Of a stretch of DNA of 64,000 nt, positions 1-64,000 are shown one piece after another; positions within the stretch are counted from its first letter, which is position 1; each line of letters begins with the position of its first letter. The stretch covers positions 32,001-96,000 of the IMG/VR virus record IMGVR_UViG_3300031992_004562; one strand, 5' to 3'. The notes under the pieces are model-generated. The model was not told where the DNA came from. It saw nothing but the letters and a program-made list of their open reading frames with translations, and ran no database searches. This stretch comes from a virus. Its lineage: Duplodnaviria; Caudoviricetes. Position numbers and translations under genes: made by a program.

Positions 1-3000
1 ACCAATTATTATTATAGTTTGCATATATGTACTCAAACTTATTTACATCAACTTTAGGATCTAAATAAAGTGTTCCTTGAGGTGCTGTAACTTGTACACC
101 ATGTTCTATTATTGAATCATTAATTGCAGAATATAATAATTTATAACCTCCAATTGATTGATATATTGGGTAACGTGATTCCAAGTCATCTCCTGGTTCA
201 TATTCATCTGTGAACTTATTTGATATGAACATGCCTGTTTTCCTTTCACCAACTTTGACACGGAGGAATAGTTCCTCATCTTCATCAATTGTTTGTTGAT
301 GAGCAACTATTCTATTAATTGGATTTGCACCTATTGGTTTAAAAGCTAATCCTTGTATATCATCTTCATTTCCTCCAATTTGTACAAAAAACGCGGTGAA
401 TGGTAATAATATATAATCATCTAATAATTCTGATGCATAACCGCCAGCAGCTGCTTCATCAGCTGACCATTTTCTCCATGTGATAGGAATAACAGCATAT
501 CGCAAATTACGTTTTACTGATTCATTATCTAATATCCAATGTCCATTCCATTGTCCAGATAGTGTATCTTTTACCAATTTACCAATACTTATAGGTGTTA
601 TAATATCAGTTGTATCATTATCAGTAAATGGATTTCCAATTAAATTCCATCCTTTATGATTAGGCGCAAGATTATTATCATTGCAACCCCATGCACGAAG
701 TCCATGAATTCTTTTTGATGATGATTCTATATTTACAGAATCATTTGGAAATTTAAATTTATATGTTTTCATTTTATCACCATTTAAATCAACACCAAAT
801 AAGAATCCTTGTCCGGCACTAAATATGCTATCATAATTTACGTCTTCCCAACCATTTTTATGGTTAATTGCTCTAACTTGGCCATTATAATGTCTTATAA
901 ATACTTCAGAACCAAGTTTAATTAATTTTCCATTATTTTCTTTTATATTTGATACTTTATGATTTGTTGGTAATGTCATCCATCGCCAATCAGTTGCATC
1001 TGTACGTAATTCAAAGAAATAATTTGAATCATTAGATAAAATAATTTTACCATTATTTAATAAGTAAGGCACTATATTATTTTCTCTACGAAGAGTTAAT
1101 GAATTTATTTTATATTTTTTATTTTGTGGAACAATTAAACGAGCACCTGGGTAAACAATTACATTCCTATTTTTTAATGTATCATCTGTATTAACATTTA
1201 ATGAACTACCACTTAAAATAACAACATCACATGAGTCACAAACAGATTTTGATAATATTGGATATCCAGAACCAGATACAATAGAATCGGATTTTATAAA
1301 GATTGGAACTTTATATGTTTCTTCTTTTTCTGTATTATCTGAATATTTTAAAGTGAATTTCAAATCAGTACATGGTAATGAATCTAAATTATATTTTGAT
1401 AAATCAAATACAAATGTATATGAACTATCTGATGTAAGTACACCTGGTGTAGATAAATCAGTTTCATAAATTTGAGTAAATGAACCATAATAATTTCCAT
1501 AATCAAATGATCCTACATAATCAAAATTTTTGCATGTTGATGAATCATGTTTTATTACAGGAACGCCAATCCATTCTATTGGCAATGTTATAAAATCTGT
1601 TGTATTATATTTAATAGCAGTATCACCAGAATGAACAGTTGATTTACGAATAAGTAAACATAAATTTGTACCTATTACGTTACTAAATCCATTTATATTA
1701 TCTGCTTTATCTGTTATCCAACAATCTAAATCAATTGTATGTCCCAATGTGTCTTTTGGATTACTACCAGATGCATTAGTGTTGGATAAACCTGAAACAT
1801 TTATAGATGAACTATTTCCAGCACCTATAATATCAATTAAATTATTATTTTTAAACAATCCTATAGCATCATCTCCATTAAATTGCAAATTACCATTAAC
1901 AACACCACCACTCTATACACGTATGTAATTAGTAAATCCTCCTGTTTTTGAATAATTTGATATACATTCTACAACTTCATCTGTATTTGTGTCACTTGAA
2001 TAAGAATACAAAATAATTTCTTCATTTGAATGAATCCAACCTAATCCACTTAAATTATATGTTCTATCCCATGTTGTTTTTCTATCACCAGCTGCAGCTT
2101 TAATTACATAATTTGATAAACTAATAGAATCACTTGTTCCATTAAATATACCTAATAATTTAATTGTAGTTTCTGCTTCAAAATACTTACTAAAAAACAA
2201 TTCTGTTGCAATATTTTTAACATCATCTAATTTTTTATTCTCTATTGATACCGCAACAACGTCTTTATCATTTATATCTACTTTAATAAATGCAGTATCC
2301 CATACTACAATATCAACTATATTTTCTTCTGGTGTTGGTGGAGTTGGTGGTTCTTCTGAACAATCAGGAAGTGAAATATAGTACGTTGCGGTTTCTCCAT
2401 CTATTCTCTTGTATAATTTTACTAATCCTGAGGTTGGATTTGAATACGGCCTAAAATCAGACCCCCCATCCGCTATTTTCCTAGATGTAGTTCCAACATT
2501 TGTAATTGTTGTTGTCGTTAAAGTCCAAAGATATGAATTGCTAGAGGCAGTCGGCTCGACTGAATTTTTTGAAAAATTTGTACTGCTGTTATATCCAAGA
2601 TAATCTCCATTATTCGGGAACCTAATTGAATATTTATTAGAAGATACTTTTGTTATAGTAAATTCATAGTTTAAATATTCTATGTTACCTGGAGTTAGTG
2701 ATATTCTAGATAAATGATTATTATTATATCCACCATTAGCTGTAAAATTTCCAGTACTTAACAGATATTTTCCAGTCCAATCATCTGGTTCAACAGAAAT
2801 TGGTTCATATCTAGCAAACCCACTTCCTTCTTTCGTTTTAATATAAACAGGATATAGATCAATATTTCCTGTTGGCAAATAATTTCCAGAAGGGATTATT
2901 ATCGGTTGTGTTGATGTCCATTCTGTATTATTTGTTATGCTCCACCCAATAAATTCGTATCCTTCACATCCGTCTCTTGATGGTAAAATAACATCGCTGG

Positions 3001-3502
3001 AATAATCAGTTTGTGTTAATTCAGTGTTATCATCTTTTAATGTGACCGTGTATATACTTTGTATTTGGCTTGTATATGTAATTTCAATGCTTGACCAATA
3101 AGCAGCATTACTGCCGCGAGTTATTTTAAAATAAGTATTATTCCCGTTAACTGATATTGTCTGTGAGCCTGAAAAATTAGTCACATTTGTTGTTGGTTCA
3201 GAAGACGTTCCATAGTAAACTGTAGTAGGCCTTTCCATACCAGTATGTGTTATTTTAATTTGTGTAATTTTACCAGGGAATGCTGTACTATTATATATTA
3301 CACCAGTTGATGCCTTTGCTTGTATATCACTGCCATTTTTCATTAAATTTGAATAGATAAAAGTTACGCCATCTACTGTCTTTTCTGTGTTTGTTGTATA
3401 ACTACCAGTTAAACTTAATGAACTTTGTGTTAATGTAATAGTAGCACCCCACACTCCAATACTCATTAAGAGAAAAGATAAAAATAGAAGAATTTTTTTC
3501 AT
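1..3502 (-). CDS. Large secreted Bacteroidales-type surface protein (signal peptide, lamin-tail-like domain); runs off window start; one in-frame TAG at 1913-1915
   Basis: N-terminal MKKILLFLSFLLMSIGVWG signal peptide. Reading through the TAG gives SGGVVNGNLQFNGDDAIGLFK..IDIIG (lamin-tail-type motif), later HKGWNLIGNPF. The frame stays open to position 2. Confidence 0.75.
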
Positions 3503-3786
3503 ATGTTTTAATTTAATTTACTATATAAACAAAGAGAGAGCCTATATTCTTAACAAATATAGACTCTATAAATATGATATGTAGAATATTTCATTGCTCG
3601 TTCATATTTCTCTTTTATTATTTATTTTTATTCTAAAATTACTCCCAATTTAATAATTTTTTATACTCCATTATTTCTTCTGGAACATATTTCTCAGATA
3701 TCATTTTATTCTTTAATAATTCCATATAAAGATAAAAATCTTTAGGCATATGTTCACCAGTCAATAATTCATGCAGTGCATCCATA

Positions 3787-4020
3787 TCACCAAGATATTT
3801 TTATTCTAGCAACATCACCTTGTCCAGTGACAACAGTGAATCCATTCTCTCTAAGTTTGTCAATAACACCTTTGCTAAATAAATCTCTGTCAACAAAAAT
3901 ATAATTCAGATGTGCCCAATTAGCATCCCAAATCATATTAGATATTGCAAGTTCTTCTTCAGCCCAATCATTAAGATTAGCTAATACAGTTTCTTTTAAG
4001 TCTTCTTTCTTAGGTATCAT
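3787..4020 (-). CDS. hypothetical phage protein
   Basis: ORF in a tightly packed co-oriented cluster. Confidence 0.6.
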   Translation of the reverse strand: MIPKKEDLKETVLANLNDWAEEELAISNMIWDANWAHLNYIFVDRDLFSKGVIDKLRENGFTVVTGQGDVARIKISW

Positions 4021-4195
4021 AATATATCTCTTTATTTAATTATTATATCTCTTGAGTTTTTCCAATCTTCAATTCTTGCTTTTTCAGATTCCTTTATAGC
4101 CTTTTCAATACAATCATCATATTTTGACAATTCTTCTTGACTAATTTCTCCTACAATAGGATAATCTTCTATTTTCTTAAATTCTTCCATAATTT

Positions 4196-4429
4196 TTAAT
4201 AATTTATTATATTATACCGGTGTCGCCAAGCCGATCTTATAGGATGCAGTCTTTTAAGTGATTCTATATATTGTTGTGCATCTTCAATAGAGTCAAATCT
4301 TATGGCATCATTTATATCATCACTATATGGACATAAACTATTATGACCATCATAATAATTAATTTTAAATAGGTCATATGGAGAATAATCGCCTAAAATA
4401 CAATGTTCTATTATATAATACGTTTTCAT
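4196..4429 (-). CDS. hypothetical phage protein
   Basis: ORF in a co-oriented cluster. Confidence 0.55.
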   Translation of the reverse strand: MKTYYIIEHCILGDYSPYDLFKINYYDGHNSLCPYSDDINDAIRFDSIEDAQQYIESLKRLHPIRSAWRHRYNIINY

Positions 4430-4652
4430 TGTTTATCTAATTCTTCCATAATTATTAATGTTGTTCATATGGCCATATTGGGCATAATTGATTATAACCT
4501 CTAAGATTAGATCCTCGCTCTACTCCACTAACAAATGGACTCATTGGAGGATATTCATTTTTTATCCTCTCATATTCTTTGCGACGTTCATCTAAAAGCT
4601 CAAACATTTTTCCATCTGATATCATAGTCTTTATAAAATTTTTAATTGTTTA

Positions 4653-5138
4653 TTAGCTCCAATCATCATCTGTTGCAAATCTTAAACCCTCACCAGTAGT
4701 ATATTCCATTTTGCCAATAGGAATTCTATGAGGATATTTTTCTTGATTATTATCATAATCTTCACCATTGATAGCAGTTTCTGAATTATGATAAAGACAA
4801 TATCCAATTTCTTCATTAAAGAATTGGTCTACTGTAAATACCTTTCCTTCCTCATCAACAATTTCAACATCACTTCTAGACAAATAATCTCTAATAGATT
4901 TATAGTTATCTTCCCAAGGTGATATAATTTGTCCAGTATTCCAGAAACCTTCTCTTGTTTTAATATGAGGAACAAATTGGAATTGCCAACCAGAACTACG
5001 CTTACCAATATGGTATTGATGTTCTGCCTCATCAATTAATTTACGAAGTCTTTTAAGATCTTTATTCTCTAAAGCTTCTCTCATTTTTGCATATTCTAAT
5101 TTAGAAGGAATATGTCTTGCATAAAAATTCATTCCCAT
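4653..5138 (-). CDS. conserved-looking phage hypothetical protein
   Basis: MGMNFY..HIGKRSSGWQFQF..IVDEEG motifs typical of small phage proteins. Confidence 0.7.
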   Translation of the reverse strand: MGMNFYARHIPSKLEYAKMREALENKDLKRLRKLIDEAEHQYHIGKRSSGWQFQFVPHIKTREGFWNTGQIISPWEDNYKSIRDYLSRSDVEIVDEEGKVFTVDQFFNEEIGYCLYHNSETAINGEDYDNNQEKYPHRIPIGKMEYTTGEGLRFATDDDWS

Positions 5139-5139
5139 A

Positions 5140-5538
5140 TTATAATATTGTTATATCTTTTTTAATTTCCAAATTTTTAAATATATGTTGCAATTCATGA
5201 ACATATATCATTCCATTAAATGCTAAATTTAATATTATTTCATTATCATGATCAACCTTAATCTTATTGGTGTTTAGATCTACTTTTACACAATAACCAT
5301 AGATATTAAACCATTTGTACACATTATCTTTTCTAAGACTCATATCAATGTATGTATCATGAAAACCATTTTTTTCAAGAATATCATTTGTAAGAGGAAC
5401 TGGTTTAAGATCATAAGTCATTGCACTATGAAGTTTATTAGATAATGTACATCCATTATCATCTGTCAAACTCCGGATTTTATTAAGGTTATCATCAAAT
5501 AAAACCCAATCACCTATCATTAAATCTTCTGCAAACAT
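5140..5538 (-). CDS. YopX-like Bacteroidetes-phage protein
   Basis: EDLMIGDWV..PVPLTNDILEKNGF..YVHELQH pattern. Confidence 0.6.
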   Translation of the reverse strand: MFAEDLMIGDWVLFDDNLNKIRSLTDDNGCTLSNKLHSAMTYDLKPVPLTNDILEKNGFHDTYIDMSLRKDNVYKWFNIYGYCVKVDLNTNKIKVDHDNEIILNLAFNGMIYVHELQHIFKNLEIKKDITIL

Positions 5539-5692
5539 AATCTTAACATATTATAGGAAATACTCCATGAACATAAAATTGTAAATATTTCTTATCGCCA
5601 TTTGGCCTATCAATCAAATCCAAAAGCTTTTGATACATTTCATCATATGAACCTTTATACCATACTGGTGCAATACTCAAAGGTGGAATAAA

Positions 5693-5950
5693 TCAAATCT
5701 TATTTTCACGTGGTAAAAGTTCAAGTCCAAAGATCTTTGTATCCATTGGATTCATATCTTTATCTTTTTGAGTTTTTTCTCTCCAAACTATATCTTCATT
5801 CCAACGCATTCTCCAATAATGAATAGAACGAAGCCAATGTGATAAAACATCATAAGGATCATCAAATCCTAATTCTTTAATTTCTTTTCTGAATTTAGCT
5901 TGAAGATCCATTTCAAGTTTTTCATGTTCTGCTAAATTATTCCAATTCAT
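5693..5950 (-). CDS. hypothetical protein
   Basis: ORF abutting its neighbours. Confidence 0.55.
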   Translation of the reverse strand: MNWNNLAEHEKLEMDLQAKFRKEIKELGFDDPYDVLSHWLRSIHYWRMRWNEDIVWREKTQKDKDMNPMDTKIFGLELLPRENKI

Positions 5951-5955
5951 AATTA

Positions 5956-6546
5956 TTATTTTTTAAATCTCATAAAATATTCTGTTGTTAATGAATCAAT
6001 ATTATTATGGAAATTCTCCATATCTTTATATCGAAGCATTCTTCTAAATGTAAGTTCTCTATTAATTCTTGATGGGAATTCAATTCTTTCGCCATTTAGC
6101 ATTTTTATACAAAGCTTAACTTCTCTTATAGTCAATCCTTCATACTCATCAACCTGAACAAAATTAAATAATTGCTCATCTGAATATTCATTTTCATCAT
6201 CAAGAATTACATATTGATCTATTTCATTTTCATGCTTATCAATCCATCTTTGAATTTCTTCCCCTCTGTCATTTCCCATAGTATCAGTTACATCATAAAT
6301 AGAATTAACAAATATTGGGCAATCTGATACTATATCTTTTGATTTATGAAAATTAAATAGTTTATTTACAAACTCATCTTTATTTCGTGTTCCAACTCTC
6401 CATGAAGATGTCACAACAATTTTTGCACCAGTAGCAGATAATATTTCTTCTAATAGTGCAACTTTTTCTATGTCTAATTTCATTCCCTTTTCATGTGTAG
6501 AAATGACACCATCAAAATCAAGAAATATGATTTTTAATTTATTCAT
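5956..6546 (-). CDS. HAD-superfamily phosphatase (Swiss-army-knife RNA-repair type)
   Basis: IIFLDFDGVI, IVVTSSWR, RGEEI..W, YVILDD motifs. Confidence 0.8.
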   Translation of the reverse strand: MNKLKIIFLDFDGVISTHEKGMKLDIEKVALLEEILSATGAKIVVTSSWRVGTRNKDEFVNKLFNFHKSKDIVSDCPIFVNSIYDVTDTMGNDRGEEIQRWIDKHENEIDQYVILDDENEYSDEQLFNFVQVDEYEGLTIREVKLCIKMLNGERIEFPSRINRELTFRRMLRYKDMENFHNNIDSLTTEYFMRFKK

Positions 6547-7113
6547 TTAAAGCATTCTGCAAAGTTGTTCACCATTATATTCAAATAATCCATGTGGATA
6601 TTCAACTAGGTCTCCATTTTCATTAATTTCTATCTTTTCACCCCGGAAAATAAGATAGCAGCCTTTAAGATTCTTTTCTTTAATTTCTGCTCTAACCCAA
6701 TTAAACTCCAAATCAGAATTTGTTCTAATAATAAGATTATTCTCATTATCATATATTTCTACATATTCATTTACAGGACAATTAATTTTATCTATTATAG
6801 ATGAATATTTTGGCCATTGTTTAGGTTCAGACAAAGAACACATACATATTTCTGCCGTTATATGCGTATTTATATCAAATAATCCATTGGGCCAACCATT
6901 AATTCTGCCACATGAATCTATAGTATACTTTTTATTATTATATATAAGGTAACACCCTTCAATTTTATGTTTTGCAATTTGTAACCTAATATAATCAAAT
7001 TCTATATCATGTGAAGTACTACATATTTTAATATCATCTCTGTCATATATAGTTACAACAGGATTTTTTGGACATTTACTCATATCCAATATTGATCTAA
7101 GTAATTTACTCAT
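6547..7113 (-). CDS. protein made of two tandem ~90-aa repeats resembling the DUF3696 module
   Basis: CPKNPVVTIYD..IRLQIAKHKIEGCYLI..IDSCGRINGWPNGLFD repeated as CPVNEYVEIYD..VRAEIKEKNLKGCYLI..INENGDLVEYPHGLFE. Confidence 0.65.
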   Translation of the reverse strand: MSKLLRSILDMSKCPKNPVVTIYDRDDIKICSTSHDIEFDYIRLQIAKHKIEGCYLIYNNKKYTIDSCGRINGWPNGLFDINTHITAEICMCSLSEPKQWPKYSSIIDKINCPVNEYVEIYDNENNLIIRTNSDLEFNWVRAEIKEKNLKGCYLIFRGEKIEINENGDLVEYPHGLFEYNGEQLCRML

Positions 7114-7183
7114 ATGCTTTTATATATAAAATTTCAATTATTTTATTTAAAAATAAACAAAAGTTTCAAAAAATAAGAGAGAT

Positions 7184-7843
7184 TTAAGATTGTTTTTGTT
7201 TTTGTAATCGTCTTAAATCTCTCTTTTTGCATTTATATAGTCCATATCCTCCAGTTAATAATAGTAATAAATGTGGTGGAATATCTCCTATTGGGTCTAA
7301 GAATGGATCATTTGGATCTGGTGGTCCTCCTTTAGTAGTAGTCCATTCGTTAGCATTATTATATTTTCCAAATGTCATATCGCTTCTCCAACATTCTCGC
7401 CAATCAGTCAAACCAAAAAACCAACCTCTCCATTGAAGCCATCTTCCATCACCTTGGTTAACCCACCAGTCATTACCATCATATCTATAATTCCAATCTG
7501 GATTATCATTATCACCGCCTGGCGTATATGCAGTATCATTTCCATTATAAACAGGAATGCGTCTTAATCCGGGTTTACCCGCAGAATTTGCAGGTGTATA
7601 TGTTCCGCCATATTGACTATAACCACCATAACTAGATGTATAACCAATATTTGAATTTGTACACATAATTTTGCTAGCAGTATTAAATCTATCACCATTA
7701 CTATATGTGTTTATTCCACTTGCATATTCTACACGTGTATACCTATTATTAATATTAGAATATGCTGTGCTATATAAAGCATGACATTCTAAAATATTAA
7801 ATAATGCCAAAAATATGTTTAATATTATAAATTTTTTCATCAT
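7184..7843 (-). CDS. secreted protein with a C-terminal PIGD-TM-basic sorting signal (PID-CTERM/exosortase-target-like)
   Basis: N-terminal signal peptide; C-terminus DPFLDPIGDIPPHLLLLLTGGYGLYKCKKR. Confidence 0.7.
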   Translation of the reverse strand: MMKKFIILNIFLALFNILECHALYSTAYSNINNRYTRVEYASGINTYSNGDRFNTASKIMCTNSNIGYTSSYGGYSQYGGTYTPANSAGKPGLRRIPVYNGNDTAYTPGGDNDNPDWNYRYDGNDWWVNQGDGRWLQWRGWFFGLTDWRECWRSDMTFGKYNNANEWTTTKGGPPDPNDPFLDPIGDIPPHLLLLLTGGYGLYKCKKRDLRRLQKQKQS

Positions 7844-7959
7844 ACATTACAAAATATTAAAACCACTATGTGCTAGTAGTTCATAATTACAAAATTTTTA
7901 TTATTTATTAAAAAATATTTTATAACAAAATAACAAAAAGTTTATTTTTCTGTAAAATG

Positions 7960-7986
7960 AAACAAAATGGAAATTTATTTTATAAT
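7960..7986 (+). promoter_or_regulatory. AAAC-N17/18-TATAAT promoter-like motif (representative of at least 10 copies)
   Basis: Same spacing at 14319, 18284, 22758, 27733, 32740, 41509, 48111, 62451 (+) and 27700-27727 (-); 19-nt variant at 42374. All sit in intergenic DNA just upstream of a gene. Confidence 0.65.
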
Positions 7987-8044
7987 ATATGTTAGGTGAC
8001 CGAAAGCCTAATTATGTTTAACAAAATTAAAAAGAATTAAGAAA

Positions 8045-8548
8045 ATGGCAAAAAGTAAATTTACAAATCTTCCTGCATCGGAGCAGGATAAGTCGAACAC
8101 AGTTCGTTTTTATGATGACGCAAAGAGTGGTGTAACGGTATGTTCTTTGTATGACCGTTGGAATGATCGTACATTTGTAGCTCGGACACGAGTTCATGAT
8201 GTAGACCAATATGATCAGCAAACTGGCCGTGCAATTGCATTTAATAAGGCTCGCCGTAAGGAGTTGCTTAATGATATTGCAGAGCTTCAACGTGAACGTG
8301 AACTTATTACTCGTCGTTATGAGGCAATTATGAATCGCATTGATAAGAATGAGGGCCTTAAGCATATTTACCTTGCAGGTGTAAATGATGAGCTTAATGA
8401 GCTTATGGGTTATACTGATGCAGATGAGGATTGCAATGTATGTGATTTTGCTTCAGATGCTGATGAGCCCGTGGAGGCATAGGTTGTAGAAGAACCAAAA
8501 GAAGATGTATCTAAAATTAAATTGACACAATTTGCAAAAATTAAATAA
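8045..8548 (+). CDS. hypothetical protein; TAG at 8480-8482 read through to TAA at 8546-8548
   Basis: Read-through adds QVVEEPKEDVSKIKLTQFAKIK and ends 1 nt before the next ATG (8550). Confidence 0.7.
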
Positions 8549-8549
8549 T

Positions 8550-9014
8550 ATGGGAAATTTTGTCGAAGTTAATAAAGTGCTTGGAGAAAGTGTAGTTAAT
8601 ACATCTCATCTCCAATGTAGAGAAATGAGATTAAGACCAAGAGATTGGAATTATCAATCTGTTCGCAAAATGTTCTGTGACAATTTGAAGGCAAAAGGAT
8701 ATGATAAAATCATTAATGATGGAAGTTATATTATTGCGTCAAACGATAATGAGAAAGTCACATTCTATTTTGCGGCACACAGTCCTCAAAATAAAAACTA
8801 TTGTGTTTCAACAGTGTTGAAATATAAAGTTGATTATTTTGCTTTTTATAATAATAAAACAGATGTTGTATACACTGTTGGATATGGAATCGTAAGAAAG
8901 TATTGTAAATCTCTTAAAGATGCATACACATTCTATGATTATCGAAAACCTAAACTATTCATACCTGATAGTTGGGCACTCCAACAAAAGATTAATACAA
9001 TGTTGCTTTATTAA
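8550..9014 (+). CDS. hypothetical protein, possibly a degenerate PD-(D/E)XK fold
   Basis: ATG at 8550; VDYFAFYN..VYTV segment. Confidence 0.55.
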   Translation: MGNFVEVNKVLGESVVNTSHLQCREMRLRPRDWNYQSVRKMFCDNLKAKGYDKIINDGSYIIASNDNEKVTFYFAAHSPQNKNYCVSTVLKYKVDYFAFYNNKTDVVYTVGYGIVRKYCKSLKDAYTFYDYRKPKLFIPDSWALQQKINTMLLY

Positions 9015-9019
9015 AAATT

Positions 9020-9048
9020 AAAGGACTCTAAATTTAGAGTCCTTTTTT
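9020..9048. terminator. bidirectional intrinsic terminator
   Basis: aaaggactctaaatttagagtccttt between convergent genes. Confidence 0.8.
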
Positions 9049-9989
9049 CATTCTATATAAATTGGTCTTATTTTACCAGTTACTGCTGGAATTGATTCAT
9101 TATTCCAAACAATATATGAATTACATTTAACATTAAAAATAGAAGACATTTTTATTTTTGCTAAATATAAATATATTTTATCTTTAAGTTGATTGTTCTT
9201 AGGATTTTCTCTATAAAGTTCAGATGTCTAATATAAAGCAAGGTCTTCATATGGGAACCATATAAAATTAAGTGGGTCTTTTTTAGAAACTAATAAATAA
9301 CCAAGATCTGGCATATATTCATCAAGTTTAAGATGATATTGTTTTGTATCTGTGAATAATTCAAGAAATTGAAACATTGTTGGCGTTCTATAATGTTTAT
9401 CAACATTATATGCTGCATCATCTTCTAATTCTAGTTTAAAACTATTCTTAGATTTATCTTTAAACTATTTAATATAGGTGTTTTTGAGCTTTTCTGTTTT
9501 ATCCCCTCCAGCATCTGTTCTATTAGGCATAGTATCACCCCAAACATAATATGAACCATTTTCTGCATTAAATTGAATTCTATTAATAGTAAATACATAA
9601 TCCATCTTTTCAAGATTTTCAGTGCACCATAAAGTGCCAGATGGCAAATTAAGATCAACGTATTCTCTATAAAAAACATTTTTTAATTTTAGATAATCCA
9701 TTAATATATCAACTTCAACTTTAGATAATGGAAATCTTTCTAATAGGTTCTCTTTAAATAATTTTAGATTATCTTTATATATAATTAATGAATAATAAAA
9801 TTCTAATATAGCATCTTCGTGAAGAATTTTTGGAAAAATAATATGTTTGCAGAATTGAAGTTTTTCTTCTTCTCCTGTATCAATTATATCTTGTTTTTGA
9901 TTATCCTATTCATCATTAAAATCAAAATCATCTAATGCTAAACTAACACCTTTTCCTATTGAATCTATTATGTTTTTTGTTGATTTCAT
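9048..9989 (-). CDS. tag-A leader plus DUF1566/Fib_succ-like C-type-lectin-fold protein (recoded)
   Basis: MKSTKNIIDSIGKGVSLALDDFD leader; YVDLNLPSGTLWC, YYVWGD, EDDAAY, RTPT, KIRPI motifs; continuous through TAGs. Confidence 0.75.
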
Positions 9990-10069
9990 TAAAAATATTT
10001 AATATTTTTATATTTATCACTTATACATATATAAAATAAATAATAAAAAATAAAAATGCTTTAAGATAT

Positions 10070-11806
10070 ATGGCAAAAAAATTTGTAATTAGCTACAGTT
10101 TAGATAAAATATTTTTATCATATAATTTATCTGAGAGAACAGCAGTTCTAAAAGAATCTGAATCATATGATGAAAATTCAATAATTTATATTCATGATAA
10201 TGAATATGGAAACTGGATTTATGTTAAAGGACATTTATATGGAGTTGATTATGAGTTAAATAATAACTTAAGTTAGCTTGAGGAATTTATATGTGATCAT
10301 CATGAAACGCTATCTAAACAAGATGATAAGATAAGATATATTGAGGATTATACAAAGCTTAATGTTGAAGATCTTAGCACAAAAATTAGCACAGTTGAAT
10401 TTGATACTTAGATTCATCATCAAACAACATTTAATATATCAATTAATGAAAAGTATGATCATACATATTCATATGAAGTTACAAATAACTATGATTAGTA
10501 TTTATTAGAATATAATAGGTAGTTATCCAGATTGTTCAATCTTAAATTAATATCACTTGAAGAATTTTTTTATAAAATGCAATATTCAATAACGCCAGTT
10601 GTCAATTTAAATATTTTTCCATATGATTCATCAAGTATTCATGTAGATTGTGTGGCACTATTAATTAATTACATTTTTGATACTTCTGGCCAAGTTGGAA
10701 ACAGTTTCGGTCAAAAACTGCATATATTTGTGTAGGATGGAAAATATATAGTTTTTACACGAAAATTTGATAGTAATAATTTAGTATTTGAAGATTGGCA
10801 ACTTATTTCATATGGTTCAGGTGGAAATGTTGATCCAGAAATTATAGATAATATAAATTCATCTATTAATGAAATTAAAACCACATTTGAACAAACTGCA
10901 CAATATGTTGTTAATGAATTTAATAATGTTAACTCATCAATAAATGATATTAACACAAAATTAAATAATCTCAATCTTAAGTATTATGCTGGATAGAATA
11001 TTTCAATAAATGATAATAATGAAATATCTGCATTAGGATATATTTATGATAATGAGAAAAAATGTTTTATTGAAGGCCCTGGGTATTATATTGAATGGCT
11101 GGATGCTAGCAATGCATTAGATGTTGATATGAGAGTTGATATATCTGGATCTGCTGCTGCAACAACTTATACATATACTGGTGATAGTGAAAAAATTCAA
11201 AATTTTGAGAATAATATTAAGCATGTACAACCATATTATGACATATATTTAAAAATTTCAAACAATAGAATTGCACAATATGTTTCTAACAGTTTAGATG
11301 TTGAAAATAAAACATTTAATGTTGTACGATCATTTGATAATAATCAAGATATACATAAAGAGGATTTAGTATAGGTTGGTGGCAAATAGTCAATAAATAT
11401 TGACAATGTAAGTATAGGCACACATATTGAAGACACATTTAATACTGCACATGGTGAATATTCTCATGTAGAAGGCGTATTAAATGGTGCTATTGGATAT
11501 GCTTCACATGCTGAAGGATATGGCACAACTACAAATAATGAATCTGAACACGCTGAAGGAATTTCTAATGTGTCTCACAAAGCATCTGATACATATGGAG
11601 ATGCAGGTAACACTCAACATTCTATAGGCATAGATGGAAAAAATGCAATAGAAGTAATGCAGAATGGTGATATGTATTTGATTGGTGTTGGTGGATATCA
11701 AGGAACTGATACTAAAGCACAAGATCCAACAATTAAAACTCTCCAAGAATACATTGCATCCCTTGAAGAACGTATTGCAATATTTGAAGGAAATACAATT
11801 AAGTAA
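10070..11806 (+). CDS. tail fibre/spike-like protein, 578 aa (recoded)
   Basis: Four ORF-track fragments in one frame joined by TAG; AG(Q)NISINDNNEISA, SHVEG/SHAEG/EHAEG repeats, NAIEVMQNGDMY. Confidence 0.75.
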
Positions 11807-11826
11807 AAATTTTAATAAAATATTTT

Positions 11827-14166
11827 ATGAACAATATAATTAAATATGATAAAAATAATTTGCCAAAATTTCAATATTTAAAAGAAAAAAACAATCTTGA
11901 AATTATTGGCAATGTTATATCACAAAATTTATATGACAAAGTTTCAACAGTTGGTGAAATATATGCATTAGATTTTACTGGATATTTACCACCTGAAATT
12001 AAACCATTTGCAATAGATCCAGACACTGAAGAAACTTTAGACAATACAGCTTCAATAGAAGTTTTGTAGGAAATTAGCCAAATATTTTTATTGTTGACAG
12101 TTGCTGGATCTTTATAGTTGGGAATATCAACACTTATTTCTATTCTTTTGGCTAAATCATTAAATGTCAATATTAATGTTGGTGGCAAAGTATCTTTAGA
12201 AAATTTTCATGAAGCATTAAAAAAACTTCCAGCAATTAACAGATTTACTGGTCATAAAATAGATTTAATATCTTTTGATCTTGATAATAATTATATATAT
12301 GCTTTAACAGATTGCGAAAAATATGTGAATAGATTCAAAATTATAAAATACTATATAGATAAAGAAACATTAATAAGTGAAGATAAAAATCTAGAAGCGC
12401 TATAGCATATATACAATCAAAAGAATTTATATAATAAAAATATATCACATGGTGGATATGACTTTAGTGCATACTGTGCTGGTGTATTGACATCATATGC
12501 AAAAATAAATGCTAATGATAACTATATAATTAAAATTGATGGGCATTCAAATGATTATGGAACATTTAGTAATGTGAAATCTGTTGCAATTTATCCAACA
12601 TTTGATACAAGTTTGAGTGAAACAACCATAAATGATATTGAATTATCAATGGCATATAATGGAACAGTTGAAGATAATAATACATATGTATATCAAATAG
12701 ATCGATTAACTATATATCCGGAACATATTGGAATATTAAAAAAACAAGAATTTATTGATAACAACGCATATATAAGAATTGGAGATGAACAATATGTAAG
12801 TATGGCAAGTTTGCCAATTATAATGCATAATGATAAAGAATATTTTGATATTTCTGAAATATTTCCAGATTTTGATTATGTTATTTCGCATTATAGTATT
12901 AGTATGAGAATTTCATTTAGTGAATCATTAAATATATATCAAGATGGATATGATGCCGGGCAAAGCGATTAGCAGGCAGGTTACGAATATGGTAATACAC
13001 CAAATCCATATAAAAACCCTGCTATAGATAAATGGAATGAAGGATATGATATAGGATATGATATATATGATACATGGTATGAAGGAAGAGAAAATAATCC
13101 ATACAATGCTGAAGATATGCCTAATCTGCATGATGCGTGGAACGAAGGATATAGTTCAGGATTTGCTGATGAAATAAGTAAATCAGATGAACATTATTAT
13201 AATCCATATGAATCAGAAACTGAAGAATATAATGCATGGGAAGAAGGATATACATATGGAAATTAGTATACAGATATTAAAAATCCATATGATGTAAACA
13301 CATCAGAATACACATGGTGGAATGAAGGCGCTAATACAGGATTTGGTGATGCATAGCGCGTTGAGCCAAAATGGTATTCACCGAATCCATATGACAATCC
13401 TGAAGAATATAGTGAAGAATATAAAGAATGGTAGGCTGGATATGATGATGGATATAATGGTTTTGAACCACAACCTATAACACCTGGCATTCCAGATGAT
13501 ACAACATTATGGTTTCATTTTGATTAGATAGGACGTTCATTAATAAGTTATACGGATCCTGAAAATATTCATGAAGGTACATATAATTATACAATTCCTC
13601 AAGATGCAAGCACTCAATTAACAATTCAATATTTAGATTATATAACACCAAATATTGGTATAACAGCAGGATGTTTAATTAAAGGCACTAAAATAACAAT
13701 GGCTGATGGGTCTTTAAAAAATATTGAAGATATTCAAATTGGTGATTATGTTCTTGGTTCTGATGAAAAACCACATAAAGTATTTTGGAATCAACCAATG
13801 AAGCATCAGTGTGATGATCATTATACATTATATAAATTGCCAGATGGAAAAGAACTTGGTGTTATTGCAGATGAACGAATCTTCTGGAATGGTAAATTCT
13901 AGTATATTTCATGCATTTCAGAGATCACTTCAGAAAGGATTAATGGAAACTATAAACCATATGAAATTTGGGTTTCTGAAGATGATTCATTTTATGCAAA
14001 TGGTATTTTATGTGGAAAAATTTATTCTAATATAAAATGCAAACCAATTCGTTGGATAATGCAACAAATGTATAGAATATTATTTTTGCATAAAAAAGAT
14101 TATAAGATGATGAATTGTATTCATGATTTTATTGGATAGAAAATACTAAAACACAAACCTAAATAA
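11827..14166 (+). CDS. 779-aa recoded protein with NPY..W.EGY repeats and a C-terminal Hint domain
   Basis: Single frame through TAGs; G|CLIKGTKITMADGSLKNIEDIQIGDYV ... SFYANGILCG. Confidence 0.8.
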
Positions 14167-14168
14167 TT

Positions 14169-14300
14169 ATGAGACAAGGAAAAAATTTAGAAGACTTTTT
14201 AATAAGTCATAAAGATCAATTAAACGCTATAATTAGACAATATCCATTTTATAGACAATTGGAAGATGCAATTAAAAAATATTATGAAGGAGGCAAATAA
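14169..14300 (+). CDS. small hypothetical protein (43 aa)
   Basis: ATG 2 nt after the upstream stop; ends in a terminator hairpin. Confidence 0.4.
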   Translation: MRQGKNLEDFLISHKDQLNAIIRQYPFYRQLEDAIKKYYEGGK

Positions 14301-14371
14301 ACCTCCTTTTTAATTTATAAACAATTAGAAAGAGCAAATATATAATATATAACAAATAATGTGAATAGAAC

Positions 14372-16288
14372 ATGAAAGCAAAAGAAAAGACAATTGAAGA
14401 ACGATTTAAATCAATGTCAGAAAGAGATCATATTTTGAATCGACCTGGTATGTGGGTGGGTTCTATTAAATATGAAGAATCACAACAATTTATATATGAT
14501 ATTGATGAAGCAAAAATGAAAGTTGCAGATGTTGCATATATTCCAGCAATGTTAAAACTTGTTGATGAGGTTATTTCTAATTCATGTGATGAGTTTAGAC
14601 GTAAAGGAAATATGGGACTTACAAAAATTAAAGTAACTATAAATTCAAATGGATACATTACTATTAGAGATAATGGGGGTATTCCAATTGTTAAACATAA
14701 AGAAGCTGGAGTATATCTTCCTGAATTTTTATTTGGCCAGCTTCGTAGTAGTTCTAATTATGATGATACTGAAGAAAGAGACGTTGTAGGTACAAATGGC
14801 GTGGGCTCAGCGTTAACAAATGTATGGTCAAAACAATATGAAATTACTTCTGCAGATGGAAAGAAACAATATCATCGAACATGGTCTAATAATATGGAGA
14901 TGAATGATGATTTAAAAATCTCTATTACATGCGATCACTTTACAGAAACCAAGTTTTTACTTGATTATGATAGATTTGATGAAGAAGATGAATCATATAT
15001 AACTGAAGATTTTATTGCTATTATTGAAAAGAGATGTATTGATGCTGCCGCAGCTAATCCAGGATTAACAACTATATTTGAATATATTGAAAATGATAAG
15101 ACTGTAAGAAAAGCAGAATGGAATTTTAAAACATTTGAGGAATATATTGAACTTTATTCTGATTATATTGATCAGGAGAATTGTATTTCATTTAAGGATA
15201 AACAAAAACAAGTTTGGGTATATCCAGATGGTGGATTAAATATTGGTTTTGTTAATGGTGCTGAATGTTCTAAAGGAACTCATATCAAAGCTATTAGAGA
15301 TGAAATTAATAAAGCAATTGCTACACAGATTCTTCAAAAGAATAAAATAGATGTAGGACCTCGTAATGTTGATGGAAAATATACAATGTTTTGTATATAT
15401 CATGTAGCAAATCCAAGTTACGACTCTCAGTTGAAAACTTGTCTTACTACGCCCATAGAGAGATTCTCATTAGAACACGATTATAAATTTTCTATTCCAG
15501 ATAAGTTTATTAAGGATTGTTGCAAATCAGAGATTGTTAATATTGTTATTGATTGGTATAAACAAAAAGCTGAAGTTGAAGATCAAAAAACAATTAGAAA
15601 ACTTAATAAACAAGCAAAAACAAAAATTAGAAATTCAGATAAATTTATTGATGCAAATACTAAAGTTCGAAAAGATCGAGAACTTTGGTTATTTGAGGGT
15701 GCATCTGCTGCAAGTTGTTTCCGTGTAGCAAGAAATCCACAAACTCAAGCAGCTTATCTTTTAAGAGGAAAACCATTAAACACCATTTCTCTTGGCCCAA
15801 GTAAGATTATGTCAAATCAAGAGTTCAGTGATATTATTACTATATTAGGTTTGCAATGGGGAGAGAAAAATAAAGTTGATGGATTAAACTTTGGAAAAAT
15901 AGTTTTCTGTTCTGATGCTGATGAGGATGGAAGTAGTATTTGTGGATTATTGTTAACATTCTTTGGAATCCATTTCCCAGAATTATTTGATGAAGGAATG
16001 ATTTGTAGAGCAATTTCTCCAATTATTGTTGCTGAAAAGGGAAAAGATTATAAAGCTTATTATAAATTGGAAGATTATAGAAAAGAGATGAATTCTCTTA
16101 AAGGCTATAAAATTAAATATGTTAAAGGTCTTGGTACATTATCAACACCAGAATTTAAAGAAATGATGCAAAAACCAATTTATCATTATTTCACTAAAGA
16201 TGATATGTATGAATTGAGTTTAAGATCATGGTTTGGTAAAGGTAATGCATCTGAACGTAAAGCAATGTTAAAAGAAGACGTAGAATAA
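14372..16288 (+). CDS. type II DNA topoisomerase large subunit (GHKL ATPase + TOPRIM; T4 gp39/60-like)
   Basis: HILNRPGMWVGS, EVISNSCDE, DNGGIP, GTNGVGS, FEGASA, LRGKPLN, DADEDG, KGLGT. Confidence 0.95.
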   Translation: MKAKEKTIEERFKSMSERDHILNRPGMWVGSIKYEESQQFIYDIDEAKMKVADVAYIPAMLKLVDEVISNSCDEFRRKGNMGLTKIKVTINSNGYITIRDNGGIPIVKHKEAGVYLPEFLFGQLRSSSNYDDTEERDVVGTNGVGSALTNVWSKQYEITSADGKKQYHRTWSNNMEMNDDLKISITCDHFTETKFLLDYDRFDEEDESYITEDFIAIIEKRCIDAAAANPGLTTIFEYIENDKTVRKAEWNFKTFEEYIELYSDYIDQENCISFKDKQKQVWVYPDGGLNIGFVNGAECSKGTHIKAIRDEINKAIATQILQKNKIDVGPRNVDGKYTMFCIYHVANPSYDSQLKTCLTTPIERFSLEHDYKFSIPDKFIKDCCKSEIVNIVIDWYKQKAEVEDQKTIRKLNKQAKTKIRNSDKFIDANTKVRKDRELWLFEGASAASCFRVARNPQTQAAYLLRGKPLNTISLGPSKIMSNQEFSDIITILGLQWGEKNKVDGLNFGKIVFCSDADEDGSSICGLLLTFFGIHFPELFDEGMICRAISPIIVAEKGKDYKAYYKLEDYRKEMNSLKGYKIKYVKGLGTLSTPEFKEMMQKPIYHYFTKDDMYELSLRSWFGKGNASERKAMLKEDVE

Positions 16289-16289
16289 T

Positions 16290-17402
16290 ATGAAATGCTA
16301 TGATTTTTTAATAGTTGGTGCTGGTTTATTTGGTGCAACATTTGCATATAAAGCTAAACAAGCTGGAAAGAAATGTTTAGTTATTGATAAGCGTAAACAT
16401 CTTGGTGGAAATACTTATTGTGAAAATATTTACGGAATTAATGTTCATAAATATGGTGCACATATATTTCATACATCAAATAAGGAAATTTGGGACTTTG
16501 TAAATTCACTAGTCCCATTTAACAATTATATTAATTCACCTCTAGCCAACTATAAAGGCGATATATATAATTTACCATTTAATATGAATACATTTCACCA
16601 GATGTGGAATATTAATACACCAAATGAGGCTGAGAATATAATTAATGAACAAAGAAAAAAATTAAATGGAAAAGAACCTGAAAATTTAGAAGAACAAGCT
16701 ATATCTTTAGTTGGTAGAGATATTTATGATATATTAATTAAAGGTTATACAGAAAAGCAATGGGGAAGAAAATGTTCTACACTTCCAGCATCTATAATTA
16801 AACGGCTTCCATTAAGATTCACATATAATAATAATTATTTTAATGATACATATCAAGGAATTCCAATTGGTGGATATAATAAGTTAATTGAAAAATTATT
16901 GGAAGGTGTAGATGTTAAATTAGATTGTAATTTCTTTGATCATAAAACTGGTGCACTTGCAGATAAAATAATTTATACTGGTCCAATAGATGAATTTTAT
17001 GATTATCAATTTGGACATCTTGAATATAGAACAGTAACATTTACTCATGAAGTTATTTTAGACTATAATTATCAAGGAAATGCTGTTATTAATTATACAG
17101 ATAAAAAGACTCCATATACAAGAATAATAGAACATAAGCATTTTGAAACATTTGGAGGCAGTGTTTATGATAATCCAGTAACTGTTATTTCAAAAGAATA
17201 TAGTTTGGAATGGAAACCTGGTATGGAACCATATTATCCAATTAATGACAATAAGAATAATCGAAAATATAATTTATATAAAGAACTTGCTGATAACGAA
17301 CCAGATGTGTTCTTTGGTGGAAGATTGGCAGAATACAAATATTATGATATGGCACCAACTATAGAAAGTGCAATAAAATTGGCAGAAAAAATAATTAAAT
17401 AA
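16290..17402 (+). CDS. glf: UDP-galactopyranose mutase
   Basis: IVGAGLFG, HKYGAHIFHT, GYTEKQWG, YTRIIEHKHF, EPYYP, GRLAEYKYYDM. Confidence 0.95.
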   Translation: MKCYDFLIVGAGLFGATFAYKAKQAGKKCLVIDKRKHLGGNTYCENIYGINVHKYGAHIFHTSNKEIWDFVNSLVPFNNYINSPLANYKGDIYNLPFNMNTFHQMWNINTPNEAENIINEQRKKLNGKEPENLEEQAISLVGRDIYDILIKGYTEKQWGRKCSTLPASIIKRLPLRFTYNNNYFNDTYQGIPIGGYNKLIEKLLEGVDVKLDCNFFDHKTGALADKIIYTGPIDEFYDYQFGHLEYRTVTFTHEVILDYNYQGNAVINYTDKKTPYTRIIEHKHFETFGGSVYDNPVTVISKEYSLEWKPGMEPYYPINDNKNNRKYNLYKELADNEPDVFFGGRLAEYKYYDMAPTIESAIKLAEKIIK

Positions 17403-17407
17403 AATAT

Positions 17408-18163
17408 ATGGAACAAAAATTTTTATATTCAATATTAACAGTTAACACAAATCATTATGAAAAAATACATGAGGTTCAAAATCCAAATCCTAATGTAGAG
17501 TATGTATGTGTAACAGATGATGAAACATTAACATCTAAAACATGGAAACTTATTTATAAAAAAGATATTTGGTTTCTTGATGTAAAGCATAATGTATTTG
17601 ATTATGTTTCTACAGATGTTTGCTTATGGCTTGATGGAAGTTATCAAATAACTGATGACCCAACAGAAGAATTTGTTATGCCATTTATAAAATCAGATAA
17701 AGAAATGATGATATCATTGCATAATTGGCGAACAAATGTCTTTGATGAATTATGCCAATGGTGGATTGGCAGAAATGTTCAAACAAAAAATGTAAAAGCC
17801 CTATGTTCTATATTATGTAAAAATGATATGTCAGGAAAGGATATTTTATTCCAAACATCATGTTATTTAGTAAAGAAAACTGAAAGTGTTATAAAATTAT
17901 ATAATACTATTAGAGAAGTAGAAAAGGTATGTAGTATTGATGGACCATATAGAGATGACCAAGTTATTACATCAATGTGTATTGCAAAATTATTCCCAAA
18001 TTGGAATAAATTAGTATTAATGGATTTTGGACATATTTCAAATAACAAATATTTCCATATGTGTGCGCATGGTAGTGACCAAGCATATCGTTTTACAGCA
18101 CTTAAAAACAGATGTTGGGATAAAGAACAACACTTATATAAAATTGGGCAGCCTTTTGATTAA
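17408..18163 (+). CDS. putative glycosyltransferase (DUF616-like GT-A fold)
   Basis: YVCVTDD, CLWLDGS, H..R..VFDE, RDDQV; directly downstream of glf. Confidence 0.65.
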   Translation: MEQKFLYSILTVNTNHYEKIHEVQNPNPNVEYVCVTDDETLTSKTWKLIYKKDIWFLDVKHNVFDYVSTDVCLWLDGSYQITDDPTEEFVMPFIKSDKEMMISLHNWRTNVFDELCQWWIGRNVQTKNVKALCSILCKNDMSGKDILFQTSCYLVKKTESVIKLYNTIREVEKVCSIDGPYRDDQVITSMCIAKLFPNWNKLVLMDFGHISNNKYFHMCAHGSDQAYRFTALKNRCWDKEQHLYKIGQPFD

Positions 18164-18326
18164 TCATGTTTTGGAAATTGTTATGTTAGGTGCATTTATA
18201 TTTTTAGTTTTAGGAATTGCTTTTATATATTGGATTGCGTATAAAAATGGAGACATTTAAAATAAGTCTCCATTTTATTTTGTAAACATTTATGTAAATA
18301 TGAATATAATCTTTAAAAATTAAATT

Positions 18327-18899
18327 ATGATAATTATGGGAGAACCAAAAAAGCCATATACATTAAAAATATCTAAATTATATTTAGAAAGATGGGGTGG
18401 TTGGTATTTTCAAAAATATTTAAATGAAATTCAACAAACCATTGATAAAATTTATGTTTCAAAAGATGATGGAAATGTCGATAAAGTATTAAAAATTGAT
18501 TTAATTAATACTGATAATGATGATTTAACACAGGAAGATATCGATAATAGAAAAGAAAAAGGGCTTATTACTGGAAATGTAAAAACCCATGAATTTCGCT
18601 ATCTAAATAGTTTTTCATTTCATAGATTGGAATTAGATAACAATGATTGTTTAATTTTTTATGAAAAAGCATTTGATGAAAATCAAATCATAAAAGAAAA
18701 ATATATAGAAAATGAAAATAAACTAGTTAATTATTTATGGGGAAGTAATGTATATGTAATTTCAACTAATGATATTAAAGAACTTATGAAAGATCCTAAA
18801 AACAATATTAATGATAGAGGATCAAATGGTGAATTTTTTGGTATTCCATTAAGTTGTGTAAAAGAACATTCACATGCATATAAATTTGGAGAAAAATAA
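18327..18899 (+). CDS. hypothetical protein, possible PD-(D/E)XK nuclease fold
   Basis: KIDLI..NVKT pattern; own promoter motif at 18284. Confidence 0.55.
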   Translation: MIIMGEPKKPYTLKISKLYLERWGGWYFQKYLNEIQQTIDKIYVSKDDGNVDKVLKIDLINTDNDDLTQEDIDNRKEKGLITGNVKTHEFRYLNSFSFHRLELDNNDCLIFYEKAFDENQIIKEKYIENENKLVNYLWGSNVYVISTNDIKELMKDPKNNINDRGSNGEFFGIPLSCVKEHSHAYKFGEK

Positions 18900-18911
18900 A
18901 AATGAAAATAT

Positions 18912-19397
18912 ATGAGCGAAAATATTTATTTTTCAAAATCAATTAAACTTTTAGATATTAAAAAGAAATGTAAACAACTAAAAGTTGGAAAGCAAGAAAA
19001 TTTATATGGAGATTCTGACATTCCAACATATTCTATAACGCATAAAGAATTTCCAAACGAGAAGGTTTATGTTATTTTTAATAGGTATAAAGATAAATCA
19101 TTAGATGCAAAATTAGGTGAAAATTGTGATGATAAAGAATTTTGTGAAGTAGAAAGATTTTATGAAAATGGTGATTATCATATTTTATTAATTTTAGCTG
19201 GAACATTTGACATTGAATATATTACTGAAATTGATGAATGGAGTGAAGGAAATTTTGATAGATTTGTTTTACAGCCACATGTTAATAATGAATTTGCACC
19301 TATATTTGAAAAAGTTAATTTTCATACATTTTTTAAAGAAAAAGATGAGATTCCATATGAAGGAAGTCCAAAACCTGTAGAAAATTTATTTGAATAA
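18912..19397 (+). CDS. hypothetical protein
   Basis: ORF in operon. Confidence 0.6.
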   Translation: MSENIYFSKSIKLLDIKKKCKQLKVGKQENLYGDSDIPTYSITHKEFPNEKVYVIFNRYKDKSLDAKLGENCDDKEFCEVERFYENGDYHILLILAGTFDIEYITEIDEWSEGNFDRFVLQPHVNNEFAPIFEKVNFHTFFKEKDEIPYEGSPKPVENLFE

Positions 19398-19399
19398 TT

Positions 19400-19624
19400 A
19401 TGGATAAATCTGAATTAAGAGCGCAAGCTGCTATATCTATATTAAATAGTTTATTGGAAACAACATCTCATTCAGTAATTGAATGTATAGCCATTAAAGA
19501 AATATATGCAAAGATTGCAGTTATGTATGCAGATGAATTAATAAAAGCTTTAGATACACCAGAAATTAATATAAAAGATGTAGAAAAAAGGCTAAAAGAA
19601 ATAATTAAAAATAAAGGAGTTTAA
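19400..19624 (+). CDS. small phage protein (RAQAAI..AVMYADELIKAL)
   Basis: motif common in Bacteroidetes phage small proteins. Confidence 0.6.
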   Translation: MDKSELRAQAAISILNSLLETTSHSVIECIAIKEIYAKIAVMYADELIKALDTPEINIKDVEKRLKEIIKNKGV

Positions 19625-19695
19625 TGAAAATTAAACTTCTATTTTTTCGTATAAATAAAAAGGATTAATTTTACACAAATTAAAATTATAAAATT

Positions 19696-21225
19696 ATGGA
19701 AAGCAGTTTAAAAAATTTGATTAATTATCTTCAAGACAATGTTATTGATCTTAATGATGATAATGAAATATCTGAAACATTAGTTAAATACATTGAAAAT
19801 GATAAAAATTATTGTGAGAAAATTAAAAATATAATTAATTCTCATAAGGATGATGATTGGGAAGGCGCAGAATTTGTTGATGAGTTTAATGATGATTTTG
19901 GAATAGAGCTTCCAAATTATGATGTATTGGATGCAATGGAGACAAATGAAATTCCAAATGAATTTGCAATTAATATTATTTCACCAGACGAGTGTTTTAA
20001 AACATTAAATGTTACATTAAAAGATAATAATGGAGTATTGGAAATTGAAGATAAAACTCCTGGTTCTCAAATTAACATAAAAAATAATCAAGACAATGAT
20101 ACACGTTTGGCTGATTATTATTATGACCTTGGTGTAAAGACTGGTCAAAAAATGTATTTTGAAATGGCCAAACGTTTAAAAGACCAAGCAAATATGCAAG
20201 CATTAAATGACATTCTTAAAAGAGCTGAAAATACGCCTGATGACGAAGATGATGAAGATGAAGATATTGATACAAGTGATATTGATGAAGACAATAAATT
20301 TGTAATGGAAGTTATTACTAAAGATTATATTTGTAATGAAGAAGGATATTGGGGTAAAGATGATTGGGATGATTTAGTAAATGATGGTAATATCTTATGT
20401 TATATTTATGATGCTAATGAAGAACCAATTACAGATTTTTCACCTGATTGGTTATATAAGATATTAGGAAAATATGAGAATATTCCTGGAGGATATTGCT
20501 TAGAAGATATGGAAAGCACATTTATAGTATCAAAAGAAACATATGATGCATTGGCAAAAGACCCTCATTGCGATAGTGCAGATGATTATACAGAATGTGG
20601 ATATAATTATAATGAAGATAATGAAGATGATGAAAATTCAGATTTAAGTGATATTGTTTTCAAAGGATGGAATCTTCACATGCCAATAAAACACGGTGGC
20701 AGAAAAGCACCAAAAGGTGGTAAAGAACATCTTGAATTTCTTAGGTATGATAGAAATTGTAATTTTTATAATTTCCTTTTAAGCGATGAAACTGATGATT
20801 TTGATGGGCATGGAAAACATGTTAATCTAACAACAATGAATAAATGGGCATTAAAAGATATAGATGAGAAAATAAATTGGAGTGCTGAAAATGCTGAGAT
20901 TATTCAATTTGGAACAACTAAATCTGGTATTGATTATGTTGCTGGTTGGGTTTGCATGGATTATGGATTGCCAATGGTAATATTCTTATATTGGGATGGT
21001 AAACATATTAGAGCATTTGTTCCATATCGTGGAAACTGTGTCGATACTGTAAGCAAATGTATGATTAATGAAGATTATGATAATAGTGCATACTTCAAAA
21101 AATATTATAATATTGATATGGGCCCTGATTTCATTTATGATTTGGGAGAAATGCTAGGGTCCGGTGATCAATTTAATTTTAAAGATTGCTTAGAAGAATT
21201 CGAAGCTCGTTTGGAAGCAATTTAA
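19696..21225 (+). CDS. highly acidic 509-aa hypothetical protein
   Basis: long ORF with D/E-rich linkers; C-terminal D..P..IFLYWDGKHIRAFVPYRGN domain; terminator at 21231. Confidence 0.8.
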   Translation: MESSLKNLINYLQDNVIDLNDDNEISETLVKYIENDKNYCEKIKNIINSHKDDDWEGAEFVDEFNDDFGIELPNYDVLDAMETNEIPNEFAINIISPDECFKTLNVTLKDNNGVLEIEDKTPGSQINIKNNQDNDTRLADYYYDLGVKTGQKMYFEMAKRLKDQANMQALNDILKRAENTPDDEDDEDEDIDTSDIDEDNKFVMEVITKDYICNEEGYWGKDDWDDLVNDGNILCYIYDANEEPITDFSPDWLYKILGKYENIPGGYCLEDMESTFIVSKETYDALAKDPHCDSADDYTECGYNYNEDNEDDENSDLSDIVFKGWNLHMPIKHGGRKAPKGGKEHLEFLRYDRNCNFYNFLLSDETDDFDGHGKHVNLTTMNKWALKDIDEKINWSAENAEIIQFGTTKSGIDYVAGWVCMDYGLPMVIFLYWDGKHIRAFVPYRGNCVDTVSKCMINEDYDNSAYFKKYYNIDMGPDFIYDLGEMLGSGDQFNFKDCLEEFEARLEAI

Positions 21226-21290
21226 ATTTAAAAAGAGGATATTTAAATCCTCTTTTTTAATAAATAATAAAATAAAGCTTTATTTAAAAT

Positions 21291-21860
21291 ATGAATAATA
21301 AACATTTATACAATAAAATTATAAATGCTATAAATGAAAGTGTCTAGAATGCATTAAATGAATATAACAAATATGAAAATTCTGATCATCATCGTGGTGG
21401 CAATATTCATGATTTAAAATTTCTTGCATAGGTACTAACTAATAAATATGGTTATAAAGCATATCCTGTATCATCTACACTTGGAAAACCATATTAGTTA
21501 ATTTTAAGAAGAGAAAGTGGAGTAAGAAAAAATGTTTATGTTCAACAACGAAAAAAGGGAACAACTTCAGGAAATATTGCATTAAGACTTAAAAAATATG
21601 GTGAAACATTATCATTATTAGACAATCCAGAAATTAATGAAATTTGTTTGATATGCCCGCCTGTAATGAATTATGATCCAAGAGGTGAAGTAGTTGATAA
21701 TACTAAAGCTTGTTTTTTTGAAAAAGATTATTTAAAAGATAAAGTTGAACATGGGGAAATTCCAATAACAAAAACACGAGATGGTGAAATGTTAATGCTT
21801 TCAGAAAAATGGATAAAAGAAAATGCAAAACAAATTATTTCATATAAATATATACGATAA
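21291..21860 (+). CDS. tag-B-like leader protein (recoded), possible nuclease-like fold
   Basis: MNNKHLYNKIINAINESV(Q)NALNE; three TAGs join it to ORF 21648..21860. Confidence 0.7.
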
Positions 21861-21882
21861 AGAGAGTTTAAAAACTCTCTTT
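21859..21882. terminator. bidirectional terminator hairpin
   Basis: aaagagagtttaaaaactctcttt between convergent genes. Confidence 0.75.
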
Positions 21883-21888
21883 TTATTT

Positions 21889-22740
21889 TTATAAATTTAT
21901 TACTGGACGAACGCTAAAACCAATATAACGATTGTTAGTGAATACACGGATATTGTCTGAATAGAAATGCAAGTACCAAGCGTAATTGGGAACGCCTAAA
22001 TAAAGACTTGAAGACCACAAGTTACAGCCAGAACCAATGCCGTAGATATCAGAATCATTATGATAACCAGCTGCAGGAATAAACAATTGATTTCCATTCT
22101 TTCCTTTAAATATCCTGCCATTTAATCCTTGAATTCCTCCATCAACTTTTAGATTATGCTTTATTTTATTAGGATTATAATTATTAACCCAATAACTATG
22201 AGTATAATTTATTAATTCTATATACTGTTCTTCAGTTGGAATATGAAATTTAAAATTATGTAATTTTTTATTCTAGTAAGCAGCATCATCTTCAGGCAGT
22301 AATTCTGTTAAATTATCAGTAAATCCCCAAGTTTTTGTTATTTGATTATATCCCTTTTGAGGATTATTACAATATTTTGTTAAACAATCTTTTTCAGATA
22401 AATCTGTATAGTGTTCTGCATATTTATATGTAGACCAACTGAATTCTGGTTTATTTGGTTTCAATTCGCCCCATGCATAATATCCACCATACCAATCTTC
22501 GGCTTTAGACAACTAATTCTAATTAACTCCTAAATTATATTTGCACCATAAAGTGCCTGAAGGCAAACCTAAATCAACAACTTCTTTTATTAAATCATAT
22601 TTCTATTTAATAACATCTTCTGCATTAATGACATCATTATGTTGAGATAATGAACTAATTGGTTCATTATCTTCAAAATCATCAAGTGCAAGTTTAATGC
22701 CTCTATTTACAGCTTCTAATATCTGTTTATAATTTTTCAT
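21889..22740 (-). CDS. tag-A leader plus DUF1566/Fib_succ-like CLec-fold protein; candidate DGR target (recoded, 4 TAG)
   Basis: MKNYKQILEAVNRGIKLALDDFED; VDLGLPSGTLWC, YYAWGE, EDDAAY, FIPAAG, LWSSS, GFSVRPV. Confidence 0.85.
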
Positions 22741-22808
22741 AATTCAATATATTTATTAAACAAAATAACAATTTATTCATATAATTTAAAAATAATAGAG
22801 TGCTTTAA

Positions 22809-23768
22809 ATGAAAATATTACAACCAAGTTTTTAGATATTAGAACAAGAACCAGGATTAAAAGGTATTTATAAAGCAATTGAATATCCTGGACGTATTTG
22901 CTATAATTCAACAGATAAAATAACAGAAGATTCTGCCGAAGAATTTGTTCATAATAGGTTAGAAGCATCTAATCATGGTGCACCTATGGAACATGGCGCA
23001 GTTTATTTGTATATTACTAGAAATGTTGATTATGATGAATGGCTTTCCCCTAGTCCAGAATATGGCAAGTATGATGAACTTTTAGAATTTTATAGTGATA
23101 ACAAATATTCAAAAGTTGAAGAACGAGTATGTGTAGATTTAAAAGATCATTTATATATTTCGACTAATTATAGAGTTTTATTTGAGAATAATAGATTAGA
23201 TGACTTAAAATATTTATGTGAACCAACAGAATATCACCATAAAAGAGTAACTGTTAAATTCACTTGCAATATTGGAGTATCTCGTGAATTTAATAGACAT
23301 CGTGCGGATTCTATTAATGAGGAGTCAACAAGATATTGTAATTATTCAAAAGATAAGTATGGTAATGAGATTTCTATAATTCAAAATAACAATAAACTGA
23401 GCAGATTTGATTTTAGTGCAGGAGTTAGAGAGTTTATTGATTATTGCAAGATAATTGTAGATAATGATAAAGAATATAATAACCCAAGAAATGGTTTTGG
23501 AGAAATAGATTATTGGCTATTTTCTAATGAAGCAGCTGAATGGTCATATATTGGTTTGACACAATACTGTGGCTGGAATGCACAAGATGCAAGAGATGTA
23601 TTACCATTGGATACCAAATCTATATTGGTTCATAGTGCATTTATAGATGATTGGAAGCATTTCTTCGATTTGAGAGCCATTGGAACTACTGGTGCACCTC
23701 ATCCTCAAGCAAAAGAATTAGCATCGCCATTAATGGAAGAATTTAAGAAAAGAAATTTAATTGATTAA
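22809..23768 (+). CDS. thyX: flavin-dependent thymidylate synthase ThyX; true start at 22809 with TAG at codon 9
   Basis: MKILQPSF(TAG)ILEQEPGLKGIYKAIEYPGRICYNS..H.APMEHG; REFNRHR.DSINEESTRY; ARDVLP; HFFDLR..PHPQ. Confidence 0.9.
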
Positions 23769-23771
23769 ATT

Positions 23772-24056
23772 ATGGATGTAAATACGTATAAATTAACTCA
23801 TAAAAAGCCAGAGAAAAGTTTTGAATATATTGGCATAGATGGAGAATATATTAAATATTTTTGTTGGAATCAAAATGGTTTTAATAATGCATTATATGAT
23901 CATTTTGCAGGGGAAGAGATAAAAGATAGTGAGAAAAAAGATATAAGAGAAAAAGCATGTTATAATTATCCTTTACATTATCCATGCATTATGAAAATAC
24001 ATACTTATAATTCATTTGAAGCTGGAAGATTAATAGCAGAATTTGAATATGAATAA
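23772..24056 (+). CDS. hypothetical protein
   Basis: ORF in operon. Confidence 0.55.
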   Translation: MDVNTYKLTHKKPEKSFEYIGIDGEYIKYFCWNQNGFNNALYDHFAGEEIKDSEKKDIREKACYNYPLHYPCIMKIHTYNSFEAGRLIAEFEYE

Positions 24057-24078
24057 TGAATAAAAATAATTTAAAGTT

Positions 24079-24648
24079 ATGAAACAATTAGATTGGAAAC
24101 ATATTGAAAAATTATCAGAAGACGATCATTTAAAAAATATTGAATTAGCAGAATCTGAATATAAAAAGATTTTTAAGAAATATAGAGAATATGATGATAA
24201 GCTTCACAATATAGAATCATATATGTATAATATACATTATCAATATATGTTAAAATATGTGAGATATAAAGACAAATATATTAAAATTGATTTACCTCGA
24301 AAAACAATATATATGTATGTTATGCATGAAACATTTGAAACATACAAAGATAAAGATGGGAAACAATGTTATGAATATGAATTAAGAGGTGAAGGCTATA
24401 TTCATGAAAAAGAAGCACTTCAAAAATTTATATATCCTGAAAAAGATTGTTACACAGATGATGAGGTAAAAAGAATATTGTATGATGGATATAATATATC
24501 AAATCATTTACAAATATATGTGTCAAATGATAAAGGAAAAATTGGTCCACGCAAGCCAGAAGATATTGAAATAATTTCTAAAGAAGAATATGAAAATAAT
24601 GTAAAAACATATTTAAAAAAGCTATTAAAAAATTATGAGTCAAATTAA
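24079..24648 (+). CDS. hypothetical protein
   Basis: ORF in operon. Confidence 0.65.
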   Translation: MKQLDWKHIEKLSEDDHLKNIELAESEYKKIFKKYREYDDKLHNIESYMYNIHYQYMLKYVRYKDKYIKIDLPRKTIYMYVMHETFETYKDKDGKQCYEYELRGEGYIHEKEALQKFIYPEKDCYTDDEVKRILYDGYNISNHLQIYVSNDKGKIGPRKPEDIEIISKEEYENNVKTYLKKLLKNYESN

Positions 24649-24937
24649 AATTGGTGAAAATGGGCCAAGATTTAGAATTGATAATGAATATGAAACTTGG
24701 AGAACAGATAAAGAATATTGGGTTGATAAGTTTAATGAAATTAAAGATTCATATGATTTAGCATTTCCAGATCAACAAACACTTGCTGATTTAAGATATA
24801 AATTGCATAGATGGCAAATGTATGTTAATATGGCATTTAATATTCATAATTGTGATGCAATTAATGTTTCATTTGATTATGATACATGCACATTATATAT
24901 TCATATGAATGAAGAACTTCAAAAAATATTTGATTAA
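24635..24937 (+). CDS. hypothetical protein
   Basis: overlaps the upstream stop. Confidence 0.6.
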   Translation: MSQIKIGENGPRFRIDNEYETWRTDKEYWVDKFNEIKDSYDLAFPDQQTLADLRYKLHRWQMYVNMAFNIHNCDAINVSFDYDTCTLYIHMNEELQKIFD

Positions 24938-24942
24938 ATATT

Positions 24943-25134
24943 ATGAGCGTAAAAATTTTAAATAAAAAACCAGGATATAATGCTAAAACATGCAGCCAAT
25001 GTGGTACAGTATTTAGTTATAATGATAATGATATTCAAACTGAATACTATGACGTAGCTGCCTGGTGGGGAGACGACCCTTATAGTTATTACATTAAATG
25101 TCCAAAATGTGGACATAAAATTCAATTAGGATAA
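24943..25134 (+). CDS. zinc-ribbon protein
   Basis: CSQC..CPKC. Confidence 0.7.
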   Translation: MSVKILNKKPGYNAKTCSQCGTVFSYNDNDIQTEYYDVAAWWGDDPYSYYIKCPKCGHKIQLG

Positions 25135-25135
25135 T

Positions 25136-25594
25136 ATGAAAATTTTAGATCAATATGAATATTACAAGTTTCTTAAAATAAAAAGAAAATATTATAAGAG
25201 ACATTGCATAAAAAGAATAGATCATTTTAATGGTAAACGATTTGTTTCTTATTGGGAAAAAGAAGATTGGATTGGTTATGTAATTCCATCTTATTTATCA
25301 TATACATTAGATAAATCTATTGCTAAAGAAGTAAAATGTGTAATTGGTTCAGAATTTTATGATAGTACTTTAGATACAGTAAAAGATTTATATGACAATA
25401 TTTGGAAACAATATAAATTTTATTATGATAATCCTGTAACAAATGAAAGAAATGAATATATAGGATATTTTATTGGAGTTATATTAACTAATAGAGATGC
25501 ATATTTCTTAGCTAGTGATAAACAATATTCTAAAAATAAAAATGATTATCAATTAGTTCCAATGTGGTGGAACGTAAAAGAACTAAATGAATAA
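25136..25594 (+). CDS. hypothetical protein
   Basis: ORF in operon. Confidence 0.6.
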   Translation: MKILDQYEYYKFLKIKRKYYKRHCIKRIDHFNGKRFVSYWEKEDWIGYVIPSYLSYTLDKSIAKEVKCVIGSEFYDSTLDTVKDLYDNIWKQYKFYYDNPVTNERNEYIGYFIGVILTNRDAYFLASDKQYSKNKNDYQLVPMWWNVKELNE

Positions 25595-25641
25595 TATACG
25601 CTGATAACAAATAAAATAAATATAAAAATAAATTTTATATC

Positions 25642-26202
25642 ATGGAAGAAAAACAAATATATCAATTATCAAGAAAAGCAATAGAACCTATTATTGGAGT
25701 TATTGCCGAAAAATTATTTGGTGTTGAATTAGAACAAACTTCTGATGCAGAAGATAAAGCGTATAAAATAGATTTAAAAACAAATGATTTAAGTTTTAAT
25801 ATACAAGTTAAAACTAAAAAAACTATCAATAATCATTATTACTATAAATCTGAAAAAGAAATCGAAAATAATACATATATTGCATTTTTAAAGGCTCCTA
25901 TTAATGATGATATCATTGATTCATTAGGCTTGTTATATAATAAAAATGCAATTAAAAAGTACTTATTAGATAATCCAACAATATATTTTGTTGATACTGA
26001 ATACCTTAAAATGCTTGTAAATGAAGAAGAAGTTGAATATAAAAAACAATATAATGAATTTTGGATAAAAGATTTTAATAATATTGAACATTATTATGAT
26101 ACTGAATATTATAAAACAACAAATGAACCATATGTAACAGAATATAAAATAACAAATGAAGATTTGAATATTTTAGATTTAACATATACACATATGAGAT
26201 AA
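25642..26202 (+). CDS. putative PD-(D/E)XK nuclease-fold protein
   Basis: EDKAYKIDL..FNIQVKT. Confidence 0.6.
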   Translation: MEEKQIYQLSRKAIEPIIGVIAEKLFGVELEQTSDAEDKAYKIDLKTNDLSFNIQVKTKKTINNHYYYKSEKEIENNTYIAFLKAPINDDIIDSLGLLYNKNAIKKYLLDNPTIYFVDTEYLKMLVNEEEVEYKKQYNEFWIKDFNNIEHYYDTEYYKTTNEPYVTEYKITNEDLNILDLTYTHMR

Positions 26203-26284
26203 TGAGGAAAACATTTTCCTCATTATTTTTTTAAACTTTGTTGTTAGTATTTAATAAAATTAATTAAACTAATGAATTATTAAT

Positions 26285-26812
26285 ATGGATAAAGATGACG
26301 AAATTTTTTATAATCCTGACAAAGCAGGAGAAATATTTACTAAGCCTCATATAGTAAATTATGAAACTGTTCATCTTAAAGGCGATTTATTTCATTATGA
26401 TAAACCATTCTGTGGAAGAGTATATGATAAAAATGCAATGAAGCGTGCAATTAATAAATTTAGAAAACAATTAAAGATGGGTGAATTAAATCATAAACCA
26501 ATGTTTGGTAGTTTTAATAAAGATGCTAAAACCATTGAGGATTTTATAGGTACTGCTTTTGATGTTGGTCTTGAACATATTTCCCATAGAATTAATGATG
26601 TATATAATAAAGGTGATAAAGCATATGTAGATTTAGATATTTTAAATACACCTGCAGGTGATGATATTAAAAAATTATTAGATGCTGGTATGAAATTACA
26701 TGCATCACCTGAACTTATTGTAAATGGAGATAAAGTTATACAATTGGTTTCTATTGGTCTTTATCCAGATACAATAAATAATCAAAATTTACCACCATTA
26801 GAAAAAGTATGA
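26285..26812 (+). CDS. T4 gp21-like prohead protease homologue, catalytic region diverged
   Basis: GRVY, MGELNH, ISHRI, ILNTPAG..KKLLDAG; the GVSSRG motif is replaced by LHASPE. Confidence 0.65.
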   Translation: MDKDDEIFYNPDKAGEIFTKPHIVNYETVHLKGDLFHYDKPFCGRVYDKNAMKRAINKFRKQLKMGELNHKPMFGSFNKDAKTIEDFIGTAFDVGLEHISHRINDVYNKGDKAYVDLDILNTPAGDDIKKLLDAGMKLHASPELIVNGDKVIQLVSIGLYPDTINNQNLPPLEKV

Positions 26813-27123
26813 GTAAACAAAAAGAATATATACCAGCATATATGTACAAAGATCAAATCTGGAAAGTATATGATAATGGGAAAGAAGAAATGATATGGGA
26901 AAATTCACTACGAGAAGATAGTTGGGGAAGTGATAGTGCACCAGATTCCGAATATAATAAAATGATGGAGCTTGAAAGAGAAACAGATTTTTGGAAGGAA
27001 TGGGAAGATTTGGACTGGTGGTTTGAACATAGAACCATTAGAGTATCGATGAAAGGAAAAGATAAAGGTAAAGAACAAGTAATTAAATATGAATCTTTAT
27101 TAATAGAATTTGCAAATACATAA
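26809..27123 (+). CDS. hypothetical protein
   Basis: ATGA overlap with the upstream gene. Confidence 0.6.
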   Translation: MSKQKEYIPAYMYKDQIWKVYDNGKEEMIWENSLREDSWGSDSAPDSEYNKMMELERETDFWKEWEDLDWWFEHRTIRVSMKGKDKGKEQVIKYESLLIEFANT

Positions 27124-27137
27124 AATAAAAATGAGAG

Positions 27138-27695
27138 TTAATTAAACTCCCATTTTTTTAATTCTGGATTTTCAAAATATCCAATTTCATGTGTATAATA
27201 AAATTTAACTAAATCACAATGCATTATTCCTTTACATAATGTAGCAGAATATTCATCAATATCACCATTTGGCATTTTAATTTTATCTGACATATAAATT
27301 AGTAAAGGATACTTATTTAAATAATCAATAATAGTTTTTAAATCTTCTGATGATAAATCATTAATATGAATTTTCCCACCAATTTCTGTACCATTTTTAT
27401 CACGTTTCATATAAACAATTGATTTTTCCTCGGTGCAAAATGCAATAACGTTATTGTCATTCATAAAATTTTTAATCCAATCTGGTTCATTAATCCATAA
27501 ACGTTTAATACAACGCTTATTTAGCAAATAATCCATAAAATTGGATAATAAAATTCTAGAATTATTAACAGCCCATATATCATTTAAATTAGATATATCA
27601 TATTCAAATGACTTTTGAGATGGTGTAATTAATTTAACCACACCATTTATTGTATCTGTAATATTATTTGCAAACTGTTTAAATACATTTACCAT
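27138..27695 (-). CDS. hypothetical protein
   Basis: ORF with an AAAC-N18-TATAAT motif upstream. Confidence 0.65.
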   Translation of the reverse strand: MVNVFKQFANNITDTINGVVKLITPSQKSFEYDISNLNDIWAVNNSRILLSNFMDYLLNKRCIKRLWINEPDWIKNFMNDNNVIAFCTEEKSIVYMKRDKNGTEIGGKIHINDLSSEDLKTIIDYLNKYPLLIYMSDKIKMPNGDIDEYSATLCKGIMHCDLVKFYYTHEIGYFENPELKKWEFN

Positions 27696-27783
27696 ATTAA
27701 TTATAAATTAAATAAAGATAAAAGTTTCATAAAAACTTATGTTGCATTTTAACTATAATTTATAAAATAGGTTTAGTAAAGAT

Positions 27784-29205
27784 ATGCCAATTAGAAGAAA
27801 GTTAAATAATTTAGATGCAAGTTATAAAGTAAGTACTGGAAACAAAATTACCAGAACAATTACTGATTTTTTAAATACTGAATATAGAGAATATTCAAAT
27901 TATGTTATATCTACACGTGCTCTTCCATCATTATGGGATGGAATGAAAGTTGGCGGTAGAAAAATTCTTTATTCAGCATTTGTTGGTGGTTTAAAAGATG
28001 GTTCAGAAAAGAAGCTTTTGAACTTAATTGGTGATGTTTATAATAAAACATTATATGCTCATGGCGATGCATCACTTATAGGTGCATCTTTGACACTTGG
28101 TTCATATTATTCAGATAATTTAAATCCAATTGAGATTGTTGGCCAAGGCGGCAGTTTAAGAAATTCACAAGCAGCCGCAGCTCGTTATCTTTATTGCAAA
28201 TTATCTAAATATGCAAAGCTTCTTTATAAGGTTGATGAGGATCTTCTCCAATATGTTTTTGATGAAGGTGAGTATCTTGAGCCTGAACATTTCCTTCCAA
28301 TAATTCCACTTGTTTTAACTGCAAGAACAGAGGGATTGGCACCAGGATATAAATTTTCTTCATTTTCATATAATCCAATAGATATAATAGATGGGTGCAC
28401 AGAAGTGATTAAGAATGGCCATCTAGAGAAAACTATTATTAGACCATATGTTAGAGGAATCAAACAAGATAAATTTGGTTTCGATAAAGATTCTAATAAA
28501 TGGTATAATGTTGGTGAATGGTCAATAGATGAAAAAAATGATATTTTAAGAATTACTGATCTTCCATATGATGTTCAATTTGATAAGTTTGAAAAGAAAT
28601 TGAATTCATATATTGAAAATGGATATATCAAAGAATGGAAGAACTTTTCACATGATAATGATTTAGATTATAGAATTTTATTTGATAAATCTAAATTAGC
28701 AAGAGAAGCTCAACCAGATAAAAAGGAACAATTGCTTAAGAAGTTTATGCTTCAAACAAATATTCCAAATGATTTATTATATGTTTTGGATGAAAATAAA
28801 AAAGTTAAGCATTTTCAAACTAAAGAAGATTTATTAGAGCATTTTGTTAAAATTCGTTTAGAGAAATATAATGATCGCAAAGATAGATTAGTATCAGTAA
28901 AAGAAAAACAACTGGAAGAAAATTCTAATTTATGCAAATTCATTGAACTTGTAACATCTGGAAAATTAGTTCTTAATAATAGAAAAATGGCAGATGTTAA
29001 AAAAGATTTAGATGCACATAAACTTCCATATAATGTATTAACAATTCAAGTTTCAAAATTAACTCAAGAAGAAAAGGAAGAAATTCTTAAAAAGAATAAA
29101 GAGATAGAACAAGAACTTGAATATATTAAGAATACTACAATTGAACAAATGTATCTTGATGATTTAAAGAATTTAAAAAAAGAACTTATTAAAGATTTTG
29201 AATAA
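27784..29205 (+). CDS. type II DNA topoisomerase breakage-reunion subunit (T4 gp52/GyrA-like)
   Basis: RALPSLWDGMK..RKILY, YAHGDASL, AAARY catalytic Tyr, EPEHFLPIIP, ITDLP. Confidence 0.95.
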   Translation: MPIRRKLNNLDASYKVSTGNKITRTITDFLNTEYREYSNYVISTRALPSLWDGMKVGGRKILYSAFVGGLKDGSEKKLLNLIGDVYNKTLYAHGDASLIGASLTLGSYYSDNLNPIEIVGQGGSLRNSQAAAARYLYCKLSKYAKLLYKVDEDLLQYVFDEGEYLEPEHFLPIIPLVLTARTEGLAPGYKFSSFSYNPIDIIDGCTEVIKNGHLEKTIIRPYVRGIKQDKFGFDKDSNKWYNVGEWSIDEKNDILRITDLPYDVQFDKFEKKLNSYIENGYIKEWKNFSHDNDLDYRILFDKSKLAREAQPDKKEQLLKKFMLQTNIPNDLLYVLDENKKVKHFQTKEDLLEHFVKIRLEKYNDRKDRLVSVKEKQLEENSNLCKFIELVTSGKLVLNNRKMADVKKDLDAHKLPYNVLTIQVSKLTQEEKEEILKKNKEIEQELEYIKNTTIEQMYLDDLKNLKKELIKDFE

Positions 29206-29226
29206 TTGTAACAAAAACAAATATAA

Positions 29227-29799
29227 ATGAATATGAGACCAATAGATGAAGTATTAAAACAAGAACCAACTTTTAGCTTAGATTAGGAACAAGTTGAAGC
29301 AATTTGTGATTCTATTCATGGGAAACTAATTGATAATCTTATGCCTAAATTAAAAGAAGAGGTTATAGAAGAAGTTAAAGATTATTTAATAAAAGACTTT
29401 GCAAATGGTGTTCAAAAATGGGTTTGTGAAGAATTTGCGCCAGAAGTACAAAATTGGGTAGTTAATGAATTTTCTCCAGAAATTGAAAAATGGGCAAAAG
29501 ATTATATGAATGATAAGCGTACTCAATTACATATTAAAGATTTTTGTGTAAATGATGATGATAGATGTGGACAATGTGTAACAACTGAAGAAATAGAGGA
29601 TCCTATTAGAAAAATGGGAACTGTAGAACCAGAATGGAATGATGAGAAACATTTAATTACTAAAGCTGGTAGTATTCAAGATGATGCACTTGCATTTATT
29701 TATGGTGCCATTAAGAAATATGGTCAAAAGCCAGAATTATTTAATGATTTAAAAGAATATATTATTAAAGAAGCAAATTATATTGGAAAAATAATATGA
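29227..29799 (+). CDS. hypothetical protein with tandem 12-aa W..EEF.PEVQ repeats; TAG at codon 20
   Basis: ATG 29227 in frame via one TAG; VQKWVCEEFAPE/VQNWVVNEFSPE/IEKWAKDY. Confidence 0.65.
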
Positions 29800-30155
29800 A
29801 CTGGAAATACGATAAACATAATTGGTATATATCATGGTATAATTTGGATAATTTACCAGAAGATAGTTATGAGAAAACATTTGCTCGTAAAGATATAACA
29901 GATAAAGGTGATAAAGATTGGAGAAAAATATTTAATTTTAGATATAAAGTTAAAGACTATATGCAAGATGGATATATGGAATCTGAATATGTCGGTTTGC
30001 AATATGTAAATGATTATGCAGAAACATCTTTAACTTGGATTGGAAGATATAAGATTTATAGATTATTTTTTAGAGATTCCTTTAGTTATCGTGATAAAGG
30101 CAAATGGTGTTTAAAATATAAATCATGGAGAAATGACCACGTATGTGGTGGATAA
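29796..30155 (+). CDS. hypothetical protein
   Basis: ATGA overlap. Confidence 0.6.
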   Translation: MNWKYDKHNWYISWYNLDNLPEDSYEKTFARKDITDKGDKDWRKIFNFRYKVKDYMQDGYMESEYVGLQYVNDYAETSLTWIGRYKIYRLFFRDSFSYRDKGKWCLKYKSWRNDHVCGG

Positions 30156-30172
30156 AATAATTATGTTTAATT

Positions 30173-31048
30173 ATGGAAAAATAGATATTTGAAGAATTAT
30201 CAATATCAGATGAAATAAAATTAGAAGCTGAAAATTTAGCAAAAGTTATATTAACTGATTCTAAATTAAATGCTTATATTATTAAAAGAAATGGATTTAA
30301 TAATATATTAAAACACGAATTTGTTATTAAATTATTTGGTGTTGATTATAACATAATTTATTACATATATAGTATTGATAATATTTCAGAATTAGATATT
30401 AAATTATATAAAAACCTCATATCAATAACAAAAAATAATGAAAATGAAATATTATTAAATCTTTTGTTTGTTTCAAATAATCCAGATAAAGAATATTTTT
30501 ATAGTTCAATTTATCATGAATTAACACATGTATATCAATATATTAAATCTAAAAATGATGTTTTAAAAAATATAAAAATAAAAAATTTATATAATCTTAT
30601 TAAAGATATTAAAAATAATAGTCAATCTGAATTAGATATATTATTTACAAATGCTATATATGCATGTTTTGATTTTGAACAAGATGCTTTACTTCATGAA
30701 ACATATTGTGAATATATGAAATCATATCAAATATATCACCTTAATTTTGATATAGAAGATTCTAATGCATATAAATTTATAGAAGATTTAAGAAATGCGA
30801 TTAATAATATAGATAAATTAGATGAAAAACTATTTAAAAATTCACAAGATTTTTATTTAAATTTGTTCACCAAAAAACTTAAAAGATTTGAAACTAAATT
30901 TGGAAAACTTATAATAAAAATCAAAAAAGATTTTTATGAAAATCATTTAAATGAGGGTTTGCTGCCTGGAAATTTTAGAGCAATTTCATTAATAATAAAA
31001 GATGATAGTAATGAAATTAATAATTATATAGATGATGAAATATTTTAA
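30173..31048 (+). CDS. HExxH zinc-metallopeptidase-like protein; TAG at codon 4
   Basis: MEK(TAG)IFEELSIS..; IYHELTHVYQY; FEQDA. Confidence 0.7.
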
Positions 31049-31060
31049 AAAAGGTTCTAA

Positions 31061-31999
31061 TTACTTAGAACCTTTTTCAATTTCTTCACGATTTGCATTG
31101 TACCATTCATTGAACTTGTAATATTCATCAATTCCAACTTGGTGAATTGCTGCATCAAGTTCTGCATAATCACAATGCTTAATCTTTACAATAATTCGTT
31201 TTCCACGAGGATCCTTAATAGGAACAATAGGACGTGCTACAATACCTTCCTCAAGATAATCGGGATTTGATGGGCAAGGAACACGGGTCTTAAAGCCCTT
31301 ACGAACCATTGCTTCTGCTTGGTCGATTGTCATTTGGCCAATATAAGGTGCCCAAGGCAATTCAAGCTTTACGCAGTAATCCATCATCATATCCTTTGGT
31401 ACATACCAGCCTTGTACACAGATATCAAATACAGCGAAACGGTTATTATCCTTGTCATAGTTGCCACCAGCCTGGATTTTCTTACCATAGAATTCACCGT
31501 AAATATATACTGGTGCCTCCTCATATTCAACTACGTACACGCCTTCATGCGTTGATTTATCAATTGGCTCATTTGGACGATAACCTTCAGCTACATCAAA
31601 TTCATACATAACCGGAAGATTCTTATCATTCATTTTTGGTACAAACTTAGCAGACGATGCAGGGAACAATTGTGCCAAAGTAGGCTTAATTCGTTCAATA
31701 ATTGCATCAATGAAAGCCTTTTGTCCAGTACCAATAATATTAGCATTATCAGTTTTACCAGAACAGAAACATTCACCAGTAGAAGGATAGTACACAATCT
31801 TAGTGTTAGTGCCATCAATCTTAGAGAAGCAATCATACATCAAATCCTTGATATATGCCATATGTTCATCAGAGTAATCACCCATGATGATTTTGTTTTG
31901 GAACACCTTCCATACTGGATTAGGAAGAGTTACTTTACCAAGGTTTTGATAACGCTTGTACAGCGTGTTAATTTTTGTGTAAGTTTGAGTTTTTGTCAT
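31061..31999 (-). CDS. ATP-dependent RNA ligase (Rnl2-like)
   Basis: KIDGTN, YGEFYG, FAVFDI, EEGIV, IVKIK nucleotidyltransferase motifs. Confidence 0.88.
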   Translation of the reverse strand: MTKTQTYTKINTLYKRYQNLGKVTLPNPVWKVFQNKIIMGDYSDEHMAYIKDLMYDCFSKIDGTNTKIVYYPSTGECFCSGKTDNANIIGTGQKAFIDAIIERIKPTLAQLFPASSAKFVPKMNDKNLPVMYEFDVAEGYRPNEPIDKSTHEGVYVVEYEEAPVYIYGEFYGKKIQAGGNYDKDNNRFAVFDICVQGWYVPKDMMMDYCVKLELPWAPYIGQMTIDQAEAMVRKGFKTRVPCPSNPDYLEEGIVARPIVPIKDPRGKRIIVKIKHCDYAELDAAIHQVGIDEYYKFNEWYNANREEIEKGSK

Positions 32000-32133
32000 A
32001 ACTTCATTTAAATTTTTTGGTTAATACTGTTAATTGTTCTCCACCAATTTGGAATTAACCAAATACTTTTGCGATCAAATAACCTGCCGCGAGACATACA
32101 ATACATTTAAACATATTTTTATAAATTTTAAAG

Positions 32134-32412
32134 TTAATTTTCTTTTTTCCAATAGCCTTTATGAATTTCCCAAATAACTTTTTCTGCCAGTGCTTCAAAG
32201 TTTTTTGCATAAATTCCATATTCATGAACTTCATTTTCATTTGGTTTAAATGTAGCACCAAATTTCATATTATATTTTGGTGCAACCCATTTAACACCAA
32301 ATTTTTCAGAAATAAAGGATTTGATATTTTCTTCATTCCACTCACCTTCATAACCATGTTCTTTTAAAAGGTGAAATGCAAATCCTTTCATCATTTCTAA
32401 ATTTCGTTTCAT
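32134..32412 (-). CDS. hypothetical protein
   Basis: ORF in the RNA ligase operon. Confidence 0.6.
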   Translation of the reverse strand: MKRNLEMMKGFAFHLLKEHGYEGEWNEENIKSFISEKFGVKWVAPKYNMKFGATFKPNENEVHEYGIYAKNFEALAEKVIWEIHKGYWKKEN

Positions 32413-32420
32413 ATTATAAA

Positions 32421-32666
32421 TTAAATTGCTATAAAAGTTTCAGTTACTTCAAAAACTTTAAGTGTATCAGGTTTTAATACTACTGGATCAAACATTCCAT
32501 TTGGGCGGACAATCCAACCATTTTTCTTCCAAAAATCAACCTCTTTCTCGGAAAGATTAATCATTTCACCTTTTCGAAGTGTATAATGGTCTTTGTTAAA
32601 ACCTTTAATGCAAACACCTTTAAATGATTTAGTTTCAATTTTGTTTTTAGTAAAATCTACTTTCAT
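32421..32666 (-). CDS. hypothetical protein
   Basis: first gene after the early-type promoter motif. Confidence 0.6.
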   Translation of the reverse strand: MKVDFTKNKIETKSFKGVCIKGFNKDHYTLRKGEMINLSEKEVDFWKKNGWIVRPNGMFDPVVLKPDTLKVFEVTETFIAI

Positions 32667-32688
32667 ATTATGTCCTTTTTAAATTAAC

Positions 32689-32730
32689 GATACAAAATTA
32701 ATATTTTTATTTTAAACCAAAAAATAGAAG
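32689..32730 (-). promoter_or_regulatory. 42-bp early-type promoter repeat CTTCTATTTTT..AAATAAAAATATTAATTTTGTAwC, containing the Bacteroidetes -7 element TAnnTTTG
   Basis: Copies at 39463-39504 (-), 43458-43499 (+), 48363-48404 (+); degenerate copy at 19636. Confidence 0.75.
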
Positions 32731-32772
32731 CTAATAAATAAACAAAATATAAAACAATTTTATAATTTTTAT

Positions 32773-33651
32773 ATGGCAAATTATTATCAAAAAGAAGATA
32801 AAACAGAGTTTTTTAGAACACCTGATTGGATAGTTGAAAAGTGTTATGAAATGATTCCTAATGCAAAAACAATTTTAGATCCATGCGCAGGTGATTGTGG
32901 TCTTGAAGATTTTACTAGAGATGTTGATTACACTTTATTAGATTTAAATCCAAGAAGTTCAGTTATTGAAAAAGCTGATTTTTTAAATTGGACATCTAAT
33001 AGAAAATTTGATGCAGCAATTTGCAATCCACCTTTTGGTTTAAAAAATGAATTTATTGAACATCTTTTTGAATTTACAAATAATATAATTCTTATTGCAC
33101 CATTAAAATCTGTTATTAATGAATGGTTCACTAATATAAAAGATATTTACTTAGATTGGCGAATTCCATTTTTTGGATTTGGAATATTAACAAGTGTTGC
33201 TATATTTCATTTAACAAAAGAATCTAATGGAATGACAAGAGATGAAATAAAACAAAAATATCTTTTACCACCAACCACAGGATTAGATGTTATTACAGTA
33301 TGGGAACCTCGCCATTTAAAACTTGACAAATGGGGTTTATATGTTCCAATTACAAAGGCAAACATTGTACGTAATAATGAATTATTAAGAGAAGAATATA
33401 TTTTTGAACCAGGAGATGATTCTATTTTTATTGCAAAGAAAGCATCAATCAATAATCAAGCAGGTGATAGAGTTTATAGACATGTAATATATACAGACAC
33501 TCGAGAAGATGCATTAGCAATTATTCAAAAATATAAAGAAAATGACGAATATATAAGAAATTATGCATATCAATATGGAAATAATATTTTAGATTTAAGA
33601 TATGTTCCAGCATTGATAGATGATATATATAAAATTCATAGTTTATTTTAA
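32773..33651 (+). CDS. DNA amino-methyltransferase (probably N6-adenine), orphan
   Basis: EFFRTP, ILDPCAGDCGL, ICNPPF. Confidence 0.85.
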   Translation: MANYYQKEDKTEFFRTPDWIVEKCYEMIPNAKTILDPCAGDCGLEDFTRDVDYTLLDLNPRSSVIEKADFLNWTSNRKFDAAICNPPFGLKNEFIEHLFEFTNNIILIAPLKSVINEWFTNIKDIYLDWRIPFFGFGILTSVAIFHLTKESNGMTRDEIKQKYLLPPTTGLDVITVWEPRHLKLDKWGLYVPITKANIVRNNELLREEYIFEPGDDSIFIAKKASINNQAGDRVYRHVIYTDTREDALAIIQKYKENDEYIRNYAYQYGNNILDLRYVPALIDDIYKIHSLF

Positions 33652-33809
33652 ATGAAAAACTTTTTATTAAAATTTTGTGCATACTCACTTAAAGCGATTG
33701 GAGTTATTATTGGTATTCCAGGAATTATTTTATCTGCAATTGGTTTAGGCCTATCAGATGTGTGTGAATCAATAGTTGATTATTGTGAATTAGAAAATGA
33801 AAAATAATT

Positions 33810-34175
33810 ATGTGGTGTTTAGAAAATAAAATAGTTAATGGTATGTTTTTTAAACAAACCTGTGCAATTGCACCTGAGCAATATGATGTTTTTCTTGATG
33901 AAAAATATGTTGCATATGTTAGATGCCGTTGGGGTAAATTAAAAGTTAATCCAGTAAATATTGAATTAACTATTCCAAATATTGTTAATATATCAGATTT
34001 TGATTATGAAAAAATAATGGAAGATAACAGACAATATGAAATTGGAATAGATTTTAATACACAAATTTATTTCAAAGAATGGAAAGACGATGAATTTAAA
34101 TCAGATATTCCAAAAGAAGAATTTTTAAATATCGCAGATGCAATATATAAACATTTAGGAGTTGCTAATATTTAA
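33810..34175 (+). CDS. conserved phage hypothetical protein
   Basis: TCAIAPEQYDV..VAYVRCRWG. Confidence 0.65.
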   Translation: MWCLENKIVNGMFFKQTCAIAPEQYDVFLDEKYVAYVRCRWGKLKVNPVNIELTIPNIVNISDFDYEKIMEDNRQYEIGIDFNTQIYFKEWKDDEFKSDIPKEEFLNIADAIYKHLGVANI

Positions 34176-34259
34176 AAAGAAGAGAATTGTTTCTCTTCTT
34201 TTTATTTAAATAATATTTTCATTCGTCTTATCATTACAGTATTAAATTTTTGATAATAA

Positions 34260-35351
34260 TCAAAAATCTTCAACATCATCAAGAGCCAATTGAATTCCTC
34301 TATTAACGGCTTCTAATAATGAATTTTCAAATTTTAAATTTAATATAAAGCTTTCAGATAATTTTTCTATATTTTCTTTTGAAAATGCTACAAATTTTTC
34401 AACAATTGAATTTACAAAATTTCTATCAAGCCATGGATATTTTTCATATAAATATGTTGTGTTTATCCAGGTAAATGGCTATTTTTCGCCTGATGGTGTT
34501 ATTGCAGTTCCTGTCATATATAATATATTTTCAAGTGCAAATTCATTTTCAGATTTAGATTTATCTAATAATTGTTGTAAATCTGCAAGAAATTCTTTTT
34601 CGTCATCTGCAATTTCCTATATTGCCTCTTTAACTCTATGAACAGAATATTCTGTTCTTAAAAATCTTAATACATAATTATTAAGTTTTTCAGCTGTACC
34701 ATCTTCATCTATAAAATACCATTCAGGCCTATCAGCTAATGATAAATCTGTAAATTGTCTAAATGCCATTTTATTTGGATCATTTGGATCTCTAAATAAA
34801 CCACTTTGACCAATAGATTGTGTATATTTTTTAGTATGTGTTCTATTTTCATCTTTTGTTCTAGATGCATTTAAACCTTGATATTCTGGTTTACGTCTCC
34901 AATCATTTTCTGGATAATCGGTTTCAGCTTTGCCAAAACCATGTCTTAGACGAATATTCTATTCTTCATCACCCCATTCATGATATTTTGATAGAAATCT
35001 GCCATTTTGCATCCAACGGATAACTGTACGGCTAATCTTAATAATATGTACATCACCTTCAATATCCATTGGTGCAGAATTTCTTTGTCCTGCCAACACC
35101 TATGAATATTTTTCAGAATCTTTAAAAGATTGTAAACGACTTTTAAATCTTGGAGAATTTTCTAATTCTTTTCCAGAAAGATATCCAGTTAGTTTTTTAT
35201 CATTTTCAATATTAACTTTCTTTCTTGAACGAGGCCCATATGATAATGCCCCATCATTTAAATAACCAATTGACACAAATAAATCATTTGGCAGTATGTT
35301 TTTTGTTAAAAATGGAATTATATCTTTACCAACTAATATACGTTCTTTCAT
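34260..35351 (-). CDS. 363-aa recoded protein carrying tag A at its extreme C-terminus
   Basis: Single frame through TAGs, ending NSLLEAVNRGIQLALDDVEDF-TGA. Confidence 0.75.
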
Positions 35352-35407
35352 ATATTTTTATACATTATATTCTTTTATTATTTATCATAATGTAATAAAT
35401 ATATTGA

Positions 35408-36361
35408 ATGGAAATAATTAATAAGAAAATAATAGAATCTGTTAATAGAGGCATATAGTTGGCATTAGATGATTTTGAAGATATTGATAATATATCATCT
35501 AATAAAAATGACATAGTGTCTTCTAGTAACTTTGATGAATATGTCAAATTTAGAAACATTATTAAAAAGATTTTAAATCATGATAGAGATCTTCCAAGAA
35601 AATTAGATGAAATTCGTGTATATAAAGAAATGATTAAATTACATGATGATTATGGTTTTCTTTATAAAGTTAATACATTAGATGAATTAAAATCTATTAT
35701 TGAAAGATTTATAGATATTTGGCCAGTTGCCACAAATAATTTTAACTGGCTAGATGTTTCTTCGTTAACAAGTTTGCAATATGCATTTAGTTCAGCATCT
35801 ATAAGAGATAAAATTGGCAAAGTAATTATAGATGAATGGAATGTTTCTAATGTAAAAGATATTCAATTTATGGCATGGCAATGCGCATATTTTGAAGCAG
35901 ATTTATCTAAATGGAATGTATCTAATCTTGAATATGCAGGCGGTGCATTTTTAGGATGTAAAAAATTTAATTCAGACTTATCTAATTGGAATGTTTCAAA
36001 TTTATATGATGCATCTTCAATGTTTTTATATTGTGATAATTTTAATTCTGATTTATCTAGATGGAATGTTTCTAATTTAGTAGATGCATCTTAGATGTTT
36101 AAAGAATGCAAAACATTTAATTCAGATTTATCTAATTGGGATGTTAGTAATGTGCAAAATGCTAATATGATGTTTTATGATTGTGAAGCTTTTAATTAGG
36201 ATTTGTCTAAATGGAATTTAGCAAAATGCAATAATGGAAATAGAGATTAGTGGTTTAGATAGGTATTTGCATATACACCAATGGAACATGAATATGATTT
36301 ATATCCAGATAAATTATTAACTGATAATATGAGAATATAGGCTACAATGAAAAAGAAATGA
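35408..36361 (+). CDS. tag-A leader plus BspA/DUF285-type leucine-rich repeat protein (recoded, 6 TAG)
   Basis: IIESVNRGI(TAG)LALDDFED; repeats FNSDLSNWNVSNL..MF and FN(TAG)DLSKWN. Confidence 0.85.
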
Positions 36362-37098
36362 AAAAATTTAATAAACATATATTAGAAGCAGTAAATAGAG
36401 GTATCTAGTTAGCTTTAGATGATTTTGAAGATATAGAAGATAATAATACTTTATCTTCAAAAAATGATGTTATAGATAGTGAAGATGTTATTAAAAACAA
36501 AATTGATTTATAGAATTTTGTTGATCTTGGTCTACCATCTAAAACATTGTGGTATAAAAGAACATTAGGTGAAACTGATAATACTTTTGGTGAATGGTAC
36601 GCATGGGGAGAAATAAAACCTAAAAATGTATATGCTTGGCATAATTACAAATATGCAAAAAGAAATGAAGAGAATTTAACTAAATATTGCAATGATAAAG
36701 TTGATGGATATAAAGGATTTACAGATAATAAAGAAACTTTAGATTTATGCGATGATATTGCATATTTAACAAATAAACATTTTAGAATTCCTTCAAGTAA
36801 TGATTTTGAAGAATTATTAGATAATTGTAACTATGAATGGATAACTGGTGATACAATTGGAATCATATTTAGGTCAAGAAAGAATGGAAATGAATTATTT
36901 TTTCCTGCATCTGGATTTATTAACGATTATGGATAGGTTGCAGAACGTGGAAAAACTGGATTATTTTGGGCAAATAATATTTCCAGTGACGCATTGCCAG
37001 AATAGGCGTATTGCTTAAGTATTGAACAGGCAAGTAATGCAGTTATAATGGCAGATAGATGTTTAGGCTTATAGATTAAACCAATATGGGTATGGTAA
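36358..37098 (+). CDS. tag-A leader plus DUF1566/Fib_succ-like CLec protein (recoded)
   Basis: ILEAVNRGI(TAG)LALDDFED; VDLGLPSKTLW, YAWGE, FFPASG. Confidence 0.82.
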
Positions 37099-37883
37099 AG
37101 AATAATAAAATATTAGAAGCCATTAATAGAGGTATATAGTTGGCACTTGATGATTTTGAAGATATAGAGAATAATAATTCTGTATCTCAATTAAGTGATG
37201 TCATAAATAGTGATGATGTAATTAAAAATAAGATAGAATTTAATAAATTCTTTGTTGATATGGGATTTCCATCTGGAACTATATGGGCTAAATACAATTT
37301 AGGTGTTAATCCATATAGAGGACTATTTATACCTCAATCTTATTATGGTAATTATTATGCATGGGGCGAAACTAAACCAAAAAATAATTATGATTGGAGA
37401 AATTATAAATTCATTTCTAGTATAAGTCCTCTTAAATTTAAAAAATATAATGGTAACAGAAAAGATAGAGAAACTCTTGATTTGCGTGATGATGCGGCAT
37501 TTGTTAATAACCCATATTCAAATATCAATGTTAGAGTGTGCCTTCCAACACCTGAACAAATTATTGAATTACAAATACATACAGATAGAGAACTTGTACA
37601 TAATTACAAAGGTATTGCAGGATTAAATGTTGTAATTTTAACATCTAGATGCAATGGTAAAAAATTGATGTTTCCTCTTGGAGGATTTAAAGATGAAGAA
37701 CAAACGAAATATGTTGGTGAAACTGGTTTTATAATGTCAAAATATATGGATAAACAATATAATCATAGGGCATATGGAATTAGTTTTTAGATTAAATACA
37801 CTGGAGGAAAACATTTGGATTTTAAATTTGATTATATTGGGAAAAAGACTGGTGTAAATGTAAGACCAGTAATAATGAAATAA
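37092..37883 (+). CDS. tag-A leader plus DUF1566/Fib_succ-like CLec protein (recoded)
   Basis: ILEAINRGI(TAG)LALDDFED; VDMGFPSGTIWAKYNLG, YYAWGE, GVNVRPV. Confidence 0.85.
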
Positions 37884-37909
37884 AAAGGACTCTAAATTAT
37901 AGAGTCCTT
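37884..37909. terminator. bidirectional terminator, near-identical to the one at 9020
   Basis: aaaggactctaaattatagagtccttt. Confidence 0.75.
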
Positions 37910-37914
37910 TAATT

Positions 37915-39153
37915 TTATCGTCTAACTGAACCAGAACTTCTAGAACCACCACTTGATCTTGAGCCTCCTGAATATCCACCACCTCTACTTGAACTTCCAC
38001 TGCTTGGTCTTGAGCCACCATATGAACCAGATGGTCTTGAAACTGAACCACTTGACCTATATGAAGACTGTGTAGGTGTACTTTGTCTAGTAGGCATACT
38101 AGTTGTTCGTGTTGAAGTAGATGAACTTCTTTGAACAGTTGATGTTTGTGTAGTACGTGTAGGAGTGTCTGTTCTATTAATATTTGTATTTGACGTACGT
38201 GTAGGTTGTTGTATTCTTGAAGAACTTTGAGTATTTGTACTTCTTTGTGTAACACCTGTACTTCTTTGTGTAGAAGTTGTCGATGTACGTTGTGTAGAAT
38301 TTACAGATGTTCGTTGAGATTCTGCTGAACGTGTTGATACTGTATTCCTACTATCAAATGTTCTGGCTGAATTAAAATTAGGTTGCCTTGCTGAACCATC
38401 TCTATGGGATACACCTGTTCTCTTTAAATCACCTGCATTTCTATATCCAGTATTTCTTACACTAAATGAATTCGTTGGATGTGCTGTTGCATAATCTCTA
38501 CGTGTTACTCCACTATGTATTGTATTATATCCATGATGTGGATGGCGCCCATGATGGAATGAACAATAATGATGGTGATGATGGAATCTATAGCATCTAT
38601 CCCAGTACCATCTATATGTGTAGCAAGGACGATAATACCACCATCTTGGATAATATCCCCAATACCAAGGAGATTCCCAACAATACCAATGTGATGACCA
38701 GAACCAATTATAAATTACAGGCTTATAAATATATACCGGTTCAATAATATAATTTGTACCGTAGATATATTCATCACCAATAATTTGAACTGACACTTCT
38801 TGTGTCTGATTATCTTTTTCAACATAGATAGATGCAACGTCTTGATATATGTCTTTTGCAAGAACAGCTTGAATAACAATTAATTTATTATCTGCTGTGC
38901 CTGCTTCAACAACTCTCAAATAATCAATTTGATTGTCACCATTCAGGTCAAGATTTGAAAATGCACTATCAGGATTATTAAGCATATTCTCAAATTGTTC
39001 TGTAGTACTTGCTTCTGCAAAAAGTTTAGCCACTACTCTAAGATCTAAACTTTGTGAAATGTCTTCACTATTAGCAGAAACGGTAATTGTCTCTTGTGCA
39101 AATGTTAATACTCCAATTAACATCATTGCTAAATATAAAAATACTCGTTTCAT
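37915..39153 (-). CDS. Bacteroidetes-type secreted protein with an EF-hand-like motif, W/Y/H-rich segment and S/T/R low-complexity tail
   Basis: signal peptide; DLDLNGDNQIDY-like loop (NLDLNGDNQIDY); WESPWYWGYYPRWW; RSSGGSR tail. Confidence 0.8.
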   Translation of the reverse strand: MKRVFLYLAMMLIGVLTFAQETITVSANSEDISQSLDLRVVAKLFAEASTTEQFENMLNNPDSAFSNLDLNGDNQIDYLRVVEAGTADNKLIVIQAVLAKDIYQDVASIYVEKDNQTQEVSVQIIGDEYIYGTNYIIEPVYIYKPVIYNWFWSSHWYCWESPWYWGYYPRWWYYRPCYTYRWYWDRCYRFHHHHHYCSFHHGRHPHHGYNTIHSGVTRRDYATAHPTNSFSVRNTGYRNAGDLKRTGVSHRDGSARQPNFNSARTFDSRNTVSTRSAESQRTSVNSTQRTSTTSTQRSTGVTQRSTNTQSSSRIQQPTRTSNTNINRTDTPTRTTQTSTVQRSSSTSTRTTSMPTRQSTPTQSSYRSSGSVSRPSGSYGGSRPSSGSSSRGGGYSGGSRSSGGSRSSGSVRR

Positions 39154-39165
39154 AATAGTTAGGAT

Positions 39166-39444
39166 TTAATTTTTTAATATATTTTCTGGTATGTTTAACA
39201 ATTTAATTAATTTTTTAGGCGCCGGATGATAACAATCTGATTGATCGACTGTTAATGTTCCACCTTCCCAATCATCCCATTGTTGAGAAATTATTGGTTT
39301 ACCACGTTTTTTAAAATACACATTCCACCATTGTTTATATGGTATTGGCTTATATGTACGATAATCATAATCTTCTGCCAATAATACGGCTGTGCCAAAA
39401 TTATCTATAACAACAGTGTTCTTTTTAAAAATGTAATGTCCCAT
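39166..39444 (-). CDS. hypothetical protein
   Basis: first gene after the early-type promoter at 39463. Confidence 0.6.
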   Translation of the reverse strand: MGHYIFKKNTVVIDNFGTAVLLAEDYDYRTYKPIPYKQWWNVYFKKRGKPIISQQWDDWEGGTLTVDQSDCYHPAPKKLIKLLNIPENILKN

Positions 39445-39653
39445 ATATTTTAATGTTTTAACGATACAAAATTAATATTTTTATTTTATAATAAAAAATA
39501 GAAGTTAATTTTTGATTATTTATTGTTTATAATTATATACTACAAAAAGTGTGCCAAACTTTTTTGAATATTAATAAGAGATAATAAAATATTAAAAAAT
39601 GAAAACTAGAACCTAAGCTCTAGTTTTCAAATAAAAATATTTAATATGAATTA

Positions 39654-40415
39654 TTAATTTACATTTTGATATGCAACTACAATAACTGTATAATATGAAG
39701 TAGTAGTTTGTTGTCCACCTTTAACTTCTCTACTTATATATGATTGATTGCTAATTGTTTTAAATTGTAAAGCATATTTGTTAATTGCATCTTCACCATA
39801 AAGATGTTTTATATTATTTTCTGCATCTTCCTGAGCCAATCTTTTAGCCTCACTTTCTGTATTTGCACAACCTACACCAGATGCAGCATAACGATTATCA
39901 CTATCATCATCTAATGCATATAAAACTTTAACAAAATCTGCTGCAGCTTGTTTTTTAACAGCTTCTAATTCTTCACCACTTTGTATTCCTCTTGCATGTG
40001 TCATATTAACAGTAGATGTTACCATACTATTACGAAGACTATCATCAAATTGTTGATTTGTTATTGCATTTGCAGAAAATGTACTTGATAATAAAGTTAT
40101 TGTTGTTAAAACACCATATAAAGTTTTTTGACCTTTAGATGCAGCTTTCTTTACTACATCTGCAATAAATTTGCAAGATTTATTTCCAAATTTATTTTTA
40201 ACTTTATTTAATGTTTTATTTAATGGCTCTTTAAATTTCTAAAAAATGTTTGTAGATTCACCTTCATTTAATGCAAATATATATGATAAACCATATTCTT
40301 CTAATAAATTTGCAGAAGATGATTCTTTATCCATTTCAGTTAAAGCTTTTTTGACTTCTTTGGCAACAGAAGTCATAATGCTTTCATATAATGCTTTTTT
40401 ATTATAATTTTTCAT
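39654..40415 (-). CDS. tag-B leader protein with an internal signal-peptide-like segment (recoded)
   Basis: MKNYNKKALYESIMTSVAKEVKKALTE; KGQKTLYGVLTTITLLSSTFSANA. Confidence 0.75.
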
Positions 40416-40432
40416 AATTAAAAATTAATTTA

Positions 40433-40762
40433 TTATTCTTCATTATCATTATCAAATTCTTCTTCTGTCTCATCAAATGGGCCTTCCATTCCTGACAATA
40501 TATCAGCAGCTTCACCTAAGCCATCTGCTAATTCACGAACATAATCAGATAATTCTTCATATGTTTCACAACTTGTGAAAGCACCACGACGGCATGATTC
40601 GACTTCATACTTCAAATCATAGATTTTATCTAAGACTTCAGTTAAGAAATCTAATTCATTCTCATCCCATCCATCCATTGTAGATTCATTAAGAGCTTTT
40701 TTAACATGGGTTGATACCGCTTTCATAACGCTCTCAAATATTTTTTTATTTTCTCTAGTCAT
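40433..40762 (-). CDS. tag-B leader acidic protein
   Basis: MTRENKKIFESVMKAVSTHVKKALNE. Confidence 0.75.
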   Translation of the reverse strand: MTRENKKIFESVMKAVSTHVKKALNESTMDGWDENELDFLTEVLDKIYDLKYEVESCRRGAFTSCETYEELSDYVRELADGLGEAADILSGMEGPFDETEEEFDNDNEE

Positions 40763-40788
40763 AATTATATAAAAATATCTTTTTATTT

Positions 40789-41469
40789 TCAATCTTCACC
40801 TCTTTCCCATTGTTCATCTTTCCAACGATCATACGCATCATCGTCATCATCATTGAAATATTCTTCATCGTAGTTATTATCTACGATTTCACTGATTTCA
40901 TCAACGAAACAATCATCTAATTTATTTTTAACAATTTCTTCTTTTGTTAAAACTGTATGATTATTATTGACATCTACGACATCTATTTCAACACCGGTAA
41001 TAGTAATAGTATCAACTTCTCCATATCCTCCCTCTGGTGGTTGATAGTAGTCGCCTGGACGATAAGGAACATAATCCCATGTAACATCAAAATCAACATT
41101 AATAGTTATATCTGAACATGGTACCTATACATAAATTGTTCCACCGCTCATTTCTGTATCTGAATCATAAATATAATTTTCATAATAAGAATATGCATTT
41201 GGATAGAATTTCTTATATTGTCTAGCCATTATAGACCAATCTATATTAGCAACAAAATTAATCAATTCATCTCTTGACATATTTTCAGCCAAAACATATT
41301 TTTCACCATCTCTGATTGTTTTGAAATTTGCTGGCAATTCGTCAAAATGAATTGCATCCAATTCGGCTTCATGATAGCTAGAATATATTTTTTCTTCTTC
41401 CAATAATGCCTTTTTAACTTCTTTTGCTACAGCTGACATTATTGATTCATATAGTTCTTTTTTATTCAC
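40789..41469 (-). CDS. tag-B leader acidic protein (GTG start, recoded)
   Basis: VNKKELYESIMSAVAKEVKKALLE; TAG at 41125 read through to TGA at 40789; PGDYYQPPEGG. Confidence 0.72.
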
Positions 41470-41555
41470 AATAATCCTATATTTGTTTTTATATTTATTT
41501 TTGTAAAAAAACATTTTTGGGTTACTATGTTATAATTAATAAATATTAAAAATAT

Positions 41556-41628
41556 TGCCCCATTGCATAATGGCAGTGCGCATGACTCTAAATCATGGTC
41601 AGTCTCGGTTCGATTCCGAGTGGGGCTG
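41556..41628 (+). tRNA. amber suppressor tRNA (anticodon CTA), Gln-like
   Basis: Acceptor GCCCCA/TGGGGC, D arm GCAT-AATGGCA-GTGC, anticodon arm CATGA-CTCTAAA-TCATG (CTA at 41588-41590), T arm CTCGG-TTCGATT-CCGAG; unpaired U1/U72, G73; CCA not encoded. Confidence 0.93.
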
Positions 41629-41632
41629 CAAA

Positions 41633-41666
41633 TAAAACAGATAAATTTTTATATTTATCTGTTTTA
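41633..41666 (+). terminator. hairpin downstream of the tRNA
   Basis: taaaacagataaat..atttatctgtttta. Confidence 0.65.
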
Positions 41667-41677
41667 ATTTTTAATAA

Positions 41678-41983
41678 ATGCAATTAACAAAAGAAAATAT
41701 AGATACATATATTGGAGAAATATTTAGAAATCGTGGATATATGTCAACATCATCACAAAAAAATTCTCCATGGGGCAAAAGATGGAATGAATGGGAATTG
41801 TTAATTCATATTACGGGTGACACGCAATATATAGATATTAATAAGGTATTTACACCTGACAAGATAGATTGTGAAGAACAAAATGAATTATTACTTCCAC
41901 GAAATACTTTACTTCGTTTAGATAGTTATAAAATAATGCGAAATAAGGAAAAAACTTATTTGCTTGAGATGTCTATAATTTAA
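41678..41983 (+). CDS. ADP-ribosyltransferase (VIP2/exoenzyme-like) C-terminal half
   Basis: RGYMSTS and EQNELLLPRNT motifs; no upstream catalytic Arg strand. Confidence 0.65.
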   Translation: MQLTKENIDTYIGEIFRNRGYMSTSSQKNSPWGKRWNEWELLIHITGDTQYIDINKVFTPDKIDCEEQNELLLPRNTLLRLDSYKIMRNKEKTYLLEMSII

Positions 41984-42000
41984 AACAAAGTTTAATTTTA

Positions 42001-42366
42001 ATGATAACTTTTGAATATAATGGAAAAATTTATAAACCTTCAAATCTTGAAAATAAATTGAAAAAGTTAGGTATTACAATAAATGATGTAAAGATTATTG
42101 ATGATACTAAAACAAATGCAGAAAAAGAAAGAGAAGAAAGAAGCCAACAAATTTCTAATAATGAAGAAACTGTTGATGTTTATTGGGATAATAGATGTAA
42201 AGGCTGGTTTCTCGTAGATAGAAGATTTCCATATTCAACAGATTGGGGAATAAGATTTTTTCAAGAAATTGAAAATGGAAGATATAAATTAGTTCAACAT
42301 GATGTAAATAAAAATAATTTATATGAGTTTTTTGAAGAAAATTTTAAAAAGGTTATAGCTATTTGA
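42001..42366 (+). CDS. hypothetical protein
   Basis: ORF. Confidence 0.6.
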   Translation: MITFEYNGKIYKPSNLENKLKKLGITINDVKIIDDTKTNAEKEREERSQQISNNEETVDVYWDNRCKGWFLVDRRFPYSTDWGIRFFQEIENGRYKLVQHDVNKNNLYEFFEENFKKVIAI

Positions 42367-42420
42367 AGCAAATAAACTTTTTAATAATAAATAACATATA
42401 ATAATTGATAATAGAAAATT

Positions 42421-42489
42421 CTTCTATGACATCGGGATTGATTTAGATCCTTTGAGAATTGTTAAAGATTCAAAGATGCCGTAGAGAAG
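42421..42489 (+). ncRNA. candidate structured 5'-UTR RNA (three-way junction)
   Basis: Closing stem cttctatgacatc/gatgccgtagagaag encloses hairpins ggatt-gattta-gatcc and tttga..tcaaa. Confidence 0.4.
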
Positions 42490-42514
42490 TTATAAAAATA
42501 AATTTAAATGACTT

Positions 42515-43405
42515 ATGAAAAAGACTAATTATTCAAACATTGCAGCTATTGCTGTTGACAAATCTCTCTTAAAAGAGTATCAAACTTCTTACGGAAGAAC
42601 AGTTTATCTTGACAAAGATTCCGAATTCCAAATTAAATTATTTAATCCTTATTCATTTACTGTTGGTGCTGAAATTATCATCAATGGTAAATCTCTTGGT
42701 GACACATTGATTATTAAACCTGGCCAATTAATTTGGTTAGAGCGTTATTTTAATGAAGCACGCAAATTCAGATTTGATGTTTATGAGGTTGACGCACAGG
42801 CAGAAGAAGTAAAACAAGCCATTAAAAACAATGGTGATATTGTAATAAAGTTTTATAAAGAAAAGGAACATGTAAGACGAGGTCTTGATATTTGGGCATC
42901 TAATGCACCAGTATATAATGGGTATAATATTAATGGTACTACATATACTAATGGAATACCAGATATTTGTAAAAATATGACATTTAGTGCAACTGATATG
43001 GTTAACACTACATATACAAATAATGTTCCAGATGGTGCTCTTAGATGTGAACTTTCTGCATCAAGTTGTAATTATTCAAATTCACAACCAATTTCCCAAC
43101 CTATAAGTAAAGGATTTGGTAATTTAAATTTAAATAAATTGCGTAGTGCTACAATGGATAGTGCTACAATGGAAACTGGCCGAGTAGAAAAAGGTGGTTA
43201 TTCTGATCAAAGATTTATGACAGTAGATATTGATTTAGAATCTTGGCCATTTGTAACTGAAGAAATTAAGTTATTGCCTAAATCTCAAAAACCAGTTTAT
43301 AAAGAGGACTTGGAAAAATTATATTGCCCACAATGCGGTCGTAAAGTTAAAACAAAATTTAAATATTGTCCATTCTGTGGTGGAAAACTTTAGGAAATAT
43401 TCTAA
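42515..43405 (+). CDS. conserved hypothetical protein with a C-terminal double zinc ribbon; TAG at 43391 followed by TAA at 43403
   Basis: EFQIKLFNP, WLERY..ARKFRF, ETGRVEKG, CPQCG..CPFCG. Confidence 0.8.
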
Positions 43406-43518
43406 AAATATTTAAAATATTATAAACAAAAATAGAGGCGGGTAATAAAATTATCAGCTTCTATTTTTCTATTTAAGATAAAAGTATTAATTTTGTAACG
43501 AAATTAAAAGTAAAATAT

Positions 43519-43926
43519 ATGAACAAGTTACATTGTATTTATATTGATAGTGACTATCCAAGTCTTGGAAGGATGATTGAAAAGTTTGACAAAGGAATAC
43601 TTCGTCCAGATGATGGTACTTTCAATATTCCTTCTCAATTACATGGATTAAATGACGAATACTTATGGATTTTGTTGAATGGACGAATGATTCACATATT
43701 CATTGTAGATTGGGTTGACGAAGAAACACATCAACATAGTCAATATACTAATGGAGAAGATATTGAAATCCTTAAAAGATTTGCATATGATCCTAATGCA
43801 GAATTTGCTGAAAAACTTGGTAGATTATCATGTCTGGTAACGCAGTCTGTTATAAATCTTGATTCAATTGACAAAGAACGTGTAAAAACATTTTGGAATG
43901 ACTATTATAATCATAATTTAAAATAA
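43519..43926 (+). CDS. hypothetical protein
   Basis: first gene after the early-type promoter at 43458. Confidence 0.65.
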   Translation: MNKLHCIYIDSDYPSLGRMIEKFDKGILRPDDGTFNIPSQLHGLNDEYLWILLNGRMIHIFIVDWVDEETHQHSQYTNGEDIEILKRFAYDPNAEFAEKLGRLSCLVTQSVINLDSIDKERVKTFWNDYYNHNLK

Positions 43927-43933
43927 AAATAAT

Positions 43934-44218
43934 ATGGCTACAAAATTTCAAAAAGTATGTAATAAATTGAATAAGATTCTTGAGAATCGTCCTGAGAATC
44001 GTGAAGAATTTATTAATATGATCAATGATATAATTGAAAAAGAAGTATTTAATAAGGGAGGTGATTTATATTGGGGTAGAGAATTATTCATTGATTCGAA
44101 TTTTGACACTGAAGAGTGTAGAAAAAAGATACATCGAACTGATGTGATGTTTAGAGATACTAGAGATCCGGTTGAACATCCTGGAATTACACTTTGTTAT
44201 AAATCAGAAGAAGCATAA
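43934..44218 (+). CDS. hypothetical protein
   Basis: ORF in operon. Confidence 0.6.
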   Translation: MATKFQKVCNKLNKILENRPENREEFINMINDIIEKEVFNKGGDLYWGRELFIDSNFDTEECRKKIHRTDVMFRDTRDPVEHPGITLCYKSEEA

Positions 44219-44222
44219 GAAT

Positions 44223-44468
44223 ATGAAAACATTTGATTGGAAAAATGCAAAAGAGGAATTACCAAAAGAGGCATGTCATTATCCTGAGATTTGGTGTTCT
44301 CAACAAGTTTTAACGAGAAAAAAGTTTAAAACCAAAGAAGGCATTGAACGATATCATTATGAGGTTTGTATGTATAATTTTGATCATGGCGGAAGTTGGA
44401 TGATTCTTAATAATCAGTTTAAATTCTATGAACCAGACGAATGGTGTGAACTTGAAATTTTTGCATAA
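44223..44468 (+). CDS. DUF551-like small phage protein
   Basis: WKNAKEELP..VL..W pattern; ATG at 44223. Confidence 0.5.
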   Translation: MKTFDWKNAKEELPKEACHYPEIWCSQQVLTRKKFKTKEGIERYHYEVCMYNFDHGGSWMILNNQFKFYEPDEWCELEIFA

Positions 44469-44485
44469 AAATAAAATAAACTAAT

Positions 44486-45793
44486 ATGAAAAAGGAAACA
44501 TTTGACGAAGTTAAAAAATCTGGTAGATTGATTTATCAATATATTAGAGGTTCTCATGCATATGGACTTAATATTGAGACTTCTGATATTGATACTGGCG
44601 GTGTGTACATCACTACAAATGATGTTCTTCTTGGACTTCGTTCTGGTTATTGCGAGCAAATTGCAGATGCAAAGAATGATAATGTTTGGTATGAAGTTGG
44701 CCGTTTCCTTGAATTGTTAATGGCATCTAATCCAAATATGTTGGAAGCATTATTTGTTCCTGAGAGATGTATTATTTACAAACATCCTGTAATGGATTAT
44801 ATTCTTGAGAACAAACATAAGTTTTTAACTAAAAAGGCATTTAATGCATTGGTTGGCTATTCAATTCAACAAATTGCCAAGGCCCGTGGTCTTAATAAGA
44901 AAATTGTTAAGCCGGTTAAGGTACGTAAAACACCTATTGATTTTTGCTATACCTTTAAAAATCAAGGTTCTGAGTCCGTAATGGAATTTTTGAATCGTCA
45001 TGGTCTTAAACAAATCTATTGCGGTCTTGTGCATGTAGATAATATGGATCAGGCCTATGCAGCCTTTTATGACTGGGAACAACATATTCGTATGGAATGG
45101 AAAACCGCCGAGGAATTTGCAGATTTTCTTGTAGACGTAGTAATTAATGATAAAGAAAGTAAATTCATTGATAGCATTAAAGAAATGAATTATGACTTAT
45201 GGTTCCAATTTATGCCACATATCAAACATTGGACTGACGCTCAATACATTAGTGATGCTAGAGAACAATGGATTCGAAGGTATAATGAAATCAAACCCAA
45301 AGGCTATCATGGTATTCAAAAAGAAGATGGTTCTTCTAATGATGTACATCTTGATAGTGTAGTTAAAGGCGAAAAACCATTATTCCATCTTTTGTACAAC
45401 AAAAATGGCTATGCATCTCATTGTCGAGAATATAAAGATTATAAAGACTGGGAGAAAAATCGTAACCAAGCACGTTATGAATCTAATCTTGATAAGAACT
45501 ATGATTCTAAAAACATTATGCATTGTATTCGTCTTATTCAGATGGGCATTGAACTTGCAAAAACAGGTGAGCTTAATGTTGATAGAAGTGTAATGGGTGA
45601 TAGAGAATTTCTGCTTGATGTTAGAAATCACAAATATGAATATGATTATTTGATTGATTACTGCGAACAGAAAAAAGCAGAAATGGATGAAGCCATTAAA
45701 ACTACATCTCTTCCTGATGAAATTGATAGGGAATTCGTAAATGAATTGCTATTAAGAGTACGAAAAGTATTTGATTATGCAGAAAATCGATAA
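44486..45793 (+). CDS. Pol-beta superfamily nucleotidyltransferase (YcgL/RlaP/NrdC.11-like)
   Basis: RGSHAYGL..SDIDTGGVY, NPNMLEALF, YDSKNIMHCIRL. Confidence 0.85.
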   Translation: MKKETFDEVKKSGRLIYQYIRGSHAYGLNIETSDIDTGGVYITTNDVLLGLRSGYCEQIADAKNDNVWYEVGRFLELLMASNPNMLEALFVPERCIIYKHPVMDYILENKHKFLTKKAFNALVGYSIQQIAKARGLNKKIVKPVKVRKTPIDFCYTFKNQGSESVMEFLNRHGLKQIYCGLVHVDNMDQAYAAFYDWEQHIRMEWKTAEEFADFLVDVVINDKESKFIDSIKEMNYDLWFQFMPHIKHWTDAQYISDAREQWIRRYNEIKPKGYHGIQKEDGSSNDVHLDSVVKGEKPLFHLLYNKNGYASHCREYKDYKDWEKNRNQARYESNLDKNYDSKNIMHCIRLIQMGIELAKTGELNVDRSVMGDREFLLDVRNHKYEYDYLIDYCEQKKAEMDEAIKTTSLPDEIDREFVNELLLRVRKVFDYAENR

Positions 45794-45814
45794 GATTAAT
45801 TTCTTATCGATTTT

Positions 45815-46606
45815 TTATTTCATTAAAACTGGTCTTACAAAAACACCATGTTCTCTTGCTATTGTATCAATACGTATTCTATTATCTTTTTCAATTTGCA
45901 TACAATAATATAACCAATCAAACGCTTCAGGATATATATAACTTGTCATATAATATCCATAATTTAAATTTGTTAAGTTTACATTAATTGAATTTTCATT
46001 CTAAAGATACCCATGTATTGGAAATATTATTTCATTTCCATTTATTTTAGAGGTTAATTTACAAACATATAAATTTAAAACACCATTGTATGTATAATGA
46101 AAAGATTTTATTGTATTGGCTAATAACTCTTCATATTGATCTATAGTTGGTACACAAATATTTACATGATATTTTTTATATAAATTGGAATTATATGCTG
46201 GGTCATCGCATAATTCTAATTTCATTAATTTATCATCTTTATTATATTTAATATAATGATCTATAATATTTCTATTATTAATAGTTCGTTTTTCTAAAAA
46301 TTTATACTATGTTGTTATTTTAGGTTTTAATTCACCAAATGCATAATAATCTCCATACCAATCAGCAGCTATTTCTAAATTATTAGGATTAACACCAAGA
46401 TTATATTTTGACCACAACGTTTTAGATGGAAGACCTAAATCGACAAAATTTTTCATTAACTCTATTTTATCATTGATGACATCATTTACATCTATAACAT
46501 CATTACTCTAAGATATAGAATTATTATCTTCCATATCTTGATAATCATCAAGTGCCAACTAAATACCTCTATTGACTGCCTCTAATATTTGTTTGTAATT
46601 TTGCAT
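45815..46606 (-). CDS. tag-A leader plus DUF1566/Fib_succ-like CLec protein (recoded)
   Basis: MQNYKQILEAVNRGI(TAG)LALDDYQD; VDLGLPSKTLWSKYNLG, YYAFGE, GVFVRPV. Confidence 0.85.
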
Positions 46607-48063
46607 TATCTTAAAGTGTTGAATGATTTTGCATAAACATTATATCCAAACATATATGCACAATTTGATGACGCATTAAATATTTCAAAAGGATTATTAT
46701 AATTATCAATCACTATATCATTTGTAAGATTGATAGATGTATTACAGTTATTTAATATTGTAATATTTTTTACTGTGTTTATAGTGTTATTAAGTGTTAA
46801 ATTATTTGATGAATTTATATATAATTCATTAATATCATTAATATAAGTCGTAGCTGCAGCATTAATATTTATATTATTATCATTATTAATATACAAATTA
46901 TTTAAAACAACACTATTTCCACTAATATGAATATTATTATCATTATTTATTAGTGCATTTTTCATTACTGTAACAAGGCTGTCTGCATAAATAGTATTTT
47001 TATTTCCAATAATATTATTATTAAACTATAATAATGGTGGATCTGCGTTTGTTTTTGTTCTTTTAATAAATATTGAACAATCATAACCAATATAATTATT
47101 TGATATTTCTCCACGACTAATAGCATTATTTGAATAAAAAATTGGCATACATTTTGTTATATATGGGTTGGTTTTAATTATATTATTATAATAATCAACA
47201 TTATTAAATGTTAAACGGAAACTATCACCAGGATGTTTATATGTTAAATTACAAAAATCATATGGCGCTTCATTTCCACTACTATCTTTTAATAGTGTAA
47301 TCTTTATTTCATATTTGGCGCCATTTTGAACTATATCATATGTTCCATAAACATTTAATGAATTTCCACTATGATCATACATATTATATAATTTACCATT
47401 AAATGTTGATGTATCATTTGCTTTAACTAATAAACTTAATGAATTATAACTTAATGGACCACTAAAATTAAATCCAGGCATTGCCATACAACCATTAGTG
47501 TCTGTAGGTTCTGATTTATAATAATCAGTAATTAAATAAAATTTATTTGGAATAAATGGTTTAGCATTTAATATCTATTTTAATGTTCCAACTGATGTAT
47601 TTAACGCATCATATAATTTATTAACACTGCTATCTAACCCACCAATATGTTCATTAATATCATTAATTGACGCATTGAATAAATCACGTGTAGTATAATG
47701 TGTAAGAATTTCTGATAAATTATAGTTTTTAACATTTAACTATCTATATGTTGTTCCAGGAATAATATTTGTAGATATATTAGAAACAACAATATCTTCA
47801 TTTGTATCTTTATCAACCAATTTATAGTCTGGATATGGGCTTACTGAATATGTTGACCATGCTATAGATCCAATATTTGTACTTATATCAGGATCAATAT
47901 TAACAGCAACTGGGAATCCAGAATAGACATACTTTCTTGCAATAATACTAGTATCATTATATTTACGTTCGACCTCATAATATAATGAAGTTAAATCTGT
48001 TGTTGGCGAAATATTAATACCACTGGCATCAATAAGTTGTAAACTTTTTGCGGTTGTTTGCAT
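46606..48063 (-). CDS. tail-fibre-like Asn/Ile-rich protein, 485 aa (recoded)
   Basis: Three fragments in one frame; FYLITDY, LKDSSGNEAPYDF, N-rich beta-helix-like C-terminus. Confidence 0.7.
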
Positions 48064-48143
48064 AATTATAAAATTTAATCAATTTATTTCTATATTATTT
48101 ATTTTTATTGAAACTTTTTATCATTTAAAGATATAATATTAGA

Positions 48144-48362
48144 ATGAAGAAATATCATGCACATAGAATAGATAAATGGATCTATGAATATAGAGGATTT
48201 AGAATTGAATGTGTGGGTTATTATAATCCAGATCATAAAATTGCATGGGAAGCAGTTGACAAAGATGGATATGGATTTGCGCATGCATTTACATTAAAAG
48301 AATGTAAAAAGTGGGTAGATTATGAAATAGAAAAAAATCAAGAAAATAATGAAGAAAATTAA
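48144..48362 (+). CDS. hypothetical protein
   Basis: AAAC-N17-TATAAT motif upstream. Confidence 0.6.
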   Translation: MKKYHAHRIDKWIYEYRGFRIECVGYYNPDHKIAWEAVDKDGYGFAHAFTLKECKKWVDYEIEKNQENNEEN

Positions 48363-48425
48363 CTTCTATTTTTCTTATTAAAATAAAAATATTATTTTTG
48401 TAACAAATTTAAAAATTGAAATTAT

Positions 48426-50315
48426 ATGAATACACAACTTATCAAATTATTTAATGTAGCATTAGTAGAGAATGAAAAAATGTCTATGTCTCAATTTAAA
48501 GAGATTAATCAGCTTGCAGCTCAAGTTGGATATTTTGTTCATCCTGACGTATGTAATCAATCAGTTCTTGTTTTTTTAAAAGAGCAAGTCATCAATCCTA
48601 ATGCAACATTTTATAAGAGTTGGATTGATGTAACTTCTAAAACACGTTTGGAATTGTTGTTTGATCAACTTTTTCATTATCTTACAACATATGGAACAAA
48701 CTTTGCACTTGGTAATGGCTACGTTCCTAATGATGGTGATAATGATGCACCGCTTTTGGATTATAGTTTATTTAAAACTATTATGCCAATCTCTCGTGAA
48801 GAACTTTATGATAAGTGTCTTGGTATGCTTACATCAGGTGTGGCTCTTAAGAAAGAAACAATGAGAGCTTGTGCAGACTTTGTTATTGAAGAAGTTCATA
48901 ATGGTGCATTAATCAACGTTGATGAAATTAAGAATCGTGAGGCATTGGTTTATATTTGTACTAGCCTTAATATTTGGCCATCTAATGCAATGAATTTGTT
49001 TAGAACACTTATGTATCTTACAACAGATGATACATTAATTGTTAATAATGATGCAACTATTAACAAGATTAAGAGAAGTTCACACCCATTTAATTTTAAT
49101 AAGTTGGGTGAAAATGATTTGGTACGTTTATCATCAATTTTCTTAAGATTTAAGAATTTATTCTTGGCATTTAAACATAATACAAATATTGATAATAAGT
49201 CTGTTATTAATAAGCTTCGTAAATTGGCAGTTACATATCATAGACCATTCATTGCAGGGTTTTGGCAAACTTTATTTTCTGAGCCAAAAATTGAAGAAGA
49301 GATTAAGCTTCATCTTGGTGAATTAACAACTTTTAAAAAGGTTGCATTAATGCAAACATGCCTTGAGAGAATTGGTAATGTTGATAATAAAATTTATGTT
49401 ATTAGAAATGGCAAAATTTTCTTCAAAGAGGGTTGTCAAGCACAAATGCCATATGTAACATATTATGTTCAAGTTTATAACATTTTAAGAGAAAGTGTTA
49501 TTGAAACATTAAAAGCTAATTCTCAAAAGGAAGTAATTGTTGCAGATATTGAAACAGAAGGTGTTGAGCCTACTGTAACAACCATTAAGAAACCTAAAGT
49601 TATTAAAGTTTATAATGGTATGTCTGTAGCATTGCCAACTTCTGAAAAATCATATATTGGAAACTATCCATTTGGAACTTCATATGAACTTACAAATAAT
49701 AATTTTGTAGCGTGTTATTGGAGAAATGAGTGGGGAACACATGATTATGATTTATCTTTGACAGATGATCGTGGCGAAAAAATTGGCTGGAATTCAAGGT
49801 ATTACAATGGTGCACAAAATATCATTTATTCTGGTGATATGACTGAAGCACAACCTGAGGCATGTGAGGTTATCAAAATTTTTGATCCAACAGATTTTAT
49901 GGCAGTAGTAAAAATCAACCAATATAGAGGCAATGCAAAATCTAAATTTGAATTATTGTTTGGGCAAACAACTAAGGAATATGAAGCATATCAAAACTTC
50001 ATGGTAGATCCAAATGAAATTAAATTTAGAGCCACTATTGAGCATGAAGATAAGAAAGAACTTCAAATCGCATTAATTGCTAATAATAAAGTTACTCTTA
50101 TGGAAGTGCATAGTGGAAATTCCATTGTAAGCCGAGCATTTGGCAAGTCAAAAGAGTATATGAATGCGCTTGCAGATAAAACAAGATATTTTGTAGATGC
50201 AGCAGAACTTTTAAAAGAGGCTGGGTATGAAATTGTAGATGAAACATATACAGGTGATGTAGATGTTGACTTTGCAAATTTGGAAAAAGATTCATTGATT
50301 AAGCTTATGGCTTAA
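48426..50315 (+). CDS. 629-aa protein with a C-terminal TerD-like domain
   Basis: NATFYKSW..DQLFHYLTTYG; YW..DYDLS..IGWN..IYSGDMTEA. Confidence 0.6.
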   Translation: MNTQLIKLFNVALVENEKMSMSQFKEINQLAAQVGYFVHPDVCNQSVLVFLKEQVINPNATFYKSWIDVTSKTRLELLFDQLFHYLTTYGTNFALGNGYVPNDGDNDAPLLDYSLFKTIMPISREELYDKCLGMLTSGVALKKETMRACADFVIEEVHNGALINVDEIKNREALVYICTSLNIWPSNAMNLFRTLMYLTTDDTLIVNNDATINKIKRSSHPFNFNKLGENDLVRLSSIFLRFKNLFLAFKHNTNIDNKSVINKLRKLAVTYHRPFIAGFWQTLFSEPKIEEEIKLHLGELTTFKKVALMQTCLERIGNVDNKIYVIRNGKIFFKEGCQAQMPYVTYYVQVYNILRESVIETLKANSQKEVIVADIETEGVEPTVTTIKKPKVIKVYNGMSVALPTSEKSYIGNYPFGTSYELTNNNFVACYWRNEWGTHDYDLSLTDDRGEKIGWNSRYYNGAQNIIYSGDMTEAQPEACEVIKIFDPTDFMAVVKINQYRGNAKSKFELLFGQTTKEYEAYQNFMVDPNEIKFRATIEHEDKKELQIALIANNKVTLMEVHSGNSIVSRAFGKSKEYMNALADKTRYFVDAAELLKEAGYEIVDETYTGDVDVDFANLEKDSLIKLMA

Positions 50316-50359
50316 GCCTTGGACCTTGTACAATCAGAATTAGAAAATGAATAGTATGG

Positions 50360-50393
50360 AGAAACTTCGATGAGATATCGAGGTTTCTTTTTT
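50360..50393 (+). terminator. intrinsic terminator
   Basis: agaaacttcgat-gagat-atcgaggtttct followed by a T run. Confidence 0.75.
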
Positions 50394-50409
50394 AATAAAT
50401 ATATTGAAT
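50393..50409 (+). promoter_or_regulatory. late-type promoter/leader TAATAAATATATTGAAT (ATAAATA core, T4 late-like)
   Basis: Identical 17-mer immediately before the tag-A genes at 22740 (-), 35408 and 50410; ATAAATA also precedes other recoded genes. Confidence 0.6.
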
Positions 50410-51408
50410 ATGAAAAGATTTAATAAGCAAATATTAGAAGCAATCAATAGGGGTGTTTAGTTGGCACTTGATGATTTTGATTATAATGAAGATATAACAA
50501 AATCTAAAACTGATATAATTAATACTGAAGAATATGCATTTAGTATTATAAACACATTATATAAAAAACTAACATCTGAAATATTAACTGTTTAGGAATT
50601 AGACCGTTTGGTACAATATTATCAAATAACAAAGCAAAAATATAAAGTTTATTCTAGACAAGAGCTAAAAAGAATTATTGATTATGTAATTGGTGTTTAT
50701 CAATCTGGTGATTTTGTTAAAGGACTTAATCCTGATATAAAAACATTAAATTGGATAGATGTTTCTGAAGTAAAATATATGGATGAACTATTTAAAGGAT
50801 TATAGTTTACATCAGATATTTCTGAATGGGATGTTTCTAATGTTTTAACAATGTCAAATATGTTTGAAAACGCTACATTCACTTCAGACATTTCAAAATG
50901 GAATGTTTCTAAAGTTACAACAATGTATGGAATGTTTTCAGCATGTAATTTTGAAAGTGAATTATCTGATTGGGATGTTTCCCATGTAACTGATATGGGA
51001 CATATGTTTTTCATTTCACCATTTAATGGAGATATTTCAAAATGGAATGTTAAAAATGTAACTAATATGCCATATATGTTTTATGCAGCTGTATATTTTA
51101 ATCAACCAATTGGAAAATGGAATATGTCCAAAGTTAATAATATTGATGGTATGTTTAATATGGCTAGTAGTTTTAATTAGGATATTTCTAAATGGAATAT
51201 TTCTAATGTTAAATCTTCTGAGCTTGCGTTTAGCAAATCTGGATTTGATTAGGATTTATCTAAATGGGATGGCGGAAATTTATCAATGACTACATTTAAA
51301 GGCAGTAAGATTTCTTCAAATCATTTACCAAAGTTTTGGCAAGAAAATGAAATGAATTTAGATGGCAAAAGAATATTAAATACATATTTACCAAAAGATT
51401 GGAATTAA
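50410..51408 (+). CDS. tag-A leader plus BspA/DUF285-type LRR protein (recoded)
   Basis: ILEAINRGV(TAG)LALDDFD; LNWIDVSEV, FNGDISKWNV, FNQPIGKWN, FN(TAG)DISKWN. Confidence 0.85.
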
Positions 51409-52127
51409 TGAAAAATTATAATAAAATATTAGAAGCCGTTCATCGTGGTATTTAGTTAGCACTCGATGATTTTGAAGATATAGAAGATAATAATTCTATA
51501 TTTTAGAGTAATGATGTCATTGATACAGATGATTATATAGATGATAGAGTTACATATAATAAATTATTAGAAAAGTTTTTTGATTAGATGAGTGATAGCT
51601 TAGTTATAAAAGTATCTAAAGATGATTTAAAAAAACTTGCAAATTTATCCAAAAATCTTGGTATGAAATTTAAAGTTGAAGATAATAGATTTTTACAAGA
51701 TATAATTAAAACTGTTTGTAGAATAGATAAGTCTGCAAATTTAAATTGGATTGACACATCAGAAGTAACCAATTTTGAAAATCTATTTAATATGACACTA
51801 TTTCATGGTGATATTTCAGAATGGGATACACATAATGTCAAAAACATGTATTCATGCTTTGCTTATTCTCAATTCAATGGCGATATATCAAGATGGGATG
51901 TATCAAATGTTGAAAATATGAATTGGATGTTTTAGGGTTCTTGGTTTAACAAACCAATTGAAAATTGGAATGTAGCTAAAGTAAAAAGTATGAATGGAAT
52001 GTTTAGTGAATCGCATTTTAATTAGAATATATCTAAATGGAATGTTGCAAATTGTAAAGGTTATATAAAATTTAATAATAAAAGCACATTAAAAAAATCT
52101 AATATACCACCAAAATTTAGAAAATGA
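51408..52127 (+). CDS. tag-A leader plus BspA/DUF285-type LRR protein (recoded)
   Basis: ILEAVHRGI(TAG)LALDDFED; ANLNWIDTSEV, FNGDISRWDVSNV. Confidence 0.85.
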
Positions 52128-52534
52128 TTATGGACTCAAATAAGAAAAAACAATTATATGAATAGATTATGACTTCAGTTTCTAAAGAAGTCAAAAAAGT
52201 TTTAAATGAAGCACGTGCTAAAAAATATGAATTCTCTAAAAAAGATTTAGATGAAATCAAAAAGTATATACTAAATGATGAAGATTTTTATAAAACATAT
52301 TGTCAATATGCAAATTTAGATAGATACGATTCATATGAAGAAGCAGTAGATGATGTAATGAATTTTTTAGAATAGGATGTGTATACGGGTGATCCAGAAG
52401 ATGATTTAGTAGTCCATAAATGGTATATGTTAGATGAGCCTGATTTAGGGTGTTCATGGATGCAATTAAAATCTGGCAAAATTGCAAATTTAGATAATAT
52501 ATATAAAGAATTCAAAGGAATGATTGAAGAATAA
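52124..52534 (+). CDS. tag-B leader protein (recoded)
   Basis: NKKKQLYE(TAG)IMTSVSKEVKKVLNE. Confidence 0.72.
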
Positions 52535-52632
52535 AATAAGTTCTAGATTCACTTCTAGAACTTATTTTTCTTATATAGTAGTTTATATGTTTTTAACTTT
52601 AAAATGCACCAGATTTAACAAGATTAACTTGA

Positions 52633-53001
52633 TTATTGGTTCATTACTATACCAAGGCATTTTAATTGATTTATTGAAATATTAATAACAGCATAATCAG
52701 ATTTATTATAATGATCCTTTCCAAAATCTACAGTTACATCAACATTAAACTTATCTCTATCATATGAAATATTTGATAAAATTGTGGTTTTAACTAATTC
52801 TGTAATTTCTTCTTGATTATAACTTAAATTAAAAATATATTTCTTAATATTTGCACCAAAATATGGAGCACCAAGAACATCACCATATGATGTTCCTAAT
52901 ATCATCTTTATCTATGATAATATTTGTTCCATTTCATTAGTTGTCTCAACTAATGGAACATATTGCTAATCTGATGCTAATCTATTATAAATATCAATCA
53001 T
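52633..53001 (-). CDS. baseplate wedge gp25-like protein (recoded)
   Basis: EQILS(Q)IKMILGTSYGDVLGAPYFGANI. Confidence 0.75.
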
Positions 53002-53002
53002 A

Positions 53003-54928
53003 TTATGTTAATGGTGTATATTTTGTAAGTGTTCTTGATAATTTATTTGATTTCTTTTCTTCAAATTTAATATTAAATGCTGAAATTCCAGATATGCTTT
53101 GTTTTTCTGAATATTGTGTTCCATTTTTATCTAAGAACCCACCTCTAACTAATGGAAGAATGTCTTTAACATTCATTATTTGTCCATTATTGTCTTTAAT
53201 GGTTCTTGTTAAAATAATATCTCCATATCCATCAATACCATCAAAATTATTTCCATAGATATTTTTATTATTTACATCTGCAACAAATTGTGCTTTAACA
53301 GAATCTACTCCAGGAACATCATTTTCAAATATAGAAATAATATCAGAAATAGGAATCATATCTTTACGTTCTCTATTTATAAAGTATTCTGATAATTTAT
53401 CTAATGCAGCTGCATATACTTCTTGTTCATCATAATTTTCCCAAATTTTAACTTGAACATTTAATGCAAATCTTGCAATTTTTGGTTGAATTATTCTATT
53501 TTCAAGTGTTATAATTCGTTGACCAGATGCATTAATTAAATTAATAATATTTTCTTGTTCATCTTCTGATAACCAGAATAATGATTCATCACATGTAAAA
53601 TAATTTGAAGATGATGGCATACGTTTTTTAATATCTGGAACTAAGAAAATATAAATTGTATTATCTCTATATGTGTTATCTGATAATTTTGTAGATGTGT
53701 ATTTATACATCTAATATTTCTTTTCCATTTCTTTATGAGCCTACGCAACTTCTTCACTACCTTCACCATAAATATTAATCGCATCGTTATATAATGCTCT
53801 GGCATCGGTATAATCTTTATAAGCTTTATCACTTGCTAATTGCATAACAGATGAGCCATTAACAGTATATGATCCTCTAAATATTTCAATATCAGAAAAC
53901 ATATTCATTCGTCTAAAGAAATAATTATAATTTACTTCAGATGCTAAAACATATGAACGACTAACATGTGGAGCAATTAATTGTGTTAATGCAAGATCTT
54001 CACCATATGTTCCAAATATAATATCAGTTGTCAATCTAATTTTGAAATTTCCATTTAATTTAACAGCCTCACCTGTAGGAAGAACACCAGTTCCATCCCA
54101 TTCCCAATTATCTGCAATATTTACATCATTCATAAATAAGTTGGAGTTTTCACCATCTGTGACAATATATTCAATAATAATTGTAGATGATTGAGGAGGA
54201 ATTGCACCCATTGCACCATTTCCAAAAAATACATCAAGACCGGAATTAATGCCTGTACGAACTACACATCCTTTTTGATTAAATCCTAAATCTAAAATAG
54301 ATTTATAAATTTCCCATGGTTCACCATTTACATATACATTAATATAATATTGATCAACTTCTTGATAATTTCTTTCTGCAAAATTATATGATTGTAGTGG
54401 TTCACCTGTACCTGTTGCCTATTGAAGTTTAATTTCACCCTAAATTAAATTTGCATCAATATAATTGCCTGCATTCATTGTTATTTTTGCATTATTAGCA
54501 CCAAATAAAAGTGTATAAGTTAAACCATTTCTTTTACTAATTACCTTAGTTTTATTTGGAATATAACAAACACCACCATTTAATTGATAGTTTCCCGTAT
54601 CAACATAATAAATTTGACATGCACCGCGAGCAGAAATTGGCCGTGAAGTATCATGCCCAGCCAACTATGCCAAACCTTTAACTTGGTCTGGACGGTATGC
54701 AGTACGAATATTTAAACCCGTAATAGAATCTTCAATATAATAAAATATCATTCTTCCAAGATGAAGAATAACTTGAAGCAATTGGCCAAAAGGTGATGCA
54801 GTATTAAATTCTTGCCCTGCAGCCTTATAAGTTGACTTGATATAAGCCAATGCGTCATAATACAATTCACTAAATTTTATTCTATTTAGTTTAAAAATTT
54901 TTATTTCTTTATCATCTTTATTAGCCAT
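53003..54928 (-). CDS. baseplate wedge gp6/J-like protein, 641 aa (recoded, 5 TAG)
   Basis: Four fragments in one frame; GQLLQ..FYYIED..NIRTA..LAGH..RPISARG, FFGNGAMGAIPP..IEYIVTDG. Confidence 0.8.
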
Positions 54929-54960
54929 ATGTAAGCCAATTTAATTTTACTTTTTATTTA

Positions 54961-56361
54961 TCATCTTAATGATGCATATCCCATTGTGTATACACTTACA
55001 TTATTTGTATCGCTGCCAAATAATATAGTACTTGAACATAATTTTTGATGTTCGTATGCCATTCTAGCTGCATCACTAAAAAATAATCTTGTATTATTTA
55101 ATATTGATGTATCTAATGGTACTGGATTTGTATCATTGGCACCAATAATAATATTATTATATCCTAAATTAAGATTCTAATTTGTAAGATTAATTAAAAC
55201 ATTATTATTTCCTTCAATATTAATAGAACAATCATTACAATTTATAAGAACATTATTATTTCCAACAATAACTACACTACAATCATCTACAAACTCATAT
55301 GTAGCATTATTTATTGAATTATAAATTTTATTAGATGATCCATTTGATATACATATGCCTGAGCTATAATATACATTATTATTTGAGCATTTTTTACTAA
55401 ATGTAATTTTATCTGAATCATATATTTCATTATTACTATAATAATATTCATTTTGATATGATAGAGCATATGTAAAATATATAGATGAATCATTTGGATC
55501 AAAATATAATTTATTATTTACAAAGCGTTTAATATTGCCCATATTAGAATTAGGATCAAATATTAAATAATGTATAGATGAATTTGTAAAATCAAAATTT
55601 CCTTCATTTCCATATTCATCTTTTAAATATGTAATTTTATTGGATGCTGTATCATAATGAAACTCTCCATATGTTTTATTATAATATGATGCATCATCTA
55701 AAGATACCTAAGAACAATCACCATTTATAGAAATATTCTAAACTTTAATACTCATAATTGGTGTATTCCAACTACGTGGCTCATAATCAATAAAATATAT
55801 GTCATTTTCTTCTTCAGGAACTACTTTATCATTATTATAAATTAGTTCATGTAAATGACTCATAACTTCTTCACATTTTTTAACACTTGCATCCAAAGAA
55901 CTCGTATTAATTGATGAAAGACTTGCATTAATATTTTGAATAGATGCATCAAAATAATATAATTGTTGATAATGATTTAATAATTCATGCAAATCTACAT
56001 ATGTATTATTAACAACACTAAATAAACTAGAATTATACCAAAACTTATTTTTGTCTTTGTCATATGGATTATGTTCATCAACTGTATAAAGAGATGTATT
56101 TATATATACATGTGGATCGTTATTAGATAATTCATATACTGCATCAAATGATAAAGATTCTAATTCGTAAGGGGCAGTGTTAACAAATTTAAAATCTTTA
56201 TTAAATTGCACAGGCATATTTTTAACAAAAGACTTTCTATGAATAACTATTTTGCCATCTTCTTTTTTAGCCTATTCATAATATAGTGAATCAATATTCG
56301 TTATAGGAGAAATTTTGTTAAATCTATTATCTAAATACTATACCTTTTTACTAGTAAACAT
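54961..56361 (-). CDS. tail-fibre-like protein, paralogue of 46606..48063 (recoded)
   Basis: KISPITNIDSLYYE, LKDEYGNEGNFDF, GNNNVLIN repeats. Confidence 0.7.
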
Positions 56362-56378
56362 TCAATTATCAATTATTT

Positions 56379-56624
56379 TTACCATTTTTTCTATGGGCAT
56401 CCGTCAATTGATACTCCATTTTCATCCTCTGGGTAATCAACTCTAACTTTTGCCTTTATAATACATCCACATAATTCACAAATTCCATCTTTATTATGTG
56501 TGCAATTATTACATATTTCTAATCTTTCTTTTGCCTTCTATTTAGTTTTTCCAGAAATAATATTCCAAGTCCATACTAAATACCCAGCAATAATATAACA
56601 TATATGTTTAAAAAAATTTTTCAT
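56379..56624 (-). CDS. small Cys-rich protein with an N-terminal hydrophobic segment (recoded)
   Basis: RLEICNNC..CELCGC..CP(Q)KKW. Confidence 0.65.
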
Positions 56625-56626
56625 TT

Positions 56627-58582
56627 TTAAGCTTTCCATTCAACTTTGCCTTCATATAATGTTGAATTTTGTGTATCATCATTATCAATCATTAATGAGA
56701 AATATCTTTCTGATGCTGGCACACTCATAATAGCGCCTGCATTATCTTTACTAATATAGAATGATAATGATCCATTTCCATAATTTGTCTTATCATTGTC
56801 CAAATTTGCAAATATATCAAGAGTTCCACCTGATATTGATGGGAAAACTAATTTATATTTCCAAGGGCCTGTTAAATCATATGGAACACGTGTATTGTCC
56901 TAATTAAGTGTATATAATTTAATTAAATAATTAGATCCACTATGATTTAATTTAAGTGTAAGTTTTCCTTGTGCATATATATTTTCAGAACCATCATTTG
57001 CAACTAATTCTGTAACATCATAAAATTCTCTAATAATTTTTGCATTAACAGATTTTTGTTCTTGGCTAGATATTATTGCATTTTGTTTTTCAATTTTATT
57101 AACAATTTTATAATTAATTACATTAGTTGTATCTATTGATGTTAATACATATTTGTAAGGATTTTTAATTGTCATTGATGCAGAACGAACAATATCAGTA
57201 TTATTCATTCTATTATATAAATGACAATTATATTGAATAACAATTGATTTGCAATTCATATTCAATCTCTCTTTAATATATGGAACAAATTTTGTAATAT
57301 AAAAATCTCCATCATCTACAGTCTTTCCTGTATAATCAATTGTATTTGTATAATAATCTGTATATGATTCTGTTCCAGTATCTTCGCCACTGTTAGAATT
57401 ATCAAGATGATAGATTCTATTATAATTGTAAGTAACTGATAATTCATTAATGACAATCCATTTAAATACATCTTCACCATACATTTCAATAAAATCATCC
57501 ATACCCTGATTAGCTGAATCATATTCACTATAATTTGTTAATGGAATTTCACCATTATTAAACTTAGTCATTATTTCAATATTTACTGGCTATACATTAA
57601 AACCATCACCATATGTTGGATGATATATGATTGAATGTGTTGTAACATCTTCATATAATTTTACACCAAAATTATTTGCATTTGATTCTGGATAAATTGA
57701 CATTTGCTTAATATTATCCAAAATAAATGTTGATGGACCATTTGAATTATGAGTATCTTCTAATTCAATATTATCAGGTGTAACTGTTGCAAATTCAACA
57801 ATTATATTTGATGATCTATCAATTGTACCACGTAAATATATTTTATTCCCATCTTCATCTTCATCTTCATAAAGATAATCAATATCTCTATGATTAACTG
57901 CAATATCCTATGCAGATGGAAGTGTAATTTCAATATATCTATCATAAAATTTACTATTAAGATATAAAGGAGACTCTAACCAATGAATATTGTCTTTTAA
58001 TTCTTCTTTTGGCATATACCAATTTAAAAGATAAACATAATCATCAATGCGTTTTACTAATGTTTGATCTTCTCCTGTTTCTTCATCTTGAAATTTTGTA
58101 GAAACTCTAAGAACTTTACCTTTTACTTTTACAGAATATCCACCAATACTATTCATTACATATCCAGTTAAAAGATAAAGTCTAATTGTATCACAATATA
58201 TTTGGTCTTCTCTATCTTCTTTTGGTGTTTCATCTGTATTTTTAATTATTGTTCCAGCAGTAAAATCAGTTTCAACTAATTCTTCTCCGTCATAATAATC
58301 TACAAATATATTACTTCCATATTGGTCAGTTTGGCTATTATAGCCTTTTGTTATTAATGAATTTTTACCACCGTAATATTGTGTAAATTTATCAGATTTC
58401 TAATATAATCCATGTTTCTAATTTTCATTTAACAAACAATATTGATTACCATCAATACCTTTATACATTATGAAATTTTTATTTTCTTTGCCAGAAGAAT
58501 TTCTAAGTATAACATATTGATCTGTTTTATATTCTAATAATACTTGACCTGTTAATTGAAAAAACTTTGATTGTACAGCCAT
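56627..58582 (-). CDS. 651-aa putative structural protein (recoded)
   Basis: MAVQSKFFQLTGQVLLEY; fragments 57908..58156 and 56900..57571 share the frame; first gene of the baseplate operon. Confidence 0.72.
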
Positions 58583-58686
58583 AATAAACTATATATAAAA
58601 TATTTTCTTTTATTATTTATTTTGCAAAAATAAAAGACCACTATTTTCACAGTGGTCTTAAAATATACTAATATTTTAATTTAAAA

Positions 58687-59301
58687 TTATTTTTTACCTG
58701 GGCGAATATTATTTTCATTTAAGAATTTTGTAAATCTACCTGCGTTAAAATTGCGTGCTTCTTGAACCTTTTTATTTTCTCCACAACTTTCGCCACATTC
58801 TTTTCCTTCACATTGGCAAGGATTTTTTCCACATTTATCACAAACTTTGCCTTCTTTACATTCTTTTCCTTCATTTTTAGATTGGTTAGCCTATTCAGGT
58901 TGTTTGCCTTTTTGTTCACCATATGCATTACGAACTTCTTTAGCAAGGAAATTTGCTGTATATTGAATATCTTCATTTTGCATTTCTGGCAATTTATCTT
59001 GAATAGTTTTATCGCATCTATTCAAAATAGCATTTGCCAATTGAACAATATTAGCAATTTTTACTGGGTTTTCACCAATTTTTTTGCCTTTAATAAGACG
59101 TCCCATACCACGAAGAACATTTGCCCAATCATCTGGATTGGCGTTCTTAACAATGTTTTGAATTTGTTTGTCTTTCTTTACTAATTCAAGAAGTTTATCT
59201 GCAACTTCTGTATCATCAAATTGAAAATCTTCATTAAGAGTTTTTTTCAATTCTTTAGCAACATTATCCATGATGCTTTCATATAATTTTTTCTTATTCA
59301 T
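58687..59301 (-). CDS. tag-B leader protein with a Cys-rich C-terminus (recoded)
   Basis: MNKKKLYESIMDNVAKELKKTLNE; CDKCGKNPCQCE; FTKFLNE. Confidence 0.78.
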
Positions 59302-59319
59302 ATAATATATTAATTATTT

Positions 59320-59910
59320 TTAATTATCAATTCCTTTAAAACGATAGTTATTATAAATTGCTTCCATTTCTTTTGGTGTTCTATGAGCTGTGCCTAATTT
59401 TAGATCATTTAATGCAATTGCCATACGATTTAATTCAGCATCAATTTTTTTACGTCTTTCTTTTTCTTCTGGAGAAATATTACTTGGTACACCCAACCAA
59501 ATATCCCAATTATATAATTGTCTTATCATAGTATTCCATCTTCCACCAGTCTCGTCATCATCTACTTCATCTAAAAGTTCTTCATACGAATGTTTATTCC
59601 AAACTATAATAAGATTTGTCTAATCATCTACAATTTCTGCTGAACCTTCTTTATAATCAGGCCCAAAAATATTTTCACAAATATTGTCTTCAGCTTCAAA
59701 TGTTTGAATCATAAATTTAATTAATGCTTCTGTTAAGATTCTTCCATTTTCAGCTTTAGGGAATTTAATATAATTATAGATATATAGATCACCATCTATA
59801 GTTTCTGTTGCATATCTTTTAGCAACCCAATATTCTAAGGATTCAAAATTAGCAAATATATAATTATTTACATAATTTTCCCATCTTTCATTACTTTCTT
59901 TAGCACTCAT
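59320..59910 (-). CDS. hypothetical protein (two ORF-track fragments joined by TAG at 59620)
   Basis: same frame, no TAA/TGA in between. Confidence 0.65.
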
Positions 59911-60277
59911 GAATATTATTATCTTTTAAGTAATTTTTAATTTTATTTAATATGCTTTGAAAATGCGTAGGTTTTTGATTAAGAATTTCTCTAATTTCAA
60001 TAAAATCAAGACCCTCTGTATAATATGTTGGAGTCTCTGCATTTTCATCTTCTATCATAACGGTTACAGCTGAATACCATACACCATTGTGTCTATTATT
60101 ATCAACTATAAAAGGCTTTTTATTATTTTTATCTTTGTCTTTATTTGCCTTTTTTGAAATTTTATCATTTAGGTATGCATATGATTTTAATGCAATTACT
60201 TCACCTACTTTATTATTAGTTGTTAAAACTAAATCGCCTATTTTTAAATCTGAAAAACTAAATTTTTGTTTGGCCAT
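59900..60277 (-). CDS. hypothetical protein (KOW/SH3-like start)
   Basis: LKIGDLVLT..KVGEVI. Confidence 0.55.
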   Translation of the reverse strand: MAKQKFSFSDLKIGDLVLTTNNKVGEVIALKSYAYLNDKISKKANKDKDKNNKKPFIVDNNRHNGVWYSAVTVMIEDENAETPTYYTEGLDFIEIREILNQKPTHFQSILNKIKNYLKDNNIHEC

Positions 60278-60308
60278 TATGTATAACTATATCTAATTTT
60301 TATATTTA

Positions 60309-62390
60309 TCAAATTTTATTATCAATATTTGTAAAGATTGTTGAAAGCATTTTAATAATAGAAGTCATATTTAACACTTTAAGATTTGGTTTGTTATTTA
60401 AACTAAATTCATTATTAATAGAGTTTGTTATGGCTTCATGATTACTAGAATAATCTGTCATTCCATTTACTCTTAATAATCTTTCTTTTGAATCGCATGC
60501 CCAACCAAGATTTGGGCAGTGAATATCATATCCATTTTCAATTGCATATGAAATATATGTTAAGAATTTATATAATTGATTATATGTATTTAATTTCATG
60601 CCAATATCACCAAAATTAAATGGATAGTAGCCACCAACTGTTGAATAATAACCATATTCAACATAATTAAATCTCATATTATATAATAATGAAATATTAG
60701 GTTCTTCAAGTGGTTTTTCGTCCTCATTTAAATTTTTATTATAATCCTCAACATATTGTTTATATAAAAGATATATAAATCGTTGAATAATTAAAAATTC
60801 ATTATATACATGATTATCAACGTCTGATTCAATTATAGAACCTGGATAATTGCCAAATGCATATAATAATTTTCTACATAAGTATACTAATAATTCATCA
60901 TTTGGATCATCTAAACGTTGTTTATCTATTATTAAATCATTATCTTCCCAAACTAAGTTAGGCTTTATACCAAGCACCAAATCTTTAATCATTGATAATT
61001 CATCTTTTGTCAATTCATCAAAATCACGTTTTTCTCCATTTTCATCTGTGTATTTTATATTAAATCTGTCATATATAAACAAATTATCAACAATAAAATC
61101 ATATGTTGGATATACACCATAACTATTCATAGAACTATCAACATTTAAACGCTTACAATGTTTATAAAATGTATTGGTAAAATTATAAAATGTTGAAAGC
61201 CATTGTTGCTCATAATCATTTGTGATTTTATCTACATCAATTCCATTATCTTTTAAAATCAATTTAACTACTGGTAAATCTAATTTGCGATATGGGTCTT
61301 TTGACTTACGTTCTTTTGCCATTGTTCTAATTGATAATAGATTTGGTGATTTTGCATTAATACTTTCAAAGTGTTCAATAACATTCTATGGTAAAATATC
61401 TATTAAATAATTTTTTGCAAAATTCTCAGCTGTTGCAATATTCTATTTCTTTTTTGCTTCAAGATCTAATTTGCTATTTAATCTATTTTCAAATTCAACA
61501 ATATTTTCATCATATGATGATTTTGTTAATTCAATGCCAAACTCTGTAAATACTAATGCATTTGCATCACAGAAGATTTTAGTGATTTTTGCAAAATCTT
61601 CAAATGAATTAAACATATTATAAAATAATGGAATCTTTGTGCCATGTCTTAATTTACTATCAAGACCATTAAAATGCTCAACGAATTCAGATGTTAATTT
61701 TAATTCATCATCTATTTCCATTAAACTCATACCAGGACGAACATCTGGTAAATAATATCCTTTTTTATTCCATACTGTTCTCCAGAATGTTATATTTTCA
61801 GTCACACCAATATATTCTAATGGGAACTCAATACCTTTAACTATATCACTTGCAGATACTCTTGTACTAAAAGGCTTATCATAATTTAGACAACCAATAT
61901 ATACAGGCCCATCTTTATAATGTTCACATATTTTAATAAGTGGATAACTAATATTTAAAAATTTTGAAGTTTTATATGTTGTACAGTTTCCTATATGTAA
62001 TTCTTTTGTTTCATCATTTAAATCTACATATAAGTCATGTTCATATTTTTTAGAATTACGTTCCTATATAATATTAATATATGCAAAATAATGTTTTTCA
62101 CCATTAATAGTATATGTTTTCCATGCACATCTATTTGAAAAAGTTTTTTCATTTCCACTATTTATATCAATATCAACATCAATAGGTTTAAAAACATTTA
62201 CTTTAAGAAATATTCTAAAATCAATTTCAGTATCAATAATATCATCTAATGTACGTGATGACATTGGTTGTGAAGATGACGGATTATCCAATTCTTCATC
62301 ATCAAAATCATCTAATGATAATGCATATGTATGTTGTTTGCTTTCTAAAACTGAATTAAAATCGAATTGTTTTTTATCGAAATTGAACAT
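60309..62390 (-). CDS. 693-aa recoded protein with a divergent tag-A-like leader
   Basis: Three fragments joined by TAG; SVLESKQHTYALSLDDFDDEE..DIIDTE. Confidence 0.7.
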
Positions 62391-62489
62391 AATAAACTTA
62401 TATATTTATGTATTTTATTATTTATTTTTAATTAATACTTAAGCATAATAAAACTAATAGACCCTTATTGCATATAATAAATAGAAAAA

Positions 62490-63674
62490 ATGAGCAAAGA
62501 GTTGTTTATGAAAACTAATAAAATTTTGTTATGTCTTGATTGGAGTAATATCCTATTTAGATCATTATTCATAAATCAACTATATGGCGCTAAAACAACT
62601 TATGATAATATAGAAGATTGCCAATCTTTTATTTATAAGTTTGCAACAGACGTCTGTTCAATTATTAATATTTTTAAACCAAACAATGTTATTTTATTAA
62701 CAGATTCTCAACATGCTTGGCGAAAAGATGTTCTTCCAGGTGAAGATGGCTATAAGTCTAATCGTCAACGTCAAGATGGTGTTAATTGGGATAATATTTT
62801 TAAATGCTCAGACGATCTAAAGGAAATATTTCATAAAGCTGGTTGCCATGTAGCTGAGTATGAACATAGTGAAGCTGATGATATGGCTGCATTATGTAAA
62901 GAAGTGGTATTTGAAAAGTACCATGACTATAATATTATTATTGTATCTGCTGATGCTGATTTACGTCAATTGATTGATTTCGATCCATTAACGAATCAAT
63001 ATTGCGCAGTTTATAATACAATAGTTAAGGGTAAAACCGGCAAACGATTCCTTTATATTACTCAAGAAATGAAAGATTGGATTGATAAAAATGAAGATGT
63101 TGATATTTTCTTTAGTAATATTGATGAATCAAAACAATACATTAAAGATATTGTTGCACAAAATACCAAAATTGATATTGATATTGAAAATCCAAATGAA
63201 GTTCTTCTTCATAAAATTTTCTGTGGTGATGATGGAGATTGTGTTCCAAGTTTTTATAGTTGGATTCATAATGGTAAAACTGTTAGAATTACTCCAGCTA
63301 AAGAAAGAAAAATTAGAGAAACACTTGGAATTAAAACATTAGGTGATTTAATTCAAGCAAAAGACAATTTAAAACCTTTAATTGAAACCGTTGCTAAAAA
63401 GGAAGTAAATGATATTGATATTAATGAGCGTTTACAACGGCAAAGAGTTTTAGTTGAATTGAATTCCAAGCTTTTTCCTGAAAACATTCAATCTTATAAG
63501 GAAACCATTGACTACATGATTCAAATGGAACATGATGGATGTTTTGCCAATCTAAAGGCTGCTAATATATTAAAAGGCACAGAATATGAGAATTCTAATA
63601 AACCTAAAGCTATAACTGCAAGTGTATTTAAAGATATGGAAAAATATGGATTAACAACAATTCCAATTTTCTAA
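62490..63674 (+). CDS. 5'-3' exonuclease / RNase H (T4 rnh, FEN family)
   Basis: LDWSN, WRKD..YKSNR, EADD, SADADLRQL, GDDGDCVP. Confidence 0.88.
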   Translation: MSKELFMKTNKILLCLDWSNILFRSLFINQLYGAKTTYDNIEDCQSFIYKFATDVCSIINIFKPNNVILLTDSQHAWRKDVLPGEDGYKSNRQRQDGVNWDNIFKCSDDLKEIFHKAGCHVAEYEHSEADDMAALCKEVVFEKYHDYNIIIVSADADLRQLIDFDPLTNQYCAVYNTIVKGKTGKRFLYITQEMKDWIDKNEDVDIFFSNIDESKQYIKDIVAQNTKIDIDIENPNEVLLHKIFCGDDGDCVPSFYSWIHNGKTVRITPAKERKIRETLGIKTLGDLIQAKDNLKPLIETVAKKEVNDIDINERLQRQRVLVELNSKLFPENIQSYKETIDYMIQMEHDGCFANLKAANILKGTEYENSNKPKAITASVFKDMEKYGLTTIPIF

Positions 63675-63733
63675 TTCTTGTTAAATATGCTAAAAATGAA
63701 AATAAATAAGAAAAAATTAATTGAAAAATTAGT

Positions 63734-64000
63734 ATGAATAATAAAATTGATGAATCTGAATTGGCTGCATATGCACAATCAGTTGAAGGTGATCAAACAC
63801 CAGAGATTTCAATGCCTATAGAAGATGCACCAAAAGTAGAAGAGAAAAAAGAACCTACAGTTCAAGAACAACGTAATCTTGCTGCTCAACGCCAACAAGA
63901 AGTTGTAAAAACAACTGCAGAACTTCATGCAGAACGTGAAGAAGAAATTCGTAAAGAATCTGCCAATCGTGGAATTGGTAATGCAATTGTTCCAGTTGAA
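63734..64000 (+). CDS. partial ORF, hypothetical
   Basis: open frame from ATG 63734 to the window end. Confidence 0.6.
   Translation, partial: MNNKIDESELAAYAQSVEGDQTPEISMPIEDAPKVEEKKEPTVQEQRNLAAQRQQEVVKTTAELHAEREEEIRKESANRGIGNAIVPVE

Follow-up and report, generated by a model that had tools for sequence, protein, structure and literature searches.

A short terminal tag, which we call tag A, is common to ~11 proteins encoded by a 111.6-kb fragment of a Lak-like Prevotella megaphage in which TAG stands for Gln. We tentatively interpret tag A, with a probability of about 0.45, as a capsid-targeting module analogous to the T4 CTS, which would have arisen as a clade-specific acidic derivative of a family of Lak leaders, leader B. 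The window (the whole stretch of 64,000 nucleotides that was analysed) is part of this fragment, which amounts to ~22% of the complete genome; 28 carriers were found in the relative G001 (380 kb, 76% complete). Lak megaphages are frequent in human and animal guts and largely without annotation; they are uncultured, and to our knowledge no Lak phage exists in culture. No mention of tag A or of similar tags was found in the Lak papers searched. A profile search, for which the positive control on the contig worked, gave no match to tag A in the records of Lak-A1, B1 and C1; these phages have leader B together with LLESLFDDD, an acidic form that is shorter.

An earlier note on this DNA had placed the motif at the start of eight genes in the window, with a divergent copy at the start of a ninth and another copy at the C-terminus of a protein. 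Retranslation of the motif-bearing genes with translation table 15 confirmed all eight places, the divergent copy turned out to be a diverged acidic tag, and the C-tagged protein of 363 residues indeed ends with LLEAVNRGIQLALDDVEDF followed by the stop codon. With a profile of the tag, tag A was detected in 10 places of the contig at E-values of 1e-9 to 1e-28 (Table 1). Orthologs of the C-tagged protein also close with A-like, intermediate or B-like helices, which supports the proposed placement at either terminus. This protein gave no lead in Pfam, PHROG, PDB sequences or Atlas, and its predicted structure (pLDDT 39.8) was too poor for the fold to be read. The carriers are TAG-recoded, as had been claimed, with 2-6 in-frame TAGs in each, and the Gln codon of the tag is TAG in 7/7 N-terminal copies (six in the window). 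Judged by eye, the carrier N-termini are free of signal peptides. The 17-mer noted upstream of three genes has exactly three copies, each abutting the ATG of a tagged gene, against 0.07 expected, and by two criteria read from the sequence (in-frame TAGs and an upstream ATAAATA motif) the tagged genes are classed as late-expressed. That annotation with the standard code conceals the tag, as had been claimed, was only partly right, because the tag is already present in 253 database clusters. The tagged genes are dispersed across the genome. Several adjoin fibre-like or baseplate genes, flanking or sitting in the gp25/gp6 baseplate operon, and the translation of 45815-46606 is coupled to that of a fibre-like gene. 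Another fibre-like protein is encoded at 54961-56361. Searches with the fibre-like and baseplate-operon proteins gave no PDB or family matches.

Table 1. Tag A, leader B and associated elements (window positions, except where marked as contig positions)
Feature	Position	Strand	Basis or remark
Diverged tag A (IIDSIGKGVSLALDDF) + diverged CLec-like cargo	9048..9989	-	tag profile, carrier homology
Leader intermediate between A and B (LYNKIINAINESVQNALNE)	21291..21860	+	
Tag A (Lys replaces TAG-coded Gln) + CLec cargo, DGR-variable-region-like C-terminus	21889..22740	-	
17-mer, late-promoter-like element	22742..22758	-	
17-mer, late-promoter-like element	35393-35409	+	
17-mer, late-promoter-like element	50393-50409	+	
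363-aa protein, last 19 residues (34263-34319) = tag A	34260..35351	-	
Tag A + DUF285 LRR cargo	35408..36361	+	157 bits
Tag A + CLec cargo	36358..37098	+	homology among carriers
Tag A + CLec cargo	37086..37883	+	start codon 37086 or 37092; homology among carriers
Three tandem leader B genes, unrelated cargoes (39654-40415, 40433-40762, 40789-41514)	39654..41514	-	
Tag A + acidic linker + C-type-lectin-fold cargo	45815..46606	-	start overlaps stop of fibre-like gene 46606-48063
Tag A + DUF285 LRR cargo	50410..51408	+	187 bits
Tag A + DUF285 LRR cargo	51408..52127	+	93 bits
Leader B gene coupled to two upstream tag A DUF285 genes	52124..52534	+	
Leader B gene, 204 aa, within baseplate operon	58687..59301	-	
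693-aa protein, diverged acidic tag (ALSLDDFDDEE)	60309..62390	-	opens baseplate operon
Diverged tag relative, DUF285 protein	contig 6293-6910	+	
N-terminal tag A copy beyond window	contig 16994-17761	+	

Tag A is under strong protein-level selection. Its residues 7-21 are invariant across 206 unique database sequences with varying synonymous sites, whereas the identity between cargo paralogs is below 45%; its first residue is residue 7, 6 residues past Met, in 183 of 219 proteins. Gene conversion or an RNA-level signal was ruled out as the cause of this conservation, because paralogs use different codons at 32% of their identical residues. In the structural model of the 45815-46606 product (pLDDT 85), a helix spanning residues 2-25, predicted with moderate confidence (pLDDT 62-70), leads via a disordered acidic linker to a folded domain, and a second helix, residues 40-51, lies ahead of the lectin domain. 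This predicted layout supports the view that the tag is a separable module. Conservation extends to every face of the tag helix and takes in a small-xxx-small stripe (A10, G14). A possible likeness to the PIP-box or to the L7/L12 N-terminal domain found no support in Pfam.

The cargo is less diverse than the earlier note had proposed: several families do carry tag A, but they comprise just two adhesin-type folds plus one other family. CLec and DUF285 proteins account for 17 and 9 of the 28 tagged genes of G001 and for 64 and 19 of the 88 full-length database clusters with the tag, so that about 95% of the cargo belongs to two folds and the claim of diversity was overstated. The three BspA/DUF285 LRR carriers were verified, with scores for DUF285 (PF03382) above the Pfam cut-off of 25 bits (Table 1). 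The five predicted CLec-fold carriers are mutually homologous, and the one modelled, 45815-46606, matches C-type-lectin folds. Its best fold match is the C-terminal domain of Lcl (8q4e; Z 7.4, rmsd 5.0, 112 residues aligned), and the top VIA-align rows are nearly all CLec folds, including Lcl, TvpA, Mtd and C-type lectins. Foldseek against the PDB gave no match for this model, and Lcl_C (PF07603) scored 18 bits, under the Pfam cut-off of 34.9. The cargo fold resembles, at Z 6.3-7.4, the Lcl domain and the DGR variable proteins of C-type-lectin fold (Mtd, TvpA, TaqVP), and one tag A paralog, 21889-22740, has a variable-region-like C-terminus and varies at DGR-like positions. In DGR systems, by contrast, the target protein is served by a cognate reverse transcriptase and comes with a template repeat. 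No template-like repeat was found in the contig (~22% of the genome), and a search for RVT_1 found nothing in Lak-A1, Lak-B1 or the contig, although the absent 78% of this genome may hold a reverse transcriptase. No pattern was found in the charge of the cargo.

Tag A can be aligned without gaps to a second, pan-Lak leader, leader B, giving the consensus Y-x-x-I-h-x-[AS]-[VI]-x3-[IV]-[QK]-x-A-L-x-[DE]; on the strength of this alignment, which is new here, and of the intermediate leader in 21291-21860, the two are homologous. Leader B was compared in 26 copies from three lineages: in 25 of them conservation halts at (L/I)-x-E, nearly always L/I-N-E, and the sequences past this point are unrelated between copies. 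(L/I)-N-E is the cleavage pattern of the T4 gp21 type, and L-N-E is kept, although its flanks diverge, near the N-terminus of both the capsid protein and the S77 protease in Lak-A1 and G001 (background rates per 1000 residues, 1.4 for L-N-E and 12.6 for (L/I)-x-E). A gp21-family (Peptidase_S77) prohead protease occurs in the relatives Lak-A1 (57.6 bits) and G001 (59.7 bits; 226011-227792); the fragment analysed here, ~22% of the genome, lacks its gene. Where leader B has (L/I)-N-E, tag A has an invariant L-D-D. The sole candidate cleavage motif of tag A, which starts MKNYKQILEA, is the internal I-L-E (residue 9), at a position not homologous to that of L-Y-E in leader B, and its most conserved stretch lies downstream of this motif. 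A protein search returned mainly orthologs of the 204-aa leader B protein and no new cargo. A 'hYES' likeness that links leader B with the N-terminal end of the capsid protein was not significant (E 1.8) and aligns with a non-cleaved part of the T4 gp23 propeptide.

In T4, residues 4 and 7 of the CTS target the protein and residues 8 and 10 direct its processing, Asp at P1 blocks cutting and spares targeting, and Alt and gp21 have C-terminal propeptides too (PMC9026906). Together with the gp21-family protease in the relatives, this gives the T4 analogy a basis. IPI, IPII, IPIII, Alt and gp21 of T4, like tag A and leader B, combine a short terminal leader containing (L/I)-x-E with unrelated late proteins; propeptides at both termini are known in T4, and hyperplastic gene sets occur in both systems. 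For comparison, the head-paralog family of SPN3US has 20 members (PMC5694885). Further support comes from the start of T4 IPII and IPIII, MKTYQEFIAEA as against MKNYKQILEA in tag A, and from the finding that the short, extreme-terminal leader is common to otherwise unrelated proteins (CLec, DUF285 and the 363-aa family). In such a pathway, the amphipathic helix of tag or leader would bind the assembling prohead core, and the attached protein would therefore be enclosed in the head. The gp21-type prohead protease would then cut leader B off at the (L/I)-N-E that ends the leader, and tag A, with L-D-D, would probably stay uncut there and be clipped at most after I-L-E. The lectin-fold and LRR binders, about 11 here and 28 in G001, would thus travel in the head and might be delivered from it. 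The address-tag interpretation in the earlier note is partly supported, by modularity, selection, late expression, placement at either terminus and the basis for the T4 analogy; the breadth of cargo and the hidden annotation were overstated.

Several observations speak against capsid targeting. The likeness to the T4 CTS amounts to a few residues, and (L/I)-x-E is a common motif. The T4 leader has 10 residues and the tag about 25, and tag A further departs from T4 in that conservation is strongest downstream of the candidate site, L-D-D stands in for the cleavage motif and the tag runs into a long acidic linker. Other differences from T4 are the lectin and LRR cargo and the tens of carriers per genome. 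Capsid targeting is known experimentally in T4, and tag A is known here from its sequence. Adhesin-type folds, to which nearly all of the tag A cargo belongs, are usually external to the particle in phages, and the diversification by DGRs that one paralog appears to show is seen in receptor-binding proteins. In a further version of the capsid reading, L-N-E would have been changed to L-D-D to make a deliberately uncleavable capsid-loading leader, which would keep ~30 lectin/LRR binders, some of them DGR-like and hypervariable, tethered in the virion as an antibody-like panel delivered or displayed against surface or defence molecules of the host; we regard this version as unlikely.

The main alternative, which we consider possible but rather doubtful, is an uncleaved docking helix that would hold interchangeable adhesins on a flexible acidic tether at a repeated outer site of the virion (fibre, baseplate or capsid decoration). 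It would account for the CLec and DUF285 cargo with its matches to Lcl, TvpA, Mtd and C-type lectins, for the DGR-like variable positions in 21889-22740 and for an invariant L-D-D in a tag that must stay uncut, and conservation on all faces of the helix, with its A10, G14 stripe, suggests a buried interface. The translational coupling to the fibre-like gene and the position of tagged genes in and around the baseplate operon point the same way, but this adjacency is weak evidence because tagged genes are scattered over the genome. The homology of tag A to leader B, which is cleavable-propeptide-like and found on small non-adhesin proteins, argues against docking, as does the lack of a reverse transcriptase hit in the contig and the two Lak genomes searched. 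Phage receptor-binding proteins with their conserved N-terminal anchor modules, and the adenovirus fibre with its tail peptide, likewise join an invariant docking piece to variable distal binding domains, several per genome; tag A differs from them in consisting of one helix, which a disordered tether follows, in having no known oligomeric shaft and in its homology to a leader that resembles a propeptide.

That the tag serves as a recognition leader for another phage factor (a modifying enzyme, chaperone or export route), or is merely an N-terminal domain that a growing family of paralogs has inherited, seems quite improbable: most carriers belong to two paralog families, through which duplication could pass the tag on, but conservation is much higher in the tag than in its cargo, the tag occurs on three or more unrelated bodies and at either end of the protein, and no modifying enzyme lies consistently next to the tagged genes. 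There is only a slim chance that the tags of different carriers, including the 363-aa protein, bundle with each other into mixed oligomers without a separate receptor, in the manner of the coiled-coil lectins collectin and tetranectin. A stretch of about 20 residues with hydrophobic positions in 3-4 heptad spacing, a basic N-terminal and an acidic C-terminal end that would suit antiparallel pairing, and the tetranectin-like placement of helix 40-51 agree with self-association; the invariant Gly in mid-helix and the only moderate pLDDT of the tag helix do not, and the terminal L-N-E of leader B would be left unexplained. Loading of cargo into shells has a further general parallel in the encapsulation peptides of bacterial microcompartments and the cargo-loading peptides of encapsulins, which are likewise amphipathic helices, about 18-20 residues long, that can sit at either end of a protein and are connected through a flexible linker with unrelated cargo; they have no sequence relation to tag A. 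The shells of encapsulins have the HK97 fold in common with the capsids of phages.

With about 28 A-type and 16 B-type tagged genes per genome, a large share of the unknown late proteins of Lak phages would fall into one functional class. If the T4-like reading of capsid targeting is true, the range of pre-made cargo in these phages would be far wider than in T4 and would extend to proteins with binding domains, which are not known as head cargo; if the tag is instead a docking helix, it would be a new plug-in system for virion adhesins and would create a multivalent or mixed-specificity binding surface. Under either reading, the invariant 15-mer makes it simple to find tagged proteins in metagenomes.

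On sequence grounds, the IMG/VR record (111,625 bp, 22% complete according to CheckV, GC ~27%), whose bases 32001-96000 make up the window, represents part of a Lak-like megaphage genome in which TAG is read as Gln, since its topoisomerase-like gene (14372-16288) shares 62% identity with the counterpart in Prevotella phage Lak-A1, all stop codons are TAA or TGA, and TAG makes up 22% of all Gln codons. IMG/VR classes both this record and the 380,519-bp relative G001 as 'provirus'; both look like lytic Lak-type megaphage genome fragments.

Six-frame translation with table 15 recovered tag A, the near-invariant ~20-residue peptide, at every place reported in the earlier note, and the upstream 17-mer described there occurs exactly three times, always abutting the ATG of a tagged gene. 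Two more copies turned up when the whole contig was scanned: contig 16994-17761 has an N-terminal one, beyond the window, and contig 6293-6910 a second diverged one; a tag profile search of the contig gave ten matches (E 1e-9 to 1e-28). Among the ten copies compared, 32% of identical residues are encoded by different codons, which indicates selection on the peptide and speaks against gene conversion or a signal at the RNA level as the cause of the conservation. Tag A is found in 133 database clusters at the 90% identity level and in 253 at the 50% level, nearly always within residues 1-32. Residues 7-21, ILEA[VI]N[RK]GI[QK]LALDD, are essentially invariant in 206 unique sequences; identity among the cargo paralogs is below 45%, and the linkers after the tag are of two types, either of which can occur on orthologous cargo.

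Three carriers proved to be DUF285 (LRR family) proteins, as had been proposed (93-187 bits), and the remaining five are homologous to one another. In the AlphaFold model of one of these, 45815-46606 (pLDDT 85), the tag helix (2-25) is followed by a disordered acidic stretch (26-38), a helix (40-51) and a confident globular domain. Foldseek alone gave no match for this model; the top structural matches of the domain, with moderate Z, are nearly all C-type-lectin (CLec) folds and include the Lcl C-terminal domain (Z 7.4), TvpA, Mtd, TaqVP and animal lectins. Full-length database matches with tag A comprise 64 CLec, 19 DUF285 and 5 other proteins. Of the 28 tagged ORFs in G001 (76% complete), 17 are CLec and 9 DUF285; one more is truncated, and the last, a 414-aa ORF of unassigned family, adjoins the capsid gene. 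Tag A was not found in Lak-A1, B1 or C1, which have a shorter acidic form in its place, and neither lectins nor DUF285 proteins, paralogs or N-termini come up in the Lak literature searched.

Of the 56 genes that contain TAG, 22 have ATAAATA in the 50 nt upstream, versus 8 of the 60 without TAG, and all tagged genes that lead an operon are preceded by it. The motif stands so near the ATG of three tagged genes that their transcripts may have almost no leader. In all seven N-terminal copies of tag A that have its single Gln, the codon is TAG, which accounts for 22% of Gln codons overall; the C-terminal copy uses CAA. TAG at this position looks like a conserved gate early in translation.

Coordinates of features (window numbering unless a record is named)
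Feature	Coordinates	Strand	Remarks
TAG codon of tag A Gln (approximate)	35456-35458, 36406-36408, 37143-37145, 46559-46561, 50464-50466, 51459-51461
Leader B family	39654-41514, 52124-52534, 58687-59301, 21291-21860		on unrelated small proteins; L/I-N-E end almost invariable
Asn-rich fibre-like paralogs	46606-48063, 54961-56361, 10070-11806		without database family match; one is translationally coupled to a tagged lectin gene
Baseplate operon	52633-62390	-	gp25-like, gp6-like, fibre-like 466-aa, 651-aa and 693-aa (function unassigned) and leader B genes
gp25-like gene	52633-53001	-	baseplate operon
gp6-like gene	53003-54928	-	baseplate operon
Prohead protease ORFs	L031, G001 226011-227792; L005, Lak-A1 187878-189632		~590 aa each

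A second family, leader B (KKxLYESIMxxVAKEVKKALNE), forms the first residues of five window genes with unrelated bodies; G001 contains 16 copies of it and Lak-A1 contains 8. The carrier of 204 aa is conserved across 115 database clusters. In leader B, conservation ends sharply at (L/I)-N-E in almost all copies from three lineages; at this point tag A invariably reads L-D-D. The two align without gaps, and the leader of gene 21291-21860 is intermediate between them. Because the helices that end the orthologs of the C-tagged 363-aa protein (34260-35351) range from A-like through intermediate to B-like, we infer that the C-terminal position is ancestral within that family and that tag A and leader B are variants of one module. 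Beyond the window, a 258-aa acidic protein (contig 8261-9037) has a leader B-like stretch internally, at residues 141-185, and may be a two-part precursor.

The N-terminus of T4 IPII and IPIII is MKTYQEFIAEA and that of Alt MELITELFDED. According to the review PMC9026906, T4 proteins reach the core by way of their first ten residues, of which positions 4 and 7 serve targeting and positions 8 and 10 processing; with Asp at P1 the leader is no longer cut but still targets, and propeptides are removed from the C-termini of Alt and gp21 as well. The SPN3US head contains a 20-member paralog family (PMC5694885). Given these precedents, head targeting would be the most economical reading for leader B; homology carries this reading over to tag A, which would in that case be a variant that is not cleaved. 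In both Lak-A1 and G001, the gp23-like capsid protein and the S77 prohead protease conserve L-N-E (background 1.4 per 1000 residues) close to the N-terminus, between flanks that diverge. Both protease ORFs combine the S77 domain with a very acidic ~200-residue insert and a helical C-terminal domain, and the protease may be fused to a scaffold.

External docking as the role of tag A retains about a quarter of the odds, because the cargo is of adhesin type and the C-terminus of one CLec paralog (21889-22086), with C-ending codons, differs from closely related proteins at sites characteristic of DGR variable regions, although neither a reverse transcriptase nor a template repeat was found in the contig, Lak-A1 or Lak-B1. 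The same role is favoured by the translational coupling of lectin gene 45815-46606 to a fibre-like gene, by tagged genes inside or adjoining the gp25/gp6 baseplate operon, and by the conservation of all faces of the tag A helix, which suggests a buried interface. Further points count against head targeting: the candidate cleavage sites of A and B are not homologous, (L/I)-x-E is a frequent motif, and the resemblance between leader B and the N-terminus of the capsid protein is not significant and falls in a non-cleaved part of the T4 propeptide.

Follow-up and report, generated by a model that had tools for sequence, protein, structure and literature searches.

DGR-type variable-region codon signature at the C-terminus of a tagged C-type-lectin-fold protein family in Lak-like, TAG-recoded megaphages

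The last ~55 codons of P0001, a small lectin-like gene of a recoded phage, were found to have the adenine-specific architecture of a DGR-type variable region (VR), in that variable codons take the form NNY and invariant codons are almost free of adenine. Adenine mutagenesis of the DGR type is probably the origin of this tail when all readings of its present state are included. The reading that we favor, and hold to be fairly likely, is that the tail is a DGR-type variable region on a CLec2-class protein that is now most likely orphan (fossil) or else very remote and rarely rewritten.

The phage, the gene and the modeled protein fold

The window analyzed is a 64,000-nt stretch that corresponds to bases 32001-96000 of a 111,625-nt IMG/VR record with a GC content of ~27% and a CheckV completeness of 22%. 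TAG is a sense codon in this genome because a suppressor tRNA with anticodon CUA is encoded at 41556-41629, and of the 53 ORFs that reach 150 aa and were listed under TAG=Q, 33 contain in-frame TAG. Homologues of P0001, hereafter the target gene, were found on contigs of 491,481, 491,091 and 274,933 nt, and its nearest cellular homologue is in a Prevotella MAG. On account of the TAG recoding, the CUA tRNA, the homologue-bearing contigs and the Prevotella homologue, the source is termed a Lak-like, TAG-recoded megaphage, a name that is given from features and has no taxonomic assignment behind it. The predicted host genus is Prevotella. The features of the gene and its surroundings are as follows.

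21889-22740, minus strand: target gene P0001, 283 aa; four TAG codons interrupt the frame unless they are translated as Gln (TAG=Q)
22597-22740, minus strand: N-terminal tag of ~48 residues, common to other, unrelated proteins of the record
21892-22581, minus strand: domain of C-type-lectin (CLec) / FGE-like fold, residues ~54-283, from an AF2 model and VIA-align
21904-22074, minus strand: DGR-type variable-region-like segment of ~57 codons, from codon composition
21892-21903, minus strand: conserved A-rich 3' flank with the codons for V-I-N-L, from a per-column table of 29 sequences
21889-21891, minus strand: stop codon TAA of the target gene
21859-21882, strandless: hairpin with a 10-bp stem and a 4-nt loop, 6 nt past the TAA stop (-11.8 kcal/mol, z -4.2)
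41556-41629, plus strand: suppressor tRNA with anticodon CUA, from ARAGORN

The target gene lies by itself on the minus strand, in a region of ThyX and replication-type genes and outside any tail module; its neighbors are ThyX (22809-23768, +) and an uncharacterised convergent gene (21291-21860, +). Residues 1-48 match at least six other ORFs in the record and, in the AF2 model, helices at residues 2-20 and 40-53 flank a disordered acidic linker of low pLDDT. Gene setting and shared tag both agree with the preliminary description, in which the product was a small, TAG-recoded, tagged protein and not a tail fibre. The protein is probably a late-expressed ligand-binding module, which the shared N-terminal tag would dock or deliver to a common partner.

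Two family profiles aligned with residues 164-280, namely PF07603 (DUF1566, Lcl_C; E 0.0036, 18 bits against a cut-off of 34.9) and TIGR02145 (FISUMP; E 2e-4, 21.9 bits against a cut-off of 41.65). Neither curated cut-off was reached, and both alignments fell in the expected C-terminal region. The AF2 model, built from 124 sequences, had a pLDDT of 84.7 overall and of more than 90 in the tail. Comparison of the model to solved structures with VIA-align returned the Lcl C-terminal domain (8q4e) as the best match (Z 7.3, 119 residues aligned), and further matches included the Bd2740 C-domain (7.1), TvpA (6.5), an FGE paralogue (6.3), Mtd (6.2) and TaqVP (6.1), of which TvpA, Mtd and TaqVP are solved DGR variable proteins. 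The top 50 chains were CLec or FGE folds almost throughout, with matches that extended through residue 283; Z scores of 6-7.3 are middling and the homogeneous list supports the fold class only. Foldseek returned 8q4e as its best match at a weak E of 0.76 and nothing significant, and a PDB sequence search with the family profile gave no match. As modeled, the target has a DUF1566/FISUMP-like CLec fold, the same as that of the solved Lcl C-terminal domain. The model and VIA-align accordingly place the variable tail where it had been put from the sequence, at the C-terminal end of a CLec-fold domain of the DUF1566/Fib_succ_major class.

Codon signature of the tail and of its subfamily

The segment extends from just after FIPAAG to the conserved Arg-Pro. 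Among its 55 codons at 21904-22068 (-), 46 end in a pyrimidine (15 in C and 31 in T) and none encodes K, E, Q or M, counts that on recount equaled those first reported; the base counts are T66 A36 C32 G31, a GC content of 0.38. Third positions genome-wide are A 0.40, C 0.056, G 0.087 and T 0.46, and TAC accounts for 8% of Tyr codons. In order to evaluate how abnormal the tail is, 55-codon windows were slid along a set of 101 non-overlapping ORFs taken from the entire 111,625-nt record. Out of all 5,620 such windows the target ranked highest in C-ending codons (15, mean 3.06, sd 1.98) and in pyrimidine-ending codons (46, mean 28.7, sd 4.0) and lowest in adenine (36, mean 64.7, sd 7.6), so that the earlier claim of an abnormal composition for this genome holds on three measures. 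All three Arg codons of the target tail are CGT, whereas the paralogues have AGA at the equivalent conserved positions.

The record encodes four paralogues, three of them in the window.

36358-37098, plus strand: paralogue with the same tag and CLec body and an ordinary tail (last 60 codons: 5 C-ending, 26 pyrimidine-ending, 60 adenines)
37086-37883, plus strand: paralogue with an ordinary tail (1, 28 and 75, respectively)
45815-46606, minus strand: paralogue with an ordinary tail (1, 29 and 74, respectively)
16994-17761 of the record, outside the window: fourth paralogue, with an ordinary tail

In the four paralogues, the last 60 codons include 1-5 that end in C and 26-29 that end in a pyrimidine and contain 57-75 adenines, as compared to 15, 48 and 42 in the target. 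The stated difference between the target and its four paralogues was thereby reproduced on all three counts. The suggestion that the paralogues are frozen former targets found no backing, as their tails carry no leftover signature.

More than 7,600 homologues of the target protein were retrieved, nearly all from ENA metagenomes, and the GenBank phage collection was without any relative of the protein. In an alignment of the best 20 homologues the body was conserved, and the last ~55 residues consisted of a fixed scaffold (FIPAAG..GS.C.LWSSSL.L..P..A..L.F.S..I......R..G...RPVINL) and highly variable columns interspersed within it that hold up to nine or more residues. The family genes of the 111,625-nt record were then pooled with those of nine related IMG/VR records and of several ENA loci. 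The pooled set was bimodal. Nearly all members scoring above ~390 bits against the family profile have signature tails: of 58 codons, 8-22 end in C and 40-50 in a pyrimidine, and the adenines number 30-53, while their bodies have ~3 C-ending codons and ~71 adenines. Most other paralogues have 0-7 C-ending codons, 22-37 pyrimidine-ending codons and 54-79 adenines, and in a few lower-scoring members the signature is present or intermediate. Nine or ten extra members from JGI metagenomes had the same signature, as did all 29 distinct members of the subfamily.

Body and tail were compared over these 29 members. Arg codons in the bodies are AGA 65, AGG 10 and CGN 9 (CGN 11%), as opposed to CGT 55, CGC 29, CGA 7, CGG 1 and AGA 9 in the tails (CGN 91%). 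Third positions of four-fold codons (A/C/G/T) are 0.41/0.06/0.03/0.49 in the body and 0.17/0.15/0.03/0.64 in the tail, and the share of C among two-fold pyrimidine-ending codons increases from 0.10 to 0.38. Residues K/E/Q/M/W occupy 30% of variable columns in the body and 6.5% in the tail, and adenine at the second position of conserved codons drops from 46% in the body to 2% in the tail. In fact, adenine is almost absent from the conserved tail codons. In the variable tail codons it is the commonest base at positions 1 (0.29) and 2 (0.46), and position 3 is a pyrimidine in 83%, as a mix of C and T that is not fixed. When codon pairs that differ in amino acid were considered, both third bases were pyrimidines in 72-75% of pairs in the tail versus 26-32% in the body. 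Four-fold sites with a T consensus differed less between pairs of sequences in the tail (0.23) than in the body (0.485; p ~0.01, n=5); sites with an A consensus remained variable in the tail, where there are two such sites only. Per-base pairwise divergence does not discriminate among the hypotheses, as mutated template adenines show as C, G or T elsewhere. The synonymous shifts cannot come from protein-level selection, and since G at third positions did not move, a general rise in GC cannot explain them.

The borders of the A-poor segment are sharp. It starts just after GCA GCT GG and ends at CGT CC, and its length of ~170 nt, which is typical of variable regions, together with these borders was counted in favor of a DGR-type variable region. 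Within it a single adenine is unchanging, in the AGT Ser codon at column 278, and this was counted against such a region, as was the mix of C and T at third positions of the variable codons. Adenines of the flank GTA ATA AAT TTA, unlike those within the segment, are retained in 22-28 of 29 sequences. With respect to an IMH-type element, it is this conserved A-rich 3' flank (the RPVINL codons) that ends the segment, and a GC-rich IMH is absent. The hairpin noted earlier at 21859-21882 is real and does follow the stop by 6 nt. It behaves as an intrinsic terminator that separates 21291-21860 (+) from the convergently oriented 21889-22740 (-), where a terminator-like site with a T-rich tail was called on the plus strand, and it is no conserved element linked to the variable region: a downstream hairpin occurs in 4 of the 29 subfamily genes, most of which are directly followed by the next gene.

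The measures were calibrated on the genuine variable regions of two AT-rich crAss-like phages. C at third positions is 0.16-0.19 in these regions compared to 0.03-0.08 in the gene bodies, adenine 0.04-0.16 compared to 0.35-0.36, and K/E/Q/M/W 0.03 compared to 0.16-0.20, with Arg encoded by CGN in the variable regions and by AGA in the bodies. The shifts in genuine variable regions of AT-rich phages are the same as those in the target tail.

The fallback of the preliminary description was that a donor of higher GC, possibly a DGR target of the host, had recently supplied the 3' end; a FISUMP gene of the host was considered as a donor as well. Local GC is raised (0.38 versus ~0.27), and the homologue of the Prevotella MAG has FIPAAG...RPV as well. 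The shift is however strand- and base-specific, with A down, C3 up and G3 unchanged, and does not amount to a general GC rise. The tail of the host homologue is only 35% identical and is not A-poor, no single base dominates its third positions (A 0.25, C 0.32, G 0.22, T 0.21), and the scaffold codons of the target are of the phage's own AT-rich type. In addition, the signature is present in every orthologue of every relative and hence not recent, and 401 Prevotella genomes gave only chance matches of 20-43 nt. An import is extremely improbable on these grounds, and we rejected it for the base-specific shift without a G3 rise and the dissimilarity to the host homologue.

On the DGR-type reading, a template repeat would have AAY codons at ligand-contacting positions and adenine-free codons at scaffold positions. 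The repeat would be reverse-transcribed with adenine-specific errors and the cDNA would then replace the 3' end of the target gene. The expected outcome is NNY codons and a scaffold that shuns adenine even synonymously, with Arg as CGT and not AGA. Such a process may have acted repeatedly throughout the tagged CLec subfamily of Lak-like, TAG-recoded megaphages, after which the cassette would have been lost, or be very remote or foreign, in the sampled lineages and the tails would be frozen.

Cassette search and present variability of the tails

A reverse transcriptase (RT) or a template repeat (TR) was found neither in the 64,000-nt window, as had been stated before, nor in the rest of the 111,625-nt record, which represents ~22% of the genome. 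The search was extended to ~1.17 Mb of related megaphage contigs, and neither an RT, sought with three profiles, nor a TR, sought with an adenine-tolerant scan, was found in a total of 1.36 Mb of this phage and its relatives. PF00078 gave no match in the record or in 17 related records, including ones of 380 kb (76% complete), 263, 204 and 121 kb, and phrog_1423 gave none in the five largest records, with Brt scoring 1e-125. A custom DGR-RT profile made from Brt and six gut-phage DGR RTs was run unfiltered on 1,278,987 nt, where the best E was 0.33 and controls scored 1e-134 to 1e-156. An RT was not found in a further 78 kb of JGI metagenome loci, and Pfam listings for three 20-kb loci around family genes of the 491,481-nt ENA scaffold were without RT.

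Given VR1 of BPP-1, the adenine-tolerant scanner recovered its TR, with 6-12 mismatches at A and 0 at other bases in each 60 nt, and it also recovered the TR/VR pairs of the two crAss-like phages. Applied to the record, its closest non-self match had 7 non-A mismatches per 60 nt; applied to the relatives it returned only other family tails, and none of ~40 tails was matched by a TR. The copy differing only at adenines near an RT, by which a template was to be recognized, was not found in the record or in the relatives scanned. TR patterns in which third codon positions were fixed had no match in IMG/VR, and an AAY version of the C.LWSSSL.L..P scaffold had none in JGI metagenomes, although the requirement for AAY at five codons may make this pattern too strict. 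A pattern of A/M/R/W codes only was discarded, as the matches listed were terminal poly-A stretches of contigs. The 380-kb relative has further low-adenine genes, which were also considered as variable regions and set aside; they are BspA-type LRR genes in which composition is shifted over the whole gene. No template-like match was present in 401 Prevotella genomes.

Targets themselves were inspected for adjoining cassettes. For eight targets, located in the relatives of 380 kb and 204 kb, no cassette was present at a distance of up to 50 kb, and an adjacent cassette was missing at every one of the more than 20 target loci examined. The contigs of relatives amount to ~2.3 genome-equivalents, and the chance of missing a core-gene RT in every one of them is ~3-7% if contigs are independent, which is doubtful since contig ends in this clade frequently coincide with family genes. 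The literature searched contained no report of a DGR or RT for Lak megaphages, and one Lak preprint mentions neither. Of the proposal that the gene is a remote DGR target, the variable-region codon architecture stood and was much strengthened by the comparison of family members, and the RT and TR that it implies were found neither in the record nor in ~1.17 Mb of relatives, the 78 kb of loci or the 401 Prevotella genomes.

Present variability was investigated in eight clusters of 90% identity. The density of variable columns in the tail did not exceed that in the body, and such columns had about two alleles each; in cluster 2, they made up 9 of 60 columns in the tail and 48 of 212 in the body. 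Tails were identical across many samples although bodies varied, and the exact P0005 and P0044 sequences were found again on 3-4 large contigs. Hypervariability of the tails was observed between lineages and paralogues only. Differences between close alleles included synonymous changes, an Arg CGT/AGA switch and a block mosaic, a pattern that fits ordinary mutation and recombination. Judged from these sequences, the tails appear to be stably inherited at present in the sampled lineages.

On the reading of an active remote target, RT and TR would be live in the ~78% of a ~500-kb genome that lies beyond the record, more than 50-100 kb away, and would still be rewriting this tail and its sister genes. 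The whole of the codon-architecture evidence applies to this reading. A number of tails have a "fresh" look, in that as many as 22 of 58 codons end in C against an equilibrium of ~6%, although the paralogue bodies are synonymously saturated. With a record only 22% complete and contigs that break at family genes, a cassette could be missed systematically; moreover a virion genome of 500 kb could hold remote targets, which ordinary phages cannot, as reasoned from PMC5758913. Still, RT and TR are absent from the ~2.3 genome-equivalents of relatives, no cassette lies within 50 kb of any of the more than 20 targets, and identical tails occur in many samples while bodies vary, with exact recurrences of P0005 and P0044. 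We consider ongoing rewriting from a distance unlikely.

It is also rather unlikely that no retroelement was ever involved and that the tail is the ligand face of a lectin shaped by long-term diversifying selection and recombination among paralogues, with a preference for Tyr/Ser/Gly/Asp/Asn/Cys/Phe. Genomes of the family have ~20 to dozens of dispersed paralogues. The 1.36 Mb searched held neither RT nor TR, and stability of the tails at short range and mosaics in blocks are typical of recombination. A conserved lectin-fold core would lack adenine at position 2 on structural grounds, and aromatic-rich tails also occur in FISUMP proteins that are not DGR targets. This explanation however does not account for the synonymous choices (Arg CGN 91% versus 11%, A3 0.17 versus 0.41, C share 0.38 versus 0.10) or for the fall of K/E/Q/M/W in variable columns from 30% in the body to 6.5% in the tail, and the sister paralogues and the Prevotella homologue have the fold without the signature.

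As the cassette was not found and the tails are stably inherited, the copy described here is most likely orphan or very remote, which is the reading we retain. A bolder proposal, which we regard as improbable, is that these megaphages diversify a dispersed family of tagged lectins by templated, adenine-specific mutagenesis without a canonical cassette of their own, using RT and TR that a co-resident element provides in trans or an enzyme that is not RVT_1; in a milder form, one cassette would be located hundreds of kb away and would represent the first phage DGR whose targets are truly remote.

Relation to known systems and significance

Proteins with DUF1566/DUF823/Fib_succ_major domains form DGR target category "d", which has CLec2 variable regions, accounts for 14% of DGRs, comprises short proteins in about half of cases and is exemplified by Legionella LdtA (Wu et al. 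2018, PMC5758913). The target resembles this category in that its C-terminal domain matches DUF1566 and Fib_succ_major weakly and in a mixed manner, in being short with little beyond the CLec domain and a variable region at the extreme C-terminus, and in its NNY variable codons within an adenine-free scaffold. It differs in that RT, TR and Avd were not found for it, in that the lipoprotein signal is replaced by a phage-specific tag common to unrelated proteins, in the dozens of dispersed paralogues per TAG-recoded megaphage genome, and in tails that are invariable within closely related lineages.

With the phage systems the target shares a CLec fold (Mtd of BPP-1, Z 6.2), a C-terminal variable region within the 95-170 nt range of Mtd and crAss-like tail-collar fibres and, as measured in two crAss-like regions, the same compositional shifts. 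Those targets are nevertheless tail fibres encoded in a structural module, and their TR and RT lie at most a few hundred bases away, whereas here the gene is alone between ThyX and an uncharacterised gene and no cassette was found within 50 kb in relatives. Treponema denticola is closer in layout: TvpA has a CLec/FGE fold (Z 6.5), and several dispersed targets occur per genome, some distant from the RT. Its single TR and RT are however present, with each variable region differing from the TR at adenines only, and it is a cellular system as opposed to a phage in which ~40 tails are all without a matching TR. The Bacteroidota FISUMP protein of the Prevotella MAG (L220:5497-6216) has DLGL..W...NLG, YY.WGE, FIPAAG and R.VRPV in common with the target, but it carries a signal peptide, and its ordinary tail contains K/E/Q, is not depleted of adenine and is only 35% identical to that of the target.

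DGR surveys that start from the RT look for an adjoining variable region and miss remote or orphan targets by design (Roux et al. 2021, PMC8144416). Here the variable region was recognized by codon architecture alone, and the signature was then found across a large megaphage gene family. A detector that is free of RT can be built on Arg CGY versus AGA, on loss of A at four-fold third positions with no gain of G, and on NNY variable columns. If a cassette is present in complete genomes, no phage before the Lak-like megaphages will have been known to direct a DGR at many targets far from the RT and at proteins outside the tail module. If there is none, the tails would be clear fossil variable regions, in which persistence of the adenine-avoiding scaffold may provide a means of dating the loss of the DGR.

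The N-terminal tag and the reading of TAG

The target protein begins with a tag of roughly 48 residues that was found to be common to proteins differing in their C-terminal parts. This shared N-terminus was located in the window at the following positions.

22597-22740 (-), tag of the target gene
51408-51551 (+), tag in another protein
50422-50535 (+), tag in another protein
35423-35575 (+), tag in another protein
9507-9740 (-), tag in another protein
9870-9989 (-), tag in another protein
34200-34325 (-), tag in another protein

A first helix carrying the motif ILEAxNRGIxLALDD is followed by an acidic disordered linker and then a second helix, and the tag could be a signal for docking, packaging or targeting. 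In the 380-kb relative, tagged CLec paralogues number about 20-28, and metagenome assemblies seem to be broken by the repeated tag. With TAG read as Gln, 53 ORFs of 150 aa or more were listed for the window; 33 of them contain in-frame TAG, which fits the presence of a suppressor tRNA.

41556-41629 (+), suppressor tRNA with anticodon CUA (ARAGORN, labelled tRNA-Pyl)

Composition shifts in other genes

Codon usage rich in C-ending codons was observed in only one other gene of the record.

31061-31999 (-), RNA-ligase-family gene (PF09414, E 1e-12), without TAG

Here 11-13 codons per 55 end in C and GC is 0.36. As the shift spans the whole gene, it speaks for expression-linked bias or a foreign origin and not for a variable region. 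In the 380-kb relative, an adenine-poor gene cluster was noted at 258-266 kb (L146:18418-19431, L147:3374-4807 and L147:4873-5916). Two of its three genes code for BspA-type leucine-rich repeats (PF13306, E 4e-41 and 6e-76) and look host-derived; the third had no Pfam match.

A related tail was found on a JGI contig.

L266:4044-4241, tail closing an open frame of >860 codons (OLRA01004816.1, GC 0.41)

Pyrimidine-ending codons make up 50 of its 66, and neither a template repeat/variable region pair nor a reverse transcriptase was found within the 10-kb contig. The tail may be an unrelated DGR-type target of another organism.

Neighbours and host relatives of the family

On two ENA contigs (L192:8285-10004 and L195:244-807), the genes immediately upstream of tandem arrays of family genes with A-poor tails encode DUF7487 and a TnsA-like endonuclease N-domain (PF08722), and DUF7487 is also close to the family gene in the locus L132. 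The orthologue P0005, on a 491-kb ENA scaffold, adjoins a family B DNA polymerase (L131:1-4806) interrupted by intein-like segments (PF14890).

A host homologue was found in a Prevotella MAG.

L220:5497-6216, FISUMP-type secreted protein of 239 aa (CAKQDG010000014.1)

This protein carries a signal peptide where the phage family has the tag, and the motifs DLGL..W..NLG, YY.WGE, FIPAAG and VRPV are common to both, which suggests that host surface proteins are the ancestors, or at least relatives, of the phage family.
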